From: a virus
Lineage: Duplodnaviria; Caudoviricetes
Length of the DNA: 59,229 nucleotides
IMG/VR virus record: IMGVR_UViG_3300043502_000004
Coordinates: 1-59,229 of that record
Reading direction: 5' to 3' (one strand)
Below are positions 1 through 59,229 of this stretch, one piece after another. Each line of letters starts with the position of its first letter. Position 1 is the first letter of the stretch. The position numbers and the translations under genes are program-made. Under the pieces are notes generated by a model. That model saw only the letters and a list, made by a program, of their open reading frames with translations, was not told where the DNA came from and made no database searches.

Positions 1-56
1 TACGGGGTGCCAGCGGTGACCGGCCGGGACCGACCCGGCCGGGAAGGGAGCGCACC

Positions 57-272
57 ATGAACAGCGACCTTGCGAATGATCTCGGCGTCGAGGCCCTGAT
101 GGCGTTGATCGACGCCGTGCACGGTCCGTTGCGTAACCCCACCCAGTTGCGCGCCCACGTGGCCGTGATCGTGGAGCTGGTCACGGAGATGGCCTACTGT
201 CTGCCGGGCGAGAACCCGGATGCCGAGGCTGCCCTCCGTGCCTACGCTCGCGCCGTGGATCTGATCTCCTAG
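57..272 (+). CDS. hypothetical protein (71 aa)
   Basis: ATG preceded by GAAGGGAG; coding-like codon usage. Confidence 0.55.
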   Translation: MNSDLANDLGVEALMALIDAVHGPLRNPTQLRAHVAVIVELVTEMAYCLPGENPDAEAALRAYARAVDLIS

Positions 273-705
273 TCCCCCTCCCCCCCTCCCCGGGGCCCGT
301 CACCAGGCCCCGGGGTACAGGGAAATTCACCGGGGTCTCTCTGTCCATAACTAGTTGCTTGCTCAAGCAACTACTATTAGTACCTTGATCAACTCATCAA
401 GATCCTTGATCTTGAGCCCCCCCCTACCCTGGGTATCCAGAGCCCCATGATCCTGTTCCCCCTGCCCCCAGCCCCTGTACACATGTACGAAGGGGCAGGC
501 AACAGGGTTCTTGATCATGGCCAGGTCCGGGCCCCAGCATAGTCTGGTCCCTGGTCCGGATCGGCTCTGGGTATATGACTCTGCTTCGATACGTTGACTG
601 AGGGTGCCAAGATCCTGGAGCCTGTGTACCTGGTTACTGTTAAGGAACCTGACAGTTGTCGGAGTGCATGTTGATATGCATCTTTGCCACGCGCACCCTG
701 ACGCC

Positions 706-1068
706 ATGGAACAACTGGAACCGGGTGTCATGGTCCCCGGTGAGGCCGGGATCAACGAGGAACACGTGGCCGACTCCGGGCCCTACGTCCGGGCCCTGGT
801 GGTGCAGCGCCTGGAACAGGTGTGGCGGGCCTGTGAACCGCACATCAACCCTGATCAAGAAGCCGTGGAGCTGGGGTTCCGTCGCGATCCGCGCTACATC
901 GAGGCGGGGATCAGGGTGCTGGACCGGTTGACCGCCATCTACGGACTCCTGAAACCTCACTCTGTGCAAGCGGACCCTGACGCAGGGTCTAGCACGGATC
1001 AGAGGGCTGCCCTGGTCAAAGAACTGGAGGAACTGGAGGACAAGATCCACGGGGTGCCAGGTTCTTGA
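706..1068 (+). CDS. putative terminase small subunit-like helical protein
   Basis: RLEQVW...RYIEAGIRVLDRLTAIYGL resembles the RL..L....W ... I.R.LD.R..L.GL pattern of actinophage TerS-like proteins; start moved to ATG 706. Confidence 0.45.
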   Translation: MEQLEPGVMVPGEAGINEEHVADSGPYVRALVVQRLEQVWRACEPHINPDQEAVELGFRRDPRYIEAGIRVLDRLTAIYGLLKPHSVQADPDAGSSTDQRAALVKELEELEDKIHGVPGS

Positions 1069-1226
1069 CATTTAATGGAAACGGTGGCTTTTAATCTACT
1101 CATTCGAGGGTAAACCGGTTTCTTGTAACGCATTCCCTAGTGACTTGGTAGGGAACTTTTTTCTTAAAAAGTATTACCCCCATAGTTGAGTTGACTAAAA
1201 ACCAAGAAACCGAGAAAAGATAGGGA

Positions 1227-1256
1227 TTGACCCGGGGGAGGGGTGGGGGGTAGGGT
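1227..1256 (+). promoter_or_regulatory. sigma70-type promoter with CCCGGGGG in spacer
   Basis: TTGACC-18 nt-TAGGGT upstream of the 1310 operon. Confidence 0.6.
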
Positions 1257-1309
1257 CAGGGGGTGAGATTTGTGGCGACGCGGTAAGTGGATCTAGGAGA
1301 GGAGAGGGG

Positions 1310-1603
1310 ATGAGGAGAGACTCGGAACGGATCGTGTTCCTGGAGGGTCAAGCCGAGAGGATGCGGCAGCGCGAGAGCGAGGAAGCACAGGCTCTCGGGG
1401 TCCAGAACCTGAGGATCCAGGCCGCGCTGGAGATGGCCAGAGTGGGCCAGGAGGACGGGGCCCATCACAAGACCTGGGTCATTGATCAGATGGTCCGAGC
1501 CCTGACCGGGTCCGACTATGAGGCCTGGGTGCTGGCGTACGAGGACATGGACGACGGCTTCGACGATGGGGCCTACCACTGGGACACGGGGATCGCCCCA
1601 TGA
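1310..1603 (+). CDS. hypothetical phage protein
   Basis: Strong SD; DGAHHKTWVIDQMVRAL...WDTGIAP; ATGA overlap with next gene. Confidence 0.75.
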   Translation: MRRDSERIVFLEGQAERMRQRESEEAQALGVQNLRIQAALEMARVGQEDGAHHKTWVIDQMVRALTGSDYEAWVLAYEDMDDGFDDGAYHWDTGIAP

Positions 1604-1917
1604 TTGATCTTGATGCGATCGCCGAAAAGTGGCTGAAGCTCTGTGGCCACTGTGACGCCGGGCTCCCCATGGGATGCACCTGCACCGGGGACGACCCCCG
1701 CTCGGATATACAGCGCCTGGCCCACTTCATCCGGGCCCAGCAGGACCAGATCGAACAGCAGAACCAGGAACTGGACTGGCAGGTCGGGATCGTCAAACGG
1801 CAGCGGGTCACGATCGCAGAGCAGGGCGACAAGGTCAGGGAACTACGGGACCAGGTCGCGTTCCTCAAAGACAAGGTCGCGGACCTGCACCACCAGCTCG
1901 TTGAGAAGGAAGGATAA
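1600..1917 (+). CDS. Cys-motif coiled-coil hypothetical protein
   Basis: CGHC...CTC then heptad-like C-terminus; coupled to previous gene. Confidence 0.7.
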   Translation: MIDLDAIAEKWLKLCGHCDAGLPMGCTCTGDDPRSDIQRLAHFIRAQQDQIEQQNQELDWQVGIVKRQRVTIAEQGDKVRELRDQVAFLKDKVADLHHQLVEKEG

Positions 1918-1919
1918 GA

Positions 1920-2039
1920 ATGAGTGAAGAACGCTTCTGGGACCGCCCCGGGATCATCTGGGAGGCCATGGTCCAGCTGCTCGGAACAGTGGGGTTAGCC
2001 CTCTTCCTGGCCGTCTGCGCCTACCTGGTCACCCTGTGA
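1920..2039 (+). CDS. small membrane protein (39 aa, not in ORF track)
   Basis: MSEERFWDRPGIIWEAMVQLLGTVGLALFLAVCAYLVTL; fills the gap and overlaps the next start (GTGA). Confidence 0.6.
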   Translation: MSEERFWDRPGIIWEAMVQLLGTVGLALFLAVCAYLVTL

Positions 2040-2335
2040 CGTGGCGGATCGTGGATCGCAGCGAGGAGGAGAAGCCTCGACTGGAGATCCGCGCGATCCG
2101 GTGGCTGGTTCGCCGGCTGCGGGAGTCGGGTGACTTCAAGTTGCGGCTGGGTCATTCGCTGGCGTTGCAGTCCGCGGAGCCGGAGTTGTACATGGAGATT
2201 GTGTACGGCGACGATGAAACGGCGATCTTCGATATGACCTTCACTCCGGAGATCTGGCCCAAGATCAGAAACACGATGGGGGAACTGGAATGGAAGCTGG
2301 AGAAGGAGTACGAGGAGGTGAAACGAGATGAGTAG
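2036..2335 (+). CDS. hypothetical protein
   Basis: Overlaps both neighbouring genes. Confidence 0.65.
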   Translation: MTWRIVDRSEEEKPRLEIRAIRWLVRRLRESGDFKLRLGHSLALQSAEPELYMEIVYGDDETAIFDMTFTPEIWPKIRNTMGELEWKLEKEYEEVKRDE

Positions 2336-2885
2336 TACAGCAGTCTGGCTGCTGGACATTGACGGCGTCATCAACGCCTGTCCACGCAACCGCAGCCCGT
2401 TCCCCAGTGCCTGGCCCCAGGGCCACTGGATCGACACCAAGGTGACCAACCGGCACAGTGACACGCCCTGGCCAATCCTGGCCGCTGAGGACGTGGTGGC
2501 GTTCATCAATCGGGTCGACGACGAGGGCCTGGCCACGATCCTGTGGCACAGCACCTGGAGCGACGAGTCGAACAAGGTGGGTGAAGCCGTGGGCCTACAC
2601 CCGTTCGGTGTCCTCCCAGCCCCCGAGCATGAGGGCTGGACGAAAGGCGCCCGCGGCTGGTGGAAGCTGCCAGGAGCACAGCGGGCCCTGCGGGACAACA
2701 TCGGGCACCTCGTCTGGACAGATGACGACGCCTGTCATCCGGACATGAGCAAGGACGAGCGGCGACTGTTCCGCGACGCCGGTGCCCTGCTGGTGGCGCC
2801 CAACCCGACCCAGGGCCTCGTCCAGGCCAACCTGGACCGGATCTGGCACTACCTGACCGGGGACCAGGAGGAGGTGGCAGCGTGA
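2328..2885 (+). CDS. HAD-superfamily protein (Swiss-Army-knife RNA-repair HAD type)
   Basis: Motif I LLDIDGV, WHSTW, LVWTDDD and C-terminal P..GL. Confidence 0.8.
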   Translation: MSSTAVWLLDIDGVINACPRNRSPFPSAWPQGHWIDTKVTNRHSDTPWPILAAEDVVAFINRVDDEGLATILWHSTWSDESNKVGEAVGLHPFGVLPAPEHEGWTKGARGWWKLPGAQRALRDNIGHLVWTDDDACHPDMSKDERRLFRDAGALLVAPNPTQGLVQANLDRIWHYLTGDQEEVAA

Positions 2886-3250
2886 CCGAGCCGGACAACC
2901 CGTTCGAGGGTCAGCCCATGTGGAACGGGGTGTTGCTCAGTCACTGGCGACTGTCCAAGTTCTACCTGAACAGCCTGTTTGACGGTCACCTGCACCTGGT
3001 GACCAGAGGACTTCACTTCCCACCCCTGGTCTCTGACGAGGCCATCATCAAGAAGCTGCGAAGTGCGGCCTGGTGGCGCAAGACCACCCTGCACATCGTC
3101 CCCTGCCCCCAGGGTCTCTGGGTGCAGTCACCCAGCAACCAACTCGGCCTGGATGGCACCCCGGAACTCCGGGAGGCCCTGGCGCAAGCTCTGGCGGAGG
3201 TCGCCAGTTTGAAGGAGGAACTATGGAAACTGAAGACGTCGTCACCGTGA
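2882..3250 (+). CDS. hypothetical protein
   Basis: SD GGAGG, GTGA overlap. Confidence 0.6.
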   Translation: MTEPDNPFEGQPMWNGVLLSHWRLSKFYLNSLFDGHLHLVTRGLHFPPLVSDEAIIKKLRSAAWWRKTTLHIVPCPQGLWVQSPSNQLGLDGTPELREALAQALAEVASLKEELWKLKTSSP

Positions 3251-3519
3251 CCGAAGTGGTCGAAGACGAGGAGAGCACCGAGGAACTGGACCCGATCATC
3301 CAGGCGCTGAGGAAAGAGCGACTGGCTCGCGGCTGGAATCAGTGGGACGTGGCTCGGCGGATGGGCTACAGCAGCCCAGCCCGGGTCAGTCAGCTGGAGA
3401 GCGGGGAAGGGGACATCCACATGTCCACGCTGAAGAGCTGGGCCGAGACCCTGGGCATGGAGGTCCTGATCCGGGCGAAGGTCACCCGTGGACGGCCACG
3501 GGCCAACTTCAAGAAGTGA
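3223..3519 (+). CDS. XRE-family helix-turn-helix regulator
   Basis: LRKERLARGWNQWDVARRMGYSSPARVSQLESGE...TLKSWAETLG; SD GGAGGA before ATG 3223. Confidence 0.85.
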   Translation: METEDVVTVTEVVEDEESTEELDPIIQALRKERLARGWNQWDVARRMGYSSPARVSQLESGEGDIHMSTLKSWAETLGMEVLIRAKVTRGRPRANFKK

Positions 3520-3526
3520 TCACATC

Positions 3527-3558
3527 GTCTACCCCCCGGGACCCCCGGGGGGTAGACT
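3527..3558 (+). promoter_or_regulatory. 14-bp-arm palindromic operator overlapping a -10 box
   Basis: GTCTACCCCCCGGG-ACC-CCCGGGGGGTAGAC; TAGACT lies 6 nt before ATG 3565. Confidence 0.7.
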
Positions 3559-3564
3559 TGTTTC

Positions 3565-3834
3565 ATGAGCGACCACACCCTGTGGAAGGGGATCACCCCC
3601 TTGCCAGATCCGCGGGCCCGTGAAGTTCAACAGGCCTATGTAGACGGCTACTGCCTGGCCATGGAGGATGTGCTGCATGAGCTGACCCGGATCACCGCGT
3701 TTCAGGTGGCAGCCACCGCCGACGTGGGGGGCACCAGCATCGTGATCACCACCCACCGGCCGCTGCGTACGTTCGCGGGCAAGGCACTGCAACAGGCACG
3801 GAACACCATGAAGCATTTGAAGGAGACTGCATGA
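3565..3834 (+). CDS. hypothetical protein
   Basis: Leaderless-type start; ATGA overlap with next gene. Confidence 0.65.
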   Translation: MSDHTLWKGITPLPDPRAREVQQAYVDGYCLAMEDVLHELTRITAFQVAATADVGGTSIVITTHRPLRTFAGKALQQARNTMKHLKETA

Positions 3835-4031
3835 GCAAGTATCGAGTGACGACGTACCGCTGGAGCGGTGGCGAAATCCGGGAGCGCGTCGCCGAACATG
3901 TCGACGTCGAAGCCAGGGAATTCCAGGTGCACTCATACACCGACGGACCCACCGTCCAGTTCTACGACAGCAACAACAAATTGATCGCCGCCATCACCAG
4001 CTTCCACTCGGTTATCAAGGTGACCGAGTGA
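3831..4031 (+). CDS. hypothetical protein
   Basis: SD AAGGAG, coupled. Confidence 0.65.
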   Translation: MSKYRVTTYRWSGGEIRERVAEHVDVEAREFQVHSYTDGPTVQFYDSNNKLIAAITSFHSVIKVTE

Positions 4032-4163
4032 CCCCAGACCGTTCCACCAGGGCCCAGGCTCCGGCCTGGGCCTTTGCTATTGAACCGATGCCCAATGATC
4101 GTTACGCTCTCTTTCAGGGGGGGGATCTCTCCCTAGTAACGATCACTGATATAAGGAGTTTCC

Positions 4164-4463
4164 TTGACGAAGCAATCCACAGACCAGATGGGCTGGGAGG
4201 AGACGCTATTCACTGACCTAGAAGAGCTGGATCCGATTCCACGCGTGCACGCTCTAGGTGAGGCCATCTCCCGTATCAACCCCGTTCTCAGTGAACTCGC
4301 CCGCCTCCGCCGGCAGGTGATGATGGATCTGATCGAATCCGGGGACTACCAGTACCCCAGCCTGGCCCACACGGTCGGGATGCGGGTACAGACCGTGCGC
4401 CGCCTCGTGGACGAGGCCCGCGCCCAGCGGCGAACCGATGAGGCCAACGCCGAGGCCGCATAG
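4164..4463 (+). CDS. putative DNA-binding protein
   Basis: SD TAAGGAG, TTG start; HTH-like YPSLAHTVGMRVQTVRRLV. Confidence 0.6.
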   Translation: MTKQSTDQMGWEETLFTDLEELDPIPRVHALGEAISRINPVLSELARLRRQVMMDLIESGDYQYPSLAHTVGMRVQTVRRLVDEARAQRRTDEANAEAA

Positions 4464-4467
4464 GGCC

Positions 4468-4497
4468 TTGCCCGATCCCCACCCCCGGGGATAGACT
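4468..4497 (+). promoter_or_regulatory. promoter with CCCCGGGG in spacer, upstream of the CUA tRNA
   Basis: TTGCCC-18 nt-TAGACT. Confidence 0.6.
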
Positions 4498-4563
4498 TCA
4501 GGAACAGGAACACAAGACCCGGACCGGGCAGGTGACCCCCAGATCCCTGCCCGGCCCTGGGAT

Positions 4564-4638
4564 CTCCTCGTAGCTCAACTGGCAGAGCAACCCGTCTCTA
4601 AAACGCGGTGGCTGGGAGTTCGAATCTCCCCGAGGGGT
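4564..4638 (+). tRNA. tRNA with CUA anticodon (amber suppressor candidate)
   Basis: Acceptor CTCCTCG/CGAGGGG, D arm GCTC-AACTGGCA-GAGC, anticodon arm ACCCGT-CTCTAAA-ACG(C)GGT, T arm GGGAG-TTCGAAT-CTCCC. Confidence 0.85.
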
Positions 4639-4639
4639 C

Positions 4640-4948
4640 GTGAAGCAACTCCCGTTAGATCAGCCCACGTACCTGCGGGTGCAGTGGCTCATCCACCAGG
4701 CTCATGTCCTTGGCATCGACCAGGTGGAGCACCTGCACGAGGCTGGGTTGATCGTGACCCCGGCCATGGAGCTGGGCCTGCGAATCAAGGGGATGACCTT
4801 CCTACTGGAAGAGATCAAAGGCTGGCGTCCAGCCGAGTTCATCCGGCGTACGGACAAGTCCGGCTCCGGCTCCACGCCCGCGGATCTGCACCTGCGGATC
4901 TGTGAGTTCATTCAAGATCATATCGATGCGATGAAAGCTGGAGGGTAA
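4640..4948 (+). CDS. hypothetical protein
   Basis: ORF directly after the tRNA; TAATG coupling to next gene. Confidence 0.65.
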   Translation: MKQLPLDQPTYLRVQWLIHQAHVLGIDQVEHLHEAGLIVTPAMELGLRIKGMTFLLEEIKGWRPAEFIRRTDKSGSGSTPADLHLRICEFIQDHIDAMKAGG

Positions 4949-5622
4949 TGGGTATTCCCGTAACGGACCTGGCCTGGATGGCGGGTGTCCTCGATCTGCG
5001 TGGCCGGGTCGTCTACAAGAACAACAAGACCCGCAACCCCAACCACTCCAACCAGGTCACCCTGTATGTGGAGTCGGTCCAGTTGCCGATCGTGCGCCGC
5101 CTGTCCGAGCTGACTGGAACCAATCCAGAGTTCAAGACTCCACGACAGCGGGCCGAAGGATGGTTCCGTCGCAACTGCGACGAACACTGCCCAGAGCCGC
5201 ACGTCCACGTCAATCCCGGCGACTTCGCCGAATCTGGACGCTGGACCGTGTCCGGCTCCGCCATGAGCGTTGTGCTCACCGCCTTGAAACCGTACATGAT
5301 CCAGGACAAGGGTTTCACTGAGGCTGCGGTCTACGGGTTCGAGTACATGACCCTGTGGGGCCGTGGAGCGGCAGCCACCATCACTGCCCTGCGCCGGTTG
5401 CACAACCTGGGCTGGGAGATGCCACCCATTGTCGAAGAGCAGCGGCCAGGCGTATTGACAGAGCTGCCCCCCGACCCCGAACCTGAACCCGAATCGACCC
5501 CGGAACTTGAGGAGACACCTGATGCCGATGCCGAAGAACGGGGAGCCGAGGAAGGTGTACCCGAAGTTCCTCGTGTGCAAGTGGTGCCGCGTAAGCGAAC
5601 ACGCAAAGTGCCCGGGGTGTGA
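4948..5622 (+). CDS. LAGLIDADG-like endonuclease/DNA-binding protein
   Basis: N-terminal DLAWMAGVLDLRGRV motif; RWTVSG...VLTALKPYM; acidic tail. Confidence 0.6.
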   Translation: MGIPVTDLAWMAGVLDLRGRVVYKNNKTRNPNHSNQVTLYVESVQLPIVRRLSELTGTNPEFKTPRQRAEGWFRRNCDEHCPEPHVHVNPGDFAESGRWTVSGSAMSVVLTALKPYMIQDKGFTEAAVYGFEYMTLWGRGAAATITALRRLHNLGWEMPPIVEEQRPGVLTELPPDPEPEPESTPELEETPDADAEERGAEEGVPEVPRVQVVPRKRTRKVPGV

Positions 5623-5674
5623 CTGCTCCCAGGTCAAGCATGACCTGGCCCTGGTCATCGGGGAGGCGGCGTGA
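5522..5674 (+). CDS. small Cys/His zinc-binding protein (50 aa, not in ORF track)
   Basis: SD GAGGAG; MPMPKNGEPRKVYPKFLVCKWCRVSEHAKCPGCDCSQVKHDLALVIGEAA; GTGA coupled to 5671. Confidence 0.6.
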   Translation: MPMPKNGEPRKVYPKFLVCKWCRVSEHAKCPGCDCSQVKHDLALVIGEAA

Positions 5675-5853
5675 TCTGCCAGGCCTGCAAGGACCGGCAG
5701 CACTACCAGTGTCGGTATCCGAGTAGCTGCCCCTGCCAGCACCGCGCACCCGCGCGCACCACCATGAGCCCGGAAGAGTATGCCACTGTCCTGTCCGAGC
5801 TGACCCAGATGGCCCAGGGGGATGGTCTCGGTGACCATGGACCTGACCTGTAG
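5671..5853 (+). CDS. small Cys/His zinc-binding protein
   Basis: CQAC...H..C....CPC.H. Confidence 0.65.
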   Translation: MICQACKDRQHYQCRYPSSCPCQHRAPARTTMSPEEYATVLSELTQMAQGDGLGDHGPDL

Positions 5854-6046
5854 CAACGACGAGTGCTACAGCCGCTACGACGGTCTCAGCTCACAGACCC
5901 GGACCGATGACTCGGCCCGGGTGCACGGATGGCGGGTGTGGAGATCCCAGGGCCTGGACCTGATCCTGTGCCCGTCGTGTATCGGGTACCGGATCCGTCG
6001 TGACAAGGCGCCCGAGCGCCTGGAAGGTGAAGAGCCCTTGTTCTGA
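5822..6046 (+). CDS. small zinc-ribbon protein
   Basis: C....C ... GW ... LCPSC. Confidence 0.6.
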   Translation: MVSVTMDLTCSNDECYSRYDGLSSQTRTDDSARVHGWRVWRSQGLDLILCPSCIGYRIRRDKAPERLEGEEPLF

Positions 6047-6049
6047 ACT

Positions 6050-6096
6050 GAAGCCCCTCGATCGTTGCTGGCTGCCGATCGAGGGGCTTCTTTTTG
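6050..6096 (+). terminator. intrinsic terminator
   Basis: GAAGCCCCTCGATCG/CGATCGAGGGGCTTC stem followed by T run. Confidence 0.85.
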
Positions 6097-6100
6097 CCCG

Positions 6101-6129
6101 TTGACTCCCCGGGGGTCCCTGGGTAGGCT
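6101..6129 (+). promoter_or_regulatory. promoter with CCCCGGGG in spacer
   Basis: TTGACT-17 nt-TAGGCT. Confidence 0.8.
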
Positions 6130-6159
6130 GAAGGGACAAGCAGACAGTGAGGAGTACTA

Positions 6160-6624
6160 ATGAGTCGTAACCTGCACCCGTACAACGTGCCTAACGCTGA
6201 CGTGGCCAAGGTCCTGGAGGACGCCGCCGACCTGTACGAGTCGGAGAAGATCGAATGGTGTACCCGGAGCTGGGCCAAGAACACTGATGGCGCCATCTCG
6301 GCCTGCGCCGAGGGTGCCCTCCTCCTGGCCCGGGGCTACAACTGGGCCACAGTGTTCAACTCCAGTAGGGAACTGTTCAGCACGGACCTACTGGCCCATG
6401 CTGCTCACGATTCGCTCCTGGATCACCTCAACGAGGGGCAAGCGGTGAAGCTGGGCTCGGTCTACCACTGGAATGACAAGGTGGCCGGCGTCCGTACCCG
6501 CGTGGAGTTAGTGGACGGCACGACAGTCCTCTCGCGGATCAGCCCAGCCGAAGCCAAGGCCGAGGTCATCGAGGCCATGAAGGAGACCGCCAAGGATCTC
6601 CGCAACAGTGAAGGAAACTCATGA
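6160..6624 (+). CDS. hypothetical phage protein (DUF6197-like)
   Basis: VLEDAADL...W...CAEGAL...WND...AEVIEAM. Confidence 0.7.
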   Translation: MSRNLHPYNVPNADVAKVLEDAADLYESEKIEWCTRSWAKNTDGAISACAEGALLLARGYNWATVFNSSRELFSTDLLAHAAHDSLLDHLNEGQAVKLGSVYHWNDKVAGVRTRVELVDGTTVLSRISPAEAKAEVIEAMKETAKDLRNSEGNS

Positions 6625-6971
6625 CAGGTAATGAAATCCAGGTCACGATGATGCCGAGCCCGAGTGGGCTCAGTGCACAGGACCTGGTGGCAATGGGCGA
6701 AGACCTGCGGGCCCTGGGGATCCAGGAGTCACGGGCCGTTGTCGCCGAACTACAGGAACTGGCTATGAAGTCCGCCGTCGCCGCCTCTGACGTGTTCATG
6801 AGCCGGCTCCGTCGCGTCGTCGTGGCCAGGGACGCACAGTTGATCCGCGCCGTTGCGGCGCTGCCCCCGCTACAGCTGCCCCGCATACTCATCGGCAACG
6901 TCGTGTACGTCAGTCGGGACAGCGTGCTTGCCCTGATCCAGGCCACCTCGAACCTGGGGGCCACCCAGTGA
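6621..6971 (+). CDS. hypothetical protein
   Basis: Coupled on both sides. Confidence 0.6.
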   Translation: MTGNEIQVTMMPSPSGLSAQDLVAMGEDLRALGIQESRAVVAELQELAMKSAVAASDVFMSRLRRVVVARDAQLIRAVAALPPLQLPRILIGNVVYVSRDSVLALIQATSNLGATQ

Positions 6972-7327
6972 CCGTCAACAAGGAACGAGTCCAGCTGCTC
7001 GTCGATGCCCTGCGGAGCGGGGAGTTCAAGCAGCGCTACGGCGGCCTGAAGGGCATTGCCCATAGTGGTGGCGTCAGTCACTGTTGTCTCGGGGTCGCCA
7101 CCGAGGTGGCGCTGCGCAACGGGGCCGAGAGTCGTGGCAATGCCTGGGACGGGACTGCCCTGCACTGGGAGCTGACTCGGTGGTACGGCTTCGAGAGCGG
7201 CAACCCGATCATTCGCCCAGCTCCGTGTCGGGATGCGGTCGCGGCCAACGACATCTGCAAGCTGGACTTCAACCAGATCGCTGACGCATTCGAGGAGACC
7301 TTCCTCCGTGAAACCAACCCCACCTGA
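6968..7327 (+). CDS. hypothetical phage protein (CCLGV family)
   Basis: ALRSGEFKQ...CCLGVA...ND...F..IAD. Confidence 0.75.
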   Translation: MTVNKERVQLLVDALRSGEFKQRYGGLKGIAHSGGVSHCCLGVATEVALRNGAESRGNAWDGTALHWELTRWYGFESGNPIIRPAPCRDAVAANDICKLDFNQIADAFEETFLRETNPT

Positions 7328-7619
7328 CCACCTGCTCGGCCCTGGACAGACCTGGGTCGTGGTGGAGGCGTCTCGGTGGGCAACGGTGTCCGGTAGGTCC
7401 TGCAACGCCAAGTGGCGGGATGGGGACCTGGAGCCGTGCCTGGAGCCGGCCGTCATCTTCGACCGGGAAACAGTGTTCAGCAACGGGGATGTCCTCTGTG
7501 AACGTCACATGGGATTTCACCGTTGGATCGATGACAACGGGGTGGTCATGCAGTGGAAAGCAGACCCACCCTGGACCTACTCAACGTGGCGGCCCCAGAT
7601 GCCGCCGCGGAAACGATGA
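7308..7619 (+). CDS. Cys-containing hypothetical protein
   Basis: GTG start after GAGGAG; C...C...LCERH. Confidence 0.5.
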   Translation: MKPTPPDHLLGPGQTWVVVEASRWATVSGRSCNAKWRDGDLEPCLEPAVIFDRETVFSNGDVLCERHMGFHRWIDDNGVVMQWKADPPWTYSTWRPQMPPRKR

Positions 7620-7630
7620 AGGAGAACCAG

Positions 7631-8035
7631 ATGGCAAGTAACGCCCCGAACAAGGACCGGCTCCGCATGTGGACCCGGGCCCTCAAGTCGGAACAGTACG
7701 CACAGGGCAAAGGTGAGATGCGAGGGAAAACCGGTTACTGCTGCCTCGGTGTGGCGATGGACATCGCCTTCGCCAACGGGTGCGAGCCCACCGGTTACGA
7801 CAACTGGGGCACCACCTCCCAGCTGCCAGACAGGGTGGCTGACTGGTACGGACTGCCCCGTGGGGACCAGTCCGACCCGCGCCTGTACGCGGTGGGCGCA
7901 GACCGGACCCGGGCCCTCGGCCGTCAGCGCGCATCCTCGCTCAACGACTCCAAGGTCCCGTTCTCGAATATCGCCGACCAGATCATCTACACGTACCAGC
8001 TGGACGGCACTGACAACATCGACGGAGAGTCATAG
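7631..8035 (+). CDS. hypothetical phage protein (CCLGV family, paralog of 6968)
   Basis: ALKSEQYAQG...CCLGVA...LND...F..IAD; SD AAGGAG. Confidence 0.75.
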   Translation: MASNAPNKDRLRMWTRALKSEQYAQGKGEMRGKTGYCCLGVAMDIAFANGCEPTGYDNWGTTSQLPDRVADWYGLPRGDQSDPRLYAVGADRTRALGRQRASSLNDSKVPFSNIADQIIYTYQLDGTDNIDGES

Positions 8036-8037
8036 AT

Positions 8038-8229
8038 ATGGACAAGAAACTGTTGGCGGGGGCCGGAATAGTCGCGGCCGCTGTCGTGGTCGGCTACCTC
8101 ATGCGGGACCGGATCGTCGCCAAAGGCATCGAACTGATGGACAAGGCTGACGGACTGTTCCTGGATGATGATGATGACGATGACGACCTCGACTACGTGG
8201 ACGTCACCTCACGTGGCAAGGAGAACTGA
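8038..8229 (+). CDS. small membrane-anchored acidic protein
   Basis: N-terminal TM helix, poly-Asp tail. Confidence 0.65.
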   Translation: MDKKLLAGAGIVAAAVVVGYLMRDRIVAKGIELMDKADGLFLDDDDDDDDLDYVDVTSRGKEN

Positions 8230-8688
8230 ATGTACAAGCGTCTCGCACTGCTCCTGGCAACTCTCGTTGTCGGATCACTGGGGGCACTGGCTGTCACCGC
8301 CCCTGCGTCGGCTGCACCCAACCCCTGTCCGGCCAAGTTCATCTGCTGGTACGACAGGAGTGACTGGACCAGCTACAACTACATCGTCAACCCTCTGATC
8401 ACAGCGCCGAATACGTGTTTCAACATGGGCACCGATCCGAATGGGGTCAACTGGGATTCGATCGTTGACTCGGTGTGGTGGAACCAGGGCAACGCAGCCC
8501 CCGCCTACGCAGAGTTCTACGAGGGCTTGAACTGCACCATCGCCCCTGTCACCCGAGCCCACGCGTTCGGGTACATCTCTGACCAGATGCAGTCGTGTAC
8601 CGAGGCCGCCATCTACTGGAACGGACCGTGTGCACCGCCAAGCTATGTCATCCACCGCATCCGGTCGTGGGCATTCAGCTGGTCATAA
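8230..8688 (+). CDS. secreted protein, peptidase inhibitor I36/beta-gamma-crystallin-like
   Basis: Signal peptide ending ASA; CPAKFICWYD...WDSIVDSVW...FYEGLNCT. Confidence 0.7.
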   Translation: MYKRLALLLATLVVGSLGALAVTAPASAAPNPCPAKFICWYDRSDWTSYNYIVNPLITAPNTCFNMGTDPNGVNWDSIVDSVWWNQGNAAPAYAEFYEGLNCTIAPVTRAHAFGYISDQMQSCTEAAIYWNGPCAPPSYVIHRIRSWAFSWS

Positions 8689-8695
8689 CAGAACT

Positions 8696-8740
8696 CCAGG
8701 GTCCCGTGCCGGGGATGTGGCACGGGACCCTGGTCTCGTT
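8696..8740 (+). terminator. stem-loop terminator candidate
   Basis: CCAGGGTCCCGTGCC/GGCACGGGACCCTGG with weak T tail. Confidence 0.55.
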
Positions 8741-8755
8741 TCAGAGGAGGAGACA

Positions 8756-9118
8756 GTGGCAGTAGACCCGCACGAGAACGAGGTCAAGGTCGAGATCGAC
8801 ACCGACGTCTACGGTCAGTGGATGGAGGTCCGCGCCGCCATCAAGGAGGCACAGGCGGTGGAGGCAGAGCTACGTGGACAGATCGAGAAGCAGATGGGTA
8901 ACGCCACCGCGGCCACCGTGGGTGGGACCACGGTCATCACCTACCGCCCCCGTAAAGGCTGGAACACCAAGGGTCTCCTACGGGACTATGCGGACCTGTG
9001 TGAGCACTACATGACCACCTCGGTGGACACGCGCCTGGATGTGTACCAGTTCGCCGCCCATCACCCTGACATTGCTGCCCTGTACCAGACCAGGGACTTC
9101 CGGGAGGCTGGCGAGTGA
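8756..9118 (+). CDS. hypothetical protein resembling YqaJ C-terminal helical region
   Basis: SD GAGGAG; IKEAQAVEAELRGQIEKQMGNA...VITYR. Confidence 0.6.
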   Translation: MAVDPHENEVKVEIDTDVYGQWMEVRAAIKEAQAVEAELRGQIEKQMGNATAATVGGTTVITYRPRKGWNTKGLLRDYADLCEHYMTTSVDTRLDVYQFAAHHPDIAALYQTRDFREAGE

Positions 9119-9423
9119 AGATCGATGTCCAGCTCCTCAAAGACCTGATCCATGAGGACTATGACGGTCCCGAGTGGGAGGTCATGGAGGATGTCACGAC
9201 AGGGACGTGGCGCTGGGGGATCGAGAAGCGGATCATCCTGCGCTATGGGCAGGTTGATGAGTACGTGCCTAGCACCTTCTGGGGCTACACCTACCAGGTG
9301 GAGACCAGTAACGAGGACTATCGCCTGACCTTCGTTGACGAAGACATTCAAGTGGAGCTATGGGAAGCAATCGCTGTGCCCGTGGTGAAAATCGAATACA
9401 AGAGGAGAAAAGATGGTAGCTAG
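9115..9423 (+). CDS. hypothetical protein
   Basis: Coupled; RW...FWGYTY. Confidence 0.65.
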   Translation: MKIDVQLLKDLIHEDYDGPEWEVMEDVTTGTWRWGIEKRIILRYGQVDEYVPSTFWGYTYQVETSNEDYRLTFVDEDIQVELWEAIAVPVVKIEYKRRKDGS

Positions 9424-9733
9424 AGTCGCGATCATCTCGATCACCGTGGTGGTGATTGTTGTCATCGCAGCAGTAGTCGGGGTCTTCCTGTCCCGGCGTA
9501 GTGAGCGCATGCAGGCCCGCAAGCACGGATATGCCATGCGGGGTGACCTGAACCGCAGCGAGGAGCAGGCGCTCGTCATTCAGTTGGCCGAGGCCGCCGA
9601 GATCCTGCGGAACCTGGGCAACAACAACCCGGACAACTACGGGGACCCGGAGATCCTGCGGGCTGATACCCGCATCGCCGTGGGCCTGTGGCTGAAGAAG
9701 TACAACAACGTGAAAGAGAAGGTCAGCAAGTGA
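9413..9733 (+). CDS. membrane-anchored protein
   Basis: Hydrophobic N-terminus. Confidence 0.7.
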   Translation: MVARVAIISITVVVIVVIAAVVGVFLSRRSERMQARKHGYAMRGDLNRSEEQALVIQLAEAAEILRNLGNNNPDNYGDPEILRADTRIAVGLWLKKYNNVKEKVSK

Positions 9734-10689
9734 AGAAGATCCTGCTCGCAGGAACAGCGGTAGCTCTCCTGCTCGGGGGCACCGCGTGCTCCTACGGAAA
9801 CCCCGGCGCCGACGAGGTCGGTCTCTACTACGAAGAGGGTTCCCTCGACGGCCAGAACTTCCTGGAGTGTGTGGATCCCGGCGAGTCGGTACAGACCTCG
9901 GACATGTTCGAGGATGCCGACGCCATCTACCCGGTCCCGGCGTCGCTGCGGACCTGGAACATCGCCCCCCAGGGTGGTGACTCCAACGTCCCCATCACGG
10001 TGGCCGCAGCCCCTGAGGCAGGCCAGCCCAGTGGGGTACAGGTCAACCTGTGGGTCCAGTTCGCCTTCAGCATCAACAGCGCCTGTGGCGACGGCAAGGA
10101 CCCCAACAGCCCTGCGGTGCAGTGGTGGGAGAAGGTCGGTCGCCGCTACTACGCTGCCGACACCACCGAAGATAAGACCAAGTGGTGGGCCGCGATGCTC
10201 CAGAACACCATCGTCCCTGCCGCTGAGGCCGTGTCACGCACCAAGGCTCGTGCCTACAGTGCCGACGCCCTGGTGTCCGGTGCAGCCAACGTGGACCTCC
10301 AGAAGGCGGTCTCCGCGGAGCTGCCCGGAGAGTTGAAGCGCCTCGTCGGCGGTGCCTACTTCTGCTCCCCCACCTTCAACCGGGCCAACCCGGACCAGTG
10401 CGGTGAGATTCAGGTGCTGGTGAAGGACGTGGACTACACCAACCCCGCCATCCAGGCGGCTCGCGACGAGAAGCAGAAGGCTATCGAGCTGGCCGCTGCC
10501 AAGGTGGCCGAGGCTCAGGGCAAGGTGGATGCCGCCGCCAAGGAGGCGGAGCTGTACAAGAACCCCAGCTGGGTCCAGTTGGAGCTGGCCAAGATGGAGT
10601 TGCAGGCTGCGGAGGCTCAGGCCGCCGCGTGTGCCAAGGCTGCGTCGTGTGTCATCTCCGGTGGAGGTGTCTTGGTTGGCGCGAGGTAA
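9730..10689 (+). CDS. SPFH/band-7 domain lipoprotein
   Basis: Lipobox-like GTAC; DEVGLYY..G, R.W, alanine-rich coiled-coil C-terminus. Confidence 0.75.
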   Translation: MKKILLAGTAVALLLGGTACSYGNPGADEVGLYYEEGSLDGQNFLECVDPGESVQTSDMFEDADAIYPVPASLRTWNIAPQGGDSNVPITVAAAPEAGQPSGVQVNLWVQFAFSINSACGDGKDPNSPAVQWWEKVGRRYYAADTTEDKTKWWAAMLQNTIVPAAEAVSRTKARAYSADALVSGAANVDLQKAVSAELPGELKRLVGGAYFCSPTFNRANPDQCGEIQVLVKDVDYTNPAIQAARDEKQKAIELAAAKVAEAQGKVDAAAKEAELYKNPSWVQLELAKMELQAAEAQAAACAKAASCVISGGGVLVGAR

Positions 10690-10876
10690 GAAGAAGCGAC
10701 GGCCCTACCTTCCGATCTTGTTCACGGCGATCTGTCTGATATGGACCTTCGTCACGGTGATGGATGTGAGACGGGGCAACGCCTCGTACTCAGCCGTGGA
10801 CGGGTTCGCGCTGGGAGTTCAGTTCGTGACCGCGTTCATGCTCTGGAGATGGTGGCTCCGCAGACGGAAGACCTGA
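10667..10876 (+). CDS. small two-TM membrane protein
   Basis: Two hydrophobic segments. Confidence 0.55.
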   Translation: MSWLARGKKKRRPYLPILFTAICLIWTFVTVMDVRRGNASYSAVDGFALGVQFVTAFMLWRWWLRRRKT

Positions 10877-10891
10877 CCCATGCTGTAGGGC

Positions 10892-11344
10892 ATGGAGATT
10901 GAGGTTCGCTGGCTCCCGGCACAGCAGGGATCCCTGAAGCACATCGGGCGGGGACGCCTGATCCATACCAATAAGGATGAGATCGAGGACTGGCGCTCAG
11001 CTGTCCGCAACCGGGTGGATGACTACCGGGAACGCAACCCAGGACATGGGTTGCCCTACGAAGGGGCCGTTGTGATGAGACTGGTGGTCTCACTGCGACG
11101 GCCCCCCTCTGTCTCTAGGAACAAGCGCCCATACCCCTCAGTGGCACCCGATCTGGACAAGCTGATGCGGGCCGTAGGTGACGCGTTACAGAAATGCGGG
11201 GTCCTGGTGGATGACGCCCAGATAGTTGATCTCACCCGCCTCGCCAAGGTGTACTGCAACGAGGACCCGGAGTCCCTGGAAGTTCCAGGGGCCAGGATCG
11301 TGGTGCTGCCCATGGCACCGTTAGAGGAACTGACGAAGGGATGA
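10892..11344 (+). CDS. rusA: RusA-family Holliday junction resolvase
   Basis: PAQQGS, PDLDKL.RAV.DAL, DDAQIV. Confidence 0.9.
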   Translation: MEIEVRWLPAQQGSLKHIGRGRLIHTNKDEIEDWRSAVRNRVDDYRERNPGHGLPYEGAVVMRLVVSLRRPPSVSRNKRPYPSVAPDLDKLMRAVGDALQKCGVLVDDAQIVDLTRLAKVYCNEDPESLEVPGARIVVLPMAPLEELTKG

Positions 11345-11655
11345 CAGTGACGAGCGATCACATTGCGGGGTTCAGCATGGACCTGCCCGACTGGGCCCGG
11401 ATGATCCTTGACGACCGGGAGATGCGGCGCGGCGACGGCTGGAAGATACCCCTGGCTGTCGAGGTGCCTGTGAAGCGGCCCAGTCACGAGGAGGTGCAGC
11501 AGAAGGTCATCAACTTCAAGCTGGTGGCCGACGCACTGGAGCTGCTCCTGTCGGTGTGGCCCGAGATCCCGGGGGCGTCGGTGACGCTGACCCCGGCCCA
11601 GCAGGATGAGCTGAAACGCATCATCCTGGCCCTGCCAGCATCGGTGGCCCTATGA
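11341..11655 (+). CDS. hypothetical protein
   Basis: Coupled on both sides. Confidence 0.6.
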   Translation: MTVTSDHIAGFSMDLPDWARMILDDREMRRGDGWKIPLAVEVPVKRPSHEEVQQKVINFKLVADALELLLSVWPEIPGASVTLTPAQQDELKRIILALPASVAL

Positions 11656-11969
11656 GTACCGACCTGCTCCCCGAGACGACCGGTGACGACCTCCTGGACT
11701 TCCTGGAGATCATGAAGAACACGCCACTACGGTCCATGGCAGACATCGCCGCGGATCGTGAACCCGAGTTCGAGATCCCGGTCCTGGCTGTAGGGATGCA
11801 GGCAGACACCGTTGAAATCCCTGTTACGCGCTCCGCTCCCCGGCACCTGTCCACGTACCGTGGACCCAGGGTCTGGCGGCACCCGCTGACCTGGTTGAAG
11901 TGGAACTTCGGCTGGATCTACTGGGGGGTCGATGAACAAAACCGACACAGATCCCATCGGGTGGTGTAG
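11652..11969 (+). CDS. hypothetical protein
   Basis: ATGA coupling. Confidence 0.55.
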   Translation: MSTDLLPETTGDDLLDFLEIMKNTPLRSMADIAADREPEFEIPVLAVGMQADTVEIPVTRSAPRHLSTYRGPRVWRHPLTWLKWNFGWIYWGVDEQNRHRSHRVV

Positions 11970-12168
11970 TACATGCGAAAAGTGGCTGTACACGGACAAG
12001 GCTCGGGCCAAGAGGGTGGGGCGTCGGCACCACCCCCGGAAGCCGGCCTACATCTGCCCGGAGACCAGGGGGACAGTGCAGGAGCTGTACCACGTGGGTT
12101 CACTACCCCAGTTGGTAGTTCAGGGGTTCCTGACCCGCGACCAGCTTCGCCGCAAGCGCCGCTCCTGA
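11932..12168 (+). CDS. small zinc-binding protein
   Basis: CSTCEK..Y...KA ... AYICP...YH. Confidence 0.6.
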   Translation: MNKTDTDPIGWCSTCEKWLYTDKARAKRVGRRHHPRKPAYICPETRGTVQELYHVGSLPQLVVQGFLTRDQLRRKRRS

Positions 12169-12521
12169 GGTGCAACAACTGTGGGATCCTCGGGCACCTG
12201 CCGCGGGCCTGCCCCAACTACGGGTGGTACTACCCGGCGCCTGGGAAGAACCGCCTGGACTACGAAAAGGACAGGCAGCGGGTCCAGGACCTGATCGCCT
12301 CCGACATCATCTCCGAGCACGAGGTGCATGAGGATGACGAGGATCCCATCGTGTTTCAGGGTGCCCGACCTAGTGCGGACCGCAAGACCAAGGCCCTGAT
12401 GCTGCCCTGTCCGCGCTGTGAGCAGCCGCCGGGGAGCAAGTGCAAGACGGCAGCCGGGGACTACACGGAGCTGCACAAGGCACGGCTCGACGCTGTTGAC
12501 TCCCCGTCCCCGGGGAGCTAG
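12165..12521 (+). CDS. zinc-knuckle plus zinc-finger protein (start uncertain)
   Basis: CNNCGILGHLPRAC (CCHC) and CPRC...C...H. Confidence 0.6.
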   Translation: MRCNNCGILGHLPRACPNYGWYYPAPGKNRLDYEKDRQRVQDLIASDIISEHEVHEDDEDPIVFQGARPSADRKTKALMLPCPRCEQPPGSKCKTAAGDYTELHKARLDAVDSPSPGS

Positions 12522-12524
12522 GCT
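12496..12524 (+). promoter_or_regulatory. promoter with CCCCGGGG in spacer, upstream of the RNA cluster
   Basis: TTGACT-17 nt-TAGGCT. Confidence 0.8.
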
Positions 12525-12599
12525 GTAGCTACCTCGGGTTTGAGAAGGCTGGAGGAAGGCTCCCCCAGGGGCTGGTCACACAAAACCTGGGGGAGTCAC

Positions 12600-12750
12600 G
12601 GACTGGTAGCTCAACAGGTAGAGCAGACTGACCAACGCCCGCAGGACCGTGGTTCTAGAGCCACAGGGGCGCTGAGACTGGCACAGATATCGGTGACCAG
12701 GAAGGCGGCGTTGAATCGGTTGGTTGCAGGTTCGAATCCTGCTCAGCCCA
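12600..12750 (+). ncRNA. tRNA-like RNA with 84-nt structured domain replacing the anticodon loop
   Basis: Acceptor GGACTGG/TCAGCCC, D arm GCTC-AACAGGTA-GAGC, stem GACTGA/TCGGTT, T arm GCAGG-TTCGAAT-CCTGC; insert 12632-12715. Confidence 0.8.
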
Positions 12751-12852
12751 CGAGGGACCTACGACCAGCGACGACCGACAAGTGTTGTTGGCTAGTGAAC
12801 TCATGAGTGCCAGAACCAGGAGCTTCCCCCGTCGTCTCCTGGTTCTGGCCGG

Positions 12853-12924
12853 TGCGGGATCGTCTAACAGAAGGACGCTGTGCTCATAACTCAGAGAATC
12901 CGGGTGCGAATCCCGGTCCCGCCT
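12853..12924 (+). tRNA. tRNA with CAU anticodon (Met/fMet or Ile2), atypical
   Basis: GCGGGA/TCCCGC acceptor, CTGTG-CTCATAA-CTCAG, CCGGG-TGCGAAT-CCCGG. Confidence 0.75.
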
Positions 12925-12950
12925 CTACGTAAGACGCTCAGCGAATGAAT

Positions 12951-13020
12951 GGGTCGGTAGCTTAACGGGCAGAGTCCGGCGTTTAGGCCGGGGATGTCGG
13001 TTCGAATCCGACACGATCCA
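12951..13020 (+). tRNA. tRNA-like gene with 6-nt anticodon loop GTTTAG (identity undetermined)
   Basis: GGGTCG/CGATCC, GCTT/GAGT D stem, CCGGC-GTTTAG-GCCGG, GTCGG-TTCGAAT-CCGAC. Confidence 0.7.
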
Positions 13021-13055
13021 CGAGGCCGCGCGGCCGGACAATGAGAGGAGGCTCC

Positions 13056-13226
13056 ATGGAAACAGTGCGCTATCTGGTCACCGGGTTCCCGGGGGCCTTC
13101 AAGGAATGCCACCGCTGGCTGGTCAAGGTGACCTACGGGGTGTGGCCACTCATGCTGTGTCCCGGCCATCGGGCTTGGGCAGAGGTCCAGTACCTGCGAC
13201 AGTTGAGCGGTCCCGAGGGACGATGA
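13056..13226 (+). CDS. hypothetical protein
   Basis: SD GAGGAGG before ATG 13056. Confidence 0.45.
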   Translation: METVRYLVTGFPGAFKECHRWLVKVTYGVWPLMLCPGHRAWAEVQYLRQLSGPEGR

Positions 13227-13431
13227 TCTCGTTCTTCTGAAGGACCATGATCAGGTCATTCTGGTACTGGAGCATGTCGGTACGGTTCTGGTTGACGAGG
13301 GCATGTACTTCACCGAGGCCATCTTTCACCTTGGTGACGTCTCGTTTCAGAATCAGGACCACGGCAGTAGCAATAGACGTCACAAGGGTGGCGACGGCAC
13401 CAAGGATTAGGGCGATGCCCTCAGCAGTCAT
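13150..13431 (-). CDS. membrane protein, possible holin/lysis accessory
   Basis: N-terminal TM helix, then EVHALVN coiled region; leaderless start. Confidence 0.6.
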   Translation of the reverse strand: MTAEGIALILGAVATLVTSIATAVVLILKRDVTKVKDGLGEVHALVNQNRTDMLQYQNDLIMVLQKNEIIVPRDRSTVAGTGPLPKPDGRDTA

Positions 13432-13452
13432 GTCTCAAGAGTAAGGATCATC

Positions 13453-13602
13453 ATGGCTAATAACGATGCCGCAGCTCAAGAAGCACGTCGCAAGGCGGCC
13501 GAGGCTGAGCGAGCCGCCGACGAAGCAGTCAAAGAAGCTGAGCGTGCCGCTAAGCGCGCCGCCGACGCAGCAGAGGCTCGCCGCAAGTTGATGGGCCAGT
13601 AG
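13453..13602 (+). CDS. small Ala/Glu/Arg-rich helical protein (49 aa, not in ORF track)
   Basis: MANNDAAAQEARRKAAEAERAADEAVKEAERAAKRAADAAEARRKLMGQ; SD TAAGGA. Confidence 0.6.
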   Translation: MANNDAAAQEARRKAAEAERAADEAVKEAERAAKRAADAAEARRKLMGQ

Positions 13603-13714
13603 AGTAAGGCCGAGTCGGGGAGTCCCATGGCACCCGGAAGGCGCTGGTCCCGGCGTGACTCACAGGGACACTAAAGCCATAGTGACCGTACTGAATCGAG
13701 CGAAAGGCGCATCA

Positions 13715-14068
13715 GTGCTCAAACGAATCGGTATCGTCCTAGTCGGGGCCATGACCATGATCGCACTGGCCGCAGTACCCGCACAGGCCGACTACTGCCC
13801 AGACTCACTGATCTGCTTCTACTGGACCGGCCACCGGTACGACTTCAACGTCACCCTCGGGTCCGCCCCGTGGAAGGACGTATACGTCGGCGAGCCGGTC
13901 CGGTCCAACGCCTACTCCATGCGGAACCAGAAGGTGAACACGTACATCTCGAAGCGCAACAAGGGCGACGGGTGCTCGGCGTTCAACTTCGACCAGCCCA
14001 ACCTGCACCAAGGTCAGCAGTACTACTTCAACCCGGTCACGGCCTGTTTCCGGGTGGACTGGGTCTAG
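13715..14068 (+). CDS. secreted protein, I36-inhibitor-like
   Basis: Signal peptide ending AQA; CPDSLICFYW...AYSMRN. Confidence 0.6.
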   Translation: MLKRIGIVLVGAMTMIALAAVPAQADYCPDSLICFYWTGHRYDFNVTLGSAPWKDVYVGEPVRSNAYSMRNQKVNTYISKRNKGDGCSAFNFDQPNLHQGQQYYFNPVTACFRVDWV

Positions 14069-14160
14069 GCCCACAGTCTCCTCCGGTCCAGCTTCCGGAG
14101 GAGTGGTGGAGTTCGGCGGGAACCCCCGGCACAGGGGTTCCTACTGGGCCCGTACAAGGA

Positions 14161-14194
14161 GAAGCCCCCGTAGGTAGCTACGGGGGCTTCTTTG
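14161..14194 (+). terminator. intrinsic terminator
   Basis: GAAGCCCCCGTAG/CTACGGGGGCTTC plus TTT. Confidence 0.8.
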
Positions 14195-14463
14195 TGTCTG
14201 TAGCATCGAAGACAACAACTTAATAGACCCAGTCTGGTGACACGGCTGTGCTGGGACAAAGAGGCCCCGCCTTCCATGGACGGACAGGCGGGGCCTCTTT
14301 GCGTATCGTCATGGCCATGGACTGGGAGCCCCTGGAGGACGTCACCGAGACGCCCATGGTGGAGCAGATCCAGGAACCTGAGCCCAGCTGTCTGGCCAGA
14401 ATCCTGGCCGGACTCCTCGACCAGGGCGCCCTGATCTCTGGCTTCAGCTCGATCCTCCCCTAG

Positions 14464-14796
14464 TTACGGGGTCGGGACCGGCTGCTCGGAGATGACCGGC
14501 GTACCCAGCGTCACGGTGGCGACGCCGCCGGGGGTGACGTCAATGCTGTCCGAGCCGAAGATGGTGTCCGGGTTGGCCGGGTCAAAGACCTTGACCACGG
14601 CGGAGCCGAGACCGACGGCGACAGCCGTCAGCTCGTCCTTGCCGGACGCGGTGCCGCTGGTGGCCTCGGCGATGGTGGCCGTCACAACACCCTCAGGGGT
14701 GGTGCTGACCGACAGAGTGGCGTCGACATCGAAGCCACGACTGTCCTTGGCGTCGATGACATAGAGGGCCTGGTCGCTGGTGTCCATGGTGGTCAC
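14464..14796 (-). CDS. Thr/Val-rich beta protein (Ig-like)
   Basis: SD AGGAGG, GTG coupled to upstream stop. Confidence 0.65.
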   Translation of the reverse strand: MTTMDTSDQALYVIDAKDSRGFDVDATLSVSTTPEGVVTATIAEATSGTASGKDELTAVAVGLGSAVVKVFDPANPDTIFGSDSIDVTPGGVATVTLGTPVISEQPVPTP

Positions 14797-15020
14797 GGTG
14801 TCGCCTCCTGGGCGGGTTGTTCCTCGACGGCTACGAGGGTAAGGGTGATGGATGCGGGTCGGCGCAGCCACGCCACGAAGACGTCGGCTACCTCAGTCAC
14901 GCGAGCGGCGGCGGCAACGTCCCCGTTGCACTCCGCCAGGTGCTCATAGCGACCGTGGCTGAACAGCTCGGTCGCCTGCTGTAGTGCAAGGATCAGATCA
15001 TCGGAGCGGTCAAAGGCCAC
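14793..15020 (-). CDS. hypothetical protein
   Basis: TAAAGT-6 nt-GTG start. Confidence 0.6.
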   Translation of the reverse strand: MAFDRSDDLILALQQATELFSHGRYEHLAECNGDVAAAARVTEVADVFVAWLRRPASITLTLVAVEEQPAQEATP

Positions 15021-15033
15021 AAGAACACTTTAC

Positions 15034-15363
15034 CTAAGTTGTGGGGACCCGAAACCTTCCCCGGTTGGTGTGTGGCGCCAGGGGCTGCCACAAAGGCACC
15101 GGAACAGCCGCTGGGCCCATGCGTAGAGCCCCGCGGTAGACCCGCTCAGCCAGCTCCATAGCCCGGCGGTGAGCCCACCACTGGTCGCGTGCCGACACGG
15201 TGAACGAGAAGCCGAGGGTGCCCTCCTCCTGGCCCTGTACGTCGGGCTCGTTGAACCACCAGGACACCTCACAGGCGTGCTGGAGGATGGCGAGCACCTT
15301 GCCGTGGCAGGCGGTGCCGGTCATGATCTCATCCAGGAAGGTGTACCGACGATGTGTTGTCAC
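15034..15363 (-). CDS. hypothetical protein
   Basis: Directly follows the lysin gene. Confidence 0.6.
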   Translation of the reverse strand: MTTHRRYTFLDEIMTGTACHGKVLAILQHACEVSWWFNEPDVQGQEEGTLGFSFTVSARDQWWAHRRAMELAERVYRGALRMGPAAVPVPLWQPLAPHTNRGRFRVPTT

Positions 15364-15367
15364 AAGA

Positions 15368-16255
15368 TCAGCTATCGGTCACGGGTGGACCAGATGTGCC
15401 AGACGCTGCGAATTCGTGGGAGTGACTGATCAGTGCTCCCCCTCCGTCGCCACCGCCTGCCGTCTTCACCGGACCGAAAGACAGATTAACCAGAGCCTCG
15501 GTCCAGTCCCGGGTCGTCAGGTCCGGCGTGGGATATCCCCGCGCGTCCTTGCCCGGATACACCTTGTGCACGTCACAGACAACGTTCATCTCCGGCGTCA
15601 CGATACCGACCTTGGTGGAGACAACCTCCCGCTCCTTGGCATCGCCCCGGGAAATCCAGTACTTGTTCTGCCACAAAAATACCTGTGCCATTGTCTCTTT
15701 CCCTTCCGCCTGCCACTGGGCCAGCGTCTCTCCCCGCAGAATCGACATCATGGCCTGGAATACCGACAGCACGTTGAGGTACTTGCGCAGGCAACTGAAG
15801 TGCATGTGCCACTTGTGAGTGTCGTCGGGACTGCGCTCGGTCCAGTTGGTGAAGTCGAACCCGTCCGCCGGGGCGTCTCCATCAGAGCTGTTGCACAGGA
15901 CCTCGCGCCAGCCTTTCAGCCGGGGGTCCCTTGTCTTCCAGGCTGCGCGGACCCGGTCGCTGTACTTGCGGATGTTGGTGAAGTTCCCCCTCTGGGCAGA
16001 TGGGAACGTGATGTCTACGGCTGCGCCCATCTTCTCGTTGGGGTGCCCGTTGCCTACCTGGTCGTCAGCCAGTTGAATGGAGTAGTCCGGCTGCCACTCC
16101 GGGTGCTTCTTGGAGGTGGCGTAGTCAGCGTGGTAGCCAGGCTTGAAGTCACCCCACGAGCCGGCGTAGACCGTCTCGGCTTCGAGACGCTCCCACTCCT
16201 CAATGAACCACCACATCTCCGCGGTGATGTGGCTAGGCTGCGGGTTGGTCGCCAT
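15368..16255 (-). CDS. putative endolysin (Zn peptidase-like)
   Basis: GYH...DYS...AVD...THKWHMHFS metal-binding pattern; at the end of the late operon. Confidence 0.65.
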   Translation of the reverse strand: MATNPQPSHITAEMWWFIEEWERLEAETVYAGSWGDFKPGYHADYATSKKHPEWQPDYSIQLADDQVGNGHPNEKMGAAVDITFPSAQRGNFTNIRKYSDRVRAAWKTRDPRLKGWREVLCNSSDGDAPADGFDFTNWTERSPDDTHKWHMHFSCLRKYLNVLSVFQAMMSILRGETLAQWQAEGKETMAQVFLWQNKYWISRGDAKEREVVSTKVGIVTPEMNVVCDVHKVYPGKDARGYPTPDLTTRDWTEALVNLSFGPVKTAGGGDGGGALISHSHEFAASGTSGPPVTDS

Positions 16256-16262
16256 AGGGGCA

Positions 16263-16862
16263 TTATGCGCCCCGGGCGTCCCCTTGTCCCGGCTGTCCGC
16301 TGCTGTTCTGTCCGTGTTGGTGATAGGTCCAGGTGCGCTCAGCCAGGTGGGTCATGGCCAGGCCACGTTCACAGGCGATTGCGGCGACCCCGGTGATAAA
16401 GCCCCAGTCTTCATTGGCATATGTACCTATTTGATTGTCTTGGTAGCCGACTTCCTGTGCGATATCCGTACGTACCAAGACGTTGTGAGTCGTGTGATGG
16501 GGCGTGCACGGATTGAACGGCAACCCGAAGTGACCCAGTGGATCAGGCCCGTGGAACCAGCTGAACACGAAGATGGAGTCGGTCTCGGTGGCCACCCGGT
16601 ACAGCTTCTCCAGGTGCTCCGGCATCAGCTCGTCGTCCGAGTCGCACCAGGCGATCCACTCGGTGTCCACCATGGCCAGGAGGCGGCGGCGATTAGCCCC
16701 GGCTCCCAGCCGGTCCAGGTCGTTGCAGACCAGGATCGCGGACGGCTGCATGGTCTGAGCCGCCACCGAGGCGAAGGCCCGGTTGATAAGCCCGGACGTC
16801 TGGCGCTCCGGGTGGGTGGCCACACAAACGGTCACGCCAGGGCGTAGGTCATCGTGGTGCAT
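16263..16862 (-). CDS. GT-A fold (GT2-like) glycosyltransferase
   Basis: VTVCVAT...RAFASV..QT, WIAWCDSDD, EDWGF. Confidence 0.85.
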   Translation of the reverse strand: MHHDDLRPGVTVCVATHPERQTSGLINRAFASVAAQTMQPSAILVCNDLDRLGAGANRRRLLAMVDTEWIAWCDSDDELMPEHLEKLYRVATETDSIFVFSWFHGPDPLGHFGLPFNPCTPHHTTHNVLVRTDIAQEVGYQDNQIGTYANEDWGFITGVAAIACERGLAMTHLAERTWTYHQHGQNSSGQPGQGDARGA

Positions 16863-17385
16863 GCTTCCGCCGCTCCCTCATCGCTTCGCGTCTACATGTT
16901 CTACAAGATCGATGGCCAGTAACCGGATGAACATAGGTGTTTAGTTCGGAGAACGCGTGCCCGTAGGGACAGGCGGTTTTAAATGTATGTATGTTCCTCC
17001 TTGAGTTGAGGCTTCGGGTAGTTACCTGTAGATGGTCTGGGTTGACGCAGTGTCTCACGTGGCATTGATGGTCGAGAACTAGGTCATCGGGAACTTCGCC
17101 CACAAGTAACAAGTAGCTGATGCGGTGGGCTAGGACTGTTCCGAATCCGATCCGACTGTCCGAGAAGCTGCCATACCCATCGGGCCTAATGCTGAAGGTG
17201 TAAAGCCAGCACGAGTCTGTCTTGTCCACTCTGGACCAGAACAGATCCACTGGGTCGGGAGCTTCATAGAGCGGATCCCCATGGATCTTCCATCTCAAGT
17301 AGTGCTTTTGGCACCAGCCTCGTCGGCGGCTTCCGTCGCCCGGACAGTTCTCTACTGAGCAGGGCGGACGCTGCCGTGTTCCCAT
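16849..17385 (-). CDS. HNH homing endonuclease
   Basis: FWSRVDK..SCW, AHRISY, DHQCHVRHCVNPDHL, C..GH...CRTC; lower GC; start uncertain (17385 or 17424). Confidence 0.9.
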   Translation of the reverse strand: MGTRQRPPCSVENCPGDGSRRRGWCQKHYLRWKIHGDPLYEAPDPVDLFWSRVDKTDSCWLYTFSIRPDGYGSFSDSRIGFGTVLAHRISYLLLVGEVPDDLVLDHQCHVRHCVNPDHLQVTTRSLNSRRNIHTFKTACPYGHAFSELNTYVHPVTGHRSCRTCRREAMRERRKHAPR

Positions 17386-18071
17386 AATTTCCAAGTCGTA
17401 TGCCAGGGGAGATTCATATTCCATTTCACTTCCCCTTCAGCTAGACGGAGGAGCACTGGGAGGCTCAGTTGGTCCTGATGCGACCATTGTATCGTCTCGA
17501 TCCACCAGGCGTCGGACAGCTCCAGTACCCTCGGGGTATGGCGACGTACATTGGCCCCGGTGGCGATCAGACCCCACCCTGGTGGGTGGAACTGAGAGTA
17601 GAACTGGATCTGGGCCAGAATAGCTGGGCCGTCATAACGCCATGTCAGAGTGGCGGAGTACTCGCCCTCCGGGTAGATACAGGACCGGGTCGGGTGTGGA
17701 ACGCAGGCCCAGTCATCCGTGCCGAGAGCCTCAAGCCCGAGATCTACGTAGCGATCAGTTGTCACCTCCATGGACCCATCTATCCACATGGAAACGTCAA
17801 CATCGGGGCATGCCAGAGCGGGATGAGTCTTCCAGAACTTATGCGCCAGCATGGGACCCGTGATCTTCGGTTCACCCTTTACCGTAGCGACGTAGTGGGG
17901 GACGACTCTGACCTGCCACCCCTGGGCCTCAGCATCGAGACCCACCACTGGTGAGTCGGTGTAGAAGTAGCAGGGCACCCCGTCCGGGACCTTGGGGGCC
18001 GGCTTGACCCAGTCCGATTTGCCATAGACAGCGGTGTACAGAGCTACTTTGGGAGTATGAAGAGACTGCAC
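17352..18071 (-). CDS. DUF616 (TOD1/MUCI70-like) glycosyltransferase
   Basis: ALYTAVYG..D, FYTD, K..P, MWIDGS, HP.RSCIY.E, DQLSLP; start uncertain. Confidence 0.8.
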   Translation of the reverse strand: MQSLHTPKVALYTAVYGKSDWVKPAPKVPDGVPCYFYTDSPVVGLDAEAQGWQVRVVPHYVATVKGEPKITGPMLAHKFWKTHPALACPDVDVSMWIDGSMEVTTDRYVDLGLEALGTDDWACVPHPTRSCIYPEGEYSATLTWRYDGPAILAQIQFYSQFHPPGWGLIATGANVRRHTPRVLELSDAWWIETIQWSHQDQLSLPVLLRLAEGEVKWNMNLPWHTTWKLWEHGSVRPAQ

Positions 18072-18239
18072 CTGATCCTGACCTGGGGCTGGGTGCTGCT
18101 CATTGTGCCCACGGTCCTGTGGTGGAAGGAGAGCATCCTGTTCATCGGGATCGTGTCCGTCTACGCCAACGTGGTCAGCCACTGGACTGCCTACCAGGCC
18201 GCACGGGCAGAGAAGGCAGCGAGTAACCAGGACGAGTAA
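18057..18239 (+). CDS. small two-TM membrane protein
   Basis: TACTTT-6 nt-ATG; SVYANVVSHWTAYQAARA. Confidence 0.65.
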   Translation: MKRLHLILTWGWVLLIVPTVLWWKESILFIGIVSVYANVVSHWTAYQAARAEKAASNQDE

Positions 18240-18256
18240 CGGGTATCACCCCGGGC

Positions 18257-18406
18257 ATGGACATCCTCATCCTGGTACTCCTGATCCTTGGGGCCGTGCT
18301 GTTCGGCATCCGCATGTTCTATGGACAGCCCGCTGTCCGCCCCGACTTCCTAGCCGGTGGCCTACTCTGCTGGATCGTCGCCTATCTCCTGGAGCGCCTT
18401 GGCTAG
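18257..18406 (+). CDS. small two-TM membrane protein (49 aa, not in ORF track)
   Basis: MDILILVLLILGAVLFGIRMFYGQPAVRPDFLAGGLLCWIVAYLLERLG. Confidence 0.55.
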   Translation: MDILILVLLILGAVLFGIRMFYGQPAVRPDFLAGGLLCWIVAYLLERLG

Positions 18407-18604
18407 GAAGGTCCTCCGGCTGTTCTCCACGGCCAAGACGTACTCGGGGTCCCCAGGCTCTACGCCTGGGGACAGGGACAGCGCCTGTCCGTACGTGGTT
18501 CCCTCGTGTTCCAAGGTGAAGGAGACCGAGTAGTAGACGTTCTCCTCTCCTGACTCGTCGGTCCATGTACGCGGCCCCAGATCCTGGACCACAACCTCAT
18601 TCAC
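18362..18604 (-). CDS. acidic hypothetical protein
   Basis: SD GGAGGT before GTG 18604. Confidence 0.55.
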   Translation of the reverse strand: MNEVVVQDLGPRTWTDESGEENVYYSVSFTLEHEGTTYGQALSLSPGVEPGDPEYVLAVENSRRTFLAKALQEIGDDPAE

Positions 18605-18717
18605 CTTTGAACCTCCGTGTACTGACGATCCCGATGTCCCGGCGGACCGGGAATCCTTGGCTGCCGCAGACTGCTTGGCTTTGCACCGTGGACACCGGCA
18701 CTTCTTGCGGTACCTGC

Positions 18718-19536
18718 CTAGGCAGGCCGGTACCACTCCACAGTCTCCTGGATCTTGTCCCAGCTGAACTCGGGGTGCCACCCCACCATTTCCCATCCTT
18801 CTCCTTTCGCCACGATGTGCGTTTCTGGTTCCTCGCCCCGTCGCATAGGGAGATGCAGGAGCCCGGCTGTGTTCCCCGTGTACCGGTTGACGGCCCTGGC
18901 AATGGAGTTGACCGTTGTGGCCACCCCGGTGCCCGCGTCCAGGACCTCGTCGTCCCCGAAGACGCAGGCGTCCACCAGCATCCGGGCCACGTCGTCCACA
19001 TGAACCGCGTCCACAGTCTGGTTGCCGGAGCCCCAGATGGTCAGGGGCTCCCCGCGCCAGGCCTGTGTTGCCCACGTGGGGATGAACTTCTGCGGGTGTC
19101 CCGGCCCCACCTTCTGGCCTGGTCCGTAGGCGTTGAATGCCCGGACGTGGGAGACGGGCACCCCGAAGTTACGGTGCCACGCGGTGGCCAGCCTCAAGGC
19201 GCAGAGCTTGGTGGCCTGGTAGACGTTGGCCCAGGAACTGTCCGGCATGGTGATGCCCACAAAGCCTGCGTCATTCTTCTTGCACCACTCCAGGATCCGT
19301 AGCGTCCCCACTACGTTTGCCTCGACAGCGTCTTCGGCAGTGTCGAAGAGTTCATCTGTTCCCAGCATGCCGGCCATATGAATGACCGTCCCGGCGCCTT
19401 CGAGACCGCGGAGGTCCCCGAGGACATCGTTGCCGTCAGACCGGTCGAACCTCCACGCGGTGTGTCCCTGTAGCTCGGCGACACGGATGGTGGCAGCCCC
19501 GAGGAAGCCACCACCCCCGGTGATAGCGATCCTCAT
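18718..19536 (-). CDS. NAD-dependent nucleotide-sugar epimerase/dehydratase (extended SDR)
   Basis: TGGGGFLG, YQATK, FNAYGPGQ, GSGNQT.D.VHVDD. Confidence 0.92.
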   Translation of the reverse strand: MRIAITGGGGFLGAATIRVAELQGHTAWRFDRSDGNDVLGDLRGLEGAGTVIHMAGMLGTDELFDTAEDAVEANVVGTLRILEWCKKNDAGFVGITMPDSSWANVYQATKLCALRLATAWHRNFGVPVSHVRAFNAYGPGQKVGPGHPQKFIPTWATQAWRGEPLTIWGSGNQTVDAVHVDDVARMLVDACVFGDDEVLDAGTGVATTVNSIARAVNRYTGNTAGLLHLPMRRGEEPETHIVAKGEGWEMVGWHPEFSWDKIQETVEWYRPA

Positions 19537-20198
19537 CGGAGCTTCTCCAATACATGATCAGGATGTACCGCGTCGGTTCTGTTGAGGATAGTGCCCGGGA
19601 CTGGGCCTGCTTCCTCGAAGAATTCACGGATGTACTTCTTGTCGCTGTAGCGAGGCCCCAGGGACAAGGTGGGTTCTACGTTGAGCAGGACCATGGTGCC
19701 GGTGGGCCAGGTGTCCACCAGGATCGGCTTGGAGTTGATCAGGTGGGCCGCGTACATCTCACCGAGGATGAAGTAGCACTTCCATACATCCCCGGTCCAG
19801 TCCCCTGGTGGTTGTTCCCGGGCGGCGATGGCCTCGTTGTAGGGCAGGACATCGTCGAAGACGATGACACCCCCAGGGCGCATGTGCTTCTGCACGTTGA
19901 CATAGTCGACGACGGTGTCCTCGACCAGGTGTGACCCGTCAATGAAGGCCAGGTCGATCGGCTCAGTCAGGTGACCGTTGGCGAAGAACTCGTCCGAGGT
20001 CATGGTGTGCACCCTCTGATTGGGCAACTGGTTCTGCGGGGCGGCGAACAGCAACGGCTCCGGGTCGATCCCGTACGCCACCTGTGCCGCCTCGGCCAGG
20101 ACCAGAGAACTCCCGTACTGGACCCCGATCTCCAGGTACACCTTCGGTTGCAGCACCTTGTGCAGAGCGGCCAGGAACTCGTGCCTACTTATAGCCAT
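19533..20198 (-). CDS. class I SAM-dependent methyltransferase (Methyltransf_24-like)
   Basis: YLEIGVQYGSS, DLAFIDGSH, PGGVIVFDD, WTGDVWK. Confidence 0.9.
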   Translation of the reverse strand: MAISRHEFLAALHKVLQPKVYLEIGVQYGSSLVLAEAAQVAYGIDPEPLLFAAPQNQLPNQRVHTMTSDEFFANGHLTEPIDLAFIDGSHLVEDTVVDYVNVQKHMRPGGVIVFDDVLPYNEAIAAREQPPGDWTGDVWKCYFILGEMYAAHLINSKPILVDTWPTGTMVLLNVEPTLSLGPRYSDKKYIREFFEEAGPVPGTILNRTDAVHPDHVLEKLR

Positions 20199-20302
20199 CC
20201 GAAGATCACGCCCCCACAGATACAGCACATGAGAAAGAGAAGACCAATGGAGAACCAGAGCAGTATGTAGACCAAGGGGCTCGGCTTCTGATCCGTTACC
20301 AC
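20189..20302 (-). CDS. small membrane peptide (37 aa, not in ORF track)
   Basis: MVTDQKPSPLVYILLWFSIGLLFLMCCICGGVIFGWL; fills the gap and overlaps both neighbours. Confidence 0.45.
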   Translation of the reverse strand: MVTDQKPSPLVYILLWFSIGLLFLMCCICGGVIFGWL

Positions 20303-20970
20303 GGGCGCCCAGACCACTTGTCCACGTAGCGCTGCATGTCCCCCGGGATAGCAGCAGCCAGCACGTCATTGACCTGACCATTGGGGTACAGGTGATTCAC
20401 CGGGAATCCGGGGACCATAACCATTCCTCCGGCAATGGCGGCTCGTCTTCCCAGGTCGTCATCCCCGCAGTACCAGGCGAACTGTTCATCCGCTCGGAGC
20501 CCCAACTCCCCAGCAAGGATGAATGCAAAACCCTGCATCCGCGTCGCCAGAGGAGGTGCCTGGTTCTGAGTGTGTAGAACGGGCATACTGTGGCCGCCGG
20601 AGCAGCCGGCGGCAACACCCATCTGTCTGATGGTTCCGGAGACGGCATCGAACCATCCTTCCGGGACAATGGCGTCGTCGTTGATGACGGCGACATCCCA
20701 CTTTGGACTACGGGGAGGCTTACGGTCCGGGTCATACTCCGCCAGCTCTAGGCCTTTGTTCCACCACCGGGAGATGTTCGGATCCTCCGGCCCGACGAAG
20801 CCGAGGGAGAAATTGCCGGGGAACTTGCGGTCTGTGTCCCACAGACTCCCCGCACCACTGCCGGTGTAGATGACGTACACCCAGTCCACCTGGGGAGCGA
20901 TGGCGGCAACGCTGTCCCAGAGACAGTCGCGCCCGTTGCTGGGGATCACGGCGTAGCGGGGGATCCTCAT
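20296..20970 (-). CDS. GT-A fold (GT2-like) glycosyltransferase
   Basis: AVIPS.GR, WNKGL, VAVINDDA, DE.F.WY.GDDDL, V.H. Confidence 0.85.
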   Translation of the reverse strand: MRIPRYAVIPSNGRDCLWDSVAAIAPQVDWVYVIYTGSGAGSLWDTDRKFPGNFSLGFVGPEDPNISRWWNKGLELAEYDPDRKPPRSPKWDVAVINDDAIVPEGWFDAVSGTIRQMGVAAGCSGGHSMPVLHTQNQAPPLATRMQGFAFILAGELGLRADEQFAWYCGDDDLGRRAAIAGGMVMVPGFPVNHLYPNGQVNDVLAAAIPGDMQRYVDKWSGRPW

Positions 20971-21146
20971 GCCTTGCTCCGGTGGTGGGGGTTGGCACAG
21001 CTGTGGGTGTAGCAGTACAGGGACCCGGCCTCGAAGCGACAGCGCCTGTGATCACTACTGTCACACCGGGGACAGGGGGGCAGGATCTGTTCCAGCTTCC
21101 GGAACAGGTCCAGGCGGGTGGGGGCCAGATCAGTCACCGTGCTCAT
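20967..21146 (-). CDS. small Cys/His-rich protein
   Basis: CPRC...C...YC...C.NPHH; coupled. Confidence 0.6.
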   Translation of the reverse strand: MSTVTDLAPTRLDLFRKLEQILPPCPRCDSSDHRRCRFEAGSLYCYTHSCANPHHRSKA

Positions 21147-21342
21147 CGCAGCCAGCACCGAACCCTCCGCCTATGAGTTGGATGGCCTGGCTGGGGGTCA
21201 GACCCCACTCGATAGCCTGATGGAACAACGTGATGCACGTTTCCTCGTTGTGGGAGTGCCACCACTTCTCGGGTTCAGATGGTCCGTCGTCGAACCTGTT
21301 GCAGATCAGGGCGCGGGCCTCGTCGTAGGTGTACTCATCCAC
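21130..21342 (-). CDS. hypothetical protein
   Basis: GTG overlapping the upstream stop. Confidence 0.5.
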   Translation of the reverse strand: MDEYTYDEARALICNRFDDGPSEPEKWWHSHNEETCITLFHQAIEWGLTPSQAIQLIGGGFGAGCDEHGD

Positions 21343-22393
21343 GTTGGATCTCCACCGCTCGGGTCCACGCTTCCAGCCAACGCCACGCGTTGGCCTCGTA
21401 CGTCTGTGTAACCATGTAGCCCTTCCCAGCCTCGGCCTGCTCTTTGCGGAGCACGTCATCGGTGAGGAGCCGGGTGAGGTGGGCGTACCACTGCTTCGGG
21501 GTGTCGGCCAGGAATCCGCACCCAGACTCCTTCTGGAGGCGACGATACTCCGCACGGGGGGAGGCTACCCAGGGGACCCCGGCAGCCATGCACTCGATGC
21601 CTTTGAGTCGGGACTTGGATGTGTTGAAAGCGGTGGGAGCCAAGGGAACCATGCCCACATCCATGGTTGTCCCCAGAGTCTTGATCCAGTTCTCCAGTCC
21701 TACCGTGCCGGTACAGATCGGGTCCTCGGTGAGCCTCAGGTTCTGCTTCACCTTCGAAGGGCCCCCCACCACCCGGAACTGGTGACCCTCCGCTGTCATC
21801 CGTCGCACCACGTCACCGGTCACCTGGAGATCGTTGGGGTGGGACAGGGTGGTCCCGGCCCAGCCAAAGCATCCGGACTCCTCAGTCGGATAGGTGAGCG
21901 TGACCGCTGGGACGTAGTTGTCCAGCACCATCCCCCGACCATGGGGAGCGTAGATCCGCTGCAACGGGGTGGTGGAGGTGGTGACCAGGGTGGCCAGCTT
22001 GCAGGACTCGATCGCCCACTTCCAGGAGTAATCGGTCCCGTTGTTGTGTCGGTAGGCCCGGTAGGCGACGTTGTCCGGATGGATCGAGGACATGTCGTCG
22101 TCCATGTCCACGACCACGGCTACCCCCCGGGACCGCAGGAAGGTGATCAGTTCCTGCTGGCGTCGGTGGGCGGCCCGTTGAATGACAATGACATCCGCGC
22201 CGGGTGGGATCTGGACGTCAACGATCCGGTCGGTCCCATCCGCCTGTTCCTCCACCTTGATGACGAAGCCGGACTCTTTCATCGGGGGCATGATGACCAC
22301 ATCATGCCCCTGTTTCCGTAACGCGTCGGCGGGCCAGATGAGTCGGTAATGCCCGCAGCCCTGATTGTCAGCAGGGAAGACGTAGACCTTCAA
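21335..22393 (-). CDS. GT-B fold (GT4-like) glycosyltransferase
   Basis: GCGHYRL..P, DMDDD, GWAG...H..DL, FN.SKS.LK.IE..AAGVP.VASP. Confidence 0.88.
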   Translation of the reverse strand: MKVYVFPADNQGCGHYRLIWPADALRKQGHDVVIMPPMKESGFVIKVEEQADGTDRIVDVQIPPGADVIVIQRAAHRRQQELITFLRSRGVAVVVDMDDDMSSIHPDNVAYRAYRHNNGTDYSWKWAIESCKLATLVTTSTTPLQRIYAPHGRGMVLDNYVPAVTLTYPTEESGCFGWAGTTLSHPNDLQVTGDVVRRMTAEGHQFRVVGGPSKVKQNLRLTEDPICTGTVGLENWIKTLGTTMDVGMVPLAPTAFNTSKSRLKGIECMAAGVPWVASPRAEYRRLQKESGCGFLADTPKQWYAHLTRLLTDDVLRKEQAEAGKGYMVTQTYEANAWRWLEAWTRAVEIQRG

Positions 22394-22403
22394 TGGCCCG
22401 CTC

Positions 22404-23078
22404 CTATTGGAAGATCTGATAGACGAAGCTGGTACCTACTGCCCGTGTGGCAATGCCGCCAGTGGCCAGGGACTTGATGCCAATCATCTGGAACGTATGC
22501 GTCCCTGCCGTCAAGGTGCCGTGCCACGTATGAGCCAATGAATAGCGGTTACCGCTGGCATTGGTCTGGAAGATGATCTGCTCGGTGAGTCCGACGCCGT
22601 CAATCTGTAGAGCCACTGCCACCAGGTTGTTGGTGCCGGCGGTGAAGTAGTCAATGTCCGCGTTGCCGGTGATGATGTATTCGCCCGCAGACTTCAGGGC
22701 CAGTGACGTCAGTGGCGTAACAGCCTGGGCCGAAGTGGTCAGAGTGACGTCAACGAGGGAGTTGGTTTCCCCTCGGAACGTCGTTGTCGTCTTCAGAGTG
22801 AACGGAGACCCCGGCAGGCGACCGATGACATAGTTCCCGCCGGGGGGGATCTGCAACATCATCACTCGGTCGGTGGGGACGGCAGTGCCGATGAGGGAAA
22901 CGCACCCGACCGGGACATCGTCCCCGTCGTAGATGACCGTGGCTGACAGGCTGCTGGTCTCTACGGTCGACACAGTGGCGGGACGAAGGGTCCAGGTCAG
23001 GCCCAGTGACTTGGCCCGGTCCACCACTGCTGCCGCCTGTATAGCCAGCAGCTCGGGAAGCGCCTGCTCGTCGGTCAT
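22404..23078 (-). CDS. minor tail / fibre-like protein
   Basis: Last tail-module gene; N-terminal baseplate-like segment, beta-rich C-terminus. Confidence 0.7.
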   Translation of the reverse strand: MTDEQALPELLAIQAAAVVDRAKSLGLTWTLRPATVSTVETSSLSATVIYDGDDVPVGCVSLIGTAVPTDRVMMLQIPPGGNYVIGRLPGSPFTLKTTTTFRGETNSLVDVTLTTSAQAVTPLTSLALKSAGEYIITGNADIDYFTAGTNNLVAVALQIDGVGLTEQIIFQTNASGNRYSLAHTWHGTLTAGTHTFQMIGIKSLATGGIATRAVGTSFVYQIFQ

Positions 23079-24163
23079 GAGTACGCCCTCCGCAGGGAGT
23101 GGGTCATGGCGCCGCCAGCAGACAGGTTCATCGTCCAGGCCACCTCCAGCCACTTCTCCCCGAGCCACTGGACCACGTTGTACGAGTCGTGGCGAGGGTC
23201 AGGAGCGCTACTGAGGGCCGTCTCCAGGAATACGGTCTGACGGTTGGCCAGATTCTGTGCGATGGCGGCAGCGGTCTGGGAGTCGGGGACCTGGAGGTCC
23301 TGCACCTCGGTGATATAGAAGCCACGGTTGGAGAACGAGTAGGGCGCGGAGGGTGGCACGTCAGCGATGCCCACCACCGCGTTCGCGGTTTCAGTGGCGG
23401 CATTGGAGACGACCATGAACCGGTTGGGGGCGGTGAGGATGTTGGAGGCGCCGGAGATGGAGCCGCGGACCACCTTCCCGCCGAAGTCAAAGTCGAAGTC
23501 CAGAACAGAATCGGCGGCGGCAAAGGATCGGACGAAGCGCATGGTGCCGTTGTTGTCGAACCAGGGACTGAAGTAGTCACCAGCCAGTGCCAGCGCCTCC
23601 AGGAGCTGACCCCGACCGGTCCCGATAGTCCAGGCCTGGGTCGCATTGAAGGGGCTCGGCTCCATTTGTACAGTGATCGGCAAGTTCTCCAGCGTGTCCA
23701 AGATGACGTCCTGGACCGAAATGTCGACGGCATTGATCCCTTGCTGGATCTGCTGATCCACCAGGAACATCTCGTCAGCGAGGACTGTGGTTCCCAGCTC
23801 GGCCGACGTGAAGATCTGACGCCTGTCATCGGTGAACATGTACCGACCCAGTGGGTACTCGGTCCCGTCTGACATCACCATGAACAGGTTGATGCGATCG
23901 GTGAGGGGTTCAATGATCGCTGTGTCCGCCCCGCCCAGGCCCATGGACAGCTGACGTTTGATGGTGCGACTCGTGTCATGGGACAGCGACCCACCCCGTA
24001 TCGGGGTGATGTCCCCCAACTGTTCCCCGGTCACTCCATTGGACCGAGCGAACCGGAAACTAGCCGCCCGCTGCCCTACCCACGGGACCAGGTCCAGCTT
24101 CGGGTCCCGGGGGATGGTGAGCAACGGTCCGCTCGTGAACGGGGGGTTGAGAAACTGGGTCAC
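23075..24163 (-). CDS. minor tail protein
   Basis: Synteny; EYPLG.Y, PNR.MV, DPRH..Y.VV. Confidence 0.8.
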   Translation of the reverse strand: MTQFLNPPFTSGPLLTIPRDPKLDLVPWVGQRAASFRFARSNGVTGEQLGDITPIRGGSLSHDTSRTIKRQLSMGLGGADTAIIEPLTDRINLFMVMSDGTEYPLGRYMFTDDRRQIFTSAELGTTVLADEMFLVDQQIQQGINAVDISVQDVILDTLENLPITVQMEPSPFNATQAWTIGTGRGQLLEALALAGDYFSPWFDNNGTMRFVRSFAAADSVLDFDFDFGGKVVRGSISGASNILTAPNRFMVVSNAATETANAVVGIADVPPSAPYSFSNRGFYITEVQDLQVPDSQTAAAIAQNLANRQTVFLETALSSAPDPRHDSYNVVQWLGEKWLEVAWTMNLSAGGAMTHSLRRAYS

Positions 24164-26757
24164 AGCACCACCTGGCTTGAAGTGGCGGTGACCTCAATGA
24201 TCTGCACCTGGGCTCGGTAAATGCGGCGATGGTTCACGACCCGACCGGAGGGGACACTCACGCTGGCCAGCCACTTGTTACCCTCCTCATCCCGCACACA
24301 GATGTAGGACACGTCATTCCAGGCCATGTCCCGCAGGGACCGGAAGTCACCCAGGGTCGGCGGTGAGATGGCGGCAGCCTGGATCAGGACGTCACGGCTG
24401 AACTGCTCCCCACCTCGCTCCAGTGGCTTGAAGGCAACGAAGAAGTCCCGGTCGTACATGGCCTGGAGGACGGTGAATCCCGCCTCGGCGAAGGAGAATC
24501 CCTCCTCCACGCGGTCGTCCCATACGGACGAGTAGGCCAGGTTGCTGGAGCCGTTCTGGACCTCATTGGTAGTGAAGATGAGGACGTGACCGCCCGTGGT
24601 GCAGCCACCTGTGATCCCTGGCGAGGTCATGGTGATGGTCTGGGTGGATGACCAGTCTCCATAGAACCCGTAGGAATTGATCTCGCGTATCCGGTACGAG
24701 GACAAGATGCCTGGTCGGGTCTCGTAGTCGTTGAACCCGGACACGGTGGGTCCAGCCATCATGATGGTCTGCCAGCTCGTGTCGATGGTGTCCATGCGCT
24801 GCAACTCGTAGAACCAGGAGGAGCTGGAGCCGACCGAGCCCAGGGTCCAGGTGAGTCGGTTGTAGAAGATCCCGCTCGGAATGCAACACGGGTTGATCCC
24901 GCAGTTCTGACCGATACCAGTGACCGCCTGGGTCAACTGGGACAGGGTGAACCCGGACACCGGGGGCATGTCCTGGCTGAAGATGAGGACCCCATCTGAA
25001 GACGGGTCGTCCGTGGTGGCTGTGACCGGTGGCGCGTAGCCCGTGATCCAGCCCAGGTTGACCGTGGAGCCTACTGTCGGGGCACCATAGGTCGCCGTGT
25101 CCAGCCGCTGCGTGCTGGGGACCACGAGGTTGTAGAGGTTGCCAGCGATACCGGACAGCGCCGGAGCAACGGCGCCCAACACTTCCCACCGATTACCGGC
25201 CGTCTCCCCGGCGGCAGACCAGCGCCAGGTGGGAGTGAGACCCAGGCCCATGCTGGGAGGGGTGGCGGTGGGGAACCGCTTCGTGATCTCTTTCCAGCCA
25301 TCCAGGATCTCCGGCAGTGCGTCCCACTCGGCCGGGGTCAGGGTGACCGCGATACCACTCCCGGACACGGTGGGGCTGGTGGAGTCCAGGCGCAGGGACA
25401 CCGTGGTGTCGCCGAAGCGGCGGGCGTACCAGCGCACCCAGGGGAAGGGACGGTTGGTGCCGATGACCGAGTCCAGGATCTCCTGGGTGGCGGTGACGGT
25501 GCCGTACACCTGGGCAATGGCCTGGCGACCATACGCATGGGGCTCCGTCAGGGTGCCACCGGAGGCATGCAGGGAGATCTGGGGCAGAACCTGGATCGTC
25601 TCGCTCGTCAGCGTCTGGTCTATGGCCGTGTCGTCCATGGGGAACGGGATGTTGACCTGAACCCCAGGGTGGCTGGAGATCGGATACAACTGCCGTTCTG
25701 CATTGAGGAGTGGATAGTCTGAGCTGCTGGTGAAGCCCCACTCACTCCCACCCACGAAGGGGGACGTGAGGACGACACTGTAGTCACCGGCGGCCAGGAC
25801 TGGATTGGAGGCGTACGCCATGGTCCGCATCGGAATGATGTTGGCGCCTACCTGGCTCTTGCGCTGCAAAGAGTTGGAGCCACCCAGGCAAATAGCGCCG
25901 AAGGCTAGCCGTTGCTCCTCGCAGTAGAAGATTTCCAAGGCGGCGTAGTAGAAGAACAGACTCGCCCCGGCGGGAGCCCCATAGTTGGCGCCAAGGGCAA
26001 CGGTAATGAAGAGGAGTGGTGCCGTGCCTCCAATGTCCAGGCGCTTGAGCTGGTCCCAGGTCCAATGCATCCGGTCACCAGTGGTGACGGGACTGTTGGC
26101 CGTCCAGAAGGGGTTGATCTCTCCCAGCGGAGCCCGGGTAATGGAATCGTCAGCGTTGGACCGTAGGCGCTCGTAGAACACGTAGTTGCTGACCAGGCTC
26201 TGGCTGAACTCCGTGGTCATAGCAACGATGGTTCCGCCACCGATGCCAGCGCCAGGGCCTACCAGGTTGTCGCTACCATCCACCGAATAGAGGAAGTTAA
26301 CTCCCAGGATTCGCTTGCCATTCAACTGGGGATAGCGGGACGTGTTGAACTGCATTCGAATGCCATGGGTGTTGATGGCATCGGTGGTGAAAGAGACGCC
26401 TCCCTGATACTGGGACGGCACAACCAGGCGACCGGTCACGTCACCGCTGGGGTTTCCGCCAGTGCAGATGGCAGAACTCACCGGAATCACTACCGATTTG
26501 ATAGGTCCCGATTCATTCTCCTTGCCCCGCTGATACACGGCGATGCCCATGTGCTGACCCAGGTCACTCATGGGAGGAATGTCGGTGGGCCTATCGGTGT
26601 AGTAGCGACCGTCTTGCAGCACCCGAGATGTCGCCAGGGTGAACCCGTGCCCGGCCTCGATGAAGTTGGTAGCCGGCGACAGCTCCAACTTCTCGTCCCG
26701 GATCGGGACCCACTCCTCGCCCAGGATGATGGGCGTGTTCGGGTTGTAGTTACCCAT
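24160..26757 (-). CDS. large minor tail protein
   Basis: Follows tape measure; Ser/Thr/Gly-rich with FN3-like C-terminal segment. Confidence 0.8.
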   Translation of the reverse strand: MGNYNPNTPIILGEEWVPIRDEKLELSPATNFIEAGHGFTLATSRVLQDGRYYTDRPTDIPPMSDLGQHMGIAVYQRGKENESGPIKSVVIPVSSAICTGGNPSGDVTGRLVVPSQYQGGVSFTTDAINTHGIRMQFNTSRYPQLNGKRILGVNFLYSVDGSDNLVGPGAGIGGGTIVAMTTEFSQSLVSNYVFYERLRSNADDSITRAPLGEINPFWTANSPVTTGDRMHWTWDQLKRLDIGGTAPLLFITVALGANYGAPAGASLFFYYAALEIFYCEEQRLAFGAICLGGSNSLQRKSQVGANIIPMRTMAYASNPVLAAGDYSVVLTSPFVGGSEWGFTSSSDYPLLNAERQLYPISSHPGVQVNIPFPMDDTAIDQTLTSETIQVLPQISLHASGGTLTEPHAYGRQAIAQVYGTVTATQEILDSVIGTNRPFPWVRWYARRFGDTTVSLRLDSTSPTVSGSGIAVTLTPAEWDALPEILDGWKEITKRFPTATPPSMGLGLTPTWRWSAAGETAGNRWEVLGAVAPALSGIAGNLYNLVVPSTQRLDTATYGAPTVGSTVNLGWITGYAPPVTATTDDPSSDGVLIFSQDMPPVSGFTLSQLTQAVTGIGQNCGINPCCIPSGIFYNRLTWTLGSVGSSSSWFYELQRMDTIDTSWQTIMMAGPTVSGFNDYETRPGILSSYRIREINSYGFYGDWSSTQTITMTSPGITGGCTTGGHVLIFTTNEVQNGSSNLAYSSVWDDRVEEGFSFAEAGFTVLQAMYDRDFFVAFKPLERGGEQFSRDVLIQAAAISPPTLGDFRSLRDMAWNDVSYICVRDEEGNKWLASVSVPSGRVVNHRRIYRAQVQIIEVTATSSQVVL

Positions 26758-26766
26758 CTATGTCCC

Positions 26767-28827
26767 TCACATCGCCCTGATAGCTAGCTGAGTGTTGCGA
26801 TTCAGGTTGGTCCAGATGCCCTCGGCCACACCGGCCCCAGCGGTACGGGCCTGGTCACGATCCATTGGCCCGTTGATGCGCATGGAGATCGAGTTAGGCC
26901 CGAAGACGATGTTCTGGGTGGCGTTAGCGGAGGCGTCCCGTAGGGACGGGCCCTCCATCTCCATGCCGGTAGCAACCCGCCGGATAATCTCCTGGCCGGC
27001 AAAGCGTGGGTCGCCCTTCCCGGACAGCGGGCCCTCTTCCGCGGGAGAATGGGGGAAGAACCCGCTGATGATTCCGCCCACAGAGCCTAGTGCTCCACGC
27101 AGGTTCCCGAACATGTCCCTGACGCCGTTGATGAGGCCCTGGACGATGTTGCGTCCTGCGTTGTAGAGGAAGTTGACCGCGTTGGAGAAGGCTTCCTTGA
27201 TCCGGTCAGGGATGGACGCGAACCAACCCTTGATGCTGTTGACTACGCCCCCGATGAAGTTCTTAATGGCGCCGAACTTTGCCTCCACGCTGGCCACTAC
27301 CTGGTTGACTCCACCACCGACAAAGATCCACCACAGGAAGTTCCAGAACTCTGTGATCTTCTGCCAGGCTCCGACAAAGAAGCTTTCGACAGCGTTGGCA
27401 GCGGCGCCGAAGAATTCCAGGATGGCGGGACCCGCGACGGTTCCCAGGAAGAGGAAGAACTCCCGAACCGCACCCATGGCCCCCACCACCACGATGATGA
27501 GGGCGGTGATGGTCTGGATGGAGAGGATCGCGATGTCGAACAGGGCAGTGATGCCCTGGATTCCCGCTTCCGAAGTCAGGAATACGGCCAGCATTATCAG
27601 GGCCTCGGAGAACTTGTCGATCAGCTCCTGGCCGCCAGCCTTGTCCACAGCGACGAAGAGGGCTCCGATGAAGATGCCAGCCGCCCGGAATAGCTGAATG
27701 ACAGACATGAGAGTTTCCTCCATGTCGTTCAGCCAGGTGATGAAGTCCGGGTCGCCAGCCACGTCATTGAAGGCGTCGCCAACCTGCTTGAAGATCATGG
27801 AGACGATGTCGCCGACCTTGGTCAGGAACGGCATCGCCGCATTGACCATGCTCAACAGGCCGTCCAGGAACGTAATGAATGCCGGTCCGAACTGCTCCAG
27901 GAAGGTGACGGTGCGCGGGAAAATCTCACTGAGGAACTTGTTGATGGTGCCGCCGGCAAAGAACTTTCCTAGGTCACGAAAGAACACGCCCAGGGCTTGT
28001 GCGACCTTGATGAATCCATCGAAGACGGTCGGACCCTGGGCCCGGTAGATCTGGGTGAAGACCCCCTGTAGCTCCTTGAAGAACCCCTGCTGGACCTGAC
28101 CCTTCAGCTGGAAGAAGAAGTCCTTGAGTGGCAAGAGTTCCTTGACGAATGCTTGAGCCGCCGGGGCCAGGTCCTTGAGCGCCTCCTTCAGTTCCTTGGC
28201 ATTTTTGGCAGCGAAGGCACCCTGGACCGCGTCCCCCACGCCCTTGAAGGCGAGCATCAGGACCCCGACCTGGATCCCCACCGCCGCCAGGATTCCTGGC
28301 AGTGTGATCGCCACGGCGGCCAGAGCGTTCAGGGCCTGGATGGCGGCACCCACGAGGCCGACGATGGCCCCCACCAGGGGGATGATGAACGCGATCAGGG
28401 GCGACTTGCCGGAGACGTTGAAGCCGGCGCCCAGGGCGTCAGTGAATGCCTGACCCACCTTGCCGAAGGGTCCGCCACCACTGCCCCCACCGGTGGCAGC
28501 CTCCTGCACGGCCCGTTCAATGTCGGAGAAGACCTTGGTGACGGTCCTCTTGACAATGTTGTTGTCCTTGTCCAGCTCCACCCGAACAGTGGTCTTGACC
28601 TTCTGTCGCTCCAGACCCTTCTCTACCGAGCGGGCGAGGCGGGGACCTTCCTTCTCCAGGCGGTCACCCATGGCGTCAGTGAGTGTGTCGCCCCACTTGT
28701 CACCGGTCTCCTTGAGGTCACTCTCGACCTTCTCGGAGCCAGCCCTGATTCCGCGCTCGGCTTCACGAGGGAAGGGAGTGGTGTCAGCGTGGACCGTAAC
28801 GAAGGCTTCACCCTCACGTGTAGCCAC
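26767..28827 (-). CDS. tape measure protein
   Basis: GEAFV.V..DT start, Ala/Gly/Phe helical repeats, G.NIVQGLING, P.SPA..GPL; follows the chaperone pair. Confidence 0.9.
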   Translation of the reverse strand: MATREGEAFVTVHADTTPFPREAERGIRAGSEKVESDLKETGDKWGDTLTDAMGDRLEKEGPRLARSVEKGLERQKVKTTVRVELDKDNNIVKRTVTKVFSDIERAVQEAATGGGSGGGPFGKVGQAFTDALGAGFNVSGKSPLIAFIIPLVGAIVGLVGAAIQALNALAAVAITLPGILAAVGIQVGVLMLAFKGVGDAVQGAFAAKNAKELKEALKDLAPAAQAFVKELLPLKDFFFQLKGQVQQGFFKELQGVFTQIYRAQGPTVFDGFIKVAQALGVFFRDLGKFFAGGTINKFLSEIFPRTVTFLEQFGPAFITFLDGLLSMVNAAMPFLTKVGDIVSMIFKQVGDAFNDVAGDPDFITWLNDMEETLMSVIQLFRAAGIFIGALFVAVDKAGGQELIDKFSEALIMLAVFLTSEAGIQGITALFDIAILSIQTITALIIVVVGAMGAVREFFLFLGTVAGPAILEFFGAAANAVESFFVGAWQKITEFWNFLWWIFVGGGVNQVVASVEAKFGAIKNFIGGVVNSIKGWFASIPDRIKEAFSNAVNFLYNAGRNIVQGLINGVRDMFGNLRGALGSVGGIISGFFPHSPAEEGPLSGKGDPRFAGQEIIRRVATGMEMEGPSLRDASANATQNIVFGPNSISMRINGPMDRDQARTAGAGVAEGIWTNLNRNTQLAIRAM

Positions 28828-28898
28828 AGTGACACCACCCCTCACAGCTTCTCGGAGTGGGCCATTGCGCCGGGCGCCACGCCCTCATTCTAGGCCGA

Positions 28899-29489
28899 TC
28901 ATCGCATGGAGAGGAACTGCTCCACCGACATCTCCATCTCATCCACGCGTTCTATCTCCGCCGCCATTTCGGAGGGAGGTGGCAGCTCCAGGCGACTGAC
29001 GAACAGGCTTACTTCCTTGGGGTCCATGGCTCGGATGAGGATGACCAGCATCGCGTCGAGCCATGCGGCCAGGGACAGGACCTGTGGGTCGATTCCCGAC
29101 ATGATCATCTCTGGCCCCAGAACGTTCCAGTTCTGGCGGACGATGCTGATCATGCGCAGGGCGATCCACCACTTCCGGGCCGCCACAGTGGCGATCAGTT
29201 CCAGGATGGCTGAGTACAGGACCTCTGGCTCGACCTCCTGATTGAACAGCAGCTCCATTCCGGTGGGACACAGCTCTATCAGGACCCGATCCAGGTCAGG
29301 CTGCTCGTCCATGAGGATGACGAGCCAGGCCACGGCCGCAACGGCCGGGAAGTCGTATACCTGCCCCCGGACTTCCAGTTCCGCCGGCCAGGGGCGCAGT
29401 GACCACACCGGGTCCAGGTTGTGTTTGGGTATGACAACCTGAGCTTCAGGCCCGGGTGCGCCCCCGCCGAACTGCGGGCTTCTTCTCAT
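28899..29489 (-). CDS. tail assembly chaperone, downstream (T-like) frame
   Basis: Between chaperone and tape measure; overlaps the upstream ORF in the +1 frame. Confidence 0.7.
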   Translation of the reverse strand: MRRSPQFGGGAPGPEAQVVIPKHNLDPVWSLRPWPAELEVRGQVYDFPAVAAVAWLVILMDEQPDLDRVLIELCPTGMELLFNQEVEPEVLYSAILELIATVAARKWWIALRMISIVRQNWNVLGPEMIMSGIDPQVLSLAAWLDAMLVILIRAMDPKEVSLFVSRLELPPPSEMAAEIERVDEMEMSVEQFLSMR

Positions 29490-29790
29490 TGTCTTCCTCG
29501 TCCTTGAAGACAGAGACCCAGTCGGTCATGTCCTTCAGCTCCAGGTTTCCCTTGATCTGCTGCTCCAGGACCCACTTCTTGTCCCCGTCCTGGACGACGA
29601 CGCTGTCGAGAATCTGGAACATCTGATCCATCATGTCCACCTGCTGCTCCCGCGCCACGTTGGGAGAAGAGAGGATGCGGGACCCCCGCAGAAGCAGGCC
29701 CATCTGGATGTCCGTCAGCTTCTTGATCACGATGTTGCGCCCGCATACGGGCACGATCTGGGTCGGACGACCCGTGTCTTCATTAGCCAT
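29446..29790 (-). CDS. tail assembly chaperone (G-like)
   Basis: Position and size. Confidence 0.7.
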   Translation of the reverse strand: MANEDTGRPTQIVPVCGRNIVIKKLTDIQMGLLLRGSRILSSPNVAREQQVDMMDQMFQILDSVVVQDGDKKWVLEQQIKGNLELKDMTDWVSVFKDEEDNEKKPAVRRGRTRA

Positions 29791-29799
29791 GTCCGCAGA

Positions 29800-30294
29800 C
29801 TACAGCTCGGTGGAGATGTACTTGAAGCCGAAGATCCGAGAAAGTGTACGGAGGGGGGTGGAGAGGTACTTCTTGCCCTTGTAGCCGGGGTGCGAGATGC
29901 CCAGGAAGTTGGGGGACATGGGGATATGCGGGGCATAGACCGTGCGCCCGGCCCGACGCCAATAGAACTTCAACTGGGGCTTGCGGCGGGACCCGAACCG
30001 CCACAGGTGCGGAGCATCCTTCGGGAAGATGTTGTGTACCTCGGGCCCGTCGTGAGCGATAGTGGCGTAGGACGCGTGAGCCACGACAGAGCCAGTGACC
30101 AGACGCCCCGACACGTGGGGGCCTTCCTTCTCGATGGTGCTGGATAGGTGCCCGGTAGTGTAGGGCCCCGTCCCTGGGGCGGTCAGCGCCTTGGCGGCAT
30201 CCACGGTGGCGTCAAGGAGCCGGTCGGTGAGGCGCAAGGCCTCCTTAATCGAGGTCTCCTTCATGATCAGCTGGTACATAACCACTCGCGCCAT
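29800..30294 (-). CDS. neck/tail-completion protein (HK97 gp10-like)
   Basis: TGHL.S.I, YA...H.G, L.F.W, HPG. Confidence 0.7.
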   Translation of the reverse strand: MARVVMYQLIMKETSIKEALRLTDRLLDATVDAAKALTAPGTGPYTTGHLSSTIEKEGPHVSGRLVTGSVVAHASYATIAHDGPEVHNIFPKDAPHLWRFGSRRKPQLKFYWRRAGRTVYAPHIPMSPNFLGISHPGYKGKKYLSTPLRTLSRIFGFKYISTEL

Positions 30295-30442
30295 AACCCT
30301 GCTCCCAGGTCGGATCCCACAACAGTTGAAAGTAGTTACCCACGATCAAGTGTGCGGTACGCGTGGTCAGCTCCACCCACGTTTCCTGGCCAACCTCGTA
30401 TCCGTCGAAGTTCTTCAGCGCCCGGACGAGGACCTGTCTCAT
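30245..30442 (-). CDS. hypothetical protein
   Basis: ATGA coupling. Confidence 0.5.
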   Translation of the reverse strand: MRQVLVRALKNFDGYEVGQETWVELTTRTAHLIVGNYFQLLWDPTWEQGYGASGYVPADHEGDLD

Positions 30443-31020
30443 GCGCAGGGTTCACAGAGTGGCATCTGGAAGGTGACGGTCATGCTGCGTTCCACGCAGC
30501 CACCTTGCGGTGCCCCTTGGGACTGGGGCTGCATGACAATGGACATGCCTTCCAGGAGCCCGGTCTGGTTCACGAACCAGGACCGTAGGCAACAGGCCGC
30601 CTCCCGCAGGGCCATGATGTCGGCGACGTTCTGGTAGAACGCCAGCGTCCAGTCGGCACAGGTGGGCATGGATCCCTCGTCGTCCATGACGGTAGGGATA
30701 CAGCGGATGATGCCCACAGTGAGACTCTGGGCCCAGGAGGCTGGGGCGCAGACACTGTTGGCCTGCCGCACGATGTCCTGCTCGGGGAACGAAGCAGAAC
30801 TGACCGTAGTCTCCCCCAGCATCACGTAACCCAGGCCGTCACAGCACAGGTCCTGGAACTGGTCGATGTCGTAGGTGACGTTGGTGCCGACCCGGAAGCA
30901 GAACTGTCCAGGCTCATATCCAGACACCGGATAGCTGGTCTGGAGGCATTCCAGCGCCTTGGCCGCTACGACGTAGACCGGATCCGAGGCGATGATGTCC
31001 GGCGCAAGGGGGGAGGTCAC
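30439..31020 (-). CDS. tail terminator/head-tail connector protein
   Basis: Synteny; GIIRC.P, PQGGC. Confidence 0.65.
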   Translation of the reverse strand: MTSPLAPDIIASDPVYVVAAKALECLQTSYPVSGYEPGQFCFRVGTNVTYDIDQFQDLCCDGLGYVMLGETTVSSASFPEQDIVRQANSVCAPASWAQSLTVGIIRCIPTVMDDEGSMPTCADWTLAFYQNVADIMALREAACCLRSWFVNQTGLLEGMSIVMQPQSQGAPQGGCVERSMTVTFQMPLCEPCA

Positions 31021-31877
31021 GGCCAGGTCGTCTTCCGGATCGGACTGTAGTCCGGGGTGGCTATCTTCATCCGGGACGTCAGCCGGTACGGGTTGAAAGC
31101 CCGGATGACGTTGTCGACCGTGACGATGCCGGTGAGCCCGTCTTCCAGCAGCTGATCCACATTCACCAGGGACACAGTGACACCCTGCCGGGACAGCGAG
31201 GTAGCCCGCTGTGGCAGCCGGCAGACCTGGCCCAGGCAGAACTTGGCGTACTCACAGGCCAGCTCACCCGCGGCCCGGGACAGCACACCGGGCAGTGGGA
31301 TTCCCTGTAGGTAGGTGACCTGCCAGGCCGAGTTGTCGAACGGCTCCCCGGCACCCGAGGCCGGCATGTTGAAGTTGTTCATGATGGGCCAGCAGTCCGT
31401 GGCCCCACTGCCAGAGACTGCTGGCCCCTGCCGCACCAACCACTGGTAGTCGTCTACCCGGTAGGTGGACGGGTCGATGATCCCGGACCCGGAGAAGTAC
31501 ACGTTAACGATGCTGTTGACCGGGGGCTCCAGCCACAGCTGGCAGGAGGCCTTGCAGCTGAAGCAGCCGTCTCCGGTACCGCAGAAGCAGTTACGCCAGA
31601 CGCCGTTGAAGATGTACGGCATCCAGGTGCCCTCGGCCCAGAACCAGCCACCGCCCCAGCAGTCTTCACAGTCCCGGCGGCAGGGGCGCACAGTCTTGGA
31701 GCAGAGGCCGAACCGGCGTCCGGTGCTGGCCCAGACAAGCAGCGCCCCGTACTCGGCGGCAGCGGTCTGGAGTTCAGTGTCGTAGCTGTCCCACTCGGCG
31801 CAGCATCCTGTGTCCACCGTCAGGGAGCACGGAAGGAAGGGATCCTGGTTCCCGACGAACACGTCAACGGTTGCCAT
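31017..31877 (-). CDS. head-to-tail adaptor
   Basis: W..TGRRFG.C..TVRP, AAGELACE, LSRQGV, TGI..VD..I...NP. Confidence 0.8.
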   Translation of the reverse strand: MATVDVFVGNQDPFLPCSLTVDTGCCAEWDSYDTELQTAAAEYGALLVWASTGRRFGLCSKTVRPCRRDCEDCWGGGWFWAEGTWMPYIFNGVWRNCFCGTGDGCFSCKASCQLWLEPPVNSIVNVYFSGSGIIDPSTYRVDDYQWLVRQGPAVSGSGATDCWPIMNNFNMPASGAGEPFDNSAWQVTYLQGIPLPGVLSRAAGELACEYAKFCLGQVCRLPQRATSLSRQGVTVSLVNVDQLLEDGLTGIVTVDNVIRAFNPYRLTSRMKIATPDYSPIRKTTWP

Positions 31878-31924
31878 GAATCCCTCCCTTGCGTTCTATG
31901 TCAGTCGCTACCCATCGCTACAGG

Positions 31925-32638
31925 TTAGCTAGGGGTGAGGGAACTGAGGGTGGTGCAGCCACACGATGCCGTTGGCGGCGCGAGGCGGGTCATGAACATG
32001 CGGTGGTGCTGACGGGACCCGATCGGGGTGAGCAGACGAATCGGTGTCGTCGACCCGGCCGGGTTGTCCGAGTAGTCCACGAAGTAGGGACCGAGGCCCC
32101 ACGGGGAGTTGTTGGACGTACGCGCGGAGACCATGAAGTTGGCCGCCCCGTTCTCGTAGGTGACGTCACCGACGGTGCCCTCCTTCACCCACGGGAACAC
32201 GAGGTACCCATACTCCACGCCACCCGAGCAGGCGACCCCACCGTTGGCTGCGAGTCGGGTCCAGCCTTCGAAGCCGAAGTTGGCGTTGGCCGCCGACCCC
32301 TCTTCCGTGCTGTAGCCGGTCGCGTTGGGGACGGCAGCGTCGTCCATGACCAGGGGCTCGGCGGTCATGATGTTGACCATCTCGGGGTCGACGTTGCAGA
32401 ACGTCAGCTCCAGGTTGATCCACTTGAGGATGGGCGGGTTCGTCTCGGTGACGCAGAAGAAGCCGTCACCGTTCTTGACGAAGAACTCTTCCCGGTCCTC
32501 ATACTCCTTCGTCATGGCGATGGAGATGATTCCGTCACTGACCACAGTGGAGCAACCAGTGATAGGGAGCCCACACGAGTTCAGCTTCGTGACGCGGACC
32601 CGAGGAACTTTGAACGGGGTATAACACCGCGACGGCAT
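31925..32638 (-). CDS. major tail protein
   Basis: RVTKL..CG, LELTFC.VDP, YGY..FP, WG.GPY. Confidence 0.8.
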   Translation of the reverse strand: MPSRCYTPFKVPRVRVTKLNSCGLPITGCSTVVSDGIISIAMTKEYEDREEFFVKNGDGFFCVTETNPPILKWINLELTFCNVDPEMVNIMTAEPLVMDDAAVPNATGYSTEEGSAANANFGFEGWTRLAANGGVACSGGVEYGYLVFPWVKEGTVGDVTYENGAANFMVSARTSNNSPWGLGPYFVDYSDNPAGSTTPIRLLTPIGSRQHHRMFMTRLAPPTASCGCTTLSSLTPS

Positions 32639-32652
32639 GCCTACTCCTTCAC

Positions 32653-33495
32653 TTAGTCGCTGTTGCAGTCATGCGTCACCTGGATAGCCCAGGACCCGCA
32701 CTCGACGATGGTGACGAAGGTTCGCTCCGCCACCGTGTAGATCTGGTTGAGTGCCCGGTCCATCGTTTCGCCGATAGGTGGAACGAAGGTGTCCGAACCC
32801 CAGATCAAAACCCGGCCCGAGGCGTACATGTATTCCGTCGTCGCAGTGGTGGCCTGACCCGCCGGGCCAGTGCCGTTGTAGCCGTGACCCAGGACCACCG
32901 GGGTCCCGTTACGGGTGACGATCTGGCGACCTGGACCCTTTTCAATCAGGTGCGCCTGAGCCAGGACCGCACCCATTCCGGGCCGGGCGTGGATGATGCC
33001 ACCCACAACCCCGTTGTCGGCCAGGGCCTGCTCCAGGCTGAACACAGCCTCCGTGATGCAGGAGGCCGCCGACAGGGTGGCGGCGCTCTGGAAGTGGCCA
33101 GGAATGCCTCCTGTGCCACCGCCGGGTGCCCCCTGCCAGACCCGTCGCTCCACGCCCCGCTGCTCCCGCAGCTGCATCCGCAACCGGACTCGCTGCTCCA
33201 CCTCAGCGAAGCTGAAGCCGATGGAGCCACAGGTGTAGGAGGTGTAGACCCCGAACGGGGAGCCGGACACGGCTGGTTCAATCGCCGAGAACGTCTTGGA
33301 GCCAGAGACCGGGGGGCAGTTCATGGCGTACAGGAACACGTCGTCTTCACACGTGTCCGGCACGTACTGAATGCCACCCCCGTAGACCGGTCCGGGGAAC
33401 CCCATCGGCCCCAGAGCCACGTCGAAGAGCCCCGGCGGCCGGGGTGGCGGCGGCGGGGCCGGGATGAGTAGGGGCGCGTTAGCGATCGTGGGCAT
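32653..33495 (-). CDS. second capsid protein (pentamer-type)
   Basis: Directly after major capsid; PF.VY...C, E...VE...W, G..VV.G.GY. Confidence 0.7.
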   Translation of the reverse strand: MPTIANAPLLIPAPPPPPRPPGLFDVALGPMGFPGPVYGGGIQYVPDTCEDDVFLYAMNCPPVSGSKTFSAIEPAVSGSPFGVYTSYTCGSIGFSFAEVEQRVRLRMQLREQRGVERRVWQGAPGGGTGGIPGHFQSAATLSAASCITEAVFSLEQALADNGVVGGIIHARPGMGAVLAQAHLIEKGPGRQIVTRNGTPVVLGHGYNGTGPAGQATTATTEYMYASGRVLIWGSDTFVPPIGETMDRALNQIYTVAERTFVTIVECGSWAIQVTHDCNSD

Positions 33496-33518
33496 CGAGA
33501 CCTCCCTTCTAAGAGGTA

Positions 33519-33549
33519 GAGGGGGCCGGTGTTACCGACCCCCTGTTTC
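33519..33549 (-). terminator. stem-loop after the major capsid gene
   Basis: AGGGGGTCGGT-AAC-ACCGGCCCCCT on the - strand. Confidence 0.45.
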
Positions 33550-33552
33550 CGC

Positions 33553-35274
33553 TTAGCAGGAGACGATGCGCTGAACGCCGGTGCTACCGCTGGGGCAGAT
33601 GGTGATGGTGTAGACCCGAGAGACAGGGCACATCTTCAACATTGCCCACCCTGTTTCCGTGAACAGGTGGGTGACCTGGTTGGTGGCCAGCTTCGTGCTG
33701 TCGTACACGCTGTTCAGCGTGATGACGTCGGACACCGCGCGGACCCAGGTGCCGGCCGGGTAGACCAGGAAGGTCAGCGTCGTGGGCAGGTTCTGGATCG
33801 GGGTGTCCGCACCCGGGGAGCCAGAGACGGCACCGGTGGCGAACGCGTCCTGCCAGTCGTAGACGTACTGGACGCGGGCACCGCGGGCCGTGAACGCGGC
33901 GGTGATCGCCGAGTCCGCCAGCGTGTGTGCTTCCGCGCCGTTGCCGGTCCCGTTGCGACGGATCCAGTCGGCCCGCATCTGGGCACCGATCCAGAACGGC
34001 ATCTTGACTTCAAGAGTCGCCGAACGCTCCAGGCGCAGGCGGTACTTGATGTCGACGATGGCCATCTCGACTGCGCTCATGACCTGGGAAACCACCGACA
34101 GGTCGGTAGCCCACGGGGCACCGGACAGGGTGACCGCCGTGGAGCCGGCGACAACGTCGATGATCTGCTCACGGTTGATCTGGTGTGCCGAGGCAGCCAG
34201 AGCACCACGGGTGAACGTGGCCGTGAACTCCGGGTAGCCACGGTTGGCCAAGATGTTGCCGGTCAGGCACAGGCCGGTGACGCCCAGGCGGGTGTCCACG
34301 AAGTCGGGGCAGGGAATCTCCAGGCAGGTCTTCGTGGTGCCGGCGGCGACCTGGGCCTCAGTGAGGTCGAAGAAGCCGGTGCCGGAGCCGAAGATCGTGT
34401 CGAACTCGATGCCGGTGTTGTGCCGGACGCCACCGCGACGGGCCTGGACCTCAGGGAAGTCGGCCAGGCCATCGGTGGTGATCTGGAGACAGATGTCGTA
34501 GTCCGTCTCCGACGGGGCACACCAGCCCATGGCCGCGACAAGGGAGTCACGCTCAGGGTGCTGCTCCTGGAGTCGCTGACGGTCCAGCTCGGCCGAGGCG
34601 ATCAGGGAACCACCGGGCAGGCGACGCTCGTCCGCGACGGCCAGCAGCTTGGCGTAGTCGCCACTGTCCCCGTTGACTGAGAACTCGTCCGGGTAGTTGC
34701 GGATCAGCTGGGCCACCGGCATGGAGATCGGGCCGTTGCTCTGCATGCCCCGGCGCCCCATGGCGTCGTGGCTGGCGGAGCGGGCTTCGAAGACCTTGGC
34801 GACATCCAGCATCGTGGCCAGCGCCTGGCCCTGCTCGTAGCCTTCACCGGCACCGGTCGAGACCGAGGCGGAGGCAACCAGCGTGGAGTAGGCAATCCGG
34901 GCGGGGGTGCCGTCCGGGATCTGCGGGGTCGGACCGGAGCCGGCGATGTCGGCAACCCGGATCGTGGTCGACGCGGTGACGGTGGCGGGCTCCTCCGTGA
35001 CGGGGGCCTGCTCCGTGGTCTCTTCGACGACCGGCTCGTCTTCAACGGCGGCGGCGAAGCGGGTCCCACGGTCGGCGCGAGCGGCCAGCTCGCCCGGAAC
35101 GGTGACCATCCGGAACTCCTGAAGTTCCTCCAGGCGCTCCAGGTCTTCCTCGGTCACGCTGTAGACATCAACGCTTTCCTTGAGCGCGGTCCACTCGTTG
35201 GTAGCGATCTGGCGGAGGTCTTCGAGACCCGACACGGAATAGCCATCAAGGCTTTCCGGGATCTGGAAAGTCAT
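33553..35274 (-). CDS. major capsid protein (hexamer-type) with N-terminal scaffold region
   Basis: LVAAMGWCAPSETDYD, P.VQ.RRGG, K.C.EIPCP; SD GAAGGAG. Confidence 0.9.
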   Translation of the reverse strand: MTFQIPESLDGYSVSGLEDLRQIATNEWTALKESVDVYSVTEEDLERLEELQEFRMVTVPGELAARADRGTRFAAAVEDEPVVEETTEQAPVTEEPATVTASTTIRVADIAGSGPTPQIPDGTPARIAYSTLVASASVSTGAGEGYEQGQALATMLDVAKVFEARSASHDAMGRRGMQSNGPISMPVAQLIRNYPDEFSVNGDSGDYAKLLAVADERRLPGGSLIASAELDRQRLQEQHPERDSLVAAMGWCAPSETDYDICLQITTDGLADFPEVQARRGGVRHNTGIEFDTIFGSGTGFFDLTEAQVAAGTTKTCLEIPCPDFVDTRLGVTGLCLTGNILANRGYPEFTATFTRGALAASAHQINREQIIDVVAGSTAVTLSGAPWATDLSVVSQVMSAVEMAIVDIKYRLRLERSATLEVKMPFWIGAQMRADWIRRNGTGNGAEAHTLADSAITAAFTARGARVQYVYDWQDAFATGAVSGSPGADTPIQNLPTTLTFLVYPAGTWVRAVSDVITLNSVYDSTKLATNQVTHLFTETGWAMLKMCPVSRVYTITICPSGSTGVQRIVSC

Positions 35275-35391
35275 TGCTGCTCCTTCAGGGAACGTGTTTG
35301 AGACGTCCCGGTGAAGGCCCACAGCTCATGCCACCGGCGTGGCGTTGATCAGGGTCTGGACCATAAACGCAGCACCTACTGATCTAGTGGG

Positions 35392-35422
35392 AATGGTAGA
35401 TCAGCAGGTGCTGCGTGGCAAA
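35392..35422 (-). promoter_or_regulatory. capsid gene promoter embedded in a 20-bp inverted repeat
   Basis: TTGCCA-17 nt-TACCAT on the - strand. Confidence 0.55.
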
Positions 35423-35424
35423 TG

Positions 35425-35589
35425 TCAGAGCTTACGGATCTGTGTGCCGAACCCCCCCATGGTCTGTGCGACCTTGGCGGCCTGTTCCCCAGTGACCGTC
35501 TCTCTGCGTCCGTTGGTGTACGTCACCTCGTACAGTTCTTCGCGGCGTGCAGCTTCCTGGCTGGCTCCTCCGTTACATGCGCAGGGCAT
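35425..35589 (-). CDS. small head-module protein (54 aa, not in ORF track)
   Basis: SD TAGGAGG; MPCACNGGASQEAARREELYEVTYTNGRRETVTGEQAAKVAQTMGGFGTQIRKL. Confidence 0.75.
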   Translation of the reverse strand: MPCACNGGASQEAARREELYEVTYTNGRRETVTGEQAAKVAQTMGGFGTQIRKL

Positions 35590-35597
35590 GGATCCTC

Positions 35598-38500
35598 CTA
35601 TTGCTTCGGCCAGTGGGACCTTTCCCAGTCTCGCAGCTCTTTGACGAGTTGAGCGACCTTGCGTCCAGCATCAACATCCAGGGGTTCATCTGACTCCAGG
35701 AGCTTGGTCATCTCCCAGATCCGGAACGATGCTTCATTCATCTCATGGGTCTTACCCCGCAGAAGGTTCCGAATTCTGTCCTGCGGATTCTGGCGCCGCT
35801 CCCCCCGACTGCCTCGGTAGGCATCCCAGAAAACCTCAGCCAGCTGATCCACCAGGGACGGCCCGGAGATGACCCCTATGGCAGCCGACTGGCCCTTGCC
35901 TTTGCGAGCGTAGGGAATGGCGTGCAGTTGCTCCATCAGACCCCGCAGCGATGCCGGCAGGTCCGGTGGCAGGTCAGGGATCGGTGTCATCGGTGCGTCG
36001 TTGGCCTCGATGGCGCGGTCCAGCATCCGCTGGAACTTGGGATCCGTCTCCTGCGCCCGGATAGCTTTCAGCTCATCTACCACCTGCTGCGGGGTCAGGC
36101 GATCCTCGGTACCTGGTGTCGTTGCCCTGGCCCGGAGGTTGGCCATCCGGTTGGCTGATCCGTTGCGTCCCGCCTTCTCGTAGGCGAAGGCCAGACCCAT
36201 GGTGGGGGAGTCGGCATGCATCCGCATGTTGTCGTCATGCGGGAACGGTTTCAGCGGAACTGTCTCGTCAATTCCGGCCCCCGCACTGGGAGCCTCAACT
36301 TTGGGGACAGCGCGCTCCGCACTGGCACCCGGTGCCTCCCGGCCTTTGACCCGGTCCTTGATCTCGTTGATCATGACGGACTTGGCCCGGTCCGACTTCA
36401 GGCCCAGGCGGGCAGCTAGCTGTGCTAGCTCGGGACGCAGGAGACTGGCTAGCGCAGTCCGCTCCTCTGCTTCAGTGTTAGCGGCCTGGAGTCGGGCCAT
36501 GGCGTCATCCAGCTGAGCCGAGATCATCTCGCCCACAGGCCCGGTCAGGTTCTTCCGGTCCTGCTTCTGCCCGTCCCAGCGAGCCAGGATCTCGTCGACC
36601 GGCACACCTTCAGACTCGGAGGCGCTCCGTGCCCGGCGCATCTCGGCGGCGGTGCGCTTCTTGGGGACAGCCGCCCTTGCTGCCTTCCGGGCAGTGTCAC
36701 GTTCCCGGGCCGCATCCAGCTCCTTGCGATCCGCTGGGGAGATCTCAGCCAGCACTGCCTTGGCTACTGCCGGGTCCCGTTCCGCGATCCTGTCCATGAG
36801 CAAGGTGGCGACCGCGTCGTCAGTCACCGAGGGCCGGGCCTTCTTGGCTGGCGTGGTCGCCTTCTTGGTAGCCCGCGCCTCCGCCCGCTGGGCCACTCCC
36901 TCGGCCTGGATCTCAGCGGCCAACTCCCGCAGCATTCGGGCGTCGCCACGCTTCATGAAGGACTTCTCGGAGGCCGTGGGATCGCCGACCCGGCTCATCG
37001 GGGTCACGTCATGGTCCCGGGACCCCACCTGAGTGGCAGCGGTACGTAGGCTCGTGGCCACCTCAGTGTGAGACTTCCCGGACCGCAGGTCCGCTCGTGC
37101 CCTGGACGCTGCCTGCGCCGCAAGGTGAGTATCGAAGCCGCGGACCACATCAGCGGCGGCCTTCTTGGGGGCCTCTGGCTTCGGGATGGGGCGCACCCCC
37201 TCCAGGCGGTCCGCCATCAGCTCCATGCGGTTGATGCGGGCAGCTCGACCCGTGTCCGGGGTCCCGCCACCGGTCTCAGCTTCGATGTTGTGCAGGGTCC
37301 GCTCGGAGTCAGCACCACGACGCAGCCCATCGGCGATCTGGCGACCGTCGATACCTGCGTCCAGGTCCTTCTGAACCACGGCCAGCCACTGCTTGTCCTC
37401 GCCCTTGGCATCCAGGTCCAGCCCGGTGCCGATGACTTCGGCGTCGTGCTTGGTCGGGTTGTCCAGGTCTACCACTGGGGCTGGGGCTGGAGCTGCCTTG
37501 GCCGGGACGGCAGCCTTGGCTACCTTCTTGGCCGGAACGATAGGTGTGATGTCCCCCGTACGTACGGGGACGCTGGTGGGTGTAGCGCCACCGAAGCCAC
37601 GGGTGGCCTTGGCGTCAAGAAGACGTCCCGATGTGGCCTCAATGATCTCGTCTCGTATTTGATCATTGGTCTTGCCACTGGTGGGAATGTGCAGTTCCTT
37701 AGCCATGGGCCGGATGTCTCGCCCATTGAGGCCTTCCAGGAGCGCCTTGGCCTCTTCCCGACTGGGTGGGTTCTCGATGTCGTTGAGCCGGGTGCTGACC
37801 TCCCCAGGAGTGCTGAGCTTCTTGGCCGGGGCCGGGGCGTCCCCGCCCATCCAGTAGGCACTGTTGGGGTTGTTGTTGTACTTCCTGCCGTCTTCCAAGG
37901 TGATGTCGATGCCACCGGGGCCCCGCTCCACCTTGGTGACCCTGGCGGGGGGAGCATTCCGGGCCCCAGCCCGTTGAACGATGTCCCCAACCTCAACGTT
38001 GGTAGCGCTCTTGCGCTGCTGCCCACTGGCCAACGGGGGCAGGAACTTGGCAGCCTTCTTGGCCGGTGCAGCCGGGGCCTCAGGTGTCTTGGCCGGGATC
38101 TTCGCACCCTCGTCTGGGATGGCACGGGCCTTGAACGTGACCCGGTCCCCGCCACCCAGGTGCGAATCGTGGCCAGCTCGGGTGATGAGCACTGGCGACC
38201 CGGGGGCTATATCCCCAACAACGTCATGCTTCTGCGGGTCGTAGGGGACGGTCTCCCCCACAGTCCCGAACCGGGACAGGTCCCTGCCCTTGGTGATGCT
38301 GTCCAGCTCCCGGCGGAACTGGTCCCGGTCACCAAGAGCCTTGGTCAACCGCTCCCGGTCGGCAGCGGGAAGGCGTCGGATACCAGCCTGAAGAGCCTTG
38401 TCACTGCCATCGTTCTGGGCCATCTGGTCCAGGTTGGACAGTGCCTCGGCCACCTTGCCTGACTCGTCAATGCGGGCCTGCCGGTCCCGGGCGGTCCGCT

Positions 38501-41500
38501 CCTTCTCCCGATTGGCCAGCTCCCGACCTGCTATCGCCTTGGCGATGTTCTGGATGAGAGTGTCTTTGTCGTCACCCTCGATGTCGCCGAGCCCTTCCTG
38601 GCGCGCGGCTTCCTTCAACGAGTCGACGTCGACCCGGTCCAGGGCTGCCTTCTCGGGGCCGTCGAGCTTGACCTCCAACTCCTGGCGGGTGACCGGGGCT
38701 TCGTCGCGAGCATGGTCCCGTAGGAACTTGGCTGCCTTCTTCTGACTGGTGATCTTGTCCTGTAGTTCGGCTCGCCGGGCATGGATAGCATCGGCGACAC
38801 CGCTCTCCTCGTCCCGGTCCTCCGGGGCCATGCCTTCAAGCTGGGCGCCCAGGTCACTGATCTCCTCCTCATTGAAGGAGATCTCGGACTGGATGCGGCG
38901 TACACCCTCCTCCTGGCTGATCTTCCCGGAGGCGATGTCATCCCGGATCTCAGTAAGAGACGGATCGTCGGCGAACCCTTCCCCGTCCCAGGCTTCCTGG
39001 AACGCAGACTTCCGTGGCTCGCTGTCCAGCTTCTCGGCAGCGCGGGGACCTTCGACCGAGCCTTCCGGGACCCGCTTGAGGGCACGGGCCTTGGCCCGCT
39101 TGGCTGGCGGTGCCGTGGGGGCAGCGTCCCGGGCGATCTCCTCCGGGGTCGGTGCCCGGTCCGGAACTACCGCAGCGGGGGCAGTCTTCTTGACCGGCGT
39201 GGGCGCCTCGACCGGGACGGCCTCCAACTCCTGGCGCAGGCGATCATCACTGCTCTCCCGGCCACCGGCGCGACGGTGCCGCTCGATGGCCTCTTTCAGC
39301 TGCGCCTTGGTGGCCGACTTCTTGACGTCCACGCCTTCGTCCGTGGCGACCTTGGCCAGCTCGGTACGGAGCATCTTGTCGAGAGTCTTAGGTGCAGAAT
39401 CCGGCTCAGCCCCCACACTCGGAGCAACTTTCTTGACGGCACGCTTGGCTGGGGCCCGGGCGGGACCCTCCTCTACGCCGGAGATGACCTGGGCCCGCAT
39501 GCCCATGGTGTCGGCCAAGGTCTGTACCAGGTTGGCGTCCTGGCGGTTGCCACCGGCCCGCAGTTCCTTGGAATACTTCTCCAGGTCGTCACGGGACCCA
39601 CGCAGCTCGGCCGCGTCCATCTCATCGGTGTCGTCGATGATGCCTTGAACCTTGCTGGCGGCAGCAGGGTTCTCTGGCGCCACCCACTTCTGGGCACTCA
39701 GCTCTTGGCGCAGGCTCCGGGCCGGGGTCTCGCCACCGGCACCTTCGGGCACGCCACGGATGTCAGCCAGGACGGCGTCTTTGACTTTGTCCTTGGTGAC
39801 CCCCCGCTTCGGGAGTTCCAGTTCCCGTGCCTCAGCCAGGGCCTTGAGGTCGGCCAGGGTGTGGTTATCCAGCAGCTTGCGGGCCTCCTGGTCCGACTCC
39901 GCTGCCTCCAGGTGCGGGATCATCTTCTTCGGACTGACCGGGGCGATCTTCCCGGCCTTGGGGACCTCGTCACCGAGCAACGCCGACTGGAGCTGGCGCT
40001 TGTTCATGGTGGAGAAACCGCGGATCTTCTTCTCCCGCGCCTGGGCCCGGAGGTCGGCGACCTTGTCCGGGAGTCCGGCTTCAGCCACCCGTGCCTTGAA
40101 GGCCTCTTCAGCATCGTCCACAGGGGACGGTGCCGCCTTGGCAGGGGCAGCCTTCTTGGCAGCCTTCTTGGCTACCTTCTTGGCGGGTGCGGCAGGCACC
40201 TCAGGGACGGCCTTCTTGGCTACCTGAGCAGCCTCCGCCTCCCGGCGAGCTGCACCGTGGCCACTGATGGCGTCCGAGTCCAGCTCCCGGCCTTTACGGA
40301 ACACGATGGCCTTACGGAGTTCCGCCTTGGTGGCACGGGCCCGGACCGGGGCCTCCATGTGGTCGGCCAGGGCCTTCAGTTCGGCCCCGGTCATCCCTTC
40401 CAGGTGTGCGTCCGCTTCCTCGCGGGTCTTGGCGGCCTGGATGTCGGCGGCGATGTCGGCAGGTTTGCGACCTTTCCCACTGCGGGGGGCCGGGGCCTTG
40501 GGCGTGGCTTCCCGCTTGGTGGATGGCGCCCCTGGCGTGACTCTGGGAGCCTTCTTGGCAGCCGGGGTCGGTGTAGGGCTGGTGCCATCACCTGTCCCTT
40601 TAGCCTCCCGACCCCGGCGCTGCAACCCGTACTTCTCTGCGATCAGGTCAGCCAGCTGCTCCTGGGCCTGGATGTTGCGGTCCAGGGTGTCTTTCTTCTC
40701 GGCATGGTCGGCACTGGCCGCCTGCCGCTTGTTCTCCTCGATGTCCGTGTCGAGTTCCCGCAGCACATCACCGGGGTCCCGCTTGCCTCGGGACAGGTCG
40801 CTGTGGGCTTTGTTCCATTCCGAGCGCTGCTTGCCGGCGGTGGGCACAGACAGGTCCCGGGCCGCCTCCTGGAACTCCAGTGGCGTGGGCGGCGTCGGTG
40901 CCGCTGGGGTGGCGGCCTCCTTTGCCGCGGTGGCCTTAGCTTCCTCACCCATCTGGGCAACTTCGGAAGCAGAGCGTCCCTCGGGACTGCCAGGGCCGAC
41001 TGCGTTGGAGTGAACCGGCTCCCGCCGCTCGGGAACACCGGCCGCTGGGGGGGCGGGTGTCTGCGGCGAAACAGGGGCGGCGGGAGCCGGGGTCTGGGTG
41101 GTGGGTGGCGGCGGGGTGCCCTGCACCTGCCGCTGATGAACCAGGGTGGCAGCTTCGTTCTGCTGCTGCTCCCGCTGGGCGATCTTGAGCCGAGACTCCC
41201 CGGACATCTGCGGGGAGATTCGAGCTTCCCGCTGCTCCGGGGTGAGGGCAGCGCCACGGGTGCCATGGGTGCGGTCGTCAGCGACAGCAGTCGCACCCTT
41301 GGTGCGGGCACCACTGCCGGCGATGGCCAGCATGTACCAGCCACCACGGCCGTCCGATTCCACCTTGGTGACGACGAGGGGCTGGTCCCGGTCGAAGATG
41401 ACCGCCCGGTCGTTGGGGCTACGGCCTCCGTAGGCGACCCGGGTGCCTTTCGGCACGGCCACCCGCAGCGTGACCGAGCCCGGCGGGTGGGACAGCTCAG

Positions 41501-41975
41501 AGCCCAGATTGGTGGCGCTGTACCCGGCGTCAGCGATCTCCAGACCGATGAGGTCTTCCAGGCCACCGTCCTCCATGGTCGCCTGTTGTGGACTGAGTCC
41601 GAATGCCTCCACTGGCACGGTCTGGGACACGATCAGGTCGTCGGTGGTCTCCACCATGTTGCGGTCCATCATGTCCACGAACTTCTTCGTGGTGGGGTCC
41701 GTCTTGCCGGCCTGGAGTGCCCCGTTAGCCTCGTCCCAGTCCATGTGCAGACGCTGCAACTCAGGGGTGGTCCATGGGGCCTTGCGACGATTGAACGCGT
41801 ACTGCGACGCCTGCTGGTCGGACTGGAACGAGTGTGGCTGGAACCTGTCTAGGAAGTTAGACAGGGCATCGACGACCCCAGCGGCCATCTTCCACTTCTT
41901 GCGGAAGCGCCCATGCCGGTCACGCGGGTGGAGCATTTCCTCCCGCGTGCCCCATGCGGAGCCGATTCCAGCCAC
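35598..41975 (-). CDS. 2125-aa multidomain putative internal virion protein (ART-like domain, HeH/SAP-like repeats, PAKK linkers)
   Basis: HPRDRHGRF N-terminus; GYSATN...LRVAVPKGT; about 7 L..M...ELK.LA...K..L repeats. Confidence 0.8.
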   Translation of the reverse strand: MAGIGSAWGTREEMLHPRDRHGRFRKKWKMAAGVVDALSNFLDRFQPHSFQSDQQASQYAFNRRKAPWTTPELQRLHMDWDEANGALQAGKTDPTTKKFVDMMDRNMVETTDDLIVSQTVPVEAFGLSPQQATMEDGGLEDLIGLEIADAGYSATNLGSELSHPPGSVTLRVAVPKGTRVAYGGRSPNDRAVIFDRDQPLVVTKVESDGRGGWYMLAIAGSGARTKGATAVADDRTHGTRGAALTPEQREARISPQMSGESRLKIAQREQQQNEAATLVHQRQVQGTPPPPTTQTPAPAAPVSPQTPAPPAAGVPERREPVHSNAVGPGSPEGRSASEVAQMGEEAKATAAKEAATPAAPTPPTPLEFQEAARDLSVPTAGKQRSEWNKAHSDLSRGKRDPGDVLRELDTDIEENKRQAASADHAEKKDTLDRNIQAQEQLADLIAEKYGLQRRGREAKGTGDGTSPTPTPAAKKAPRVTPGAPSTKREATPKAPAPRSGKGRKPADIAADIQAAKTREEADAHLEGMTGAELKALADHMEAPVRARATKAELRKAIVFRKGRELDSDAISGHGAARREAEAAQVAKKAVPEVPAAPAKKVAKKAAKKAAPAKAAPSPVDDAEEAFKARVAEAGLPDKVADLRAQAREKKIRGFSTMNKRQLQSALLGDEVPKAGKIAPVSPKKMIPHLEAAESDQEARKLLDNHTLADLKALAEARELELPKRGVTKDKVKDAVLADIRGVPEGAGGETPARSLRQELSAQKWVAPENPAAASKVQGIIDDTDEMDAAELRGSRDDLEKYSKELRAGGNRQDANLVQTLADTMGMRAQVISGVEEGPARAPAKRAVKKVAPSVGAEPDSAPKTLDKMLRTELAKVATDEGVDVKKSATKAQLKEAIERHRRAGGRESSDDRLRQELEAVPVEAPTPVKKTAPAAVVPDRAPTPEEIARDAAPTAPPAKRAKARALKRVPEGSVEGPRAAEKLDSEPRKSAFQEAWDGEGFADDPSLTEIRDDIASGKISQEEGVRRIQSEISFNEEEISDLGAQLEGMAPEDRDEESGVADAIHARRAELQDKITSQKKAAKFLRDHARDEAPVTRQELEVKLDGPEKAALDRVDVDSLKEAARQEGLGDIEGDDKDTLIQNIAKAIAGRELANREKERTARDRQARIDESGKVAEALSNLDQMAQNDGSDKALQAGIRRLPAADRERLTKALGDRDQFRRELDSITKGRDLSRFGTVGETVPYDPQKHDVVGDIAPGSPVLITRAGHDSHLGGGDRVTFKARAIPDEGAKIPAKTPEAPAAPAKKAAKFLPPLASGQQRKSATNVEVGDIVQRAGARNAPPARVTKVERGPGGIDITLEDGRKYNNNPNSAYWMGGDAPAPAKKLSTPGEVSTRLNDIENPPSREEAKALLEGLNGRDIRPMAKELHIPTSGKTNDQIRDEIIEATSGRLLDAKATRGFGGATPTSVPVRTGDITPIVPAKKVAKAAVPAKAAPAPAPVVDLDNPTKHDAEVIGTGLDLDAKGEDKQWLAVVQKDLDAGIDGRQIADGLRRGADSERTLHNIEAETGGGTPDTGRAARINRMELMADRLEGVRPIPKPEAPKKAAADVVRGFDTHLAAQAASRARADLRSGKSHTEVATSLRTAATQVGSRDHDVTPMSRVGDPTASEKSFMKRGDARMLRELAAEIQAEGVAQRAEARATKKATTPAKKARPSVTDDAVATLLMDRIAERDPAVAKAVLAEISPADRKELDAARERDTARKAARAAVPKKRTAAEMRRARSASESEGVPVDEILARWDGQKQDRKNLTGPVGEMISAQLDDAMARLQAANTEAEERTALASLLRPELAQLAARLGLKSDRAKSVMINEIKDRVKGREAPGASAERAVPKVEAPSAGAGIDETVPLKPFPHDDNMRMHADSPTMGLAFAYEKAGRNGSANRMANLRARATTPGTEDRLTPQQVVDELKAIRAQETDPKFQRMLDRAIEANDAPMTPIPDLPPDLPASLRGLMEQLHAIPYARKGKGQSAAIGVISGPSLVDQLAEVFWDAYRGSRGERRQNPQDRIRNLLRGKTHEMNEASFRIWEMTKLLESDEPLDVDAGRKVAQLVKELRDWERSHWPKQ

Positions 41976-41984
41976 AGTCAGTCC

Positions 41985-44591
41985 TTAGTAGGTTGGTGGT
42001 GCAGTGGGCGGCGGACCGGCAGGGGCTGGGGTGTCAGGAGTGGCCGGGTTGGCGGCGTCGGCAGACTCCGCGGACTTGTCCCGCAGGTCCCGGACTACCC
42101 GGTACCGCGCACTAGCTTGCGCAGCGATGTTCCAAGCGTCGACATCCATGCCCGCAGCATCTGTCGCCGACTCTCCGCCAGCTCCCGCCGTGGCTGGGTC
42201 AGCAGCTCCTCCGGGAGGAGCAGGGGCCGGCTGCCCAGGTACCGCGGGTCCAGCCAGTACTGGCGCAGCTGCTCCCGGTGCTGGAGCTGGTGCAGCTCCT
42301 GGTAGAGGGCCCGCGTCCATGGAGAACATGTGCTGGAGGCGTTCGGCTCGCTGTCGCTGGGCATAGATCTCCTCGTCTTCCTCCAGGTCTTTGAGCCGGG
42401 CCGCCAGCTCGTCCCGGTTGCTGTCCTGCTTCGACGCTTCCTCTTCCTTGGTGGCGGCGAAGTGCAGCTCCACCTCTCGCCTGATGGCATTCATGACGAT
42501 GCCGGTCGGCGGCGGCTCATACGGGACCGTGTCGAAGTCGCTGAACCAGACAGAGCCGGCGGCGGTGAGGGCCTGGACCTCGTCGTTGTCCATGCTGTAG
42601 ATGGGGAACGCAGGGGCGTTGACGGCCAGGGCGGCAGTGAGTTCCAAGGCGCCACGTTCCCGGCGCCAGTCCCCGGACAGCGGGGAGCGACGCAACTTCG
42701 CTACCTTCTGCGGTGTGGCTTCAGGAACAACGGATCCGGAGAACCAGATGCCGAAGTCGTCTTCCCCGCATCGGATGACGGCAATCTCGTCGCCGGTGTT
42801 GTCATAGTGAATCGCCGTCGCCGTGTAGCCCAGGTTGATCGCCGCGTGTCGGGTGTCCATGATGATCTTCCCGACGTTGAGCGCGTCCCCCTCCGCGGTG
42901 ACCACGGTCCCGAGATGGAACGGCTCGTACCCGTTGCGGGACCGGGGGGCCATGACACACTCCCGGTTGGTGACATCACGATGGCATTCATTCCAGGCCG
43001 CGAGGTGACCGAACACGTGACCCTCGTCAGTAACCGTGAGCTTCGTTTTTCCGGCTAGCTGCGGGTTGTCGAACCAGGACTTCGGCGGGTTCACCGGGTA
43101 GGTCATGCTCATGCTGTCCTCCGAGATCTGGACGCCAGCCTTCTTGGCCGCAGCCACAATCCGTGCCTTGATCTGCTTCAGCTGGTCCGGGGTGTACTGC
43201 CCGGCGTTCTGCTGCTGGTTGATGTAGGACCAGGCGGCCCGAATGTGTTCTGGAGTGTCAATCGGGTACCGCTTCTTACTGTCGCGGTAGCCGGGGTCGG
43301 CGTAGCTGACATCCCCGTAGGGCTCCGCGGCGGCGTAGCTGTCCATGCTCAGCTGTACTCCTGGTGCACCGGACCGGTCCCAGGGGGCTCGGATGTTGTT
43401 GTCTCCGAACTCCCTGGCCATGATCGCGTAGATCTCTGAGATGACATTCCGGGCACCCTCGATGTCTTTCTCCGCAACGTTGGGCAGGCCACCGTGGGCG
43501 CCACTGATCAGCGCTGCCGCCGCGTAGATGGCATGGAAGACGAGGGTGAGTTTCCCGTTGATGATGTCGCCGATAGGCAGCCGGTATGACGTCGGGTCCA
43601 GGGGGTTGCCCCGGTCGTCGTGATACAGGAACGCCTCCCGCATCTTGTTGGCGTCCCCGTTGGCCCATGCGGTGATCTTTTTGACTGCATCGTCGTTGTC
43701 GAACACGGCTTCTCGGACAGCCAGGGGCTTACCCTTCCAGCCGTTTGGGTTGATCGAGGCGACCATGGCCTTGGCCTCACCGCAGCCGCAGTCCTCGTCG
43801 TCCTCCATGGACCAGGGCATGTCCTCGTCGTCCCAGTCCTGATCTCCGTCGAAGACCCGCATCCCCAGGTCCGCGTAGGCCGGGATGGAGACCAGCGTCG
43901 AGCCACCCACCACGAACTGGTTGTAGTGCTCCACGCCGGTCTCGGGGTTGATGCCCACATGGACCGTCCCCCCCGGGTCCAGGCTGGGACCGGCGACGCC
44001 CATTGTCACCAGATACCGGGCACGCTTCGCCTCGGGGACGATGTCCTCGTTGAGGAAGTCGCCCCAGGAGTAGGCCCAGTCCTGGCCGGCGTGGTCGGGG
44101 CCCACTCCGAAGCCGAGCATCCGGCCCACAGTGATGCCTCCGGTGTGACCCTGTGCCTGCTCCTTGCGCCAGTCCAGGGGCCGGGGCATGGTCCGGGTGG
44201 TCAGGGAGTTGGGCTCGAACACCCGGATCCTGCGGGGCTCCCCGGTGGGCAGGCCGATGGGCGCCATGGGGCTGGCCCAGGTGTACCGACCCAGCTCTGG
44301 CTGCTTGTCGATCAGGGCCTGGGCCGCGATCAGGTACTTCGGGTCGTCGCTGGTGACCATGGATGCGGTCAAGCTGTGTCCGTGACCCTTGCCTGGAGGG
44401 GCACCCACCGCCTTCTGGTGCAGGATGTTGCAGAGCCCTTCCGGATTCTTCGGGAAGTACTTCCGGAGGTTCCTCACGCAACGGTCAAAATCATGGGGCA
44501 TATGCCAGCGGATTTTTGCCGCACCTTTTCCGGCCAGCCAGTAACGCTGCAAAGCGGCGGGCATTCCACGAGCAGGGTTCGGGTCGACCAT
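41985..44591 (-). CDS. capsid maturation protease-like multidomain protein
   Basis: Position; RYW..G.GAAKIRW, TLVSIPAY, YPIDT.EH.RAAWSY, GHVFGHLA.W..CH, LSGDWR, LAVN.P.FP. Confidence 0.75.
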   Translation of the reverse strand: MVDPNPARGMPAALQRYWLAGKGAAKIRWHMPHDFDRCVRNLRKYFPKNPEGLCNILHQKAVGAPPGKGHGHSLTASMVTSDDPKYLIAAQALIDKQPELGRYTWASPMAPIGLPTGEPRRIRVFEPNSLTTRTMPRPLDWRKEQAQGHTGGITVGRMLGFGVGPDHAGQDWAYSWGDFLNEDIVPEAKRARYLVTMGVAGPSLDPGGTVHVGINPETGVEHYNQFVVGGSTLVSIPAYADLGMRVFDGDQDWDDEDMPWSMEDDEDCGCGEAKAMVASINPNGWKGKPLAVREAVFDNDDAVKKITAWANGDANKMREAFLYHDDRGNPLDPTSYRLPIGDIINGKLTLVFHAIYAAAALISGAHGGLPNVAEKDIEGARNVISEIYAIMAREFGDNNIRAPWDRSGAPGVQLSMDSYAAAEPYGDVSYADPGYRDSKKRYPIDTPEHIRAAWSYINQQQNAGQYTPDQLKQIKARIVAAAKKAGVQISEDSMSMTYPVNPPKSWFDNPQLAGKTKLTVTDEGHVFGHLAAWNECHRDVTNRECVMAPRSRNGYEPFHLGTVVTAEGDALNVGKIIMDTRHAAINLGYTATAIHYDNTGDEIAVIRCGEDDFGIWFSGSVVPEATPQKVAKLRRSPLSGDWRRERGALELTAALAVNAPAFPIYSMDNDEVQALTAAGSVWFSDFDTVPYEPPPTGIVMNAIRREVELHFAATKEEEASKQDSNRDELAARLKDLEEDEEIYAQRQRAERLQHMFSMDAGPLPGAAPAPAPGAAAPVLAGPAVPGQPAPAPPGGAADPATAGAGGESATDAAGMDVDAWNIAAQASARYRVVRDLRDKSAESADAANPATPDTPAPAGPPPTAPPTY

Positions 44592-45313
44592 TACCCCTCC
44601 TCGTTCACGATCACCAGGTTGCAGCGACAACCGCAGACCAAGTCCGCTGGTGCAATTGGATCACCTGGGAACATCATTGGGAAGTCGTCCATGTAGAACG
44701 GCATGCTCAAGTCTCGCGTTTCACCGTCGACTTCCCGGTGCGGAGTTCGTACACGCAAATCATCCCGGGTATCCCAGCGCTTGCGAAGTAGCCGTCCGGT
44801 CACCCGGGACTGTTCCATCCCCGCTGCCAAGGTCCCTGCACCATAGGCACGGGTGGTCTCTGTCTGAGCAATTACTTTGGCCCGGTTCGGCCACCGTTCG
44901 CTGTCCGTATACGTAAGGACTTGATCAACACGAGCCGCCAGCTGTTCCAGAGACTCGCCCGCGTTGACACCCTCAGAAAGCTCAGCGAAGACCAGGTTGT
45001 AAGTCTCGTCGGGGATCCGTACCAACAGATTCTCTGTTTGACCAAGAGTTGCGAGGACGAAGGCATGTCGCGAGACCGGGGGAACATCGGTCGCCTCTGA
45101 CCAGGCGTGCAGAGATATCTCACCAATCGCGGTGAGGATGGTGTCCAGTTCATCCTGCCAAGCTCCCTGCGTGGAATAGATGGCAGTCGGGTCCGGCGGG
45201 ATCCGGTGCTGGCGCCACGGGGCCATGACGGCGGCCCGTGCCTTGTCCAGCCACCGCCTCAGGGCACCACCCACGACCCCGCGCAGGTTCTCCTCATCCT
45301 CACGGCGTGGCAT
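44591..45313 (-). CDS. MuF-like minor head protein
   Basis: RA.VIA.TET, K.W....D.RVR..H, PGDP......CRC. Confidence 0.88.
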   Translation of the reverse strand: MPRREDEENLRGVVGGALRRWLDKARAAVMAPWRQHRIPPDPTAIYSTQGAWQDELDTILTAIGEISLHAWSEATDVPPVSRHAFVLATLGQTENLLVRIPDETYNLVFAELSEGVNAGESLEQLAARVDQVLTYTDSERWPNRAKVIAQTETTRAYGAGTLAAGMEQSRVTGRLLRKRWDTRDDLRVRTPHREVDGETRDLSMPFYMDDFPMMFPGDPIAPADLVCGCRCNLVIVNEEG

Positions 45314-47201
45314 TGAGGAACCCTGACTTGTTCAGGTATTCGCCCAGCAGCTCGACCCGGTGCGGGATGCCGCGGGTCAACAGGGTGGAGCAGTACTGGT
45401 CGAGTGCCGCTTTGAGTCCAGTGACGTCGAGGGTCGGGTCGACCTGTTCCGCCAGGACGGTGAGGTGGTCCCAGGCCCCGTTGAGGAGTCGGACCGCGTG
45501 GTCGTCACCGTTCACTTTGATCTTGGTGTGGAACTCGTAGGCAGGGCAGGCGAACTGGTGCCGGTGGGAGTTTCCGGCCAACCTCTTCCCAGCCAGCTCC
45601 ATGGCCCGCAGGACCGTCGCGTTGGCGATGACGAACAGGTTGATAGGCGCGACCGAGGCGGACGCGGCCAGGCCCGCTGGGGCAGCGGCCGGCAGCGGGC
45701 CACCGGGTGCATTCTGGGCCTGCGACTCGACCGGCAGTGCCTGGCCTGGCACGGTGGAGATCCCGGTGGGTGGGGCCGGTGGAGGAGGCGGCCCGGCCCC
45801 ACCCTGTTGAGGAAAGACCGTGTCCGGGGGCAGCAGCTCGTCGGAGATCCCGGCCAGTTTCCGAACGGCGGGGACCTGGAACAGGTTGGCGTCACGCAGC
45901 ATCAGTTCCCGGATGAAGAGCTTGTTGTCCTCTTCCTCTTCGGGCACGTCACTGAGCTTCAGGTCGTTGAGGGTGATGACCGTTTCCCGGCTGACGATCC
46001 CTTCCTTGTACATCTCCCGGGCTTCCTTGCCCCGCTCGGGGCGCACGACCAGGGGCGCGGTGTCGTACCAGAAGACGTAGCGGTCCGGGTCCTCTTTGAT
46101 GACTTTGAGGGCCGGGATGAGGTAGGCCTTGGTGATGGCGTCACAGATCCGGGTCATCAATGGTTCGATATGAACCTTGATCTGCCCCTCCATGATTTGC
46201 CAGGCCCCCCAGTGATTAGCCTCCCCTGCTCCACTGAGGATCGAGGGGTCCACGTCCATGGAGGTGGCGAATCTACGGAGTGCTTCCTGGCGTAGCTCCA
46301 GGGCCTGGTGGCTCAGCTCGGAGCCGAACTGGATCAGGTCAATCTTCCCCAGGGCTTCCAGGGGCATCTCCACGATCATGGGGATGACTCCGGCGGCGGT
46401 GCCTTCACCTTTCAGGGACCGGGACCCAGCCTTCATGATCGCCTGGGTCAGGCCTTCGGCGCCAGGGATGTCGGCGTCCTCGTCCGGGAAGCTGACCTCC
46501 TTCGGGATGGGCAGCAGGCCCGCGGAGACAAGCCGGGAGTCGATCTGGCTAAACACGTACCGGGTCAGCCGTTCGATCTCCCACAGCATCGGCATGGCGG
46601 CCCGGGTCGGGGACTGGGCCCACATGGTGCGGCGGGGGTGCGGGGTCCAGACCCGGATGATCATGTCCGTCTCGGGGTTCAGCTTCTCCGGCTCACCGAA
46701 GTAGTTGGTCATCTCAATGACCCCGGTGCGGGTGTACTTCTTCAGCTCCGAGCAGGACAGGACGAACCACTCGTCCGACTCGGGGTCACTGGTTCCACGC
46801 CCGATGATGTACGCGTCCCCCACCAGGGTCAGGTTGATCCCCAGCAGCCGGATGGCTTCCTGCTTCTGCGTCGGCCCCCCGAACAAGGTGTCCGCCAGAC
46901 CAGCCACCTTCGGCTTGGTGCACTCCTTCTGGACCCGTCCATTCTTGTCAACCTCGGCCACATAGATACGCACCCGGGAGCAGGCCGACCCGATCCAGTC
47001 AGCCAGGAACCGCAGCTCCCCGATGACGTCGTACAGGCGCCAGATCTCCGTCTGCCAGGACTGGTCGCCGAACTTGTAGATCTGCCACGCCCGCCCCTCC
47101 AGGTTGCGTATCCGGGACGCGGAAGCCACAAGGCTTGCCCCCGAGTCGTGCACGACGTCAGGGACTGGTGCCGCGATGGCTTTACGCCGACCCAGGGCCA
47201 C
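45300..47201 (-). CDS. portal protein
   Basis: WQ.E.W..YD.IGELR, IRVW.PHP, SRL..AG, NHWGAW; SD AAGGAG. Confidence 0.88.
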   Translation of the reverse strand: MALGRRKAIAAPVPDVVHDSGASLVASASRIRNLEGRAWQIYKFGDQSWQTEIWRLYDVIGELRFLADWIGSACSRVRIYVAEVDKNGRVQKECTKPKVAGLADTLFGGPTQKQEAIRLLGINLTLVGDAYIIGRGTSDPESDEWFVLSCSELKKYTRTGVIEMTNYFGEPEKLNPETDMIIRVWTPHPRRTMWAQSPTRAAMPMLWEIERLTRYVFSQIDSRLVSAGLLPIPKEVSFPDEDADIPGAEGLTQAIMKAGSRSLKGEGTAAGVIPMIVEMPLEALGKIDLIQFGSELSHQALELRQEALRRFATSMDVDPSILSGAGEANHWGAWQIMEGQIKVHIEPLMTRICDAITKAYLIPALKVIKEDPDRYVFWYDTAPLVVRPERGKEAREMYKEGIVSRETVITLNDLKLSDVPEEEEDNKLFIRELMLRDANLFQVPAVRKLAGISDELLPPDTVFPQQGGAGPPPPPAPPTGISTVPGQALPVESQAQNAPGGPLPAAAPAGLAASASVAPINLFVIANATVLRAMELAGKRLAGNSHRHQFACPAYEFHTKIKVNGDDHAVRLLNGAWDHLTVLAEQVDPTLDVTGLKAALDQYCSTLLTRGIPHRVELLGEYLNKSGFLNATP

Positions 47202-47205
47202 AGGG

Positions 47206-47493
47206 TTACTCCTTGCTGGTGGGGTTGAGGAGTCCGGCCACATGGGACGCGGCGGGTATAGCAAGAACTGCTATGACCCAGACGTTAGGGAACAGGACAG
47301 CCACCGGCATGACCGGGAGGGCTATCCAGATACTGGTGCACCAGGGACAGTGCACCAGGTATGACATCTTCGATTCAGGACCCCAGCGTGTGACCACCCA
47401 GCGCCGGTATCCCACGGTCAGGAAGTCCTCGACGAGTAGCCGGGTAATCCGGGCTACTGCCAAGGCAGCAACGACCAGGGAAACAACGATCAC
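47206..47493 (-). CDS. DUF1360-like membrane protein
   Basis: ARITRL..ED...R, YLVHCPWCTSIW. Confidence 0.8.
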   Translation of the reverse strand: MIVVSLVVAALAVARITRLLVEDFLTVGYRRWVVTRWGPESKMSYLVHCPWCTSIWIALPVMPVAVLFPNVWVIAVLAIPAASHVAGLLNPTSKE

Positions 47494-47526
47494 GCCTTTA
47501 CTCTAAAGGCCCGTCGATCACAAGGG

Positions 47527-48966
47527 CTAGAACCCGAGTGAATCCAGCCCGTAGAGGTCCTGACTCAACTGGAAGTCGTAGTCGTAGGCATTCCCGACCC
47601 GCATCCGCTTCTTCTCCCCGGACATCAGCTTCAGGCAGGCGTGGACCATGGCGTCCATGCGGTCCGGTGACTCCTGGGTGGAGGCCGGATCGAACCGGAC
47701 CATCTCCTTCTCCAGCTCGTCGTGATACCCGACCATGTGCAGGCGCCCCTGCTGATTACGCATTGCCACCGGCTCGGCCCGCGTCTTCTTGCCGTGCTTC
47801 GCGTGCACGGATTCCAGGGGGGCGGAGGTGTGCTTCGGGAACATCCCCTTGTCCCGGCATTCCTTGTACGCGTCTTCGAGGACTTCCCGCAGGAACCTTT
47901 TACCGAGGTTCTCTTCGTACAGAACCAGGTCGGCCCGGTATTCGGCACAGGCCCGCCACACGGCCAGCGCAGCCTGCCTGCCTGATTCCGGCACGGAACA
48001 ATCAGCCAGTATGTATAGCTCGTCTTCAGTATCTCGACAGGCCACGACGATGCCGAACTTCGCATCGTTTCCGGTGAGGTTCGGGTCACAGCCCACCACC
48101 GTGGAGACGATGGCCTCCGGTACCTGATCCGAGGCCACCCGGTTCTTGGCGATGTCCGTGCGCCGGAACAGGCCACCGATACCGAGGTCCAGTAGCTTCC
48201 CGTACAGTTCCTGGTCGCCCAGCGTGGTGCCGTCGTACCGGAGCTTCATCTCGGCCAGGGCCTGGGTGCTCAGGTTGGACGCATTGTCGAACGTGGATCC
48301 CACAATGATGTGGATGGTGCCGTCAGTACGCGTAACCCACTCTTCCAGCAGAGCAATGGGCTTGGGTGTAGTGGTGACGAATGCCCGAGGATGATCTCCC
48401 ACAAGGTCAGCTCGCAGGGAAGGCAGCAGACCTTCGTACCAGGTCTCGTAAGGCTTGATCCACTTGGCCATCTCATCGCACAGGATGCCGGCGGCGTTGT
48501 ATCCACGTCCGGTGTCTGGATCGTCGGCCCCCTCCAGGTAGATCTTGGCCCCGTCCGGGAACAGGACCATGGGCCGCGGGCTCTGCTTGTACCGGTGGTC
48601 GATCTTGCGACGACGCAGCACGTTGAGCAGACCGCTGGGGCCTTCGGCGTTGATGGTCCTGGCGTCGGCCAGGGTGTCCGCCACCACCAGCCACTCGGTG
48701 GGGACCCCGTGTCGGTCAAACGGGTGCCGTAACACCCTGTCCACGATCCACTCCGAACCGGCACGACTCTTCCCGAATCCACGCCCGGCCAGGGCCAGGC
48801 AGATCAGCCACGGCAGGTTGGTCGGCGGTACCTGCTCTGGCCGGGAAGTCCACCACCACTCGCCGCGTTGTATCTCTTCGAGGACGGTGTCGGGCAGGGA
48901 GGAGACCCAGGCGACCTTCTGGTCACTGGGCAGGAGTGCGACACGTTCCTTGAGGGATAGCCCCAC
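47527..48966 (-). CDS. terminase large subunit
   Basis: AGRGFGKSR Walker A, LCDE Walker B, TTTP, GCDP, SPDRMDA. Confidence 0.95.
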   Translation of the reverse strand: MGLSLKERVALLPSDQKVAWVSSLPDTVLEEIQRGEWWWTSRPEQVPPTNLPWLICLALAGRGFGKSRAGSEWIVDRVLRHPFDRHGVPTEWLVVADTLADARTINAEGPSGLLNVLRRRKIDHRYKQSPRPMVLFPDGAKIYLEGADDPDTGRGYNAAGILCDEMAKWIKPYETWYEGLLPSLRADLVGDHPRAFVTTTPKPIALLEEWVTRTDGTIHIIVGSTFDNASNLSTQALAEMKLRYDGTTLGDQELYGKLLDLGIGGLFRRTDIAKNRVASDQVPEAIVSTVVGCDPNLTGNDAKFGIVVACRDTEDELYILADCSVPESGRQAALAVWRACAEYRADLVLYEENLGKRFLREVLEDAYKECRDKGMFPKHTSAPLESVHAKHGKKTRAEPVAMRNQQGRLHMVGYHDELEKEMVRFDPASTQESPDRMDAMVHACLKLMSGEKKRMRVGNAYDYDFQLSQDLYGLDSLGF

Positions 48967-49014
48967 GTGATCATGCTACGTCTACCCGGAGCAACCGGAA
49001 CTTCTGGACACAGC

Positions 49015-49044
49015 TTGCGCCTACCCCCCGGGGAGGGGTATCGT
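49015..49044 (+). promoter_or_regulatory. promoter with CCCCGGGG in spacer
   Basis: TTGCGC-18 nt-TATCGT, divergent from the terminase gene. Confidence 0.6.
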
Positions 49045-49121
49045 TCTGGTAGCGAGAAGCACGGTATCTAGACCGTCCCGTGTGTTCCGTCGCAGTGGGG
49101 GGTCTGCTCCCCCACTGTCAA

Positions 49122-49195
49122 GCCCGGTTGGTGTAGGTATGCACAGTGGCTCTCAAAAAGCACAAGACGTGGTTCAACTCCACGGCTGGGCACCA
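49122..49195 (+). tRNA. atypical tRNA (best fold CAA anticodon, bulged stem, short variable loop)
   Basis: GCCCGGT/GCTGGGC-A-CCA, GTGT/GCAC, GTG(G)CT-CTCAAAA-AGCAC, CGTGG-TTCAACT-CCACG. Confidence 0.75.
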
Positions 49196-49392
49196 GTGCC
49201 AGACGTACGGGCTGGCTTTAAGCTTTGACAGGTCCACAGCACCGTCTCATGTCGCCCGAACCGGGGTCGGTCCAGGGTTCGGGAGGCAAGTGCTGCTCCG
49301 TGGGGATCTTGGTGATCTCCCTAGGACCACTGATCACCTGTGTGGGGTCGGGCTTTCACCTCTCTGGGGCCCGGCCCCCACGAACTTCACGG

Positions 49393-49475
49393 GTCAGAGT
49401 GGCGGAACGGTAGACGCGCCAGCTTGAGGTGCTGGTGTCCTGACGGACGTGGGGGTTCGAGTCCCCCCTTTGACA
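49393..49475 (+). tRNA. tRNA-Leu(GAG)
   Basis: GTCAGAG/CTTTGAC-A, CCAGC-TTGAGGT-GCTGG, variable arm GTCC-TGAC-GGAC, GGGGG-TTCGAGT-CCCCC. Confidence 0.95.
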
Positions 49476-49492
49476 CCCTGGATCCCATCCAG

Positions 49493-49532
49493 AAAAAGAA
49501 CCCCCCTGTTGCTGGCAGGGGGGTTCTTTTTT
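49493..49532. terminator. bidirectional intrinsic terminator
   Basis: AAAAAGAACCCCCCTG/CAGGGGGGTTCTTTTT. Confidence 0.9.
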
Positions 49533-49561
49533 GTCGGACCTGTGGTCTATGGTGATCTCTC

Positions 49562-49990
49562 GTGAGAGGGGGGCCTGTGGAGCCTGACACTGAGATTGAA
49601 GCCTACGGTCGGTACGCCTGGGAGAACGGTGAGCTGAAGGCGATGCGGGAACGCCTCGGCCTGTCCCACAACGCCATGGCCGAGTTCCTGGGCACGTCTC
49701 AGGCCACGTACAAGACGTGGGAGTCCGGCCAGGTCGCCGTGTACCGCAGCACCTGTCAGCGGATCGGACGCTTCCTCCTCCTGGCCCGACGCCAGCTGGA
49801 CTACCTGGCCGAGTACGACTGTGACGTGTCGACCTTGACCCCGTTGCACAAGGTGGCCGGGCAACTGGGCGTGCCCCACGAGATCCTGATGGCCCGCTAC
49901 CGCGATGGCCTGTTCAGCGCTGACGACCTGGGGATCCTGGGCCTGTGGGTGGACCGGGAAGACCTGGCCCTGATCGCTGAAGTCGTATGA
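49562..49990 (+). CDS. XRE-family HTH protein
   Basis: LKAMRERLGLSHNAMAEFLGTSQATYKTWESG. Confidence 0.85.
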   Translation: MRGGPVEPDTEIEAYGRYAWENGELKAMRERLGLSHNAMAEFLGTSQATYKTWESGQVAVYRSTCQRIGRFLLLARRQLDYLAEYDCDVSTLTPLHKVAGQLGVPHEILMARYRDGLFSADDLGILGLWVDREDLALIAEVV

Positions 49991-50145
49991 GCGAGAAGGC
50001 CTGCGCCCCGATCCCGTGTCCCTCCTTCGAGGAGGTGGAGCTGATCGTCACTGCTGTCTGTGACTGCCTCGGACGCCTGCCTCCCGGCGAGCTGTACGCC
50101 CCAGGTTGCCGGGTCCATGACCCGGCCGAGGTGGACCAGTCGTGA
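49987..50145 (+). CDS. small Cys-rich protein (52 aa, not in ORF track)
   Basis: Coupled on both sides; CDC...CRVH. Confidence 0.55.
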   Translation: MSEKACAPIPCPSFEEVELIVTAVCDCLGRLPPGELYAPGCRVHDPAEVDQS

Positions 50146-50978
50146 CTGACTGCGTCGCCTGTGGCGGTGTCCTCAACCCAGTGCTGGCCCCGGCGGTCAT
50201 CCACCCGAGCTGTCTCATGGTGGAGGAGCCGGACGGCGGGGACTCGTTCTCGTCTCTGCTCAAGCAGCAGTTGACGGACATCATCCGCTGGTACGACGGG
50301 GAGAACCCGCGGTCCAAGCAGCAGGCCATCGGACCCTCGGAGATCGGGGACCCGTGTGACCGGCGCCTGGGCATGCGACTGGCCGATGTGCCACCGGTCA
50401 ACACCCGGTTCGACCCGTGGGCCGGGATTGTGGGCACTGCCCTGCACTCCTGGCTGGAGAAGGCGGTCACGGCCTGGGGCAAGGAGCAGGGGTCGGAGGA
50501 CTGGCACACGGAGACGACGCTGATCCTGAACGAGTTCATTGAGGGTCACGCTGACCTGTACAACGTGGAACACAAGGCGGTCATTGACTGGAAGTCAGCG
50601 TCGAAGGACGTGATTCGGATGTCCGAGTTGCACGGTCCTTCACCTGGCTACATGATCCAGACTCACCTGTATGGGTACATGTTCGAACAGGCCGGCATCC
50701 CCGTGGAAAGGGTGGCCCTCGTCTTCCTTCCCCGGGCCGGCTGGCTCCGGGAAATGTACGTGTGGTCCGCTCCTTATGAGCGGGATGTGGCTGAGAATGC
50801 ACTCAGTCGCCTGTACCGAATTGCGCAACAGGTCGTGGATCTGGACGTATTGACGCAGAGTCATAGGTGGGAGCAGGTTGACCACACTCCTGGCAAAGGG
50901 TGTGCCTTCTGCCCCTGGTTCGACTCTCACCGAGACCCGGAAAGGGCAGCCGATGACACGGGTTGTCCTGGCAACTAA
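50142..50978 (+). CDS. Cas4/RecB-like PD-(D/E)xK exonuclease
   Basis: GPSEIG..C.R, GTALH, GHADL, IDWK, Q.HLY, C.FCP...C. Confidence 0.88.
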   Translation: MTDCVACGGVLNPVLAPAVIHPSCLMVEEPDGGDSFSSLLKQQLTDIIRWYDGENPRSKQQAIGPSEIGDPCDRRLGMRLADVPPVNTRFDPWAGIVGTALHSWLEKAVTAWGKEQGSEDWHTETTLILNEFIEGHADLYNVEHKAVIDWKSASKDVIRMSELHGPSPGYMIQTHLYGYMFEQAGIPVERVALVFLPRAGWLREMYVWSAPYERDVAENALSRLYRIAQQVVDLDVLTQSHRWEQVDHTPGKGCAFCPWFDSHRDPERAADDTGCPGN

Positions 50979-51003
50979 CAAGAGATGGGGAAGGGGGTGG
51001 AGG

Positions 51004-51270
51004 ATGAACGAGGAACTGATCTCTGAACTCTCCGAGGCGATGAAGCGTCGGGAGAAGGCGCAGGCTGCGGTCGCTCGCTGGACCGATCAGCTGAATGACG
51101 CCAACGAGGACATCAAGGAACTGTCGGGCCGTATCACGGCGGCGGCAGAAGACGATGAAGTTGACGAGGAAGAAGACGCGGAACCTGAGGTGGAGAGCGC
51201 CGGTGTTGAGGCGCCGTACTACCACGACGAGGAGCCGCGGTTCTTCCAACCAGCACCGGTACCGGAGTAG
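51004..51270 (+). CDS. acidic coiled-coil protein
   Basis: SD GGAGG. Confidence 0.65.
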   Translation: MNEELISELSEAMKRREKAQAAVARWTDQLNDANEDIKELSGRITAAAEDDEVDEEEDAEPEVESAGVEAPYYHDEEPRFFQPAPVPE

Positions 51271-51286
51271 GAACAGGAGCAGGCAC

Positions 51287-51928
51287 ATGGCATTTGAAGT
51301 GGATGACCCTGGAGCTGGCGGTGAATACCTGGACCCCAAGGGGATCTTGGGCCACCTCCTGGCTGTCTGGGCGATCAGGTACATCGAGCACTCTCCGACC
51401 CGGCACTCGGTCCCGGGGCGCAACTCGGATGTGATCGTGGTGGACGGGGTCGACCTGGACCAGGTCGACTCGGACGGGTACGAGGGCGTGATCGGGCGCA
51501 ACTCGTGGTGGCGCCAATCTCGGTTGATCATGGTTCTGAAGAAGCGGGTCGGGCTCCCCAATCCGATCTTGATTCGGTTGAGTAAAGGCACCCAGTCCAA
51601 CTCTCCGTACGAGCTGCACACGCAGAGCGCGGACAAGGAGGCGATGAGTCGCTTCCGGGCCTGGTGCGAGCGCAACCCGGACTTCGTGCCCTCGTCCCCG
51701 GGCGAGGTCGAAGCCAACCCGGTCCAGCCACAGACAGTGGCGCCGCTGACACAGAAAGCCTGGGGCGGCGGTCCTGGACCACAGACCCGGATCGAGGAGA
51801 CGCCGCTGGAGGCTCAGGCACGCCTGGCCCAGCAGCCAGCCCCGACGTCCGATGTCCTGGCCCGCTTGCGTGGCCTGGGCAAGGTCAACCACCAGGATCA
51901 GCCTCAGAATGAGGAGATCCCGTTCTGA
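51287..51928 (+). CDS. ssDNA-binding protein-like
   Basis: In the replication module; C-terminal EEIPF tail. Confidence 0.6.
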   Translation: MAFEVDDPGAGGEYLDPKGILGHLLAVWAIRYIEHSPTRHSVPGRNSDVIVVDGVDLDQVDSDGYEGVIGRNSWWRQSRLIMVLKKRVGLPNPILIRLSKGTQSNSPYELHTQSADKEAMSRFRAWCERNPDFVPSSPGEVEANPVQPQTVAPLTQKAWGGGPGPQTRIEETPLEAQARLAQQPAPTSDVLARLRGLGKVNHQDQPQNEEIPF

Positions 51929-52115
51929 AATCCCCCAGGGTTGATGGTCAACTGAATATCGATCTATGGGACTGTATCGATGGGTTTGTCAAGCCCCTGG
52001 TGTAGTCGAAGGACAGGTGGCAGTCTGGGTTCACCTGACTTGGGACACGGTTAAGGGGACCCCCGCAGGCTTTTTGGCTCAGCTATTCGGGGGCCCCCCC
52101 TAGAAAGGAACCGAG

Positions 52116-54563
52116 ATGAACGTAGCAGAAGTTGCCCGGATCTGGCAAGCATCCGGGGTCTCGGTTATCCCAATCCTGGCCAACCAGACCAAGCGCCCGG
52201 CGATCCGCTGGAGCCCGTACATCGCGACCGCCCCGACCCTGGACGAGGTCCATGACTGGTGGGGCAACGGCAAGACCTGGGGCCTTGCCCTGATCTGCGG
52301 CGGTGTGTCCGGCGGCCTGGAGATGTGCGAGATCGAGGGTCGTGCCCTCGATGGGAAGTCCATGACCGAGGTCATGAACCGCATGGACGAGACTGGGGCT
52401 CGCCACATCTGGGAACTCCTCTCCGGCCCGGAAGGGTTCACTGAAACCTCCCCCTCTGGAGGTCTGCACTTTCTGTACCGTATCTCGGACCACGAGGTAC
52501 CTGGGAACACCAAGATCGCCCAGAAGGCTCGTGACGAGGAAGGTAACCGTCTGTGCCTAGTCGAAACACGTGGCCACGGCGGCTACGTGATCACCGCGCC
52601 AACGAGCGGTATCTGTCATCCCTCCGGCGAAGCCTGGCAGCTGCTTCAGGGTCAGTACGGGAAACTCCCAGTGATCACGTGGCAGGAGCGCAACCTGTTC
52701 CACCAGGCCCTCCAGCTGGCCTTGGACGAGACTCCGGCCCCGCCCTCGTCGCCTATTGCAGCTACTGCGACCGGGACCTCTTTGCTGCCGTTCACTCCTG
52801 GTGGTGCCCCCAGCGTCCACGGCCTGAGTCCCGGTGACGACTTCGAGGCCCGGGTCGACTGGCACGACATCCTGGCCCCCTCCGGCTGGCGGGTGTCCCA
52901 CAAAGGCCCCGGCAACGAGCGGCACTGGACCCGACCGGGCAAGGAGATGCGGGACGGCACCTCAGCCACCACGGGCCGGGCGAATGACCGGGACCGGCTG
53001 TACGTGTTCAGCACCTCGACCGAGTTCGAGGCCGAGGTCCCGTACACCAAGTTCGGTGCCTACGCCCTGCTGAATCATGGCGGGGATCATCACGCTGCCG
53101 CCCAGTCCCTGGTCCGGCTGGGATATGGGGATCGTCTGCCCCCGGTCACAGTCGACGTGGACGAAGTGATGATGCCCAGGAACGTGGCTACGGCCCCAGA
53201 GCCTGAAGAGTTCACCTTCGATGACCTGGGCAACGCGATGCGGTTCAAGCGCTACGTGGAGGGCCGGTACCGCTGGATCTACGAGGAGAAGAAGTGGTAC
53301 CGGTGGGACGGGATCCGCTGGGTCCAGGACCACGGCGACAGCATCGTCACTGAGTTCACGAAGATGACCATCGGCCTGATGAAAGAGGCCAAGGCGAACG
53401 GTGACCAGGAGCTGCTGAAGTGGGCCAAGGCGTGTCGACACAGTCGACGCGTGAATGCGGCCATCACCTTCTCCAGGGCCTTCGGCCTCACCTTCTCCTC
53501 CAGCGAGTGGGGACCGAACCGGAATCTGCTGAACCTCCCCAACGGCACCATGGATCTTCACTCCGGCGAACTGTTGCCGCACGACAAGGACAACCTCCAG
53601 GTGCACCTGGCCGGCGCGGAGTTCGAGCCGGAGGCCGAGTGCCCGAAGTTCGAGGAGTTCATGGAGGCCGCCGTCCCGGACCCGGGGATGCGCACCTACG
53701 TCCAGCGGGCGCTGGGGTACTCCATGCTGGGGGACGCTGACCAGCGGGCCCTGTTCGTGCTCTACGGCCCCTCGGGCACGGGCAAGTCCACGCTGGTGGA
53801 GACCATGCAGCACGTGTTCGGTTCCTACGGCACCACGGCTCAGGCCGGGACGTTCCGCAGCATCAGGAACGAGAAGACCCCGACCAATGACCTGCACGAG
53901 CTACGCGGGCGCCGGTTCGTCACCAGCTCGGAGACAGCCGAAGGTGCCAACTTCGACGAGGAGCTGTTGAAGCGACTGACCGGGCGCGACCAGGTCAGGT
54001 CCCGGGCTCTGTACCAGGAGTCTCAGGAGTGGGTACCGGAGTGCACCCTGTGGCTGGCGACCAACAACGCACCCCGGTTCAACTCTGACGACAACGCCAT
54101 CTGGTCCCGGGTGAAGTTGATCCCGCTGACCACGGTGTTCCTGGGCCAGGATCAGGTCTTTGACTACGCCCGTACTGTCCTGGCCCCAGAGGCGGCCGGG
54201 ATCTTCAACTGGCTCCTGGAGGGGTTGCGGCAGTTCCTGGCCCACGGCCTGGGGGAACCGACGCAGCTGACCCAGCTGACCGCGGATCACCGGGTCAGTT
54301 CCGATTCGGTGGCCCGGTTTGTGGCCGACAAGCTGGCCGATGGGTCCTATGTGGAGAGTGGCCGGATCAAGGCCAACGACATCTACCTCGGGTACGCGGA
54401 ATGGTGCCGGCAGGTGGGTGAGCGGAGCCTCGGGTCGCGCCGGTTCATGTTCCGCATGGAGTCGGCGATGCCGCAGTACACGAAGATCAGGGACGAGTCA
54501 GGGACGTGGATCTATCAGGGCCTGTCCCGGCCGGTGACCCAGTGGCTCCAGTCGGTGTCGTAA
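52116..54563 (+). CDS. bifunctional primase-polymerase / SF3 (D5-like) helicase
   Basis: SPSGGLH, ETRG.GGYV..APT, YGPSGTGKST, LKRLTG.D, ATNN.P. Confidence 0.93.
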   Translation: MNVAEVARIWQASGVSVIPILANQTKRPAIRWSPYIATAPTLDEVHDWWGNGKTWGLALICGGVSGGLEMCEIEGRALDGKSMTEVMNRMDETGARHIWELLSGPEGFTETSPSGGLHFLYRISDHEVPGNTKIAQKARDEEGNRLCLVETRGHGGYVITAPTSGICHPSGEAWQLLQGQYGKLPVITWQERNLFHQALQLALDETPAPPSSPIAATATGTSLLPFTPGGAPSVHGLSPGDDFEARVDWHDILAPSGWRVSHKGPGNERHWTRPGKEMRDGTSATTGRANDRDRLYVFSTSTEFEAEVPYTKFGAYALLNHGGDHHAAAQSLVRLGYGDRLPPVTVDVDEVMMPRNVATAPEPEEFTFDDLGNAMRFKRYVEGRYRWIYEEKKWYRWDGIRWVQDHGDSIVTEFTKMTIGLMKEAKANGDQELLKWAKACRHSRRVNAAITFSRAFGLTFSSSEWGPNRNLLNLPNGTMDLHSGELLPHDKDNLQVHLAGAEFEPEAECPKFEEFMEAAVPDPGMRTYVQRALGYSMLGDADQRALFVLYGPSGTGKSTLVETMQHVFGSYGTTAQAGTFRSIRNEKTPTNDLHELRGRRFVTSSETAEGANFDEELLKRLTGRDQVRSRALYQESQEWVPECTLWLATNNAPRFNSDDNAIWSRVKLIPLTTVFLGQDQVFDYARTVLAPEAAGIFNWLLEGLRQFLAHGLGEPTQLTQLTADHRVSSDSVARFVADKLADGSYVESGRIKANDIYLGYAEWCRQVGERSLGSRRFMFRMESAMPQYTKIRDESGTWIYQGLSRPVTQWLQSVS

Positions 54564-54570
54564 CCAGGAT

Positions 54571-54623
54571 TTGACGAGTTCTCGGATTGTGCTACAGTTT
54601 CTCCATACCCCCCCCTGGGGGTA
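54571..54623 (+). promoter_or_regulatory. promoter followed by C/G-run palindrome
   Basis: TTGACG-16 nt-TACAGT, then TACCCCCCCCTGGGGGTA. Confidence 0.5.
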
Positions 54624-54640
54624 AAGAGAGGAGGAACTCT

Positions 54641-55447
54641 ATGAGGCACGTCCGCATCGACGACGTCATCGTTGCACGCAGCGATGCCGCCGCAGCGGAG
54701 CCACTGCCTGCGGGGCTGCCCAGGAAGGCGTACACCGAAGTCATCATCGTCCGGGACGACATGGTCCTGATCGATGGGCTCCGACGTCTGCTGTGGCACC
54801 GGGCGCAGGGACACGAGGTTGTCCCTGCCGTCGTTGTCAGCACGTTCCTGGAGGCAATGGAGCAGCTCGGTCCGCAGCACGCGAACCGACACGAGCGCAT
54901 CACCGCCATCCGGACCTGGAACATCATCAGCGTCCTGTTGGACTACGCCCGCATCTGGGGCCGACAAAAGGCCAGTGGGGGCTGGATCGAGGGGCCAGAT
55001 GGCACCAAGATCCATGTTGCCGGTGGAGACCCGAGAAACAGCATGCGTAAGCGGCTGGCAGTCAACCTGCACGTTCCGGAAAACAAGATTCAAGCAGCTA
55101 TGTTCCTGTACAAGCGGGTCGACGCTGGCGACGAGGTTGCCCAGGCACTGGCGGTCCGCGTGGAAGCCGGAGAGTTCGGCGCCATCCACGCCACCCGCCT
55201 GTACCGAACCCCGCACAACCTGACCGGCAACGTCACCGTCAAAGCCGAGCAGCGCATCATCCTGGAACGAGGGACCGAAGCGTTCGAGGCGCAAGTGAAC
55301 AGTCTGTCCAAGCTAGGACACCCCCTCGTGGTGCCTACAGAGGAACTTCGCGAGGCCGTCGACCGGCTCGTGAAGGCACGCGGCCAACTGAGCACCCTGC
55401 TCTCTGGCTTCCGCTCCATCCTGAAAGAAAGAGAGACCAATGGCTAG
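54641..55447 (+). CDS. ParB N-terminal-like domain protein
   Basis: IIV..D.VLIDGLRRL; SD GGAGG. Confidence 0.65.
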   Translation: MRHVRIDDVIVARSDAAAAEPLPAGLPRKAYTEVIIVRDDMVLIDGLRRLLWHRAQGHEVVPAVVVSTFLEAMEQLGPQHANRHERITAIRTWNIISVLLDYARIWGRQKASGGWIEGPDGTKIHVAGGDPRNSMRKRLAVNLHVPENKIQAAMFLYKRVDAGDEVAQALAVRVEAGEFGAIHATRLYRTPHNLTGNVTVKAEQRIILERGTEAFEAQVNSLSKLGHPLVVPTEELREAVDRLVKARGQLSTLLSGFRSILKERETNG

Positions 55448-56309
55448 TACCAAGACCCCCGCGTTCGTCGAGCCGCAGGCCGGCGACGAAGACTTCGCCC
55501 TCCCGGTCTTCGACCTGGGCCGCAGTGAGGTTCGCATGGTCCCCGTCTCCAAGCTGGAGATCGACCCGAAGATGCAGCGAGACCACCTCGACGTGCGCAA
55601 GATTGAGCGGATCCTGCGCGACTACAACCCGGACGCGCTGGGCATCATCACCGCCTCTGAGCGCAACGCAGCGGAGACCGTCATCCTGGACGGCGCCCAC
55701 CGCCACCGCGCCACTGTGGAGAACACGGAAGGCCAGGGCACGCTCCTGACCCGCGTCTTCAAAGGCCTCACCCGCCGGGAAGAGGCAGTGCTGTTCCTGC
55801 TGCTCAACTCCGGTAATCAGCCCAACCTGCTGGACAAGTTCCGGATCAACCTGGTGGCTGAGGACCCGGTGGCGGTGGGGATCGACAACATCGTCAAGCA
55901 GTTCGGTCTGGGCATCGGCCCGGCCAACCTCGACAACCAGCTCCAGTGCGTCGGCGCCCTGCGTCGGGTCTACATGCTCTCCCTGAAGGGTGAGTACGAC
56001 CCGAACCTGCTCGACCTGAGCCTTCGCGCCCTCATCAACGCGTGGGGCCGGGACAGCCAGGCAACACAGGCCGTCATGGTCGAGGGCATGGCCCTCTTCC
56101 TGGCCAAGAACATGGCCAACGTGGACTACGCCCGCGTCTGGACCAAGCTCAAGGAGTACTCCGGTGGGGCGCAGGGCCTGCACGCCAAGGCTCGGGCCAA
56201 TGCCGCCAACCGCGGCATGCGGATGCCACACTCAGTGGCCGACCTGATCACCGACGCCTACAACAAGGGCCTCAACAGCCGCAAGATGCCGGTGTGGGTC
56301 GGTAGGTGA
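55440..56309 (+). CDS. ParB-like (DUF6551-type) protein
   Basis: L.ID..MQR, I...Y.P..LG.I..S.R, ILDGAHR, EEA.LF..LN. Confidence 0.75.
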   Translation: MASTKTPAFVEPQAGDEDFALPVFDLGRSEVRMVPVSKLEIDPKMQRDHLDVRKIERILRDYNPDALGIITASERNAAETVILDGAHRHRATVENTEGQGTLLTRVFKGLTRREEAVLFLLLNSGNQPNLLDKFRINLVAEDPVAVGIDNIVKQFGLGIGPANLDNQLQCVGALRRVYMLSLKGEYDPNLLDLSLRALINAWGRDSQATQAVMVEGMALFLAKNMANVDYARVWTKLKEYSGGAQGLHAKARANAANRGMRMPHSVADLITDAYNKGLNSRKMPVWVGR

Positions 56310-56545
56310 CACGAGGCAAGAGGATGAGTCCGGTGCACTTTCACGTGTGCCGGCTCATCCTCAAGCTCGACCTGATCCCGCGCTACGGCCGGGTGATCAG
56401 GCTACGACCCCTACCCGAGGTCACCCAGTGGCGCTACATGCGGTATGGCTTCTGGGGGTTCTACCTCCTGGACCGGCTCAACTGGCTGGGACTGTACGAG
56501 CTGGAGTCGGAGTATCGGCACGCAGTGAAGGAGAGCAATGGTTAG
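56306..56545 (+). CDS. hypothetical protein
   Basis: Coupled on both sides. Confidence 0.5.
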   Translation: MTRGKRMSPVHFHVCRLILKLDLIPRYGRVIRLRPLPEVTQWRYMRYGFWGFYLLDRLNWLGLYELESEYRHAVKESNG

Positions 56546-57113
56546 ACTCGTAACGGCTGTGCTGGTGGCAGCCCTGGCCGTCATGTCCGGGCCCACCGCC
56601 TGCGACAAGTACGACGTCTCCGCCGGATCGTCAGGCGGAGACTCGGCCGGGAGCAACCAGCCGGCGGCACAGTGTGTCCTCGGCGAGGTGCAGATGAACC
56701 CGGTCGCCTACCAGGCGACCGCGCCCGAGGTCTACAACTACGCCATCTTCGTTGAGGTTGAGGACGCAGACTGTGGCTCGATGAAGTTCAAGGACCAGAT
56801 GGCCATTGACCGGGTGGGTTCGTACGGGAAGCCAGAGAAGTTCATGGTCTTCGATGACGGGAAGTCTGGGGTCATCTACCACACCTCCCCGTACAAGACC
56901 GGGGGCATCATCGAGAAGTCGATACCGCATCACCTGAGCGTGGAGGCTAGCGTCGTCGTGACGCCGGCCATGCTGAAGGCTGGTGCCGCCTGGTTGACCT
57001 GTCGCGTTGAGCGCAACGGCACCCTGGTGGCGGGGCTCGGACAGGTAGGTCTGGCCAGAGTCGCCATCACCGGGGTCGGTATGCACACCGTGGTGTGCGT
57101 GGTACTGACCTAG
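56538..57113 (+). CDS. putative lipoprotein
   Basis: Signal with TAC lipobox-like end; LTCRVERNG C-terminal motif. Confidence 0.7.
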   Translation: MVRLVTAVLVAALAVMSGPTACDKYDVSAGSSGGDSAGSNQPAAQCVLGEVQMNPVAYQATAPEVYNYAIFVEVEDADCGSMKFKDQMAIDRVGSYGKPEKFMVFDDGKSGVIYHTSPYKTGGIIEKSIPHHLSVEASVVVTPAMLKAGAAWLTCRVERNGTLVAGLGQVGLARVAITGVGMHTVVCVVLT

Positions 57114-57117
57114 AACG

Positions 57118-57155
57118 AAAGAAGGCCCCAGGACCGTAGTCCTGGGGCCTTCTTT
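57118..57155. terminator. bidirectional terminator between convergent genes
   Basis: AAAGAAGGCCCCAGGA/TCCTGGGGCCTTCTTT. Confidence 0.88.
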
Positions 57156-57159
57156 GTGC

Positions 57160-57849
57160 TCAGGCAATTGCCAGCTCGGGCTCCGCAACCGGCTTCGGTC
57201 GCAGCTCACCGAGGACCGTGTAAACGTAGTTCACGCTCACGTTAGCCTTGGCAGCCAGCTCCTTGGCACTGATGCCAGGGAACATGGCGTACATCTGAGC
57301 CACGCGCGCCTTGCCGCTGGCCTTGGCGTCCGGAGCCTTAGGCTCGGACTTCGGCAGCTTCAGCACAGTCCCAGCGATCTGGGCCTCCTTGGCGAGGATG
57401 GCGTCCTTCAGCTCCAGCAGCGTGATCGAGCCGACGATCATGAGAGCGTCGATTGAGGCTGGCAGCAGGAATGCAGCCAGCTGATCCCCGCCGGTGTGGT
57501 CGAAGATCGCGTCACGCTGGTGGAAGTAGGACAGTGCCGCCATGATCCCGGAGATGAAGGTCGTAGCAATCGGTCGACCCCAACGCTTGGGGTGGAACCA
57601 CTTGTACTGACTCTGCATCGGCGCCCGGGAAACCAGTTCGAAGGCGAGGAACAGGATGGTCGGCGGCATCAGCGCGATGATGATGCCGACGACATCTTTC
57701 TGGGCGTGCAGGACGTTGCCGAGGGCCGAGGCGACGAATCCGAAGATCATGACTCCGCGGGCCAGGTGCGAGATCCAGATGTACTCCTTGAGCTTCTTCT
57801 CCAGGGGGGACAGCTCAGCTTTCCCGCCCCGGCTCTTGATACCTGCCAT
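57160..57849 (-). CDS. DUF2637-like membrane protein with C-terminal HTH
   Basis: S..GNVLHA, LSY.H, LP.SIDAL, ELAAKANVS..YV; SD AGGAGG. Confidence 0.75.
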   Translation of the reverse strand: MAGIKSRGGKAELSPLEKKLKEYIWISHLARGVMIFGFVASALGNVLHAQKDVVGIIIALMPPTILFLAFELVSRAPMQSQYKWFHPKRWGRPIATTFISGIMAALSYFHQRDAIFDHTGGDQLAAFLLPASIDALMIVGSITLLELKDAILAKEAQIAGTVLKLPKSEPKAPDAKASGKARVAQMYAMFPGISAKELAAKANVSVNYVYTVLGELRPKPVAEPELAIA

Positions 57850-57953
57850 GGTTCCTCCTGGTGTGGTGAAGCCCCGCGGGTCGGTCCCGCGGGGCTCGTA
57901 AAAAGGATTGGGCTGGGGCGACACTCTCTCGGTGTCCGCTCGCCAGTGATTGA

Positions 57954-57982
57954 ACCATACCCCCGGGGGCGGGGGGTGTCAA
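57954..57982 (-). promoter_or_regulatory. promoter with CCCCGGGG in spacer
   Basis: TTGACA-17 nt-TATGGT. Confidence 0.85.
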
Positions 57983-57990
57983 GTCTTTGG

Positions 57991-58028
57991 AAAAGAAAAA
58001 TCCCCCGGTCCTGTGACCAGGGGATTCT
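57991..58028 (-). terminator. intrinsic terminator
   Basis: AATCCCCTGGTC/GACCGGGGGATT plus T run on the - strand. Confidence 0.75.
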
Positions 58029-58103
58029 CTGCCAACTGCCCCAGGGTTGACGGTGGTGAGCGGCCCCACCTCGGGCACATCCAGCCTAGCTCCAACCCGA
58101 CCC

Positions 58104-58487
58104 CTACTGGATCGCCCACAGGAACGAACGCGCCCAGTTGTCGATCCCGGGACTGAACGAAGGGATGTGGTAATCCCCGCCGTTCCAACCGCCGTTCATG
58201 CCGGTGCACCAGGTGCCGTTGAAGAACTTCACCCGGCCTGGAATGGTGTGGATGATGACCGACGACATGGTCTGATCAAACGAACCTTGCATCGGGACGC
58301 ACTGACCCTTGTAGGGGTTGGCCGACCAGGAGTAGGTGGAGCCGGTGTAGTTGGCGCCCGTGTAGACGCAGACCGTCTCGCCAGGACAGGCAAGACCTGA
58401 AGCCTGGGTCGGTGACGCCATGGCCACCGCCCCGAAGAAGCCTGTGACCATGACGGCCACAGTGACAGCGATCTTCTTGAACTTCAT
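58104..58487 (-). CDS. secreted peptidase inhibitor family I36-like protein
   Basis: Signal peptide; CPGETVCVYTGANYTG...DQTMSSV...FFNGTWCTG...DNWARSF. Confidence 0.8.
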   Translation of the reverse strand: MKFKKIAVTVAVMVTGFFGAVAMASPTQASGLACPGETVCVYTGANYTGSTYSWSANPYKGQCVPMQGSFDQTMSSVIIHTIPGRVKFFNGTWCTGMNGGWNGGDYHIPSFSPGIDNWARSFLWAIQ

Positions 58488-58502
58488 TCACATTCCCTCT
58501 CG

Positions 58503-59229
58503 TTAGCCCCAGAGCATCCCGCAGTGGCAGCGATGTACCGGTGAGTGCTGCTTGCCGGGCTGGGTCATCAGCTCGCACGCGTGCTTCGATGAGGCCGCCA
58601 TGCAACGCACCAGGGGTGTTGGCTCCGGCGTGACCGTCCCCGTGATGGTCTCTCCGGTCATCTTCACCCAGGACAGGTTCCAGCCCTCACCCTCAGGCTT
58701 CTTGGGAATCCTGGGCTCGGCCCTCTTCGGCCTGGCCGCCAGTGCACCCTCGGCCGCCAGGGCGCGGGTCAGTAGCTCGTCCCGCTTTGCCATCGAGGCA
58801 TTCAGGGCGCTTCGCAAGGATTCGACGAGGTCAGCCTGCCTCCCGCGCTCCTTCTCGGCCTCCTGTCGGCGCAGACGCTCGTCGATCACCTCACCCTCGG
58901 CGAGGGCCAGGTCGTTCTCCACGTTGCGTACCTCGGCAACTAGCCGCTCGTTCTCCTCGAACACCTTCCAGGTGGCCGTGGTGGTGTGCTTCTTCGTCTC
59001 CTCCAGCTCGGCACGGACCTTGGACAGCTCCAGCTCCAGTGTCCGGGTGTGCAGCGTGCTCCTCTGGACCAGGTCGACCTTCAGTCGGCTCAGCTCCTCC
59101 TGGAGCTTCTGGTTGCTGGTCATCAAGGCGCGGATGGTGGCCTCCTGCTCCCGGTTGCGCATCGTGAGCCGGTTAATGTCCGCGGTCCGCTCGGCCAGGA
59201 TCTCATCCCGCGCGGCGATGCTCGACTCC
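58503..59229 (-). CDS. coiled-coil protein with C-terminal Cys/His motif (5' end outside window)
   Basis: Frame stays open to the window end (ESSIAARDEILAERTADINRLTM...); C...H....H.C.C. Confidence 0.7.
   Translation of the reverse strand, partial: ESSIAARDEILAERTADINRLTMRNREQEATIRALMTSNQKLQEELSRLKVDLVQRSTLHTRTLELELSKVRAELEETKKHTTTATWKVFEENERLVAEVRNVENDLALAEGEVIDERLRRQEAEKERGRQADLVESLRSALNASMAKRDELLTRALAAEGALAARPKRAEPRIPKKPEGEGWNLSWVKMTGETITGTVTPEPTPLVRCMAASSKHACELMTQPGKQHSPVHRCHCGMLWG

What the first reader, a model, noticed from the sequence alone, without database searches (positions are those of the whole stretch)
4564..49475. Five of six tRNA-like genes deviate in the anticodon arm while keeping paired T stems
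Seen: 3' bulge (4564), 84-nt insert (12600), T-T mismatch (12853), 6-nt loop (12951), 5' bulge (49122); only Leu(GAG) is canonical. Known: phage tRNAs are thought to counter host anticodon nucleases, and a HAD protein of an RNA-repair-associated type is at 2328. Inference: a selected toolkit of anticodon-arm variants rather than random decay. Speculatively, three of them could address UAG, UAA and UGA.
Basis: inference. Interest (0 to 1): 0.7.

Follow-up and report, generated by a model that had tools for sequence, protein, structure and literature searches.

The report
Phage tRNA look-alikes, remodelled anticodon arms
An uncultured soil phage carries one ordinary leucine tRNA and five tRNA-shaped RNAs whose anticodon arms are bulged, mismatched, shortened or greatly extended; at least two look kept by selection, but they are unlikely to be a set of stop-codon readers.

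Summary
ARAGORN and Rfam together find six tRNA-like genes, all on the + strand. Only Leu(GAG) at 49393 is canonical. All six keep a paired T stem.

The window is a 94%-complete viral contig of an actinophage-like siphovirus. It uses the standard code. My gene set has 80 genes covering 90% of the sequence, with stops TGA 40, TAG 23, TAA 17. Of 64 stops aligned to a relative at roughly 90% identity, none becomes a sense codon. No UGA-reading anticodon exists.

In that relative (G001), t4 and t5 change far less than third codon positions do, and their arms are untouched. t6 shows compensatory changes. t1 is uninformative. t2 and t3 are replaced by other alleles.

- t4 is a tRNA-Ala scaffold (G3·U70, A73).
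- t1 is tRNA-Arg-like.

Sister phages carry Ro60 plus Y-RNA and tRNA-like arrays at the t5-t6 locus.

Best reading (0.4): tRNA mimics rather than decoders. Rivals: noncanonical decoders including an amber suppressor (0.3), and decay (0.2).

The parts
4564..4638 (+). t1: tRNA-like gene with nominal anticodon CUA in a 7-nt loop CUCUAAA. The anticodon stem pairs only with a bulged C on the 3' strand. No CCA is encoded. The next ORF's GTG start is at 4640.
   Evidence: It is 80.6% identical over 70 nt to tRNA-Arg(CCT) of Cluster C mycobacteriophages. It is identical in G001 and L057.
12600..12750 (+). t2: tRNA-like gene with canonical acceptor (one A3.C70 mismatch), D and T arms. Its anticodon stem continues into an 86-nt structured extension (12631-12716) instead of a 7-nt loop.
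   Evidence: Rfam 37.4 bits. The fold shows a 7-bp extension helix plus two hairpins. The 3' part matches a Thermus phage tRNA-Lys. The insert is single copy with no relatives. In G001 it is replaced by a roughly 55-nt tRNA-like remnant.
12751..12852 (+). Highly conserved intergenic block between t2 and t3, containing a 14-bp perfect hairpin.
   Evidence: 1 of 102 positions differs from G001, against 15.5% at third codon positions (P = 6.5e-7). Sequence.
12853..12924 (+). t3: tRNA-like gene with anticodon CAU, a U30.U40 mismatch in the anticodon stem, U1.C72, T loop UGCGAAU and a D loop without GG.
   Evidence: G001 has the same acceptor stem and flanks but a different, canonical initiator-like body scoring 52 bits.
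12951..13020 (+). t4: tRNA-Ala-type scaffold (G3.U70, A73) with a shortened G+C-rich anticodon hairpin and a 6-nt loop GUUUAG.
   Evidence: The T arm is identical to, and the acceptor like, phage tRNA-Ala(TGC). There are 3 of 70 changes against G001, none in the arm. A metatranscriptome contig covers 12870-13020.
49015..49044 (+). Promoter-like block: TTGCGC, 18 nt, TATCGT, upstream of t5.
   Evidence: It aligns with TTGACA...TATGGT in front of the Y-RNA arrays of L006-L010. The consensus scan did not call it.
49122..49195 (+). t5: tRNA-like gene with loop CUCAAAA (anticodon CAA), a bulged G on the 5' strand of the anticodon stem, a 4-nt variable loop, A73 and an encoded CCA.
   Evidence: ARAGORN only. 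There is no Rfam hit at E<=1. There are 2 of 77 changes against G001. Model R1 built from it hits a tRNA-Arg(CCG) of G005 at 31.8 bits and a mini tRNA-like RNA of L010 at 30.1 bits.
49264..49386 (+). Structured spacer RNA between t5 and t6. It is also present in relatives that lack both tRNAs.
   Evidence: RNAalifold on the window, G001, L004 and L005 predicts 41 pairs, 7 of them with compensatory change.
49393..49477 (+). t6: canonical class II tRNA-Leu(GAG).
   Evidence: Rfam 53.6 bits. In G001 all but one of its differences lie in the variable arm, which stays paired. CUC is the second most used Leu codon, 345 of 1456.
49493..49533 (.). G+C-rich hairpin flanked by an A run and a T run, after t6. 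It looks like a two-way terminator.
   Evidence: Read from the sequence. The simple scan did not call it.
2328..2885 (+). HAD-like phosphatase ORF, 185 aa, with an N-terminal DIDGV motif.
   Evidence: Pfam HAD_SAK_2 at E = 1.4e-4, 22.6 bits, below the 27.5-bit cut-off. No PHROG hit. No PDB relative. Translation.

Best explanation
The six genes are a mixed set. t6 is an ordinary tRNA-Leu(GAG). The other five are tRNA-derived RNAs from different families: Arg-like t1, Lys-like t2, Met/initiator-like t3, Ala-type t4 and Arg-like t5.

All five keep the acceptor, T and (except t3) D parts. These are the parts read by RNase P, RNase Z, the CCA-adding enzyme, T-loop modifiers and AlaRS. Their anticodon arms have been remodelled, so they decode poorly or not at all.

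I read them as expressed tRNA mimics. They would be cut out of their transcripts like tRNAs, and t4 would probably be charged with alanine. They would then occupy host factors that bind tRNA, such as tRNA-directed defence nucleases or RNA quality-control machinery. The tRNA-like modules of the Y RNAs that sister phages encode at the same locus, beside their own Ro60, are the nearest parallel.

Shown: the anatomy, the standard code, purifying selection on t4, t5 and t6, cassette-like replacement of t2 and t3, and the syntenic Ro60/Y-RNA arrays.

Inferred: expression, processing, charging and the decoy role.
For: 1. Anatomy. The top half is canonical and the anticodon arm is aberrant in 5 of 6 genes.
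2. Selection against G001. t5 has 2 of 77 changes and t4 has 3 of 70, against 17.8% and 15.5% at third codon positions. All 5 changes sit at unpaired variable positions: 7, 16, 17, 17 and 26. By my hand calculation this is about 0.43^5 = 0.015. The odd arms are unchanged. The t5-t6 spacer differs at 34 of 194 positions, close to the third-codon rate.
3. t4 cannot decode normally because its arm is 3 nt short with a 6-nt loop. It does keep G3.U70, A73 and a T arm identical to a phage tRNA-Ala. t2 has no anticodon loop at all.
4. In relatives with 73-78% TerL identity, the same intergenic site has the same promoter-like block and the same downstream HTH, PD-(D/E)XK and prim-pol genes. That site holds 3-4 Y-RNA-like modules per contig, some with permuted tRNA-like domains (weak YrlA hits). 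It also holds stand-alone tRNA-like RNAs with mismatched, tetraloop or insert-bearing anticodon arms, and a TROVE/Ro60 gene.
5. The phage uses the standard code, so suppressors have no visible job.
6. The t5-spacer-t6 unit has a promoter-like block and a terminator-like hairpin.
Against: - Expression is not shown. One 151-nt contig of an RNA library covers 12870-13020, but DNA carry-over cannot be excluded.
- Only one informative relative exists, so there is no covariation test of the odd arms.
- t1 has a regular 7-nt loop with U33 and A37 and could decode UAG. t5's loop is a perfect Leu(CAA)-type loop.
- The conservation of t5 could be at DNA level, since it lies near the terminase promoter region, whose 155 nt differ at only 4 positions.
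- t4's 4.3% divergence is not clearly lower than the 7% of the intergenic DNA after it.
- The window has no Ro60 and no Y-RNA motif.
- In two searches of the paper library, judged from titles and abstract openings only, I saw no phage tRNA decoy.
Confidence: 0.4

Rival explanations
1. Some of the odd genes are working decoders with noncanonical arms. t1 would be an amber suppressor whose stem has six pairs plus a bulge, probably charged by GlnRS through U35. t5 would be a class-I-shaped tRNA reading UUG. t3 would be a Met or Ile reader. They would supply or alter decoding during infection, possibly while resisting host anticodon nucleases.
For: - t1 has C32, U33, CUA, A37 and A38 in a 7-nt loop and a canonical D/T elbow.
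- t5 has the loop CUCAAAA, A73 and an encoded CCA, and is conserved.
- UUG is used 118 times in 17,833 codons.
- Phage tRNAs with anticodon-loop changes that escape VapC-type nucleases are described for mycobacteriophages (PMC10264068, passages read).
- Standard-code phages occasionally carry suppressor tRNAs (bioRxiv 10.1101/2021.08.26.457843, passages read).
Against: - 23 of 80 genes end in TAG and 17 in TAA, including TerL and the portal neighbours.
- 9 of the 23 TAG genes would gain 30 or more residues on read-through, so there is no sign of back-up stops.
- A TAG in the window is TGA in G001, which has the identical t1. Stops swap with stops in 5 of 64 cases and never with sense codons.
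- t4 and t2 cannot decode by any known geometry.
- Rfam's tRNA model scores t1-t4 at 37-47 bits and does not find t5.
- t1 is tRNA-Arg-like but has lost C35, which I recall as an ArgRS identity element.
Confidence: 0.3
2. The five are decaying or chimeric tRNA genes left by recombination among tRNA cassettes. Any conservation would be hitch-hiking on neighbouring regulatory DNA.
For: - Bit scores are low.
- t2 and t3 are swapped for different alleles between two genomes of about 90% identity, while their flanks stay 99% identical. This is the pattern expected of cassette recombination.
- Relatives at 84-85% TerL identity (L004, L005) have lost t5 and t6 altogether.
- t1's conservation is uninformative.
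- The geometries of t1 and t4 occur nowhere else in 2.9 million viral contigs. The geometry of t1 also occurs nowhere in 185,579 genomes.
Against: - t4 and t5 change 4-7 times less than third codon positions, and only at variable unpaired sites.
- The T, D and acceptor stems are intact in all but t3.
- The neighbouring spacer does diverge at the neutral rate, so the locus is not simply young.
Confidence: 0.2
3. The tRNA-like folds serve mainly as RNA-processing signals. RNase P and RNase Z cuts at them would separate or stabilise neighbouring transcripts. At t1, such a cut would release an almost leaderless mRNA for the ORF that starts at 4640.
For: - The discriminator of t1 is at 4638 and the next ORF's GTG is at 4640. 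The 3' acceptor strand supplies the only GAGGGG Shine-Dalgarno-like run (the start is as used).
- Only the top half of a tRNA is needed by RNase P and RNase Z (established knowledge). That fits free variation of the anticodon arm.
- The tRNA-likes t2 and t4, and both G001 alleles, are followed by the same CGAGG trailer.
Against: - t5 and t6 have no ORF downstream.
- The conserved anticodon arms of t4 and t5 would not be needed for processing.
- No transcript ends were mapped.
Confidence: 0.1

Closest known systems
YrlA-type bacterial and phage Y RNAs with a tRNA-like domain, bound by Ro60/Rsr (Chen et al. 2014, PMC4201824, passages read; Rfam RF02553)
   Same: They are RNAs that keep tRNA D, T and acceptor features without decoding. 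Sister phages carry such modules and Ro60 at exactly the t5-t6 locus. The paper notes a Y RNA 'anticodon arm' with a 6-nt loop, like t4.
   Different: The window's RNAs have the normal tRNA topology with open acceptor ends. They lack the Ro-binding 5'/3' stem motif, give no YrlA hit at E<=1, and have no Ro60 gene beside them.
Phage tRNAs with anticodon-loop substitutions that escape host anticodon nucleases (van den Berg et al. 2023, PMC10264068, passages read; Azam et al. 2024, PMC11555353, search listing only)
   Same: They are phage-encoded tRNAs in actinophage-like genomes whose differences concentrate in the anticodon arm. t1's nearest relative is a Cluster C mycobacteriophage tRNA-Arg.
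   Different: The published cases keep a standard cloverleaf and the host's anticodon, with point changes in the loop. Here the arms carry bulges, a mismatch, a 6-nt loop or an 86-nt extension, and the anticodons no longer match the scaffold's amino-acid family.
Suppressor tRNAs of stop-codon-recoded phages (Borges et al., bioRxiv 10.1101/2021.08.26.457843, passages read)
   Same: t1 carries CUA. The authors expect noncanonical phage suppressors that escape detection.
   Different: Those phages have low G+C and in-frame TAG or TGA in late genes. This phage has 62% G+C and 90% coding under the standard code. It has 23 TAG stops, and stops exchange only with other stops.
The tRNA-like domain of tmRNA (recalled, not searched)
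   Same: t4 pairs an alanine-identity acceptor (G3.U70) and a normal T arm with no usable anticodon arm.
   Different: t4 has no mRNA-like reading frame or pseudoknots. ARAGORN finds no tmRNA in the window. t4 keeps a full D arm.

Membership tests
Canonical tRNA (Rfam RF00005, standard cloverleaf) | Score at or above the gathering cut-off of 29 bits | tested here: met
   Met by 5 of 6 (t6 53.6, t3 46.6, t1 43.9, t4 38.7, t2 37.4 bits). Not met by t5, which gives no match at E<=1.
Canonical tRNA (Rfam RF00005, standard cloverleaf) | A 5-bp anticodon stem with a 7-nt loop | tested here: not met
   Met only by t6. t1 has a 3' bulge, t2 has 86 nt in place of the loop, t3 has a U.U mismatch, t4 has a 6-nt loop on a short arm, and t5 has a 5' bulge.
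Canonical tRNA (Rfam RF00005, standard cloverleaf) | A paired 5-bp T stem with a T-loop consensus | tested here: met
   5 of 6 pass the strict scan. t3 has a paired stem but the loop UGCGAAU.
Functional nonsense-suppressor tRNA set (UAG, UAA, UGA) | An anticodon complementary to a stop codon, in a 7-nt loop with U33 and a purine at 37 | tested here: not met
   Met by t1 only (CUA). t4's UUA is in a 6-nt loop. No gene has a UCA anticodon; t5 reads CAA.
Functional nonsense-suppressor tRNA set (UAG, UAA, UGA) | Genes that need read-through, meaning in-frame stops or recoding | tested here: not met
   80 genes cover 90% of the window under table 11. Of 64 stops aligned to G001, 59 are unchanged, 5 swap stop for stop, and none becomes sense. 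In-frame neighbours occur about as often as chance predicts.
Functional nonsense-suppressor tRNA set (UAG, UAA, UGA) | Measured read-through or charging | not testable with these tools
   This needs reporter or charging assays.
tRNA-Pyl (ARAGORN's label for t1) | CUA together with a 6-bp anticodon stem, a 3-nt variable loop, a small D loop without GG, and one base between the acceptor and D stems (features recalled) | tested here: not met
   t1 has CUA. Its D loop is 8 nt with GG, it has two bases (UA) after the acceptor stem, its T loop is the standard UUCGAAU, and its variable loop is 4-5 nt. The label follows from the anticodon alone.
YrlA / Y RNA | An Rfam RF02553 match, a Ro-binding terminal stem, and a neighbouring TROVE (Ro60) gene | tested here: not met
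   In the window there is no match at E<=1, no motif within 3 mismatches, and no TROVE gene (best tblastn E = 0.056). In relatives there are weak RF02553 hits of 31-32 bits, below the 69-bit cut-off. The motif occurs 3-4 times per contig, and TROVE scores 59.5 bits.
Intron-containing tRNA (for t2) | A group I intron fold, or a bulge-helix-bulge motif at the loop | tested here: not met
   No intron family matches at E<=1. The insert continues the stem as a 7-bp helix after a 1-nt by 2-nt internal loop, which is not a bulge-helix-bulge. At 86 nt it is far shorter than group I introns, by recall.
tRNA-Ala identity (for t4) | A G3.U70 pair and A73 | tested here: met
   Both are present in the window and in G001. 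The T arm is identical to Issimir tRNA-Ala(TGC). All 12 listed rows of the BLAST with t4 are annotated tRNA-Ala, but the matches are weak (E = 0.6, 235 records matched). The anticodon is not an Ala anticodon. Charging was not tested.
Bacterial initiator tRNA (for t3) | Three consecutive G-C pairs at the base of the anticodon stem, A11-U24, and a 1.72 mismatch (features recalled) | tested here: not met
   The window's t3 has 2 of the 3 G-C pairs with U.U between them, U11-A24, and a U1.C72 mismatch. The G001 allele meets all three features.

The most novel reading that the evidence does not exclude
This phage lineage maintains a small family of 'anticodon-less' tRNA mimics. They would be built on Ala, Arg, Lys and Met scaffolds and processed like tRNAs, and t4 would be charged with alanine. 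They would act as decoys or sponges for host tRNA-directed immunity or RNA surveillance. On this reading they are a Ro60-independent counterpart of the Y-RNA/tRNA-like arrays that sister phages place at the same locus, exchanged between strains as cassettes.
Probability: 0.3. Interest if true: 0.8.

Novelty: new variant of a known kind. Interest (0 to 1): 0.55.

Why it matters
Phage tRNA genes are now read mainly as codon supplements or as replacements for tRNAs cut by host defences. Here a phage keeps tRNA bodies while discarding normal anticodon arms. Its closest relatives carry Ro60 with Y RNAs and further tRNA-like RNAs at the same site.

If these RNAs are stable and bind host factors, they would extend tRNA mimicry in phages beyond Y RNAs. 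They would also give a simple system for asking what the top half of a tRNA does outside translation: an alanine-accepting scaffold without a usable anticodon, and a tRNA with an 86-nt arm.

If t1 is a real amber suppressor in a standard-code, high-G+C phage, that would matter for how recoding begins.

Tried and rejected
**Searches for relatives**
- Megablast of 12000-14000 against 50,697 phage records gave no match.
- Neighbour-protein scans of viral contigs with ORFs 11973 and 4640 found only G001.
- Geometry-specific DNA patterns for t1 and t4 found only G001 in viral contigs. The t1 pattern found nothing in genome contigs. In metagenome contigs it found one contig, L057, which is 99.7% identical to the window.
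- A 24-nt word of the conserved intergenic block found nothing in metagenome contigs.
- TerL found no prophage relative in genome contigs, so the host is inferred only from distant portal matches to actinophages.

**Sequencing runs**
- 23 runs hold parts of 4400-13100.
- The four runs I laid gave no variant letters inside any tRNA-like gene and no alternative alleles.
- Parts without cover in these runs are not used as evidence.

**Other explanations tested and dropped**
- Rfam at E<=1 gave no ribozyme, intron or Y RNA in the window.
- The consensus promoter and terminator scans gave nothing useful at the three loci.
- Read-through extensions only reflect neighbouring genes that share a frame.
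- A possible frameshift between two MuF-like ORFs at 44591 is an ordinary TAATG overlap.
- t2's insert as a repeated mobile element was rejected: it is single copy with no relatives.
- t1 as tRNA-Pyl was rejected.

**Literature and other limits**
- I judged two paper searches from titles and abstract openings only: six-nucleotide anticodon loops (3 papers) and phage tRNA-like decoys (12 of 33 papers listed). Neither showed a relevant case.
- The Cluster M paper on unusual mycobacteriophage tRNAs, which I recall, is not in the library.
- The supplementary tables of PMC10264068, which are closed, may list loop variants of the Cluster C tRNA-Arg related to t1.
- Earlier-findings look-up was not open.

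Full report
**What the window is.** The 59,229-base window is a whole IMG/VR virus record, estimated 94% complete, with 60-67% G+C.
- It encodes a large terminase, portal, MuF-like protein, major head protein, tape measure, prim-pol/D5 helicase, RusA, a PD-(D/E)XK nuclease, a ParB-like protein and HTH regulators.
- Its portal is only about 32% identical to those of cultured Arthrobacter and Actinoplanes phages, and lower still to those of Curtobacterium, Microbacterium and Gordonia phages: 877 records matched, all under 60%. It is therefore an uncultured actinophage-like siphovirus.
- No integrase, Ro60, RtcB, RNA ligase, aminoacyl-tRNA synthetase or release factor appeared among the roughly 47 proteins I scanned. 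The remaining small ORFs were not scanned.

**The observation.** ARAGORN finds five genes and Rfam's tRNA model finds five. The two sets overlap in four, so there are six tRNA-like genes, all on the + strand.
- t1 (4564-4638) has a regular loop CUCUAAA, but its stem pairs only if one C of the 3' strand bulges out.
- t2 (12600-12750) has normal acceptor, D and T arms. Its anticodon stem runs on into an 86-nt extension: a 7-bp helix, then two hairpins.
- t3 (12853-12924) has CAU with a U.U mismatch in the stem. It also has a U1.C72 mismatch, a T loop UGCGAAU and a D loop with a single G.
- t4 (12951-13020) has a G+C-rich stem and a 6-nt loop GUUUAG, and is 3 nt short overall.
- t5 (49122-49195) has a bulged G on the 5' strand, loop CUCAAAA, a short variable loop and an encoded CCA. 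Rfam does not see it even at E<=1.
- t6 (49393-49477) is a normal class II tRNA-Leu(GAG).
- All T stems are paired. Minimum-free-energy folds give the cloverleaf for t1, t4, t5 and t6.
- The same sequences occur in independent contigs and runs, so they are not assembly errors.

**Is this a stop-codon toolkit? I found no support.**
- A codon-bias gene set of 80 genes covers 90% of the window under the standard code, with stops TGA 40, TAG 23, TAA 17.
- I aligned 64 of these stops to the relative G001. Of them, 59 are unchanged, 5 swap one stop for another, and none becomes a sense codon.
- The TAG that separates the in-frame ORFs 11652-11969 and 11973-12521 is TGA in G001, although G001's t1 is identical.
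- Long read-through extensions occur only where the next gene happens to share the frame. TAG-ending genes show no excess of nearby back-up stops: 9 of 23 would gain 30 or more residues.
- Only t1 has a stop-reading anticodon in a standard loop. t4's UUA is in a 6-nt loop. Nothing has UCA as its anticodon.

**Decay or selection?** Relatives were sought through TerL, which gave 17 loci. Only G001 spans all the loci. It is 57.9 kb, and its aligned blocks are 75-94% identical to the window.

| Region | Differences vs G001 | Note |
|---|---|---|
| TerL third codon positions | 83 of 467 | neutral yardstick |
| Gene 11973 third codon positions | 23 of 148 | neutral yardstick |
| t5 | 2 of 77 | P = 4e-5 |
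| t4 | 3 of 70 | P = 0.003 |
| t5-t6 spacer | 34 of 194 | close to the yardstick |
| t6 | 13 of 85 | 12 in the variable arm, which stays paired |

- All five changes in t4 and t5 lie at unpaired, variable positions: 7, 16 and 17 in t4, and 17 and 26 in t5. Both odd arms are untouched.
- t1 has 0 of 75 changes, but its flanks are 97-98% identical, so this says nothing.
- At t2 and t3 the flanks are 95-99% identical while the bodies are replaced. G001 has a roughly 55-nt acceptor, hairpin and T-arm remnant in place of t2.
- In place of t3, G001 has a canonical tRNA-Met. It shows three G-C pairs at the base of the stem, A11-U24 and a 1.72 mismatch, which are initiator features. It scores 52 bits and sits on the same acceptor stem.

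So the set combines conserved odd genes with cassette-like turnover. No further informative relatives were found in viral, metagenome or genome collections or in four sequencing runs.

**Where the scaffolds come from.**
- t1 is 80.6% identical over 70 nt to tRNA-Arg(CCT) of Cluster C mycobacteriophages. The anticodon arm plus variable region has the same length, and six substitutions within that arm re-register the stem.
- t4 has G3.U70 and A73, and its T arm is identical to a phage tRNA-Ala(TGC). Only the anticodon arm is replaced, by a shorter hairpin. AlaRS reads G3.U70 and not the anticodon (established knowledge), so t4 is plausibly alanylated.
- t2's 3' part matches a phage tRNA-Lys.
- A covariance model of t5 hits a tRNA-Arg(CCG) of a distant relative (31.8 bits) and a mini tRNA-like RNA in L010 (30.1 bits).

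The five thus derive from different tRNA families. What they share is loss of a standard anticodon arm.

**The locus in sister phages.** In contigs with 73-78% TerL identity (L006-L010), the site between the terminase and the HTH, PD-(D/E)XK and prim-pol genes starts with the same promoter-like block.
- The site holds 3-4 copies of a module whose 5' and 3' ends pair.
- Some copies enclose a permuted tRNA-like domain. These give weak YrlA hits of 31-32 bits, below Rfam's cut-off.
- Between the copies lie stand-alone tRNA-like RNAs whose anticodon arms carry a C.C mismatch, a tetraloop or a roughly 45-nt insert.
- L006 encodes a TROVE/Ro60 protein (Pfam 59.5 bits). L008 and L009 encode proteins about 68% identical to it (tblastn).
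- Y RNAs with tRNA-like domains beside Ro60 are known in bacteria and some mycobacteriophages (PMC4201824, passages read).
- The window and G001 have no Ro60 and no such motif. At this site they carry t5, a conserved structured spacer RNA (41 predicted pairs, 7 compensatory) and t6, followed by a terminator-like hairpin.

**Reading.** I favour, at 0.4, that t1-t5 are expressed tRNA mimics.
- Their top halves would be recognised by tRNA-processing enzymes, and for t4 by the charging enzyme. Their arms no longer serve normal decoding.
- They would act on host tRNA-binding factors, by analogy with the tRNA-like modules of the sister phages. Every step of this beyond anatomy, selection and synteny is inference.
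- The main rival, at 0.3, is that t1 (amber), t5 (UUG) and perhaps t3 still decode.
- Neutral decay or chimerism gets 0.2, because of the turnover at t2 and t3 and the loss of t5 and t6 in L004 and L005.
- A role purely as processing signals gets 0.1. It is suggested by t1 ending two bases before the next ORF's GTG.
- The link to the HAD protein is weak.

**Novelty.** This is a new variant of a known kind: tRNA-like noncoding RNAs of phages. In the paper searches, judged from titles, abstract openings and the passages I read, I saw no described phage tRNA-like genes with these arm geometries.

Noticed in passing
L006:3687-5924, L008:3249-6423, L009:685-3510 (relatives; same site as window 48967-49576): Sister phages carry a TROVE/Ro60 gene preceded by 3-4 Y-RNA-like modules and several stand-alone tRNA-like RNAs. 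All sit behind a TTGACA...TATGGT promoter-like block directly upstream of the terminase.
   Followed up: partly
window 49264-49386: The spacer between t5 and t6 folds into a long conserved structure with 41 predicted pairs, 7 of them compensatory. It is also present in L004 and L005, which lack both tRNAs, so it may be an unnamed small RNA.
   Followed up: partly
window 12751-12852: This intergenic block differs from G001 at 1 of 102 positions although neighbouring genes differ by 8-15%. It contains a perfect 14-bp hairpin (GCCAGAACCAGGAG...CTCCTGGTTCTGGC).
   Followed up: partly
window 4630-4645: t1's discriminator base is at 4638 and the next ORF's GTG is at 4640. The tRNA's 3' acceptor strand (GAGGGG) is the only Shine-Dalgarno-like run for that ORF.
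   Followed up: no
window 12750-12756 and 13020-13026; L024 (G001 alleles): t2, t4 and both G001 replacement alleles are followed directly by the same trailer CGAGG. This suggests a shared cassette border or processing signal.
   Followed up: no
L016 / G005 (95.8-kb relative, 59% TerL identity): This more distant relative carries 36 matches to the tRNA model, most of them high-scoring. Large canonical tRNA arrays therefore exist in the wider clade.
   Followed up: no
L012:3598-3657: A 47.9-bit match to tRNA model positions 7-64 lies just upstream of the terminase. It has D, anticodon and T arms but no acceptor stem.
   Followed up: no
window 35598-41975: A 2,125-residue ORF next to the head genes has almost no family matches. 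It is not the tape measure, which is 26767-28845.
   Followed up: no

What the first reader, a model, noticed from the sequence alone, without database searches (positions are those of the whole stretch)
12600..12750. tRNA scaffold whose anticodon loop is replaced by an 84-nt structured domain
Seen: acceptor stem (one A-C mismatch), canonical D arm, anticodon stem GACTGA/TCGGTT and a perfect T arm. Between the anticodon-stem strands (12632-12715) lie a 7-bp helix CAACGCC/GGCGTTG and a junction with two hairpins (GTGGTT-CTAG-AGCCAC; CTGGCAC...GTGACCAG). It is the first RNA after a strong promoter. Known: group I introns are much longer, archaeal introns need a bulge-helix-bulge (absent here), and tmRNA lacks a D stem and has G3-U70 (absent here). 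Inference: a new anticodon-less tRNA-like RNA, such as a decoy for anticodon nucleases or tRNA sensors, an aptamer on a tRNA scaffold, or a mini-tmRNA. The insert reads GCA GGA CCG TGG TTC TAG with the stop in a hairpin loop, reminiscent of a tmRNA tag frame, but this may be chance.
Basis: partly seen in the sequence, partly recalled or inferred. Interest (0 to 1): 0.9.

Follow-up and report, generated by a model that had tools for sequence, protein, structure and literature searches.

The report
Anticodon-less tRNA-shaped phage RNA gene
An uncultured soil phage carries a gene shaped like a lysine tRNA whose codon-reading loop is buried under an 84-base folded insert, making it one more example of the poorly understood tRNA-shaped "stable RNAs" annotated in phage T5.

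Summary
Window 12600-12750 matches the Rfam tRNA model end to end (37.4 bits, cut-off 29), with a long insertion where the anticodon loop should be. The same 151 nt occur without a single difference in contigs of three independent soil runs.

The body resembles actinobacterial tRNA-Lys(UUU). The insert matches no Rfam family. Nothing similar turned up in INPHARED, IMG/VR or 401 Actinomycetota genomes.

Three relatives carry an element at the same slot, including one with about 97% identical flanks. They keep only the acceptor stem and T arm, with compensatory changes, and have short unrelated hairpins in the middle. So the tRNA top half is selected and the insert is not conserved.

Best reading: a non-decoding tRNA-scaffold RNA of the same design as phage T5 RNA1 and RNA2, which are annotated "tRNA-like stable RNA with unknown functions". 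Its job is unknown. tmRNA, group I, archaeal-type intron and Y RNA memberships all fail.

This scan has noted the same design before on other DNA. I rate it a new member of a known but barely described kind. No expression data exist for the element.

The parts
12496..12524 (+). Promoter-like site TTGACT-N17-TAGGCT with a CCCCGGGG-type palindrome in the spacer
   Evidence: Read from the sequence. Both hexamers are kept in L002, L123, L124 and L125. The sigma-70 consensus scan did not report it, so its function is inferred.
12560..12595 (+). Leader hairpin: stem CTCCCCCAGG / CCTGGGGGAG, loop GGCTGGTCACACAAAA. It lies directly upstream of the element.
   Evidence: The loop GCTGGTCACACA is invariant in the window, L002, L123 and L125. 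The stem changes in step, CCCCCAGG/CCTGGGGG versus CCCTCAGG/CCTGAGGG. L124 lacks both this hairpin and the tRNA-like element.
12600..12750 (+). The tRNA-shaped gene: acceptor stem 12600-12606 / 12743-12749, discriminator A at 12750
   Evidence: RF00005 37.4 bits, model positions 1-71. Identical in contigs of runs X3, X4 and X6.
12609..12624 (+). Canonical D arm GCTC-AACAGGTA-GAGC
   Evidence: Aligns with the D arms of actinobacterial tRNA-Lys, tRNA-Met and tRNA-Asn.
12626..12631 (+). 5' strand of the anticodon stem, GACTGA; pairs with 12716-12721
   Evidence: Folds.
12632..12715 (+). 84-nt domain: helix P1 12633-12639 / 12707-12713, hairpin P2 12647-12667 (loop CTAG), hairpin P3 12678-12700 (loop AGATATCG)
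   Evidence: Folds. No Rfam family at E<=10. Its 3' end (GGCGTTGAA) aligns with the anticodon stem and loop of tRNA-Lys.
12716..12742 (+). 3' strand of the anticodon stem TCGGTT, variable loop, and T arm GCAGG-TTCGAAT-CCTGC
   Evidence: TGGTTGCAGGTTCGA(A/G)TCCTGC is shared with six aligned actinobacterial tRNA genes, differing only at the A/G position in three of them. The T stem is 5 of 5 paired.
12810..12848 (+). Hairpin CCAGAACCAGGAG / CTCCTGGTTCTGG between the element and tRNA-Met (same transcription unit, context only)
   Evidence: Read. Kept with stem changes in L123 and L124.
12853..12925 (+). tRNA-Met (CAT), second gene of the cluster
12951..13021 (+). Third tRNA-like gene, with a 6-nt anticodon loop
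   Evidence: Nearly identical in L002.

Best explanation
The gene encodes a non-decoding, tRNA-shaped RNA. It has an intact L-shaped body derived from an actinobacterial tRNA-Lys-type gene. The former anticodon loop is paired into a 7-bp helix that extends the anticodon stem and carries a two-hairpin domain.

Inferred mechanism:
- It is transcribed as the first RNA of a three-gene tRNA cluster.
- The ordinary tRNA enzymes cut it out: RNase P at 12599/12600, then 3' trimming after A12750 and CCA addition, because no CCA is encoded.
- It then accumulates as a stable RNA of about 151-154 nt. The tRNA top half acts as a processing and stability handle.
- The middle is an exchangeable cargo that differs between sister phages.

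This is the natural counterpart of the engineered 'tRNA scaffold'. It has the same design as phage T5 RNA1 and RNA2. What the cargo does is unknown. I rate a specific cargo function (decoy or binding site) as less likely than a function that rests in the top half alone.
For: Shown:
- The tRNA model matches in full, with the insertion confined to the anticodon arm.
- All the nucleotides needed for the tertiary fold are present: U8, A14, A15 with U48, G18, G19, and T loop TTCGAAT.
- The 3' 40 nt are 83-93% identical to host-type tRNA genes in 74 of 401 Actinomycetota genomes. Of the 8 best loci fetched, 4 are tRNA-Lys(UUU), 2 Met, 1 Arg and 1 Asn.
- In the alignment, the window's CGTTGAA lies on the Lys loop CTTTTAA.
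- Among the four alleles at this slot, the acceptor stem is paired at 23 of 27 positions and the T stem at 17 of 20. Controls slid by 1-3 nt reach at most 4 pairs. Pair 4:69 takes four different Watson-Crick forms. Pairs 2:71, 3:70, 50:64 and 51:63 change on both sides.
- The middle parts of those alleles are unrelated, although the window and L002 flanks are about 97% identical.
- T5 RNA1 (144 nt) and RNA2 (125 nt) sit in the T5 tRNA cluster and are annotated as tRNA-like stable RNAs. They fold as acceptor stem, D-like arm, long arm and T arm.
- Passages of PMC3753655 say that a tRNA acceptor stem with T and D arms, carrying an insert in the anticodon stem-loop, is recognised and precisely processed by cell enzymes and is protected from decay.

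Inferred: transcription, processing, stability and CCA addition.
Against: - There is no RNA evidence for the element. The one RNA-library run laid (X14) gave a contig over 12870-13020 only, and DNA carry-over cannot be excluded.
- The insert has no homolog, so its structure cannot be tested by covariation. Its folding z-score is modest at -2.4.
- Only four alleles support the covariation, and I set the element boundaries by eye from the flanks.
- The sister alleles lack the D arm, so they are top-half minihelices rather than full scaffolds.
- Likeness to T5 RNA1 and RNA2 is in layout only. No sequence match to T5 was found, and Rfam's tRNA model does not reach E<=0.05 on them.
- A recently disrupted tRNA gene would look the same in a single genome.
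Confidence: 0.55

Rival explanations
1. It is a tRNA-Lys-type gene disabled by an insertion, that is, a decaying pseudogene. The sister phages show later stages of the same decay, in the form of internal deletions. Any conservation of the top half reflects youth, or a mere role as an RNase P/Z cutting site in the operon transcript.
For: - The insert is unique: there is no second copy and no homolog.
- The slot is dispensable, because L124 has the promoter and tRNA-Met but no element.
- Sister alleles lack the D and anticodon arms.
- The whole-element fold is no better than shuffles.
- The former loop carries U33->G and U36->G relative to tRNA-Lys.
Against: - Acceptor and T stems stay paired through compensatory changes in four diverged alleles. 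Neutral decay would not do that.
- The two ends of the insert form a perfect 7-bp helix stacked on the anticodon stem. This preserves the scaffold, which is not expected of a random insertion.
- All tertiary-contact bases are intact.
Confidence: 0.22
2. It is an intron-containing tRNA. About 77-79 nt are removed by an unknown route and the exons form a decoding tRNA.
For: - ARAGORN in intron mode calls a tRNA with a 79-nt intron (12631-12709) and loop GTTGAAT, anticodon TGA.
- When I deleted candidate introns in a script, ARAGORN called tRNAs for all 5 variants: 2 with TGA, 2 with TTG and 1 undetermined.
- Unexplained 'introns' in phage tRNAs are reported for Lak megaphages (passages of 10.1101/356790).
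- This scan has noted tRNA-shaped mini-introns in other phages.
Against: - The boundaries are ambiguous, and each product is flawed. One is a short-variable-loop body with a Ser anticodon. From general knowledge, bacterial SerRS needs the long variable arm. The other has G at position 33.
- The position, 31/32, is non-canonical.
- There is no group I match, no bulge-helix-bulge, and no minihelix ending in CCA inside the insert.
- No RNA ligase or tRNA enzyme was found among the 28 window proteins scanned against Pfam.
- Sister alleles have no anticodon arm at all, yet keep the top half.
Confidence: 0.08
3. It is a tRNA-ordered Y-like RNA. The extended arm with its internal loop (C opposite AA) would dock the host's Ro60/Rsr protein.
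For: - Earlier notes of this scan describe tRNA-shaped Y RNAs with a Ro-binding helix in the anticodon arm. Those stretches share 4 of 65 short words with this element.
- The 3' strand reads GTTGAATCG, one mismatch and one extra base away from the motif GNCGAAN0-1G given in PMC4201824 (passages).
- A distant relative contig, L127, has a YrlA-like hit of 32 bits.
Against: - The motif is not met exactly.
- Rfam YrlA gives no hit on the element at E<=10.
- No TROVE/Ro60 gene is present in the 94%-complete phage record.
- The L127 hit is below the cut-off of 69 bits.
- Sister alleles lack the arm.
Confidence: 0.05
4. It is a mini-tmRNA. The tRNA-like domain would be charged, and the frame GCA GGA CCG TGG TTC TAG would serve as a tag.
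For: The frame begins with GCA and ends in a hairpin loop.
Against: - ARAGORN, which also searches for tmRNA, finds none here.
- No tmRNA family appears at E<=10.
- Pair 3:70 is A-C, not G-U.
- The D stem is full.
- The frame is absent from L002, L123 and L125.
Confidence: 0.01

Closest known systems
Phage T5 RNA1 (AY543070 30501-30644) and RNA2 (32959-33083), annotated 'tRNA-like stable RNA with unknown functions'
   Same: - They lie inside a phage tRNA gene cluster.
- They have an acceptor stem, a D-type arm and a T arm, with a long folded arm where the anticodon arm should be.
- They are 125-144 nt long, against 151 nt here.
- Their function is unknown.
   Different: - No sequence similarity was found.
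- The T5 RNAs do not reach E<=0.05 with Rfam's tRNA model, whereas this element scores 37.4 bits.
- The T5 RNA1 fold shows a long variable arm. This body has a short variable loop and is Lys-like.
- The word 'stable' for the T5 RNAs comes from the record's annotation, not from any test here.
Engineered 'tRNA scaffold' for recombinant RNA (Ponchon and Dardel approach; PMC3753655, passages read)
   Same: [quoted passage not shown] A tRNA-Lys body is used. The paper states that such chimeras are recognised, precisely processed and protected from decay.
   Different: That scaffold is man-made and uses human tRNA-Lys3 in E. coli. This element is natural, sits in a high-GC phage, and has a cargo of unknown role.
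'Enigmatic' introns of Lak megaphage tRNAs (10.1101/356790, passages read)
   Same: These are phage tRNA genes much longer than normal because of an insert in the anticodon region. No splicing mechanism is known for them.
   Different: The Lak inserts were found identical across cohorts in the same tRNA, and the exons give assignable isotypes. Here the insert is not shared by relatives and the exon products are flawed. The paper's Table S6, which holds the intron sequences, was not seen.
YrlA / bacterial Y RNAs (RF02553; PMC4201824, passages read)
   Same: They are non-decoding RNAs that mimic tRNA. The paper reports that M. smegmatis YrlA is cleaved by RNase P and receives CCA, and that YrlA RNAs also occur in phages.
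   Different: YrlA has a permuted order, with its ends in the Ro-binding stem and a closed acceptor. It has the motif GNCGAAN0-1G and a neighbouring Ro60 gene. None of these features is found here.
tmRNA
   Same: A tRNA-like acceptor and T domain joined to a long helix in place of the anticodon arm.
   Different: This element has a full D stem, no G3-U70, no pseudoknots and no detectable tag frame. No ARAGORN or Rfam hit.

Membership tests
tRNA (Rfam RF00005) | Cloverleaf with acceptor, D and T arms, scoring above the curated cut-off | tested here: met
   37.4 bits against a cut-off of 29, model positions 1-71.
tRNA (Rfam RF00005) | A 7-nt anticodon loop with U33 presented on a 5-bp stem | tested here: not met
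   93 nt are inserted between model positions 27 and 43. In the fold, the former loop bases are paired in helix P1. Default ARAGORN does not call the gene.
T5-type tRNA-like stable RNA (RNA1/RNA2) | A tRNA-like acceptor and T (and D) frame with a long structured arm replacing the anticodon loop, located in a phage tRNA cluster | tested here: met
   Layout compared by folding T5 RNA1 and RNA2 and this element. The cluster context is shown.
T5-type tRNA-like stable RNA (RNA1/RNA2) | Accumulates as a discrete stable RNA in infected cells | not testable with these tools
   The only RNA-library run laid gave no cover of 12600-12721.
T5-type tRNA-like stable RNA (RNA1/RNA2) | Sequence homology to the T5 RNAs | tested here: not met
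   A blastn search of the phage collection returned only T-arm matches to three other phages.
tmRNA | tRNA-like domain with G3-U70 and no D stem, plus tag frame and pseudoknots; detectable by ARAGORN or Rfam | tested here: not met
Group I intron in a tRNA anticodon loop | A P1-P9 catalytic core, usually longer than 200 nt (size recalled); Rfam RF00028 | tested here: not met
   The insert is 77-84 nt, and no group I match appears at E<=10.
Archaeal-type tRNA intron | Bulge-helix-bulge: two 3-nt bulges separated by 4 bp (definition recalled) | tested here: not met
   The fold shows a 1-nt bulge directly opposite a 2-nt bulge, between 6-bp and 7-bp helices.
YrlA / Y RNA | Rsr-binding motif GNCGAAN0-1G, a neighbouring Ro60 (TROVE) gene, and a match to RF02553 | tested here: not met
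   The motif is absent; the nearest stretch is GTTGAATCG (motif). No TROVE domain is found in the record. No RF02553 hit.
tRNA-shaped mini-intron (earlier notes of this scan) | The insert is itself an acceptor plus T-arm minihelix ending in CCA | tested here: not met
   The insert has no T-loop-like hairpin abutting its 3' strand and does not end in CCA.

The most novel reading that the evidence does not exclude
The tRNA top half is a universal maturation and stability handle. The exchangeable middle is a working cargo, for example a decoy or binding site for a host factor such as a tRNA-Lys-directed anticodon nuclease or another tRNA sensor. Sister phages with nearly identical flanks would then carry different cargos because the slot is an arms-race cassette. 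That would make this a natural, modular 'RNA display' system in phages.
Probability: 0.15. Interest if true: 0.8.

Novelty: new member of a known kind. Interest (0 to 1): 0.5.

Why it matters
Phage T5's record annotates tRNA-like stable RNAs whose function is still listed as unknown. Earlier notes of this scan suggest the same design is widespread in uncultured phages.

This locus adds three things:
- a case with a short-variable-loop, Lys-like body in a high-GC soil phage;
- sister alleles at the same slot reduced to the acceptor and T-arm top half, with compensatory changes, which points to the top half as the selected part;
- replacement of the middle between phages whose flanks are about 97% identical.

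The 151-nt RNA is small and self-contained, so it suits direct tests of processing, charging and protein binding. If the cargo proves functional, it would be a natural counterpart of the engineered tRNA scaffold.

Tried and rejected
**Searches for homologs of the insert or the whole element, all negative**
- Megablast of 12000-13600 against the phage collection found nothing.
- blastn of 12590-12760 found T-arm matches only, in 3 records.
- The IMG/VR pattern for the two junction strands of the insert gave 0 matches.
- blastn-short against the window and all loci held at that time gave only matches of up to 16 nt at E>=0.32.
- In 401 Actinomycetota genomes, 74 had a match. None of the listed matches covers query positions 55-103. 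Three rows (17-51, 19-54 and 7-33) touch the 5' part. I read only the 17-51 row and found it to be non-tRNA sequence.

**Searches for more relatives of the locus**
- The leader 21-mer and the leader-loop pattern in IMG/VR found only the L002 contig plus three unrelated matches.
- The same pattern in genome contigs gave 37 stretches. In none of them did my script find a T-loop-like motif within 200 nt downstream, so I treated them as chance.
- The pattern for the hairpin upstream of tRNA-Met found only the L002 contig.
- A protein-alignment scan of IMG/VR again found only that contig.

**General pattern, D arm ... 90-118 nt ... T arm, in IMG/VR**
My script found 123 matches in them.
- ARAGORN explained 100 of the 123 as two or more tRNAs and 16 as one. 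The remaining 7 had none, and these are 5 distinct sequences.
- Of the 5 loci behind those 7, Rfam gave long tRNA hits only in L029, at 153 nt and 105 nt. None resembles this insert.

**Other steps that led nowhere**
- The MAFFT alignment of the four slot alleles misplaced the window's T arm. I therefore counted pairs with a script anchored on the T loop, not with the count of structure pairs.
- RNA run X14 has no contig over 12600-12721. One of its contigs matches 12722-12756 with 5 differences and unlike flanks, so it is another organism's tRNA. This says nothing either way about expression.
- The promoter consensus scan found 0 sites.
- A coding reading is rejected. ORF 12540-12806 has a third-position GC of 0.61, against mostly 0.7-0.87 for the long genes, and the 97-nt length difference to L002 breaks the frame.
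- Mobile-element reading: the 7-bp terminal inverted repeat is the only point in its favour. There is no target duplication and no other copy.

**Papers**
Searches turned up no description of this RNA class beyond the items cited. I saw passages only of 10.1101/356790, PMC4201824, PMC10690425 and PMC3753655, and search listings only for the rest. Supplements were not opened. Table S6 of the Lak paper and the YrlA supplementary alignments could bear on the comparisons. The statements about SerRS needing a long variable arm, U33 being near-universal, LysRS reading the anticodon, and the sizes of group I introns are recalled, not tested.

Full report
**What the window is.** The window is a complete IMG/VR virus record of 59,229 bases, estimated 94% complete. 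Its large terminase is at most 37% identical to that of any cultured phage in the collection. The most numerous hits are to phages of Gordonia, Vibrio, Microbacterium and Arthrobacter. The same DNA occurs in soil and freshwater-sediment metagenomes. The host is unknown. The tRNA-like genes resemble actinobacterial tRNAs, which makes a high-GC Actinomycetota host likely but unproven.

**The observation.**
- Rfam's tRNA model aligns to 12600-12750 from model position 1 to 71 at 37.4 bits (cut-off 29). A 93-nt stretch is treated as an insertion between the first and last base pair of the anticodon stem.
- Default ARAGORN does not call the gene.
- The minimum-energy and centroid folds both contain the acceptor stem, the D arm, the 6-bp stem GACUGA/UCGGUU, the 7-bp helix CAACGCC/GGCGUUG, the two hairpins and the T arm.
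- The arm alone folds better than all but 3 of 200 shuffles (z = -2.4). The whole RNA does not (z = -1.0).
- U8, A14, A15 with U48, G18, G19, A21 and the TTCGAAT loop are all present, so the L-shaped core can form.
- The element is not an assembly error. A 7,867-nt contig of run X3, a 347-nt contig of X4 and a contig of X6 come from three different studies and cover it with no difference.

**What the body is.** I searched 401 Actinomycetota genomes with the 151 nt, and 74 gave a match. Apart from three rows, 17-51, 19-54 and 7-33, all listed matches lie within query positions 104-151. I read only the 17-51 row, and it is non-tRNA sequence.
- Of the eight best loci, the matched gene is tRNA-Lys(UUU) in four, tRNA-Met in two, tRNA-Arg in one and tRNA-Asn in one.
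- In the alignment the variable loop and T arm (TGGTTGCAGGTTCGA(A/G)TCCTGC) are shared with these genes, differing only at the A/G position in three of the six, and the D arm is very similar.
- The window's CGTTGAA lies on the Lys loop CTTTTAA.

So the 3' strand of helix P1 is the former anticodon loop, changed at positions 33 and 36 and now paired with CAACG on the 5' side. No anticodon loop is on display.

**What the insert is not.**
- A permissive Rfam search of 12560-12790 (E up to 10) returned only the tRNA match and four meaningless weak matches. No ribozyme, riboswitch, tmRNA, group I or YrlA family appeared.
- There is no second copy in the phage or in any locus held at that time.
- There is no match in the phage collection, in IMG/VR for its junction strands, or in the 401 genomes.
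- The internal loop between the two helices is 1 nt opposite 2 nt, not a bulge-helix-bulge.
- The record has no TROVE/Ro60 gene.
- I found no RNA ligase or tRNA enzyme among the 28 proteins I scanned against Pfam. That is not the whole proteome.

**Relatives, the key result.** The upstream gene (11973-12521) encodes a protein with a zinc knuckle and a phage zinc-finger domain. It has 29 relatives in the protein collection. Scans of IMG/VR and JGI metagenomes gave one close relative (L002, protein 87% identical) and eight metagenome loci.
- L002's flanks are about 97% identical to the window. Between them, however, lie only 54 nt: a 5-bp acceptor stem, a hairpin with a UGCA loop, and a T arm.
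- L123 (80 nt) and L125 (67 nt) are built the same way but have other hairpins.
- L124 has the promoter and tRNA-Met but lacks both the leader hairpin and the element.
- The five more distant loci (L126-L130) have a different arrangement.

Anchoring on the T loop and the conserved flanks, the acceptor stem is paired at 23 of 27 positions and the T stem at 17 of 20 across the four alleles. Sliding one strand by 1-3 nt gives at most 4 pairs in any allele. Pair 4:69 is C-G, T-A, G-C and A-T in the four alleles. Pairs 2:71, 3:70, 50:64 and 51:63 also change on both sides.

The top half is therefore under selection as RNA structure, while the middle is replaced wholesale. The same mosaic pattern holds for the neighbouring tRNA-Met: its body differs between the window and L002 although its flanks are identical. 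The third tRNA-like gene is nearly unchanged.

**Intron reading.** ARAGORN in intron mode proposes a 79-nt intron at position 31/32, giving loop GUUGAAU with anticodon UGA. I deleted five candidate intervals in a script. ARAGORN then called UGA twice, UUG twice and an undetermined anticodon once. The boundaries are therefore not defined, and each product is flawed: one is a Ser anticodon on a body with a 4-nt variable loop, the other has G at position 33. Together with the anticodon-less sister alleles, this makes splicing unlikely, though not impossible. Unexplained inserts in phage tRNAs have been reported for Lak megaphages.

**Closest known.** The GenBank record of phage T5 annotates RNA1 (144 nt) and RNA2 (125 nt), inside its tRNA cluster, as 'tRNA-like stable RNA with unknown functions'. 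Folded, both show an acceptor stem, a D-type hairpin, a long arm and a T arm. That is the same layout as here, without sequence similarity.

The engineered tRNA scaffold, an acceptor stem with T and D arms and an insert closing the anticodon stem, is stated to be recognised, precisely processed and protected in cells (passages of PMC3753655). This supports the inferred mechanism. M. smegmatis YrlA, another tRNA mimic, is reported to be cut by RNase P and to receive CCA (passages of PMC4201824).

Earlier notes of this scan describe many 'anticodon-less tRNA-shaped phage RNAs with swappable inserts' and point to T5. I took the T5 lead from them and checked it myself.

**Mechanism, with its status.**
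- Shown: the tRNA body, the buried loop, selection on the top half, and non-conservation of the middle.
- Inferred: transcription from the conserved TTGACT-N17-TAGGCT site, RNase P cleavage at 12599/12600, 3' trimming and CCA addition (the gene is followed by CGAG, not CCA), and accumulation as an RNA of about 151-154 nt that cannot decode and probably cannot be charged. The last point rests on my recollection that LysRS reads the anticodon.
- Function remains open. I put the scaffold or stable-RNA reading at 0.55, a disrupted pseudogene at 0.22, an intron at 0.08, a Y-like RNA at 0.05 and tmRNA at 0.01. The rest is left unassigned.

**Verdict.** The finding is real and well observed, but it is not a new class and not a tmRNA. 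It is a new member of a barely described kind. Its added value is a slot in which sister phages keep only the tRNA top half.

Noticed in passing
window 12560-12595; L002 4589-4624; L123 ~862-897; L125 ~1075-1110: A leader hairpin lies directly upstream of the tRNA-like element. Its loop GCTGGTCACACA is invariant and its stem changes in step. It is gained or lost together with the element, since both are absent in L124. It could be a protein site or a separate small RNA released by RNase P.
   Followed up: partly
window 12810-12848; L123 ~1066-1103; L124 ~3124-3162: A 13-bp hairpin sits just upstream of tRNA-Met. Its loop CTTCCCCCGTCGT is conserved and its stem varies between relatives.
   Followed up: no
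window 12853-12925 versus L002 4785-4856: The tRNA-Met body differs strongly between the two phages although the flanks are identical. L002 also has about 40 extra spacer bases after it. tRNA bodies seem to be exchanged as cassettes.
   Followed up: partly
L127 1242-1295, 1297-1369, 1671-1739: A distant relative contig holds three odd RNAs: a top-half minihelix; a clean cloverleaf whose anticodon loop is a GCAA tetraloop (z = -2.8); and a permuted tRNA-like stretch that hits Rfam YrlA at 32 bits, below the cut-off of 69.
   Followed up: partly
L029 1128-1232 and 1356-1508: An unrelated 130-kb IMG/VR contig has two over-long matches to the tRNA model, 105 nt and 153 nt (41.8 and 46.5 bits). The 153-nt one has an ordinary anticodon arm and a very long region before the T arm.
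   Followed up: no
window 12653-12658 and 12686-12691; L123 ~928-933; L002 ~4646-4651: The hairpin tips of the variable middles contain 6-base palindromes: TCTAGA and GATATC here, GCTAGC in L123 and GTGCAC in L002. They could allow loop-loop pairing of two RNAs, or they could be coincidence.
   Followed up: no
window 11973-12521: The gene just upstream encodes a protein with a CCHC zinc knuckle and a phage zinc-finger domain. It keeps this position next to the tRNA cluster in L002, L123, L124 and L125.
   Followed up: no
window 12870-13020: A 151-nt contig of a soil metatranscriptome library matches this stretch (3' part of tRNA-Met through the third tRNA-like gene) with no difference. DNA carry-over cannot be excluded.
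   Followed up: no
window 12749-12754, 13019-13024; L002, L123-L126, L128: The 3' end of many tRNA and tRNA-like genes in this phage group runs into the hexamer CACGAG. In L123 and L125 the same hexamer also stands at the start of the leader-plus-element module, so it may be a processing or recombination signal. Window-wide it is not over-represented: 21 and 15 copies on the two strands against about 19 expected per strand.
   Followed up: partly
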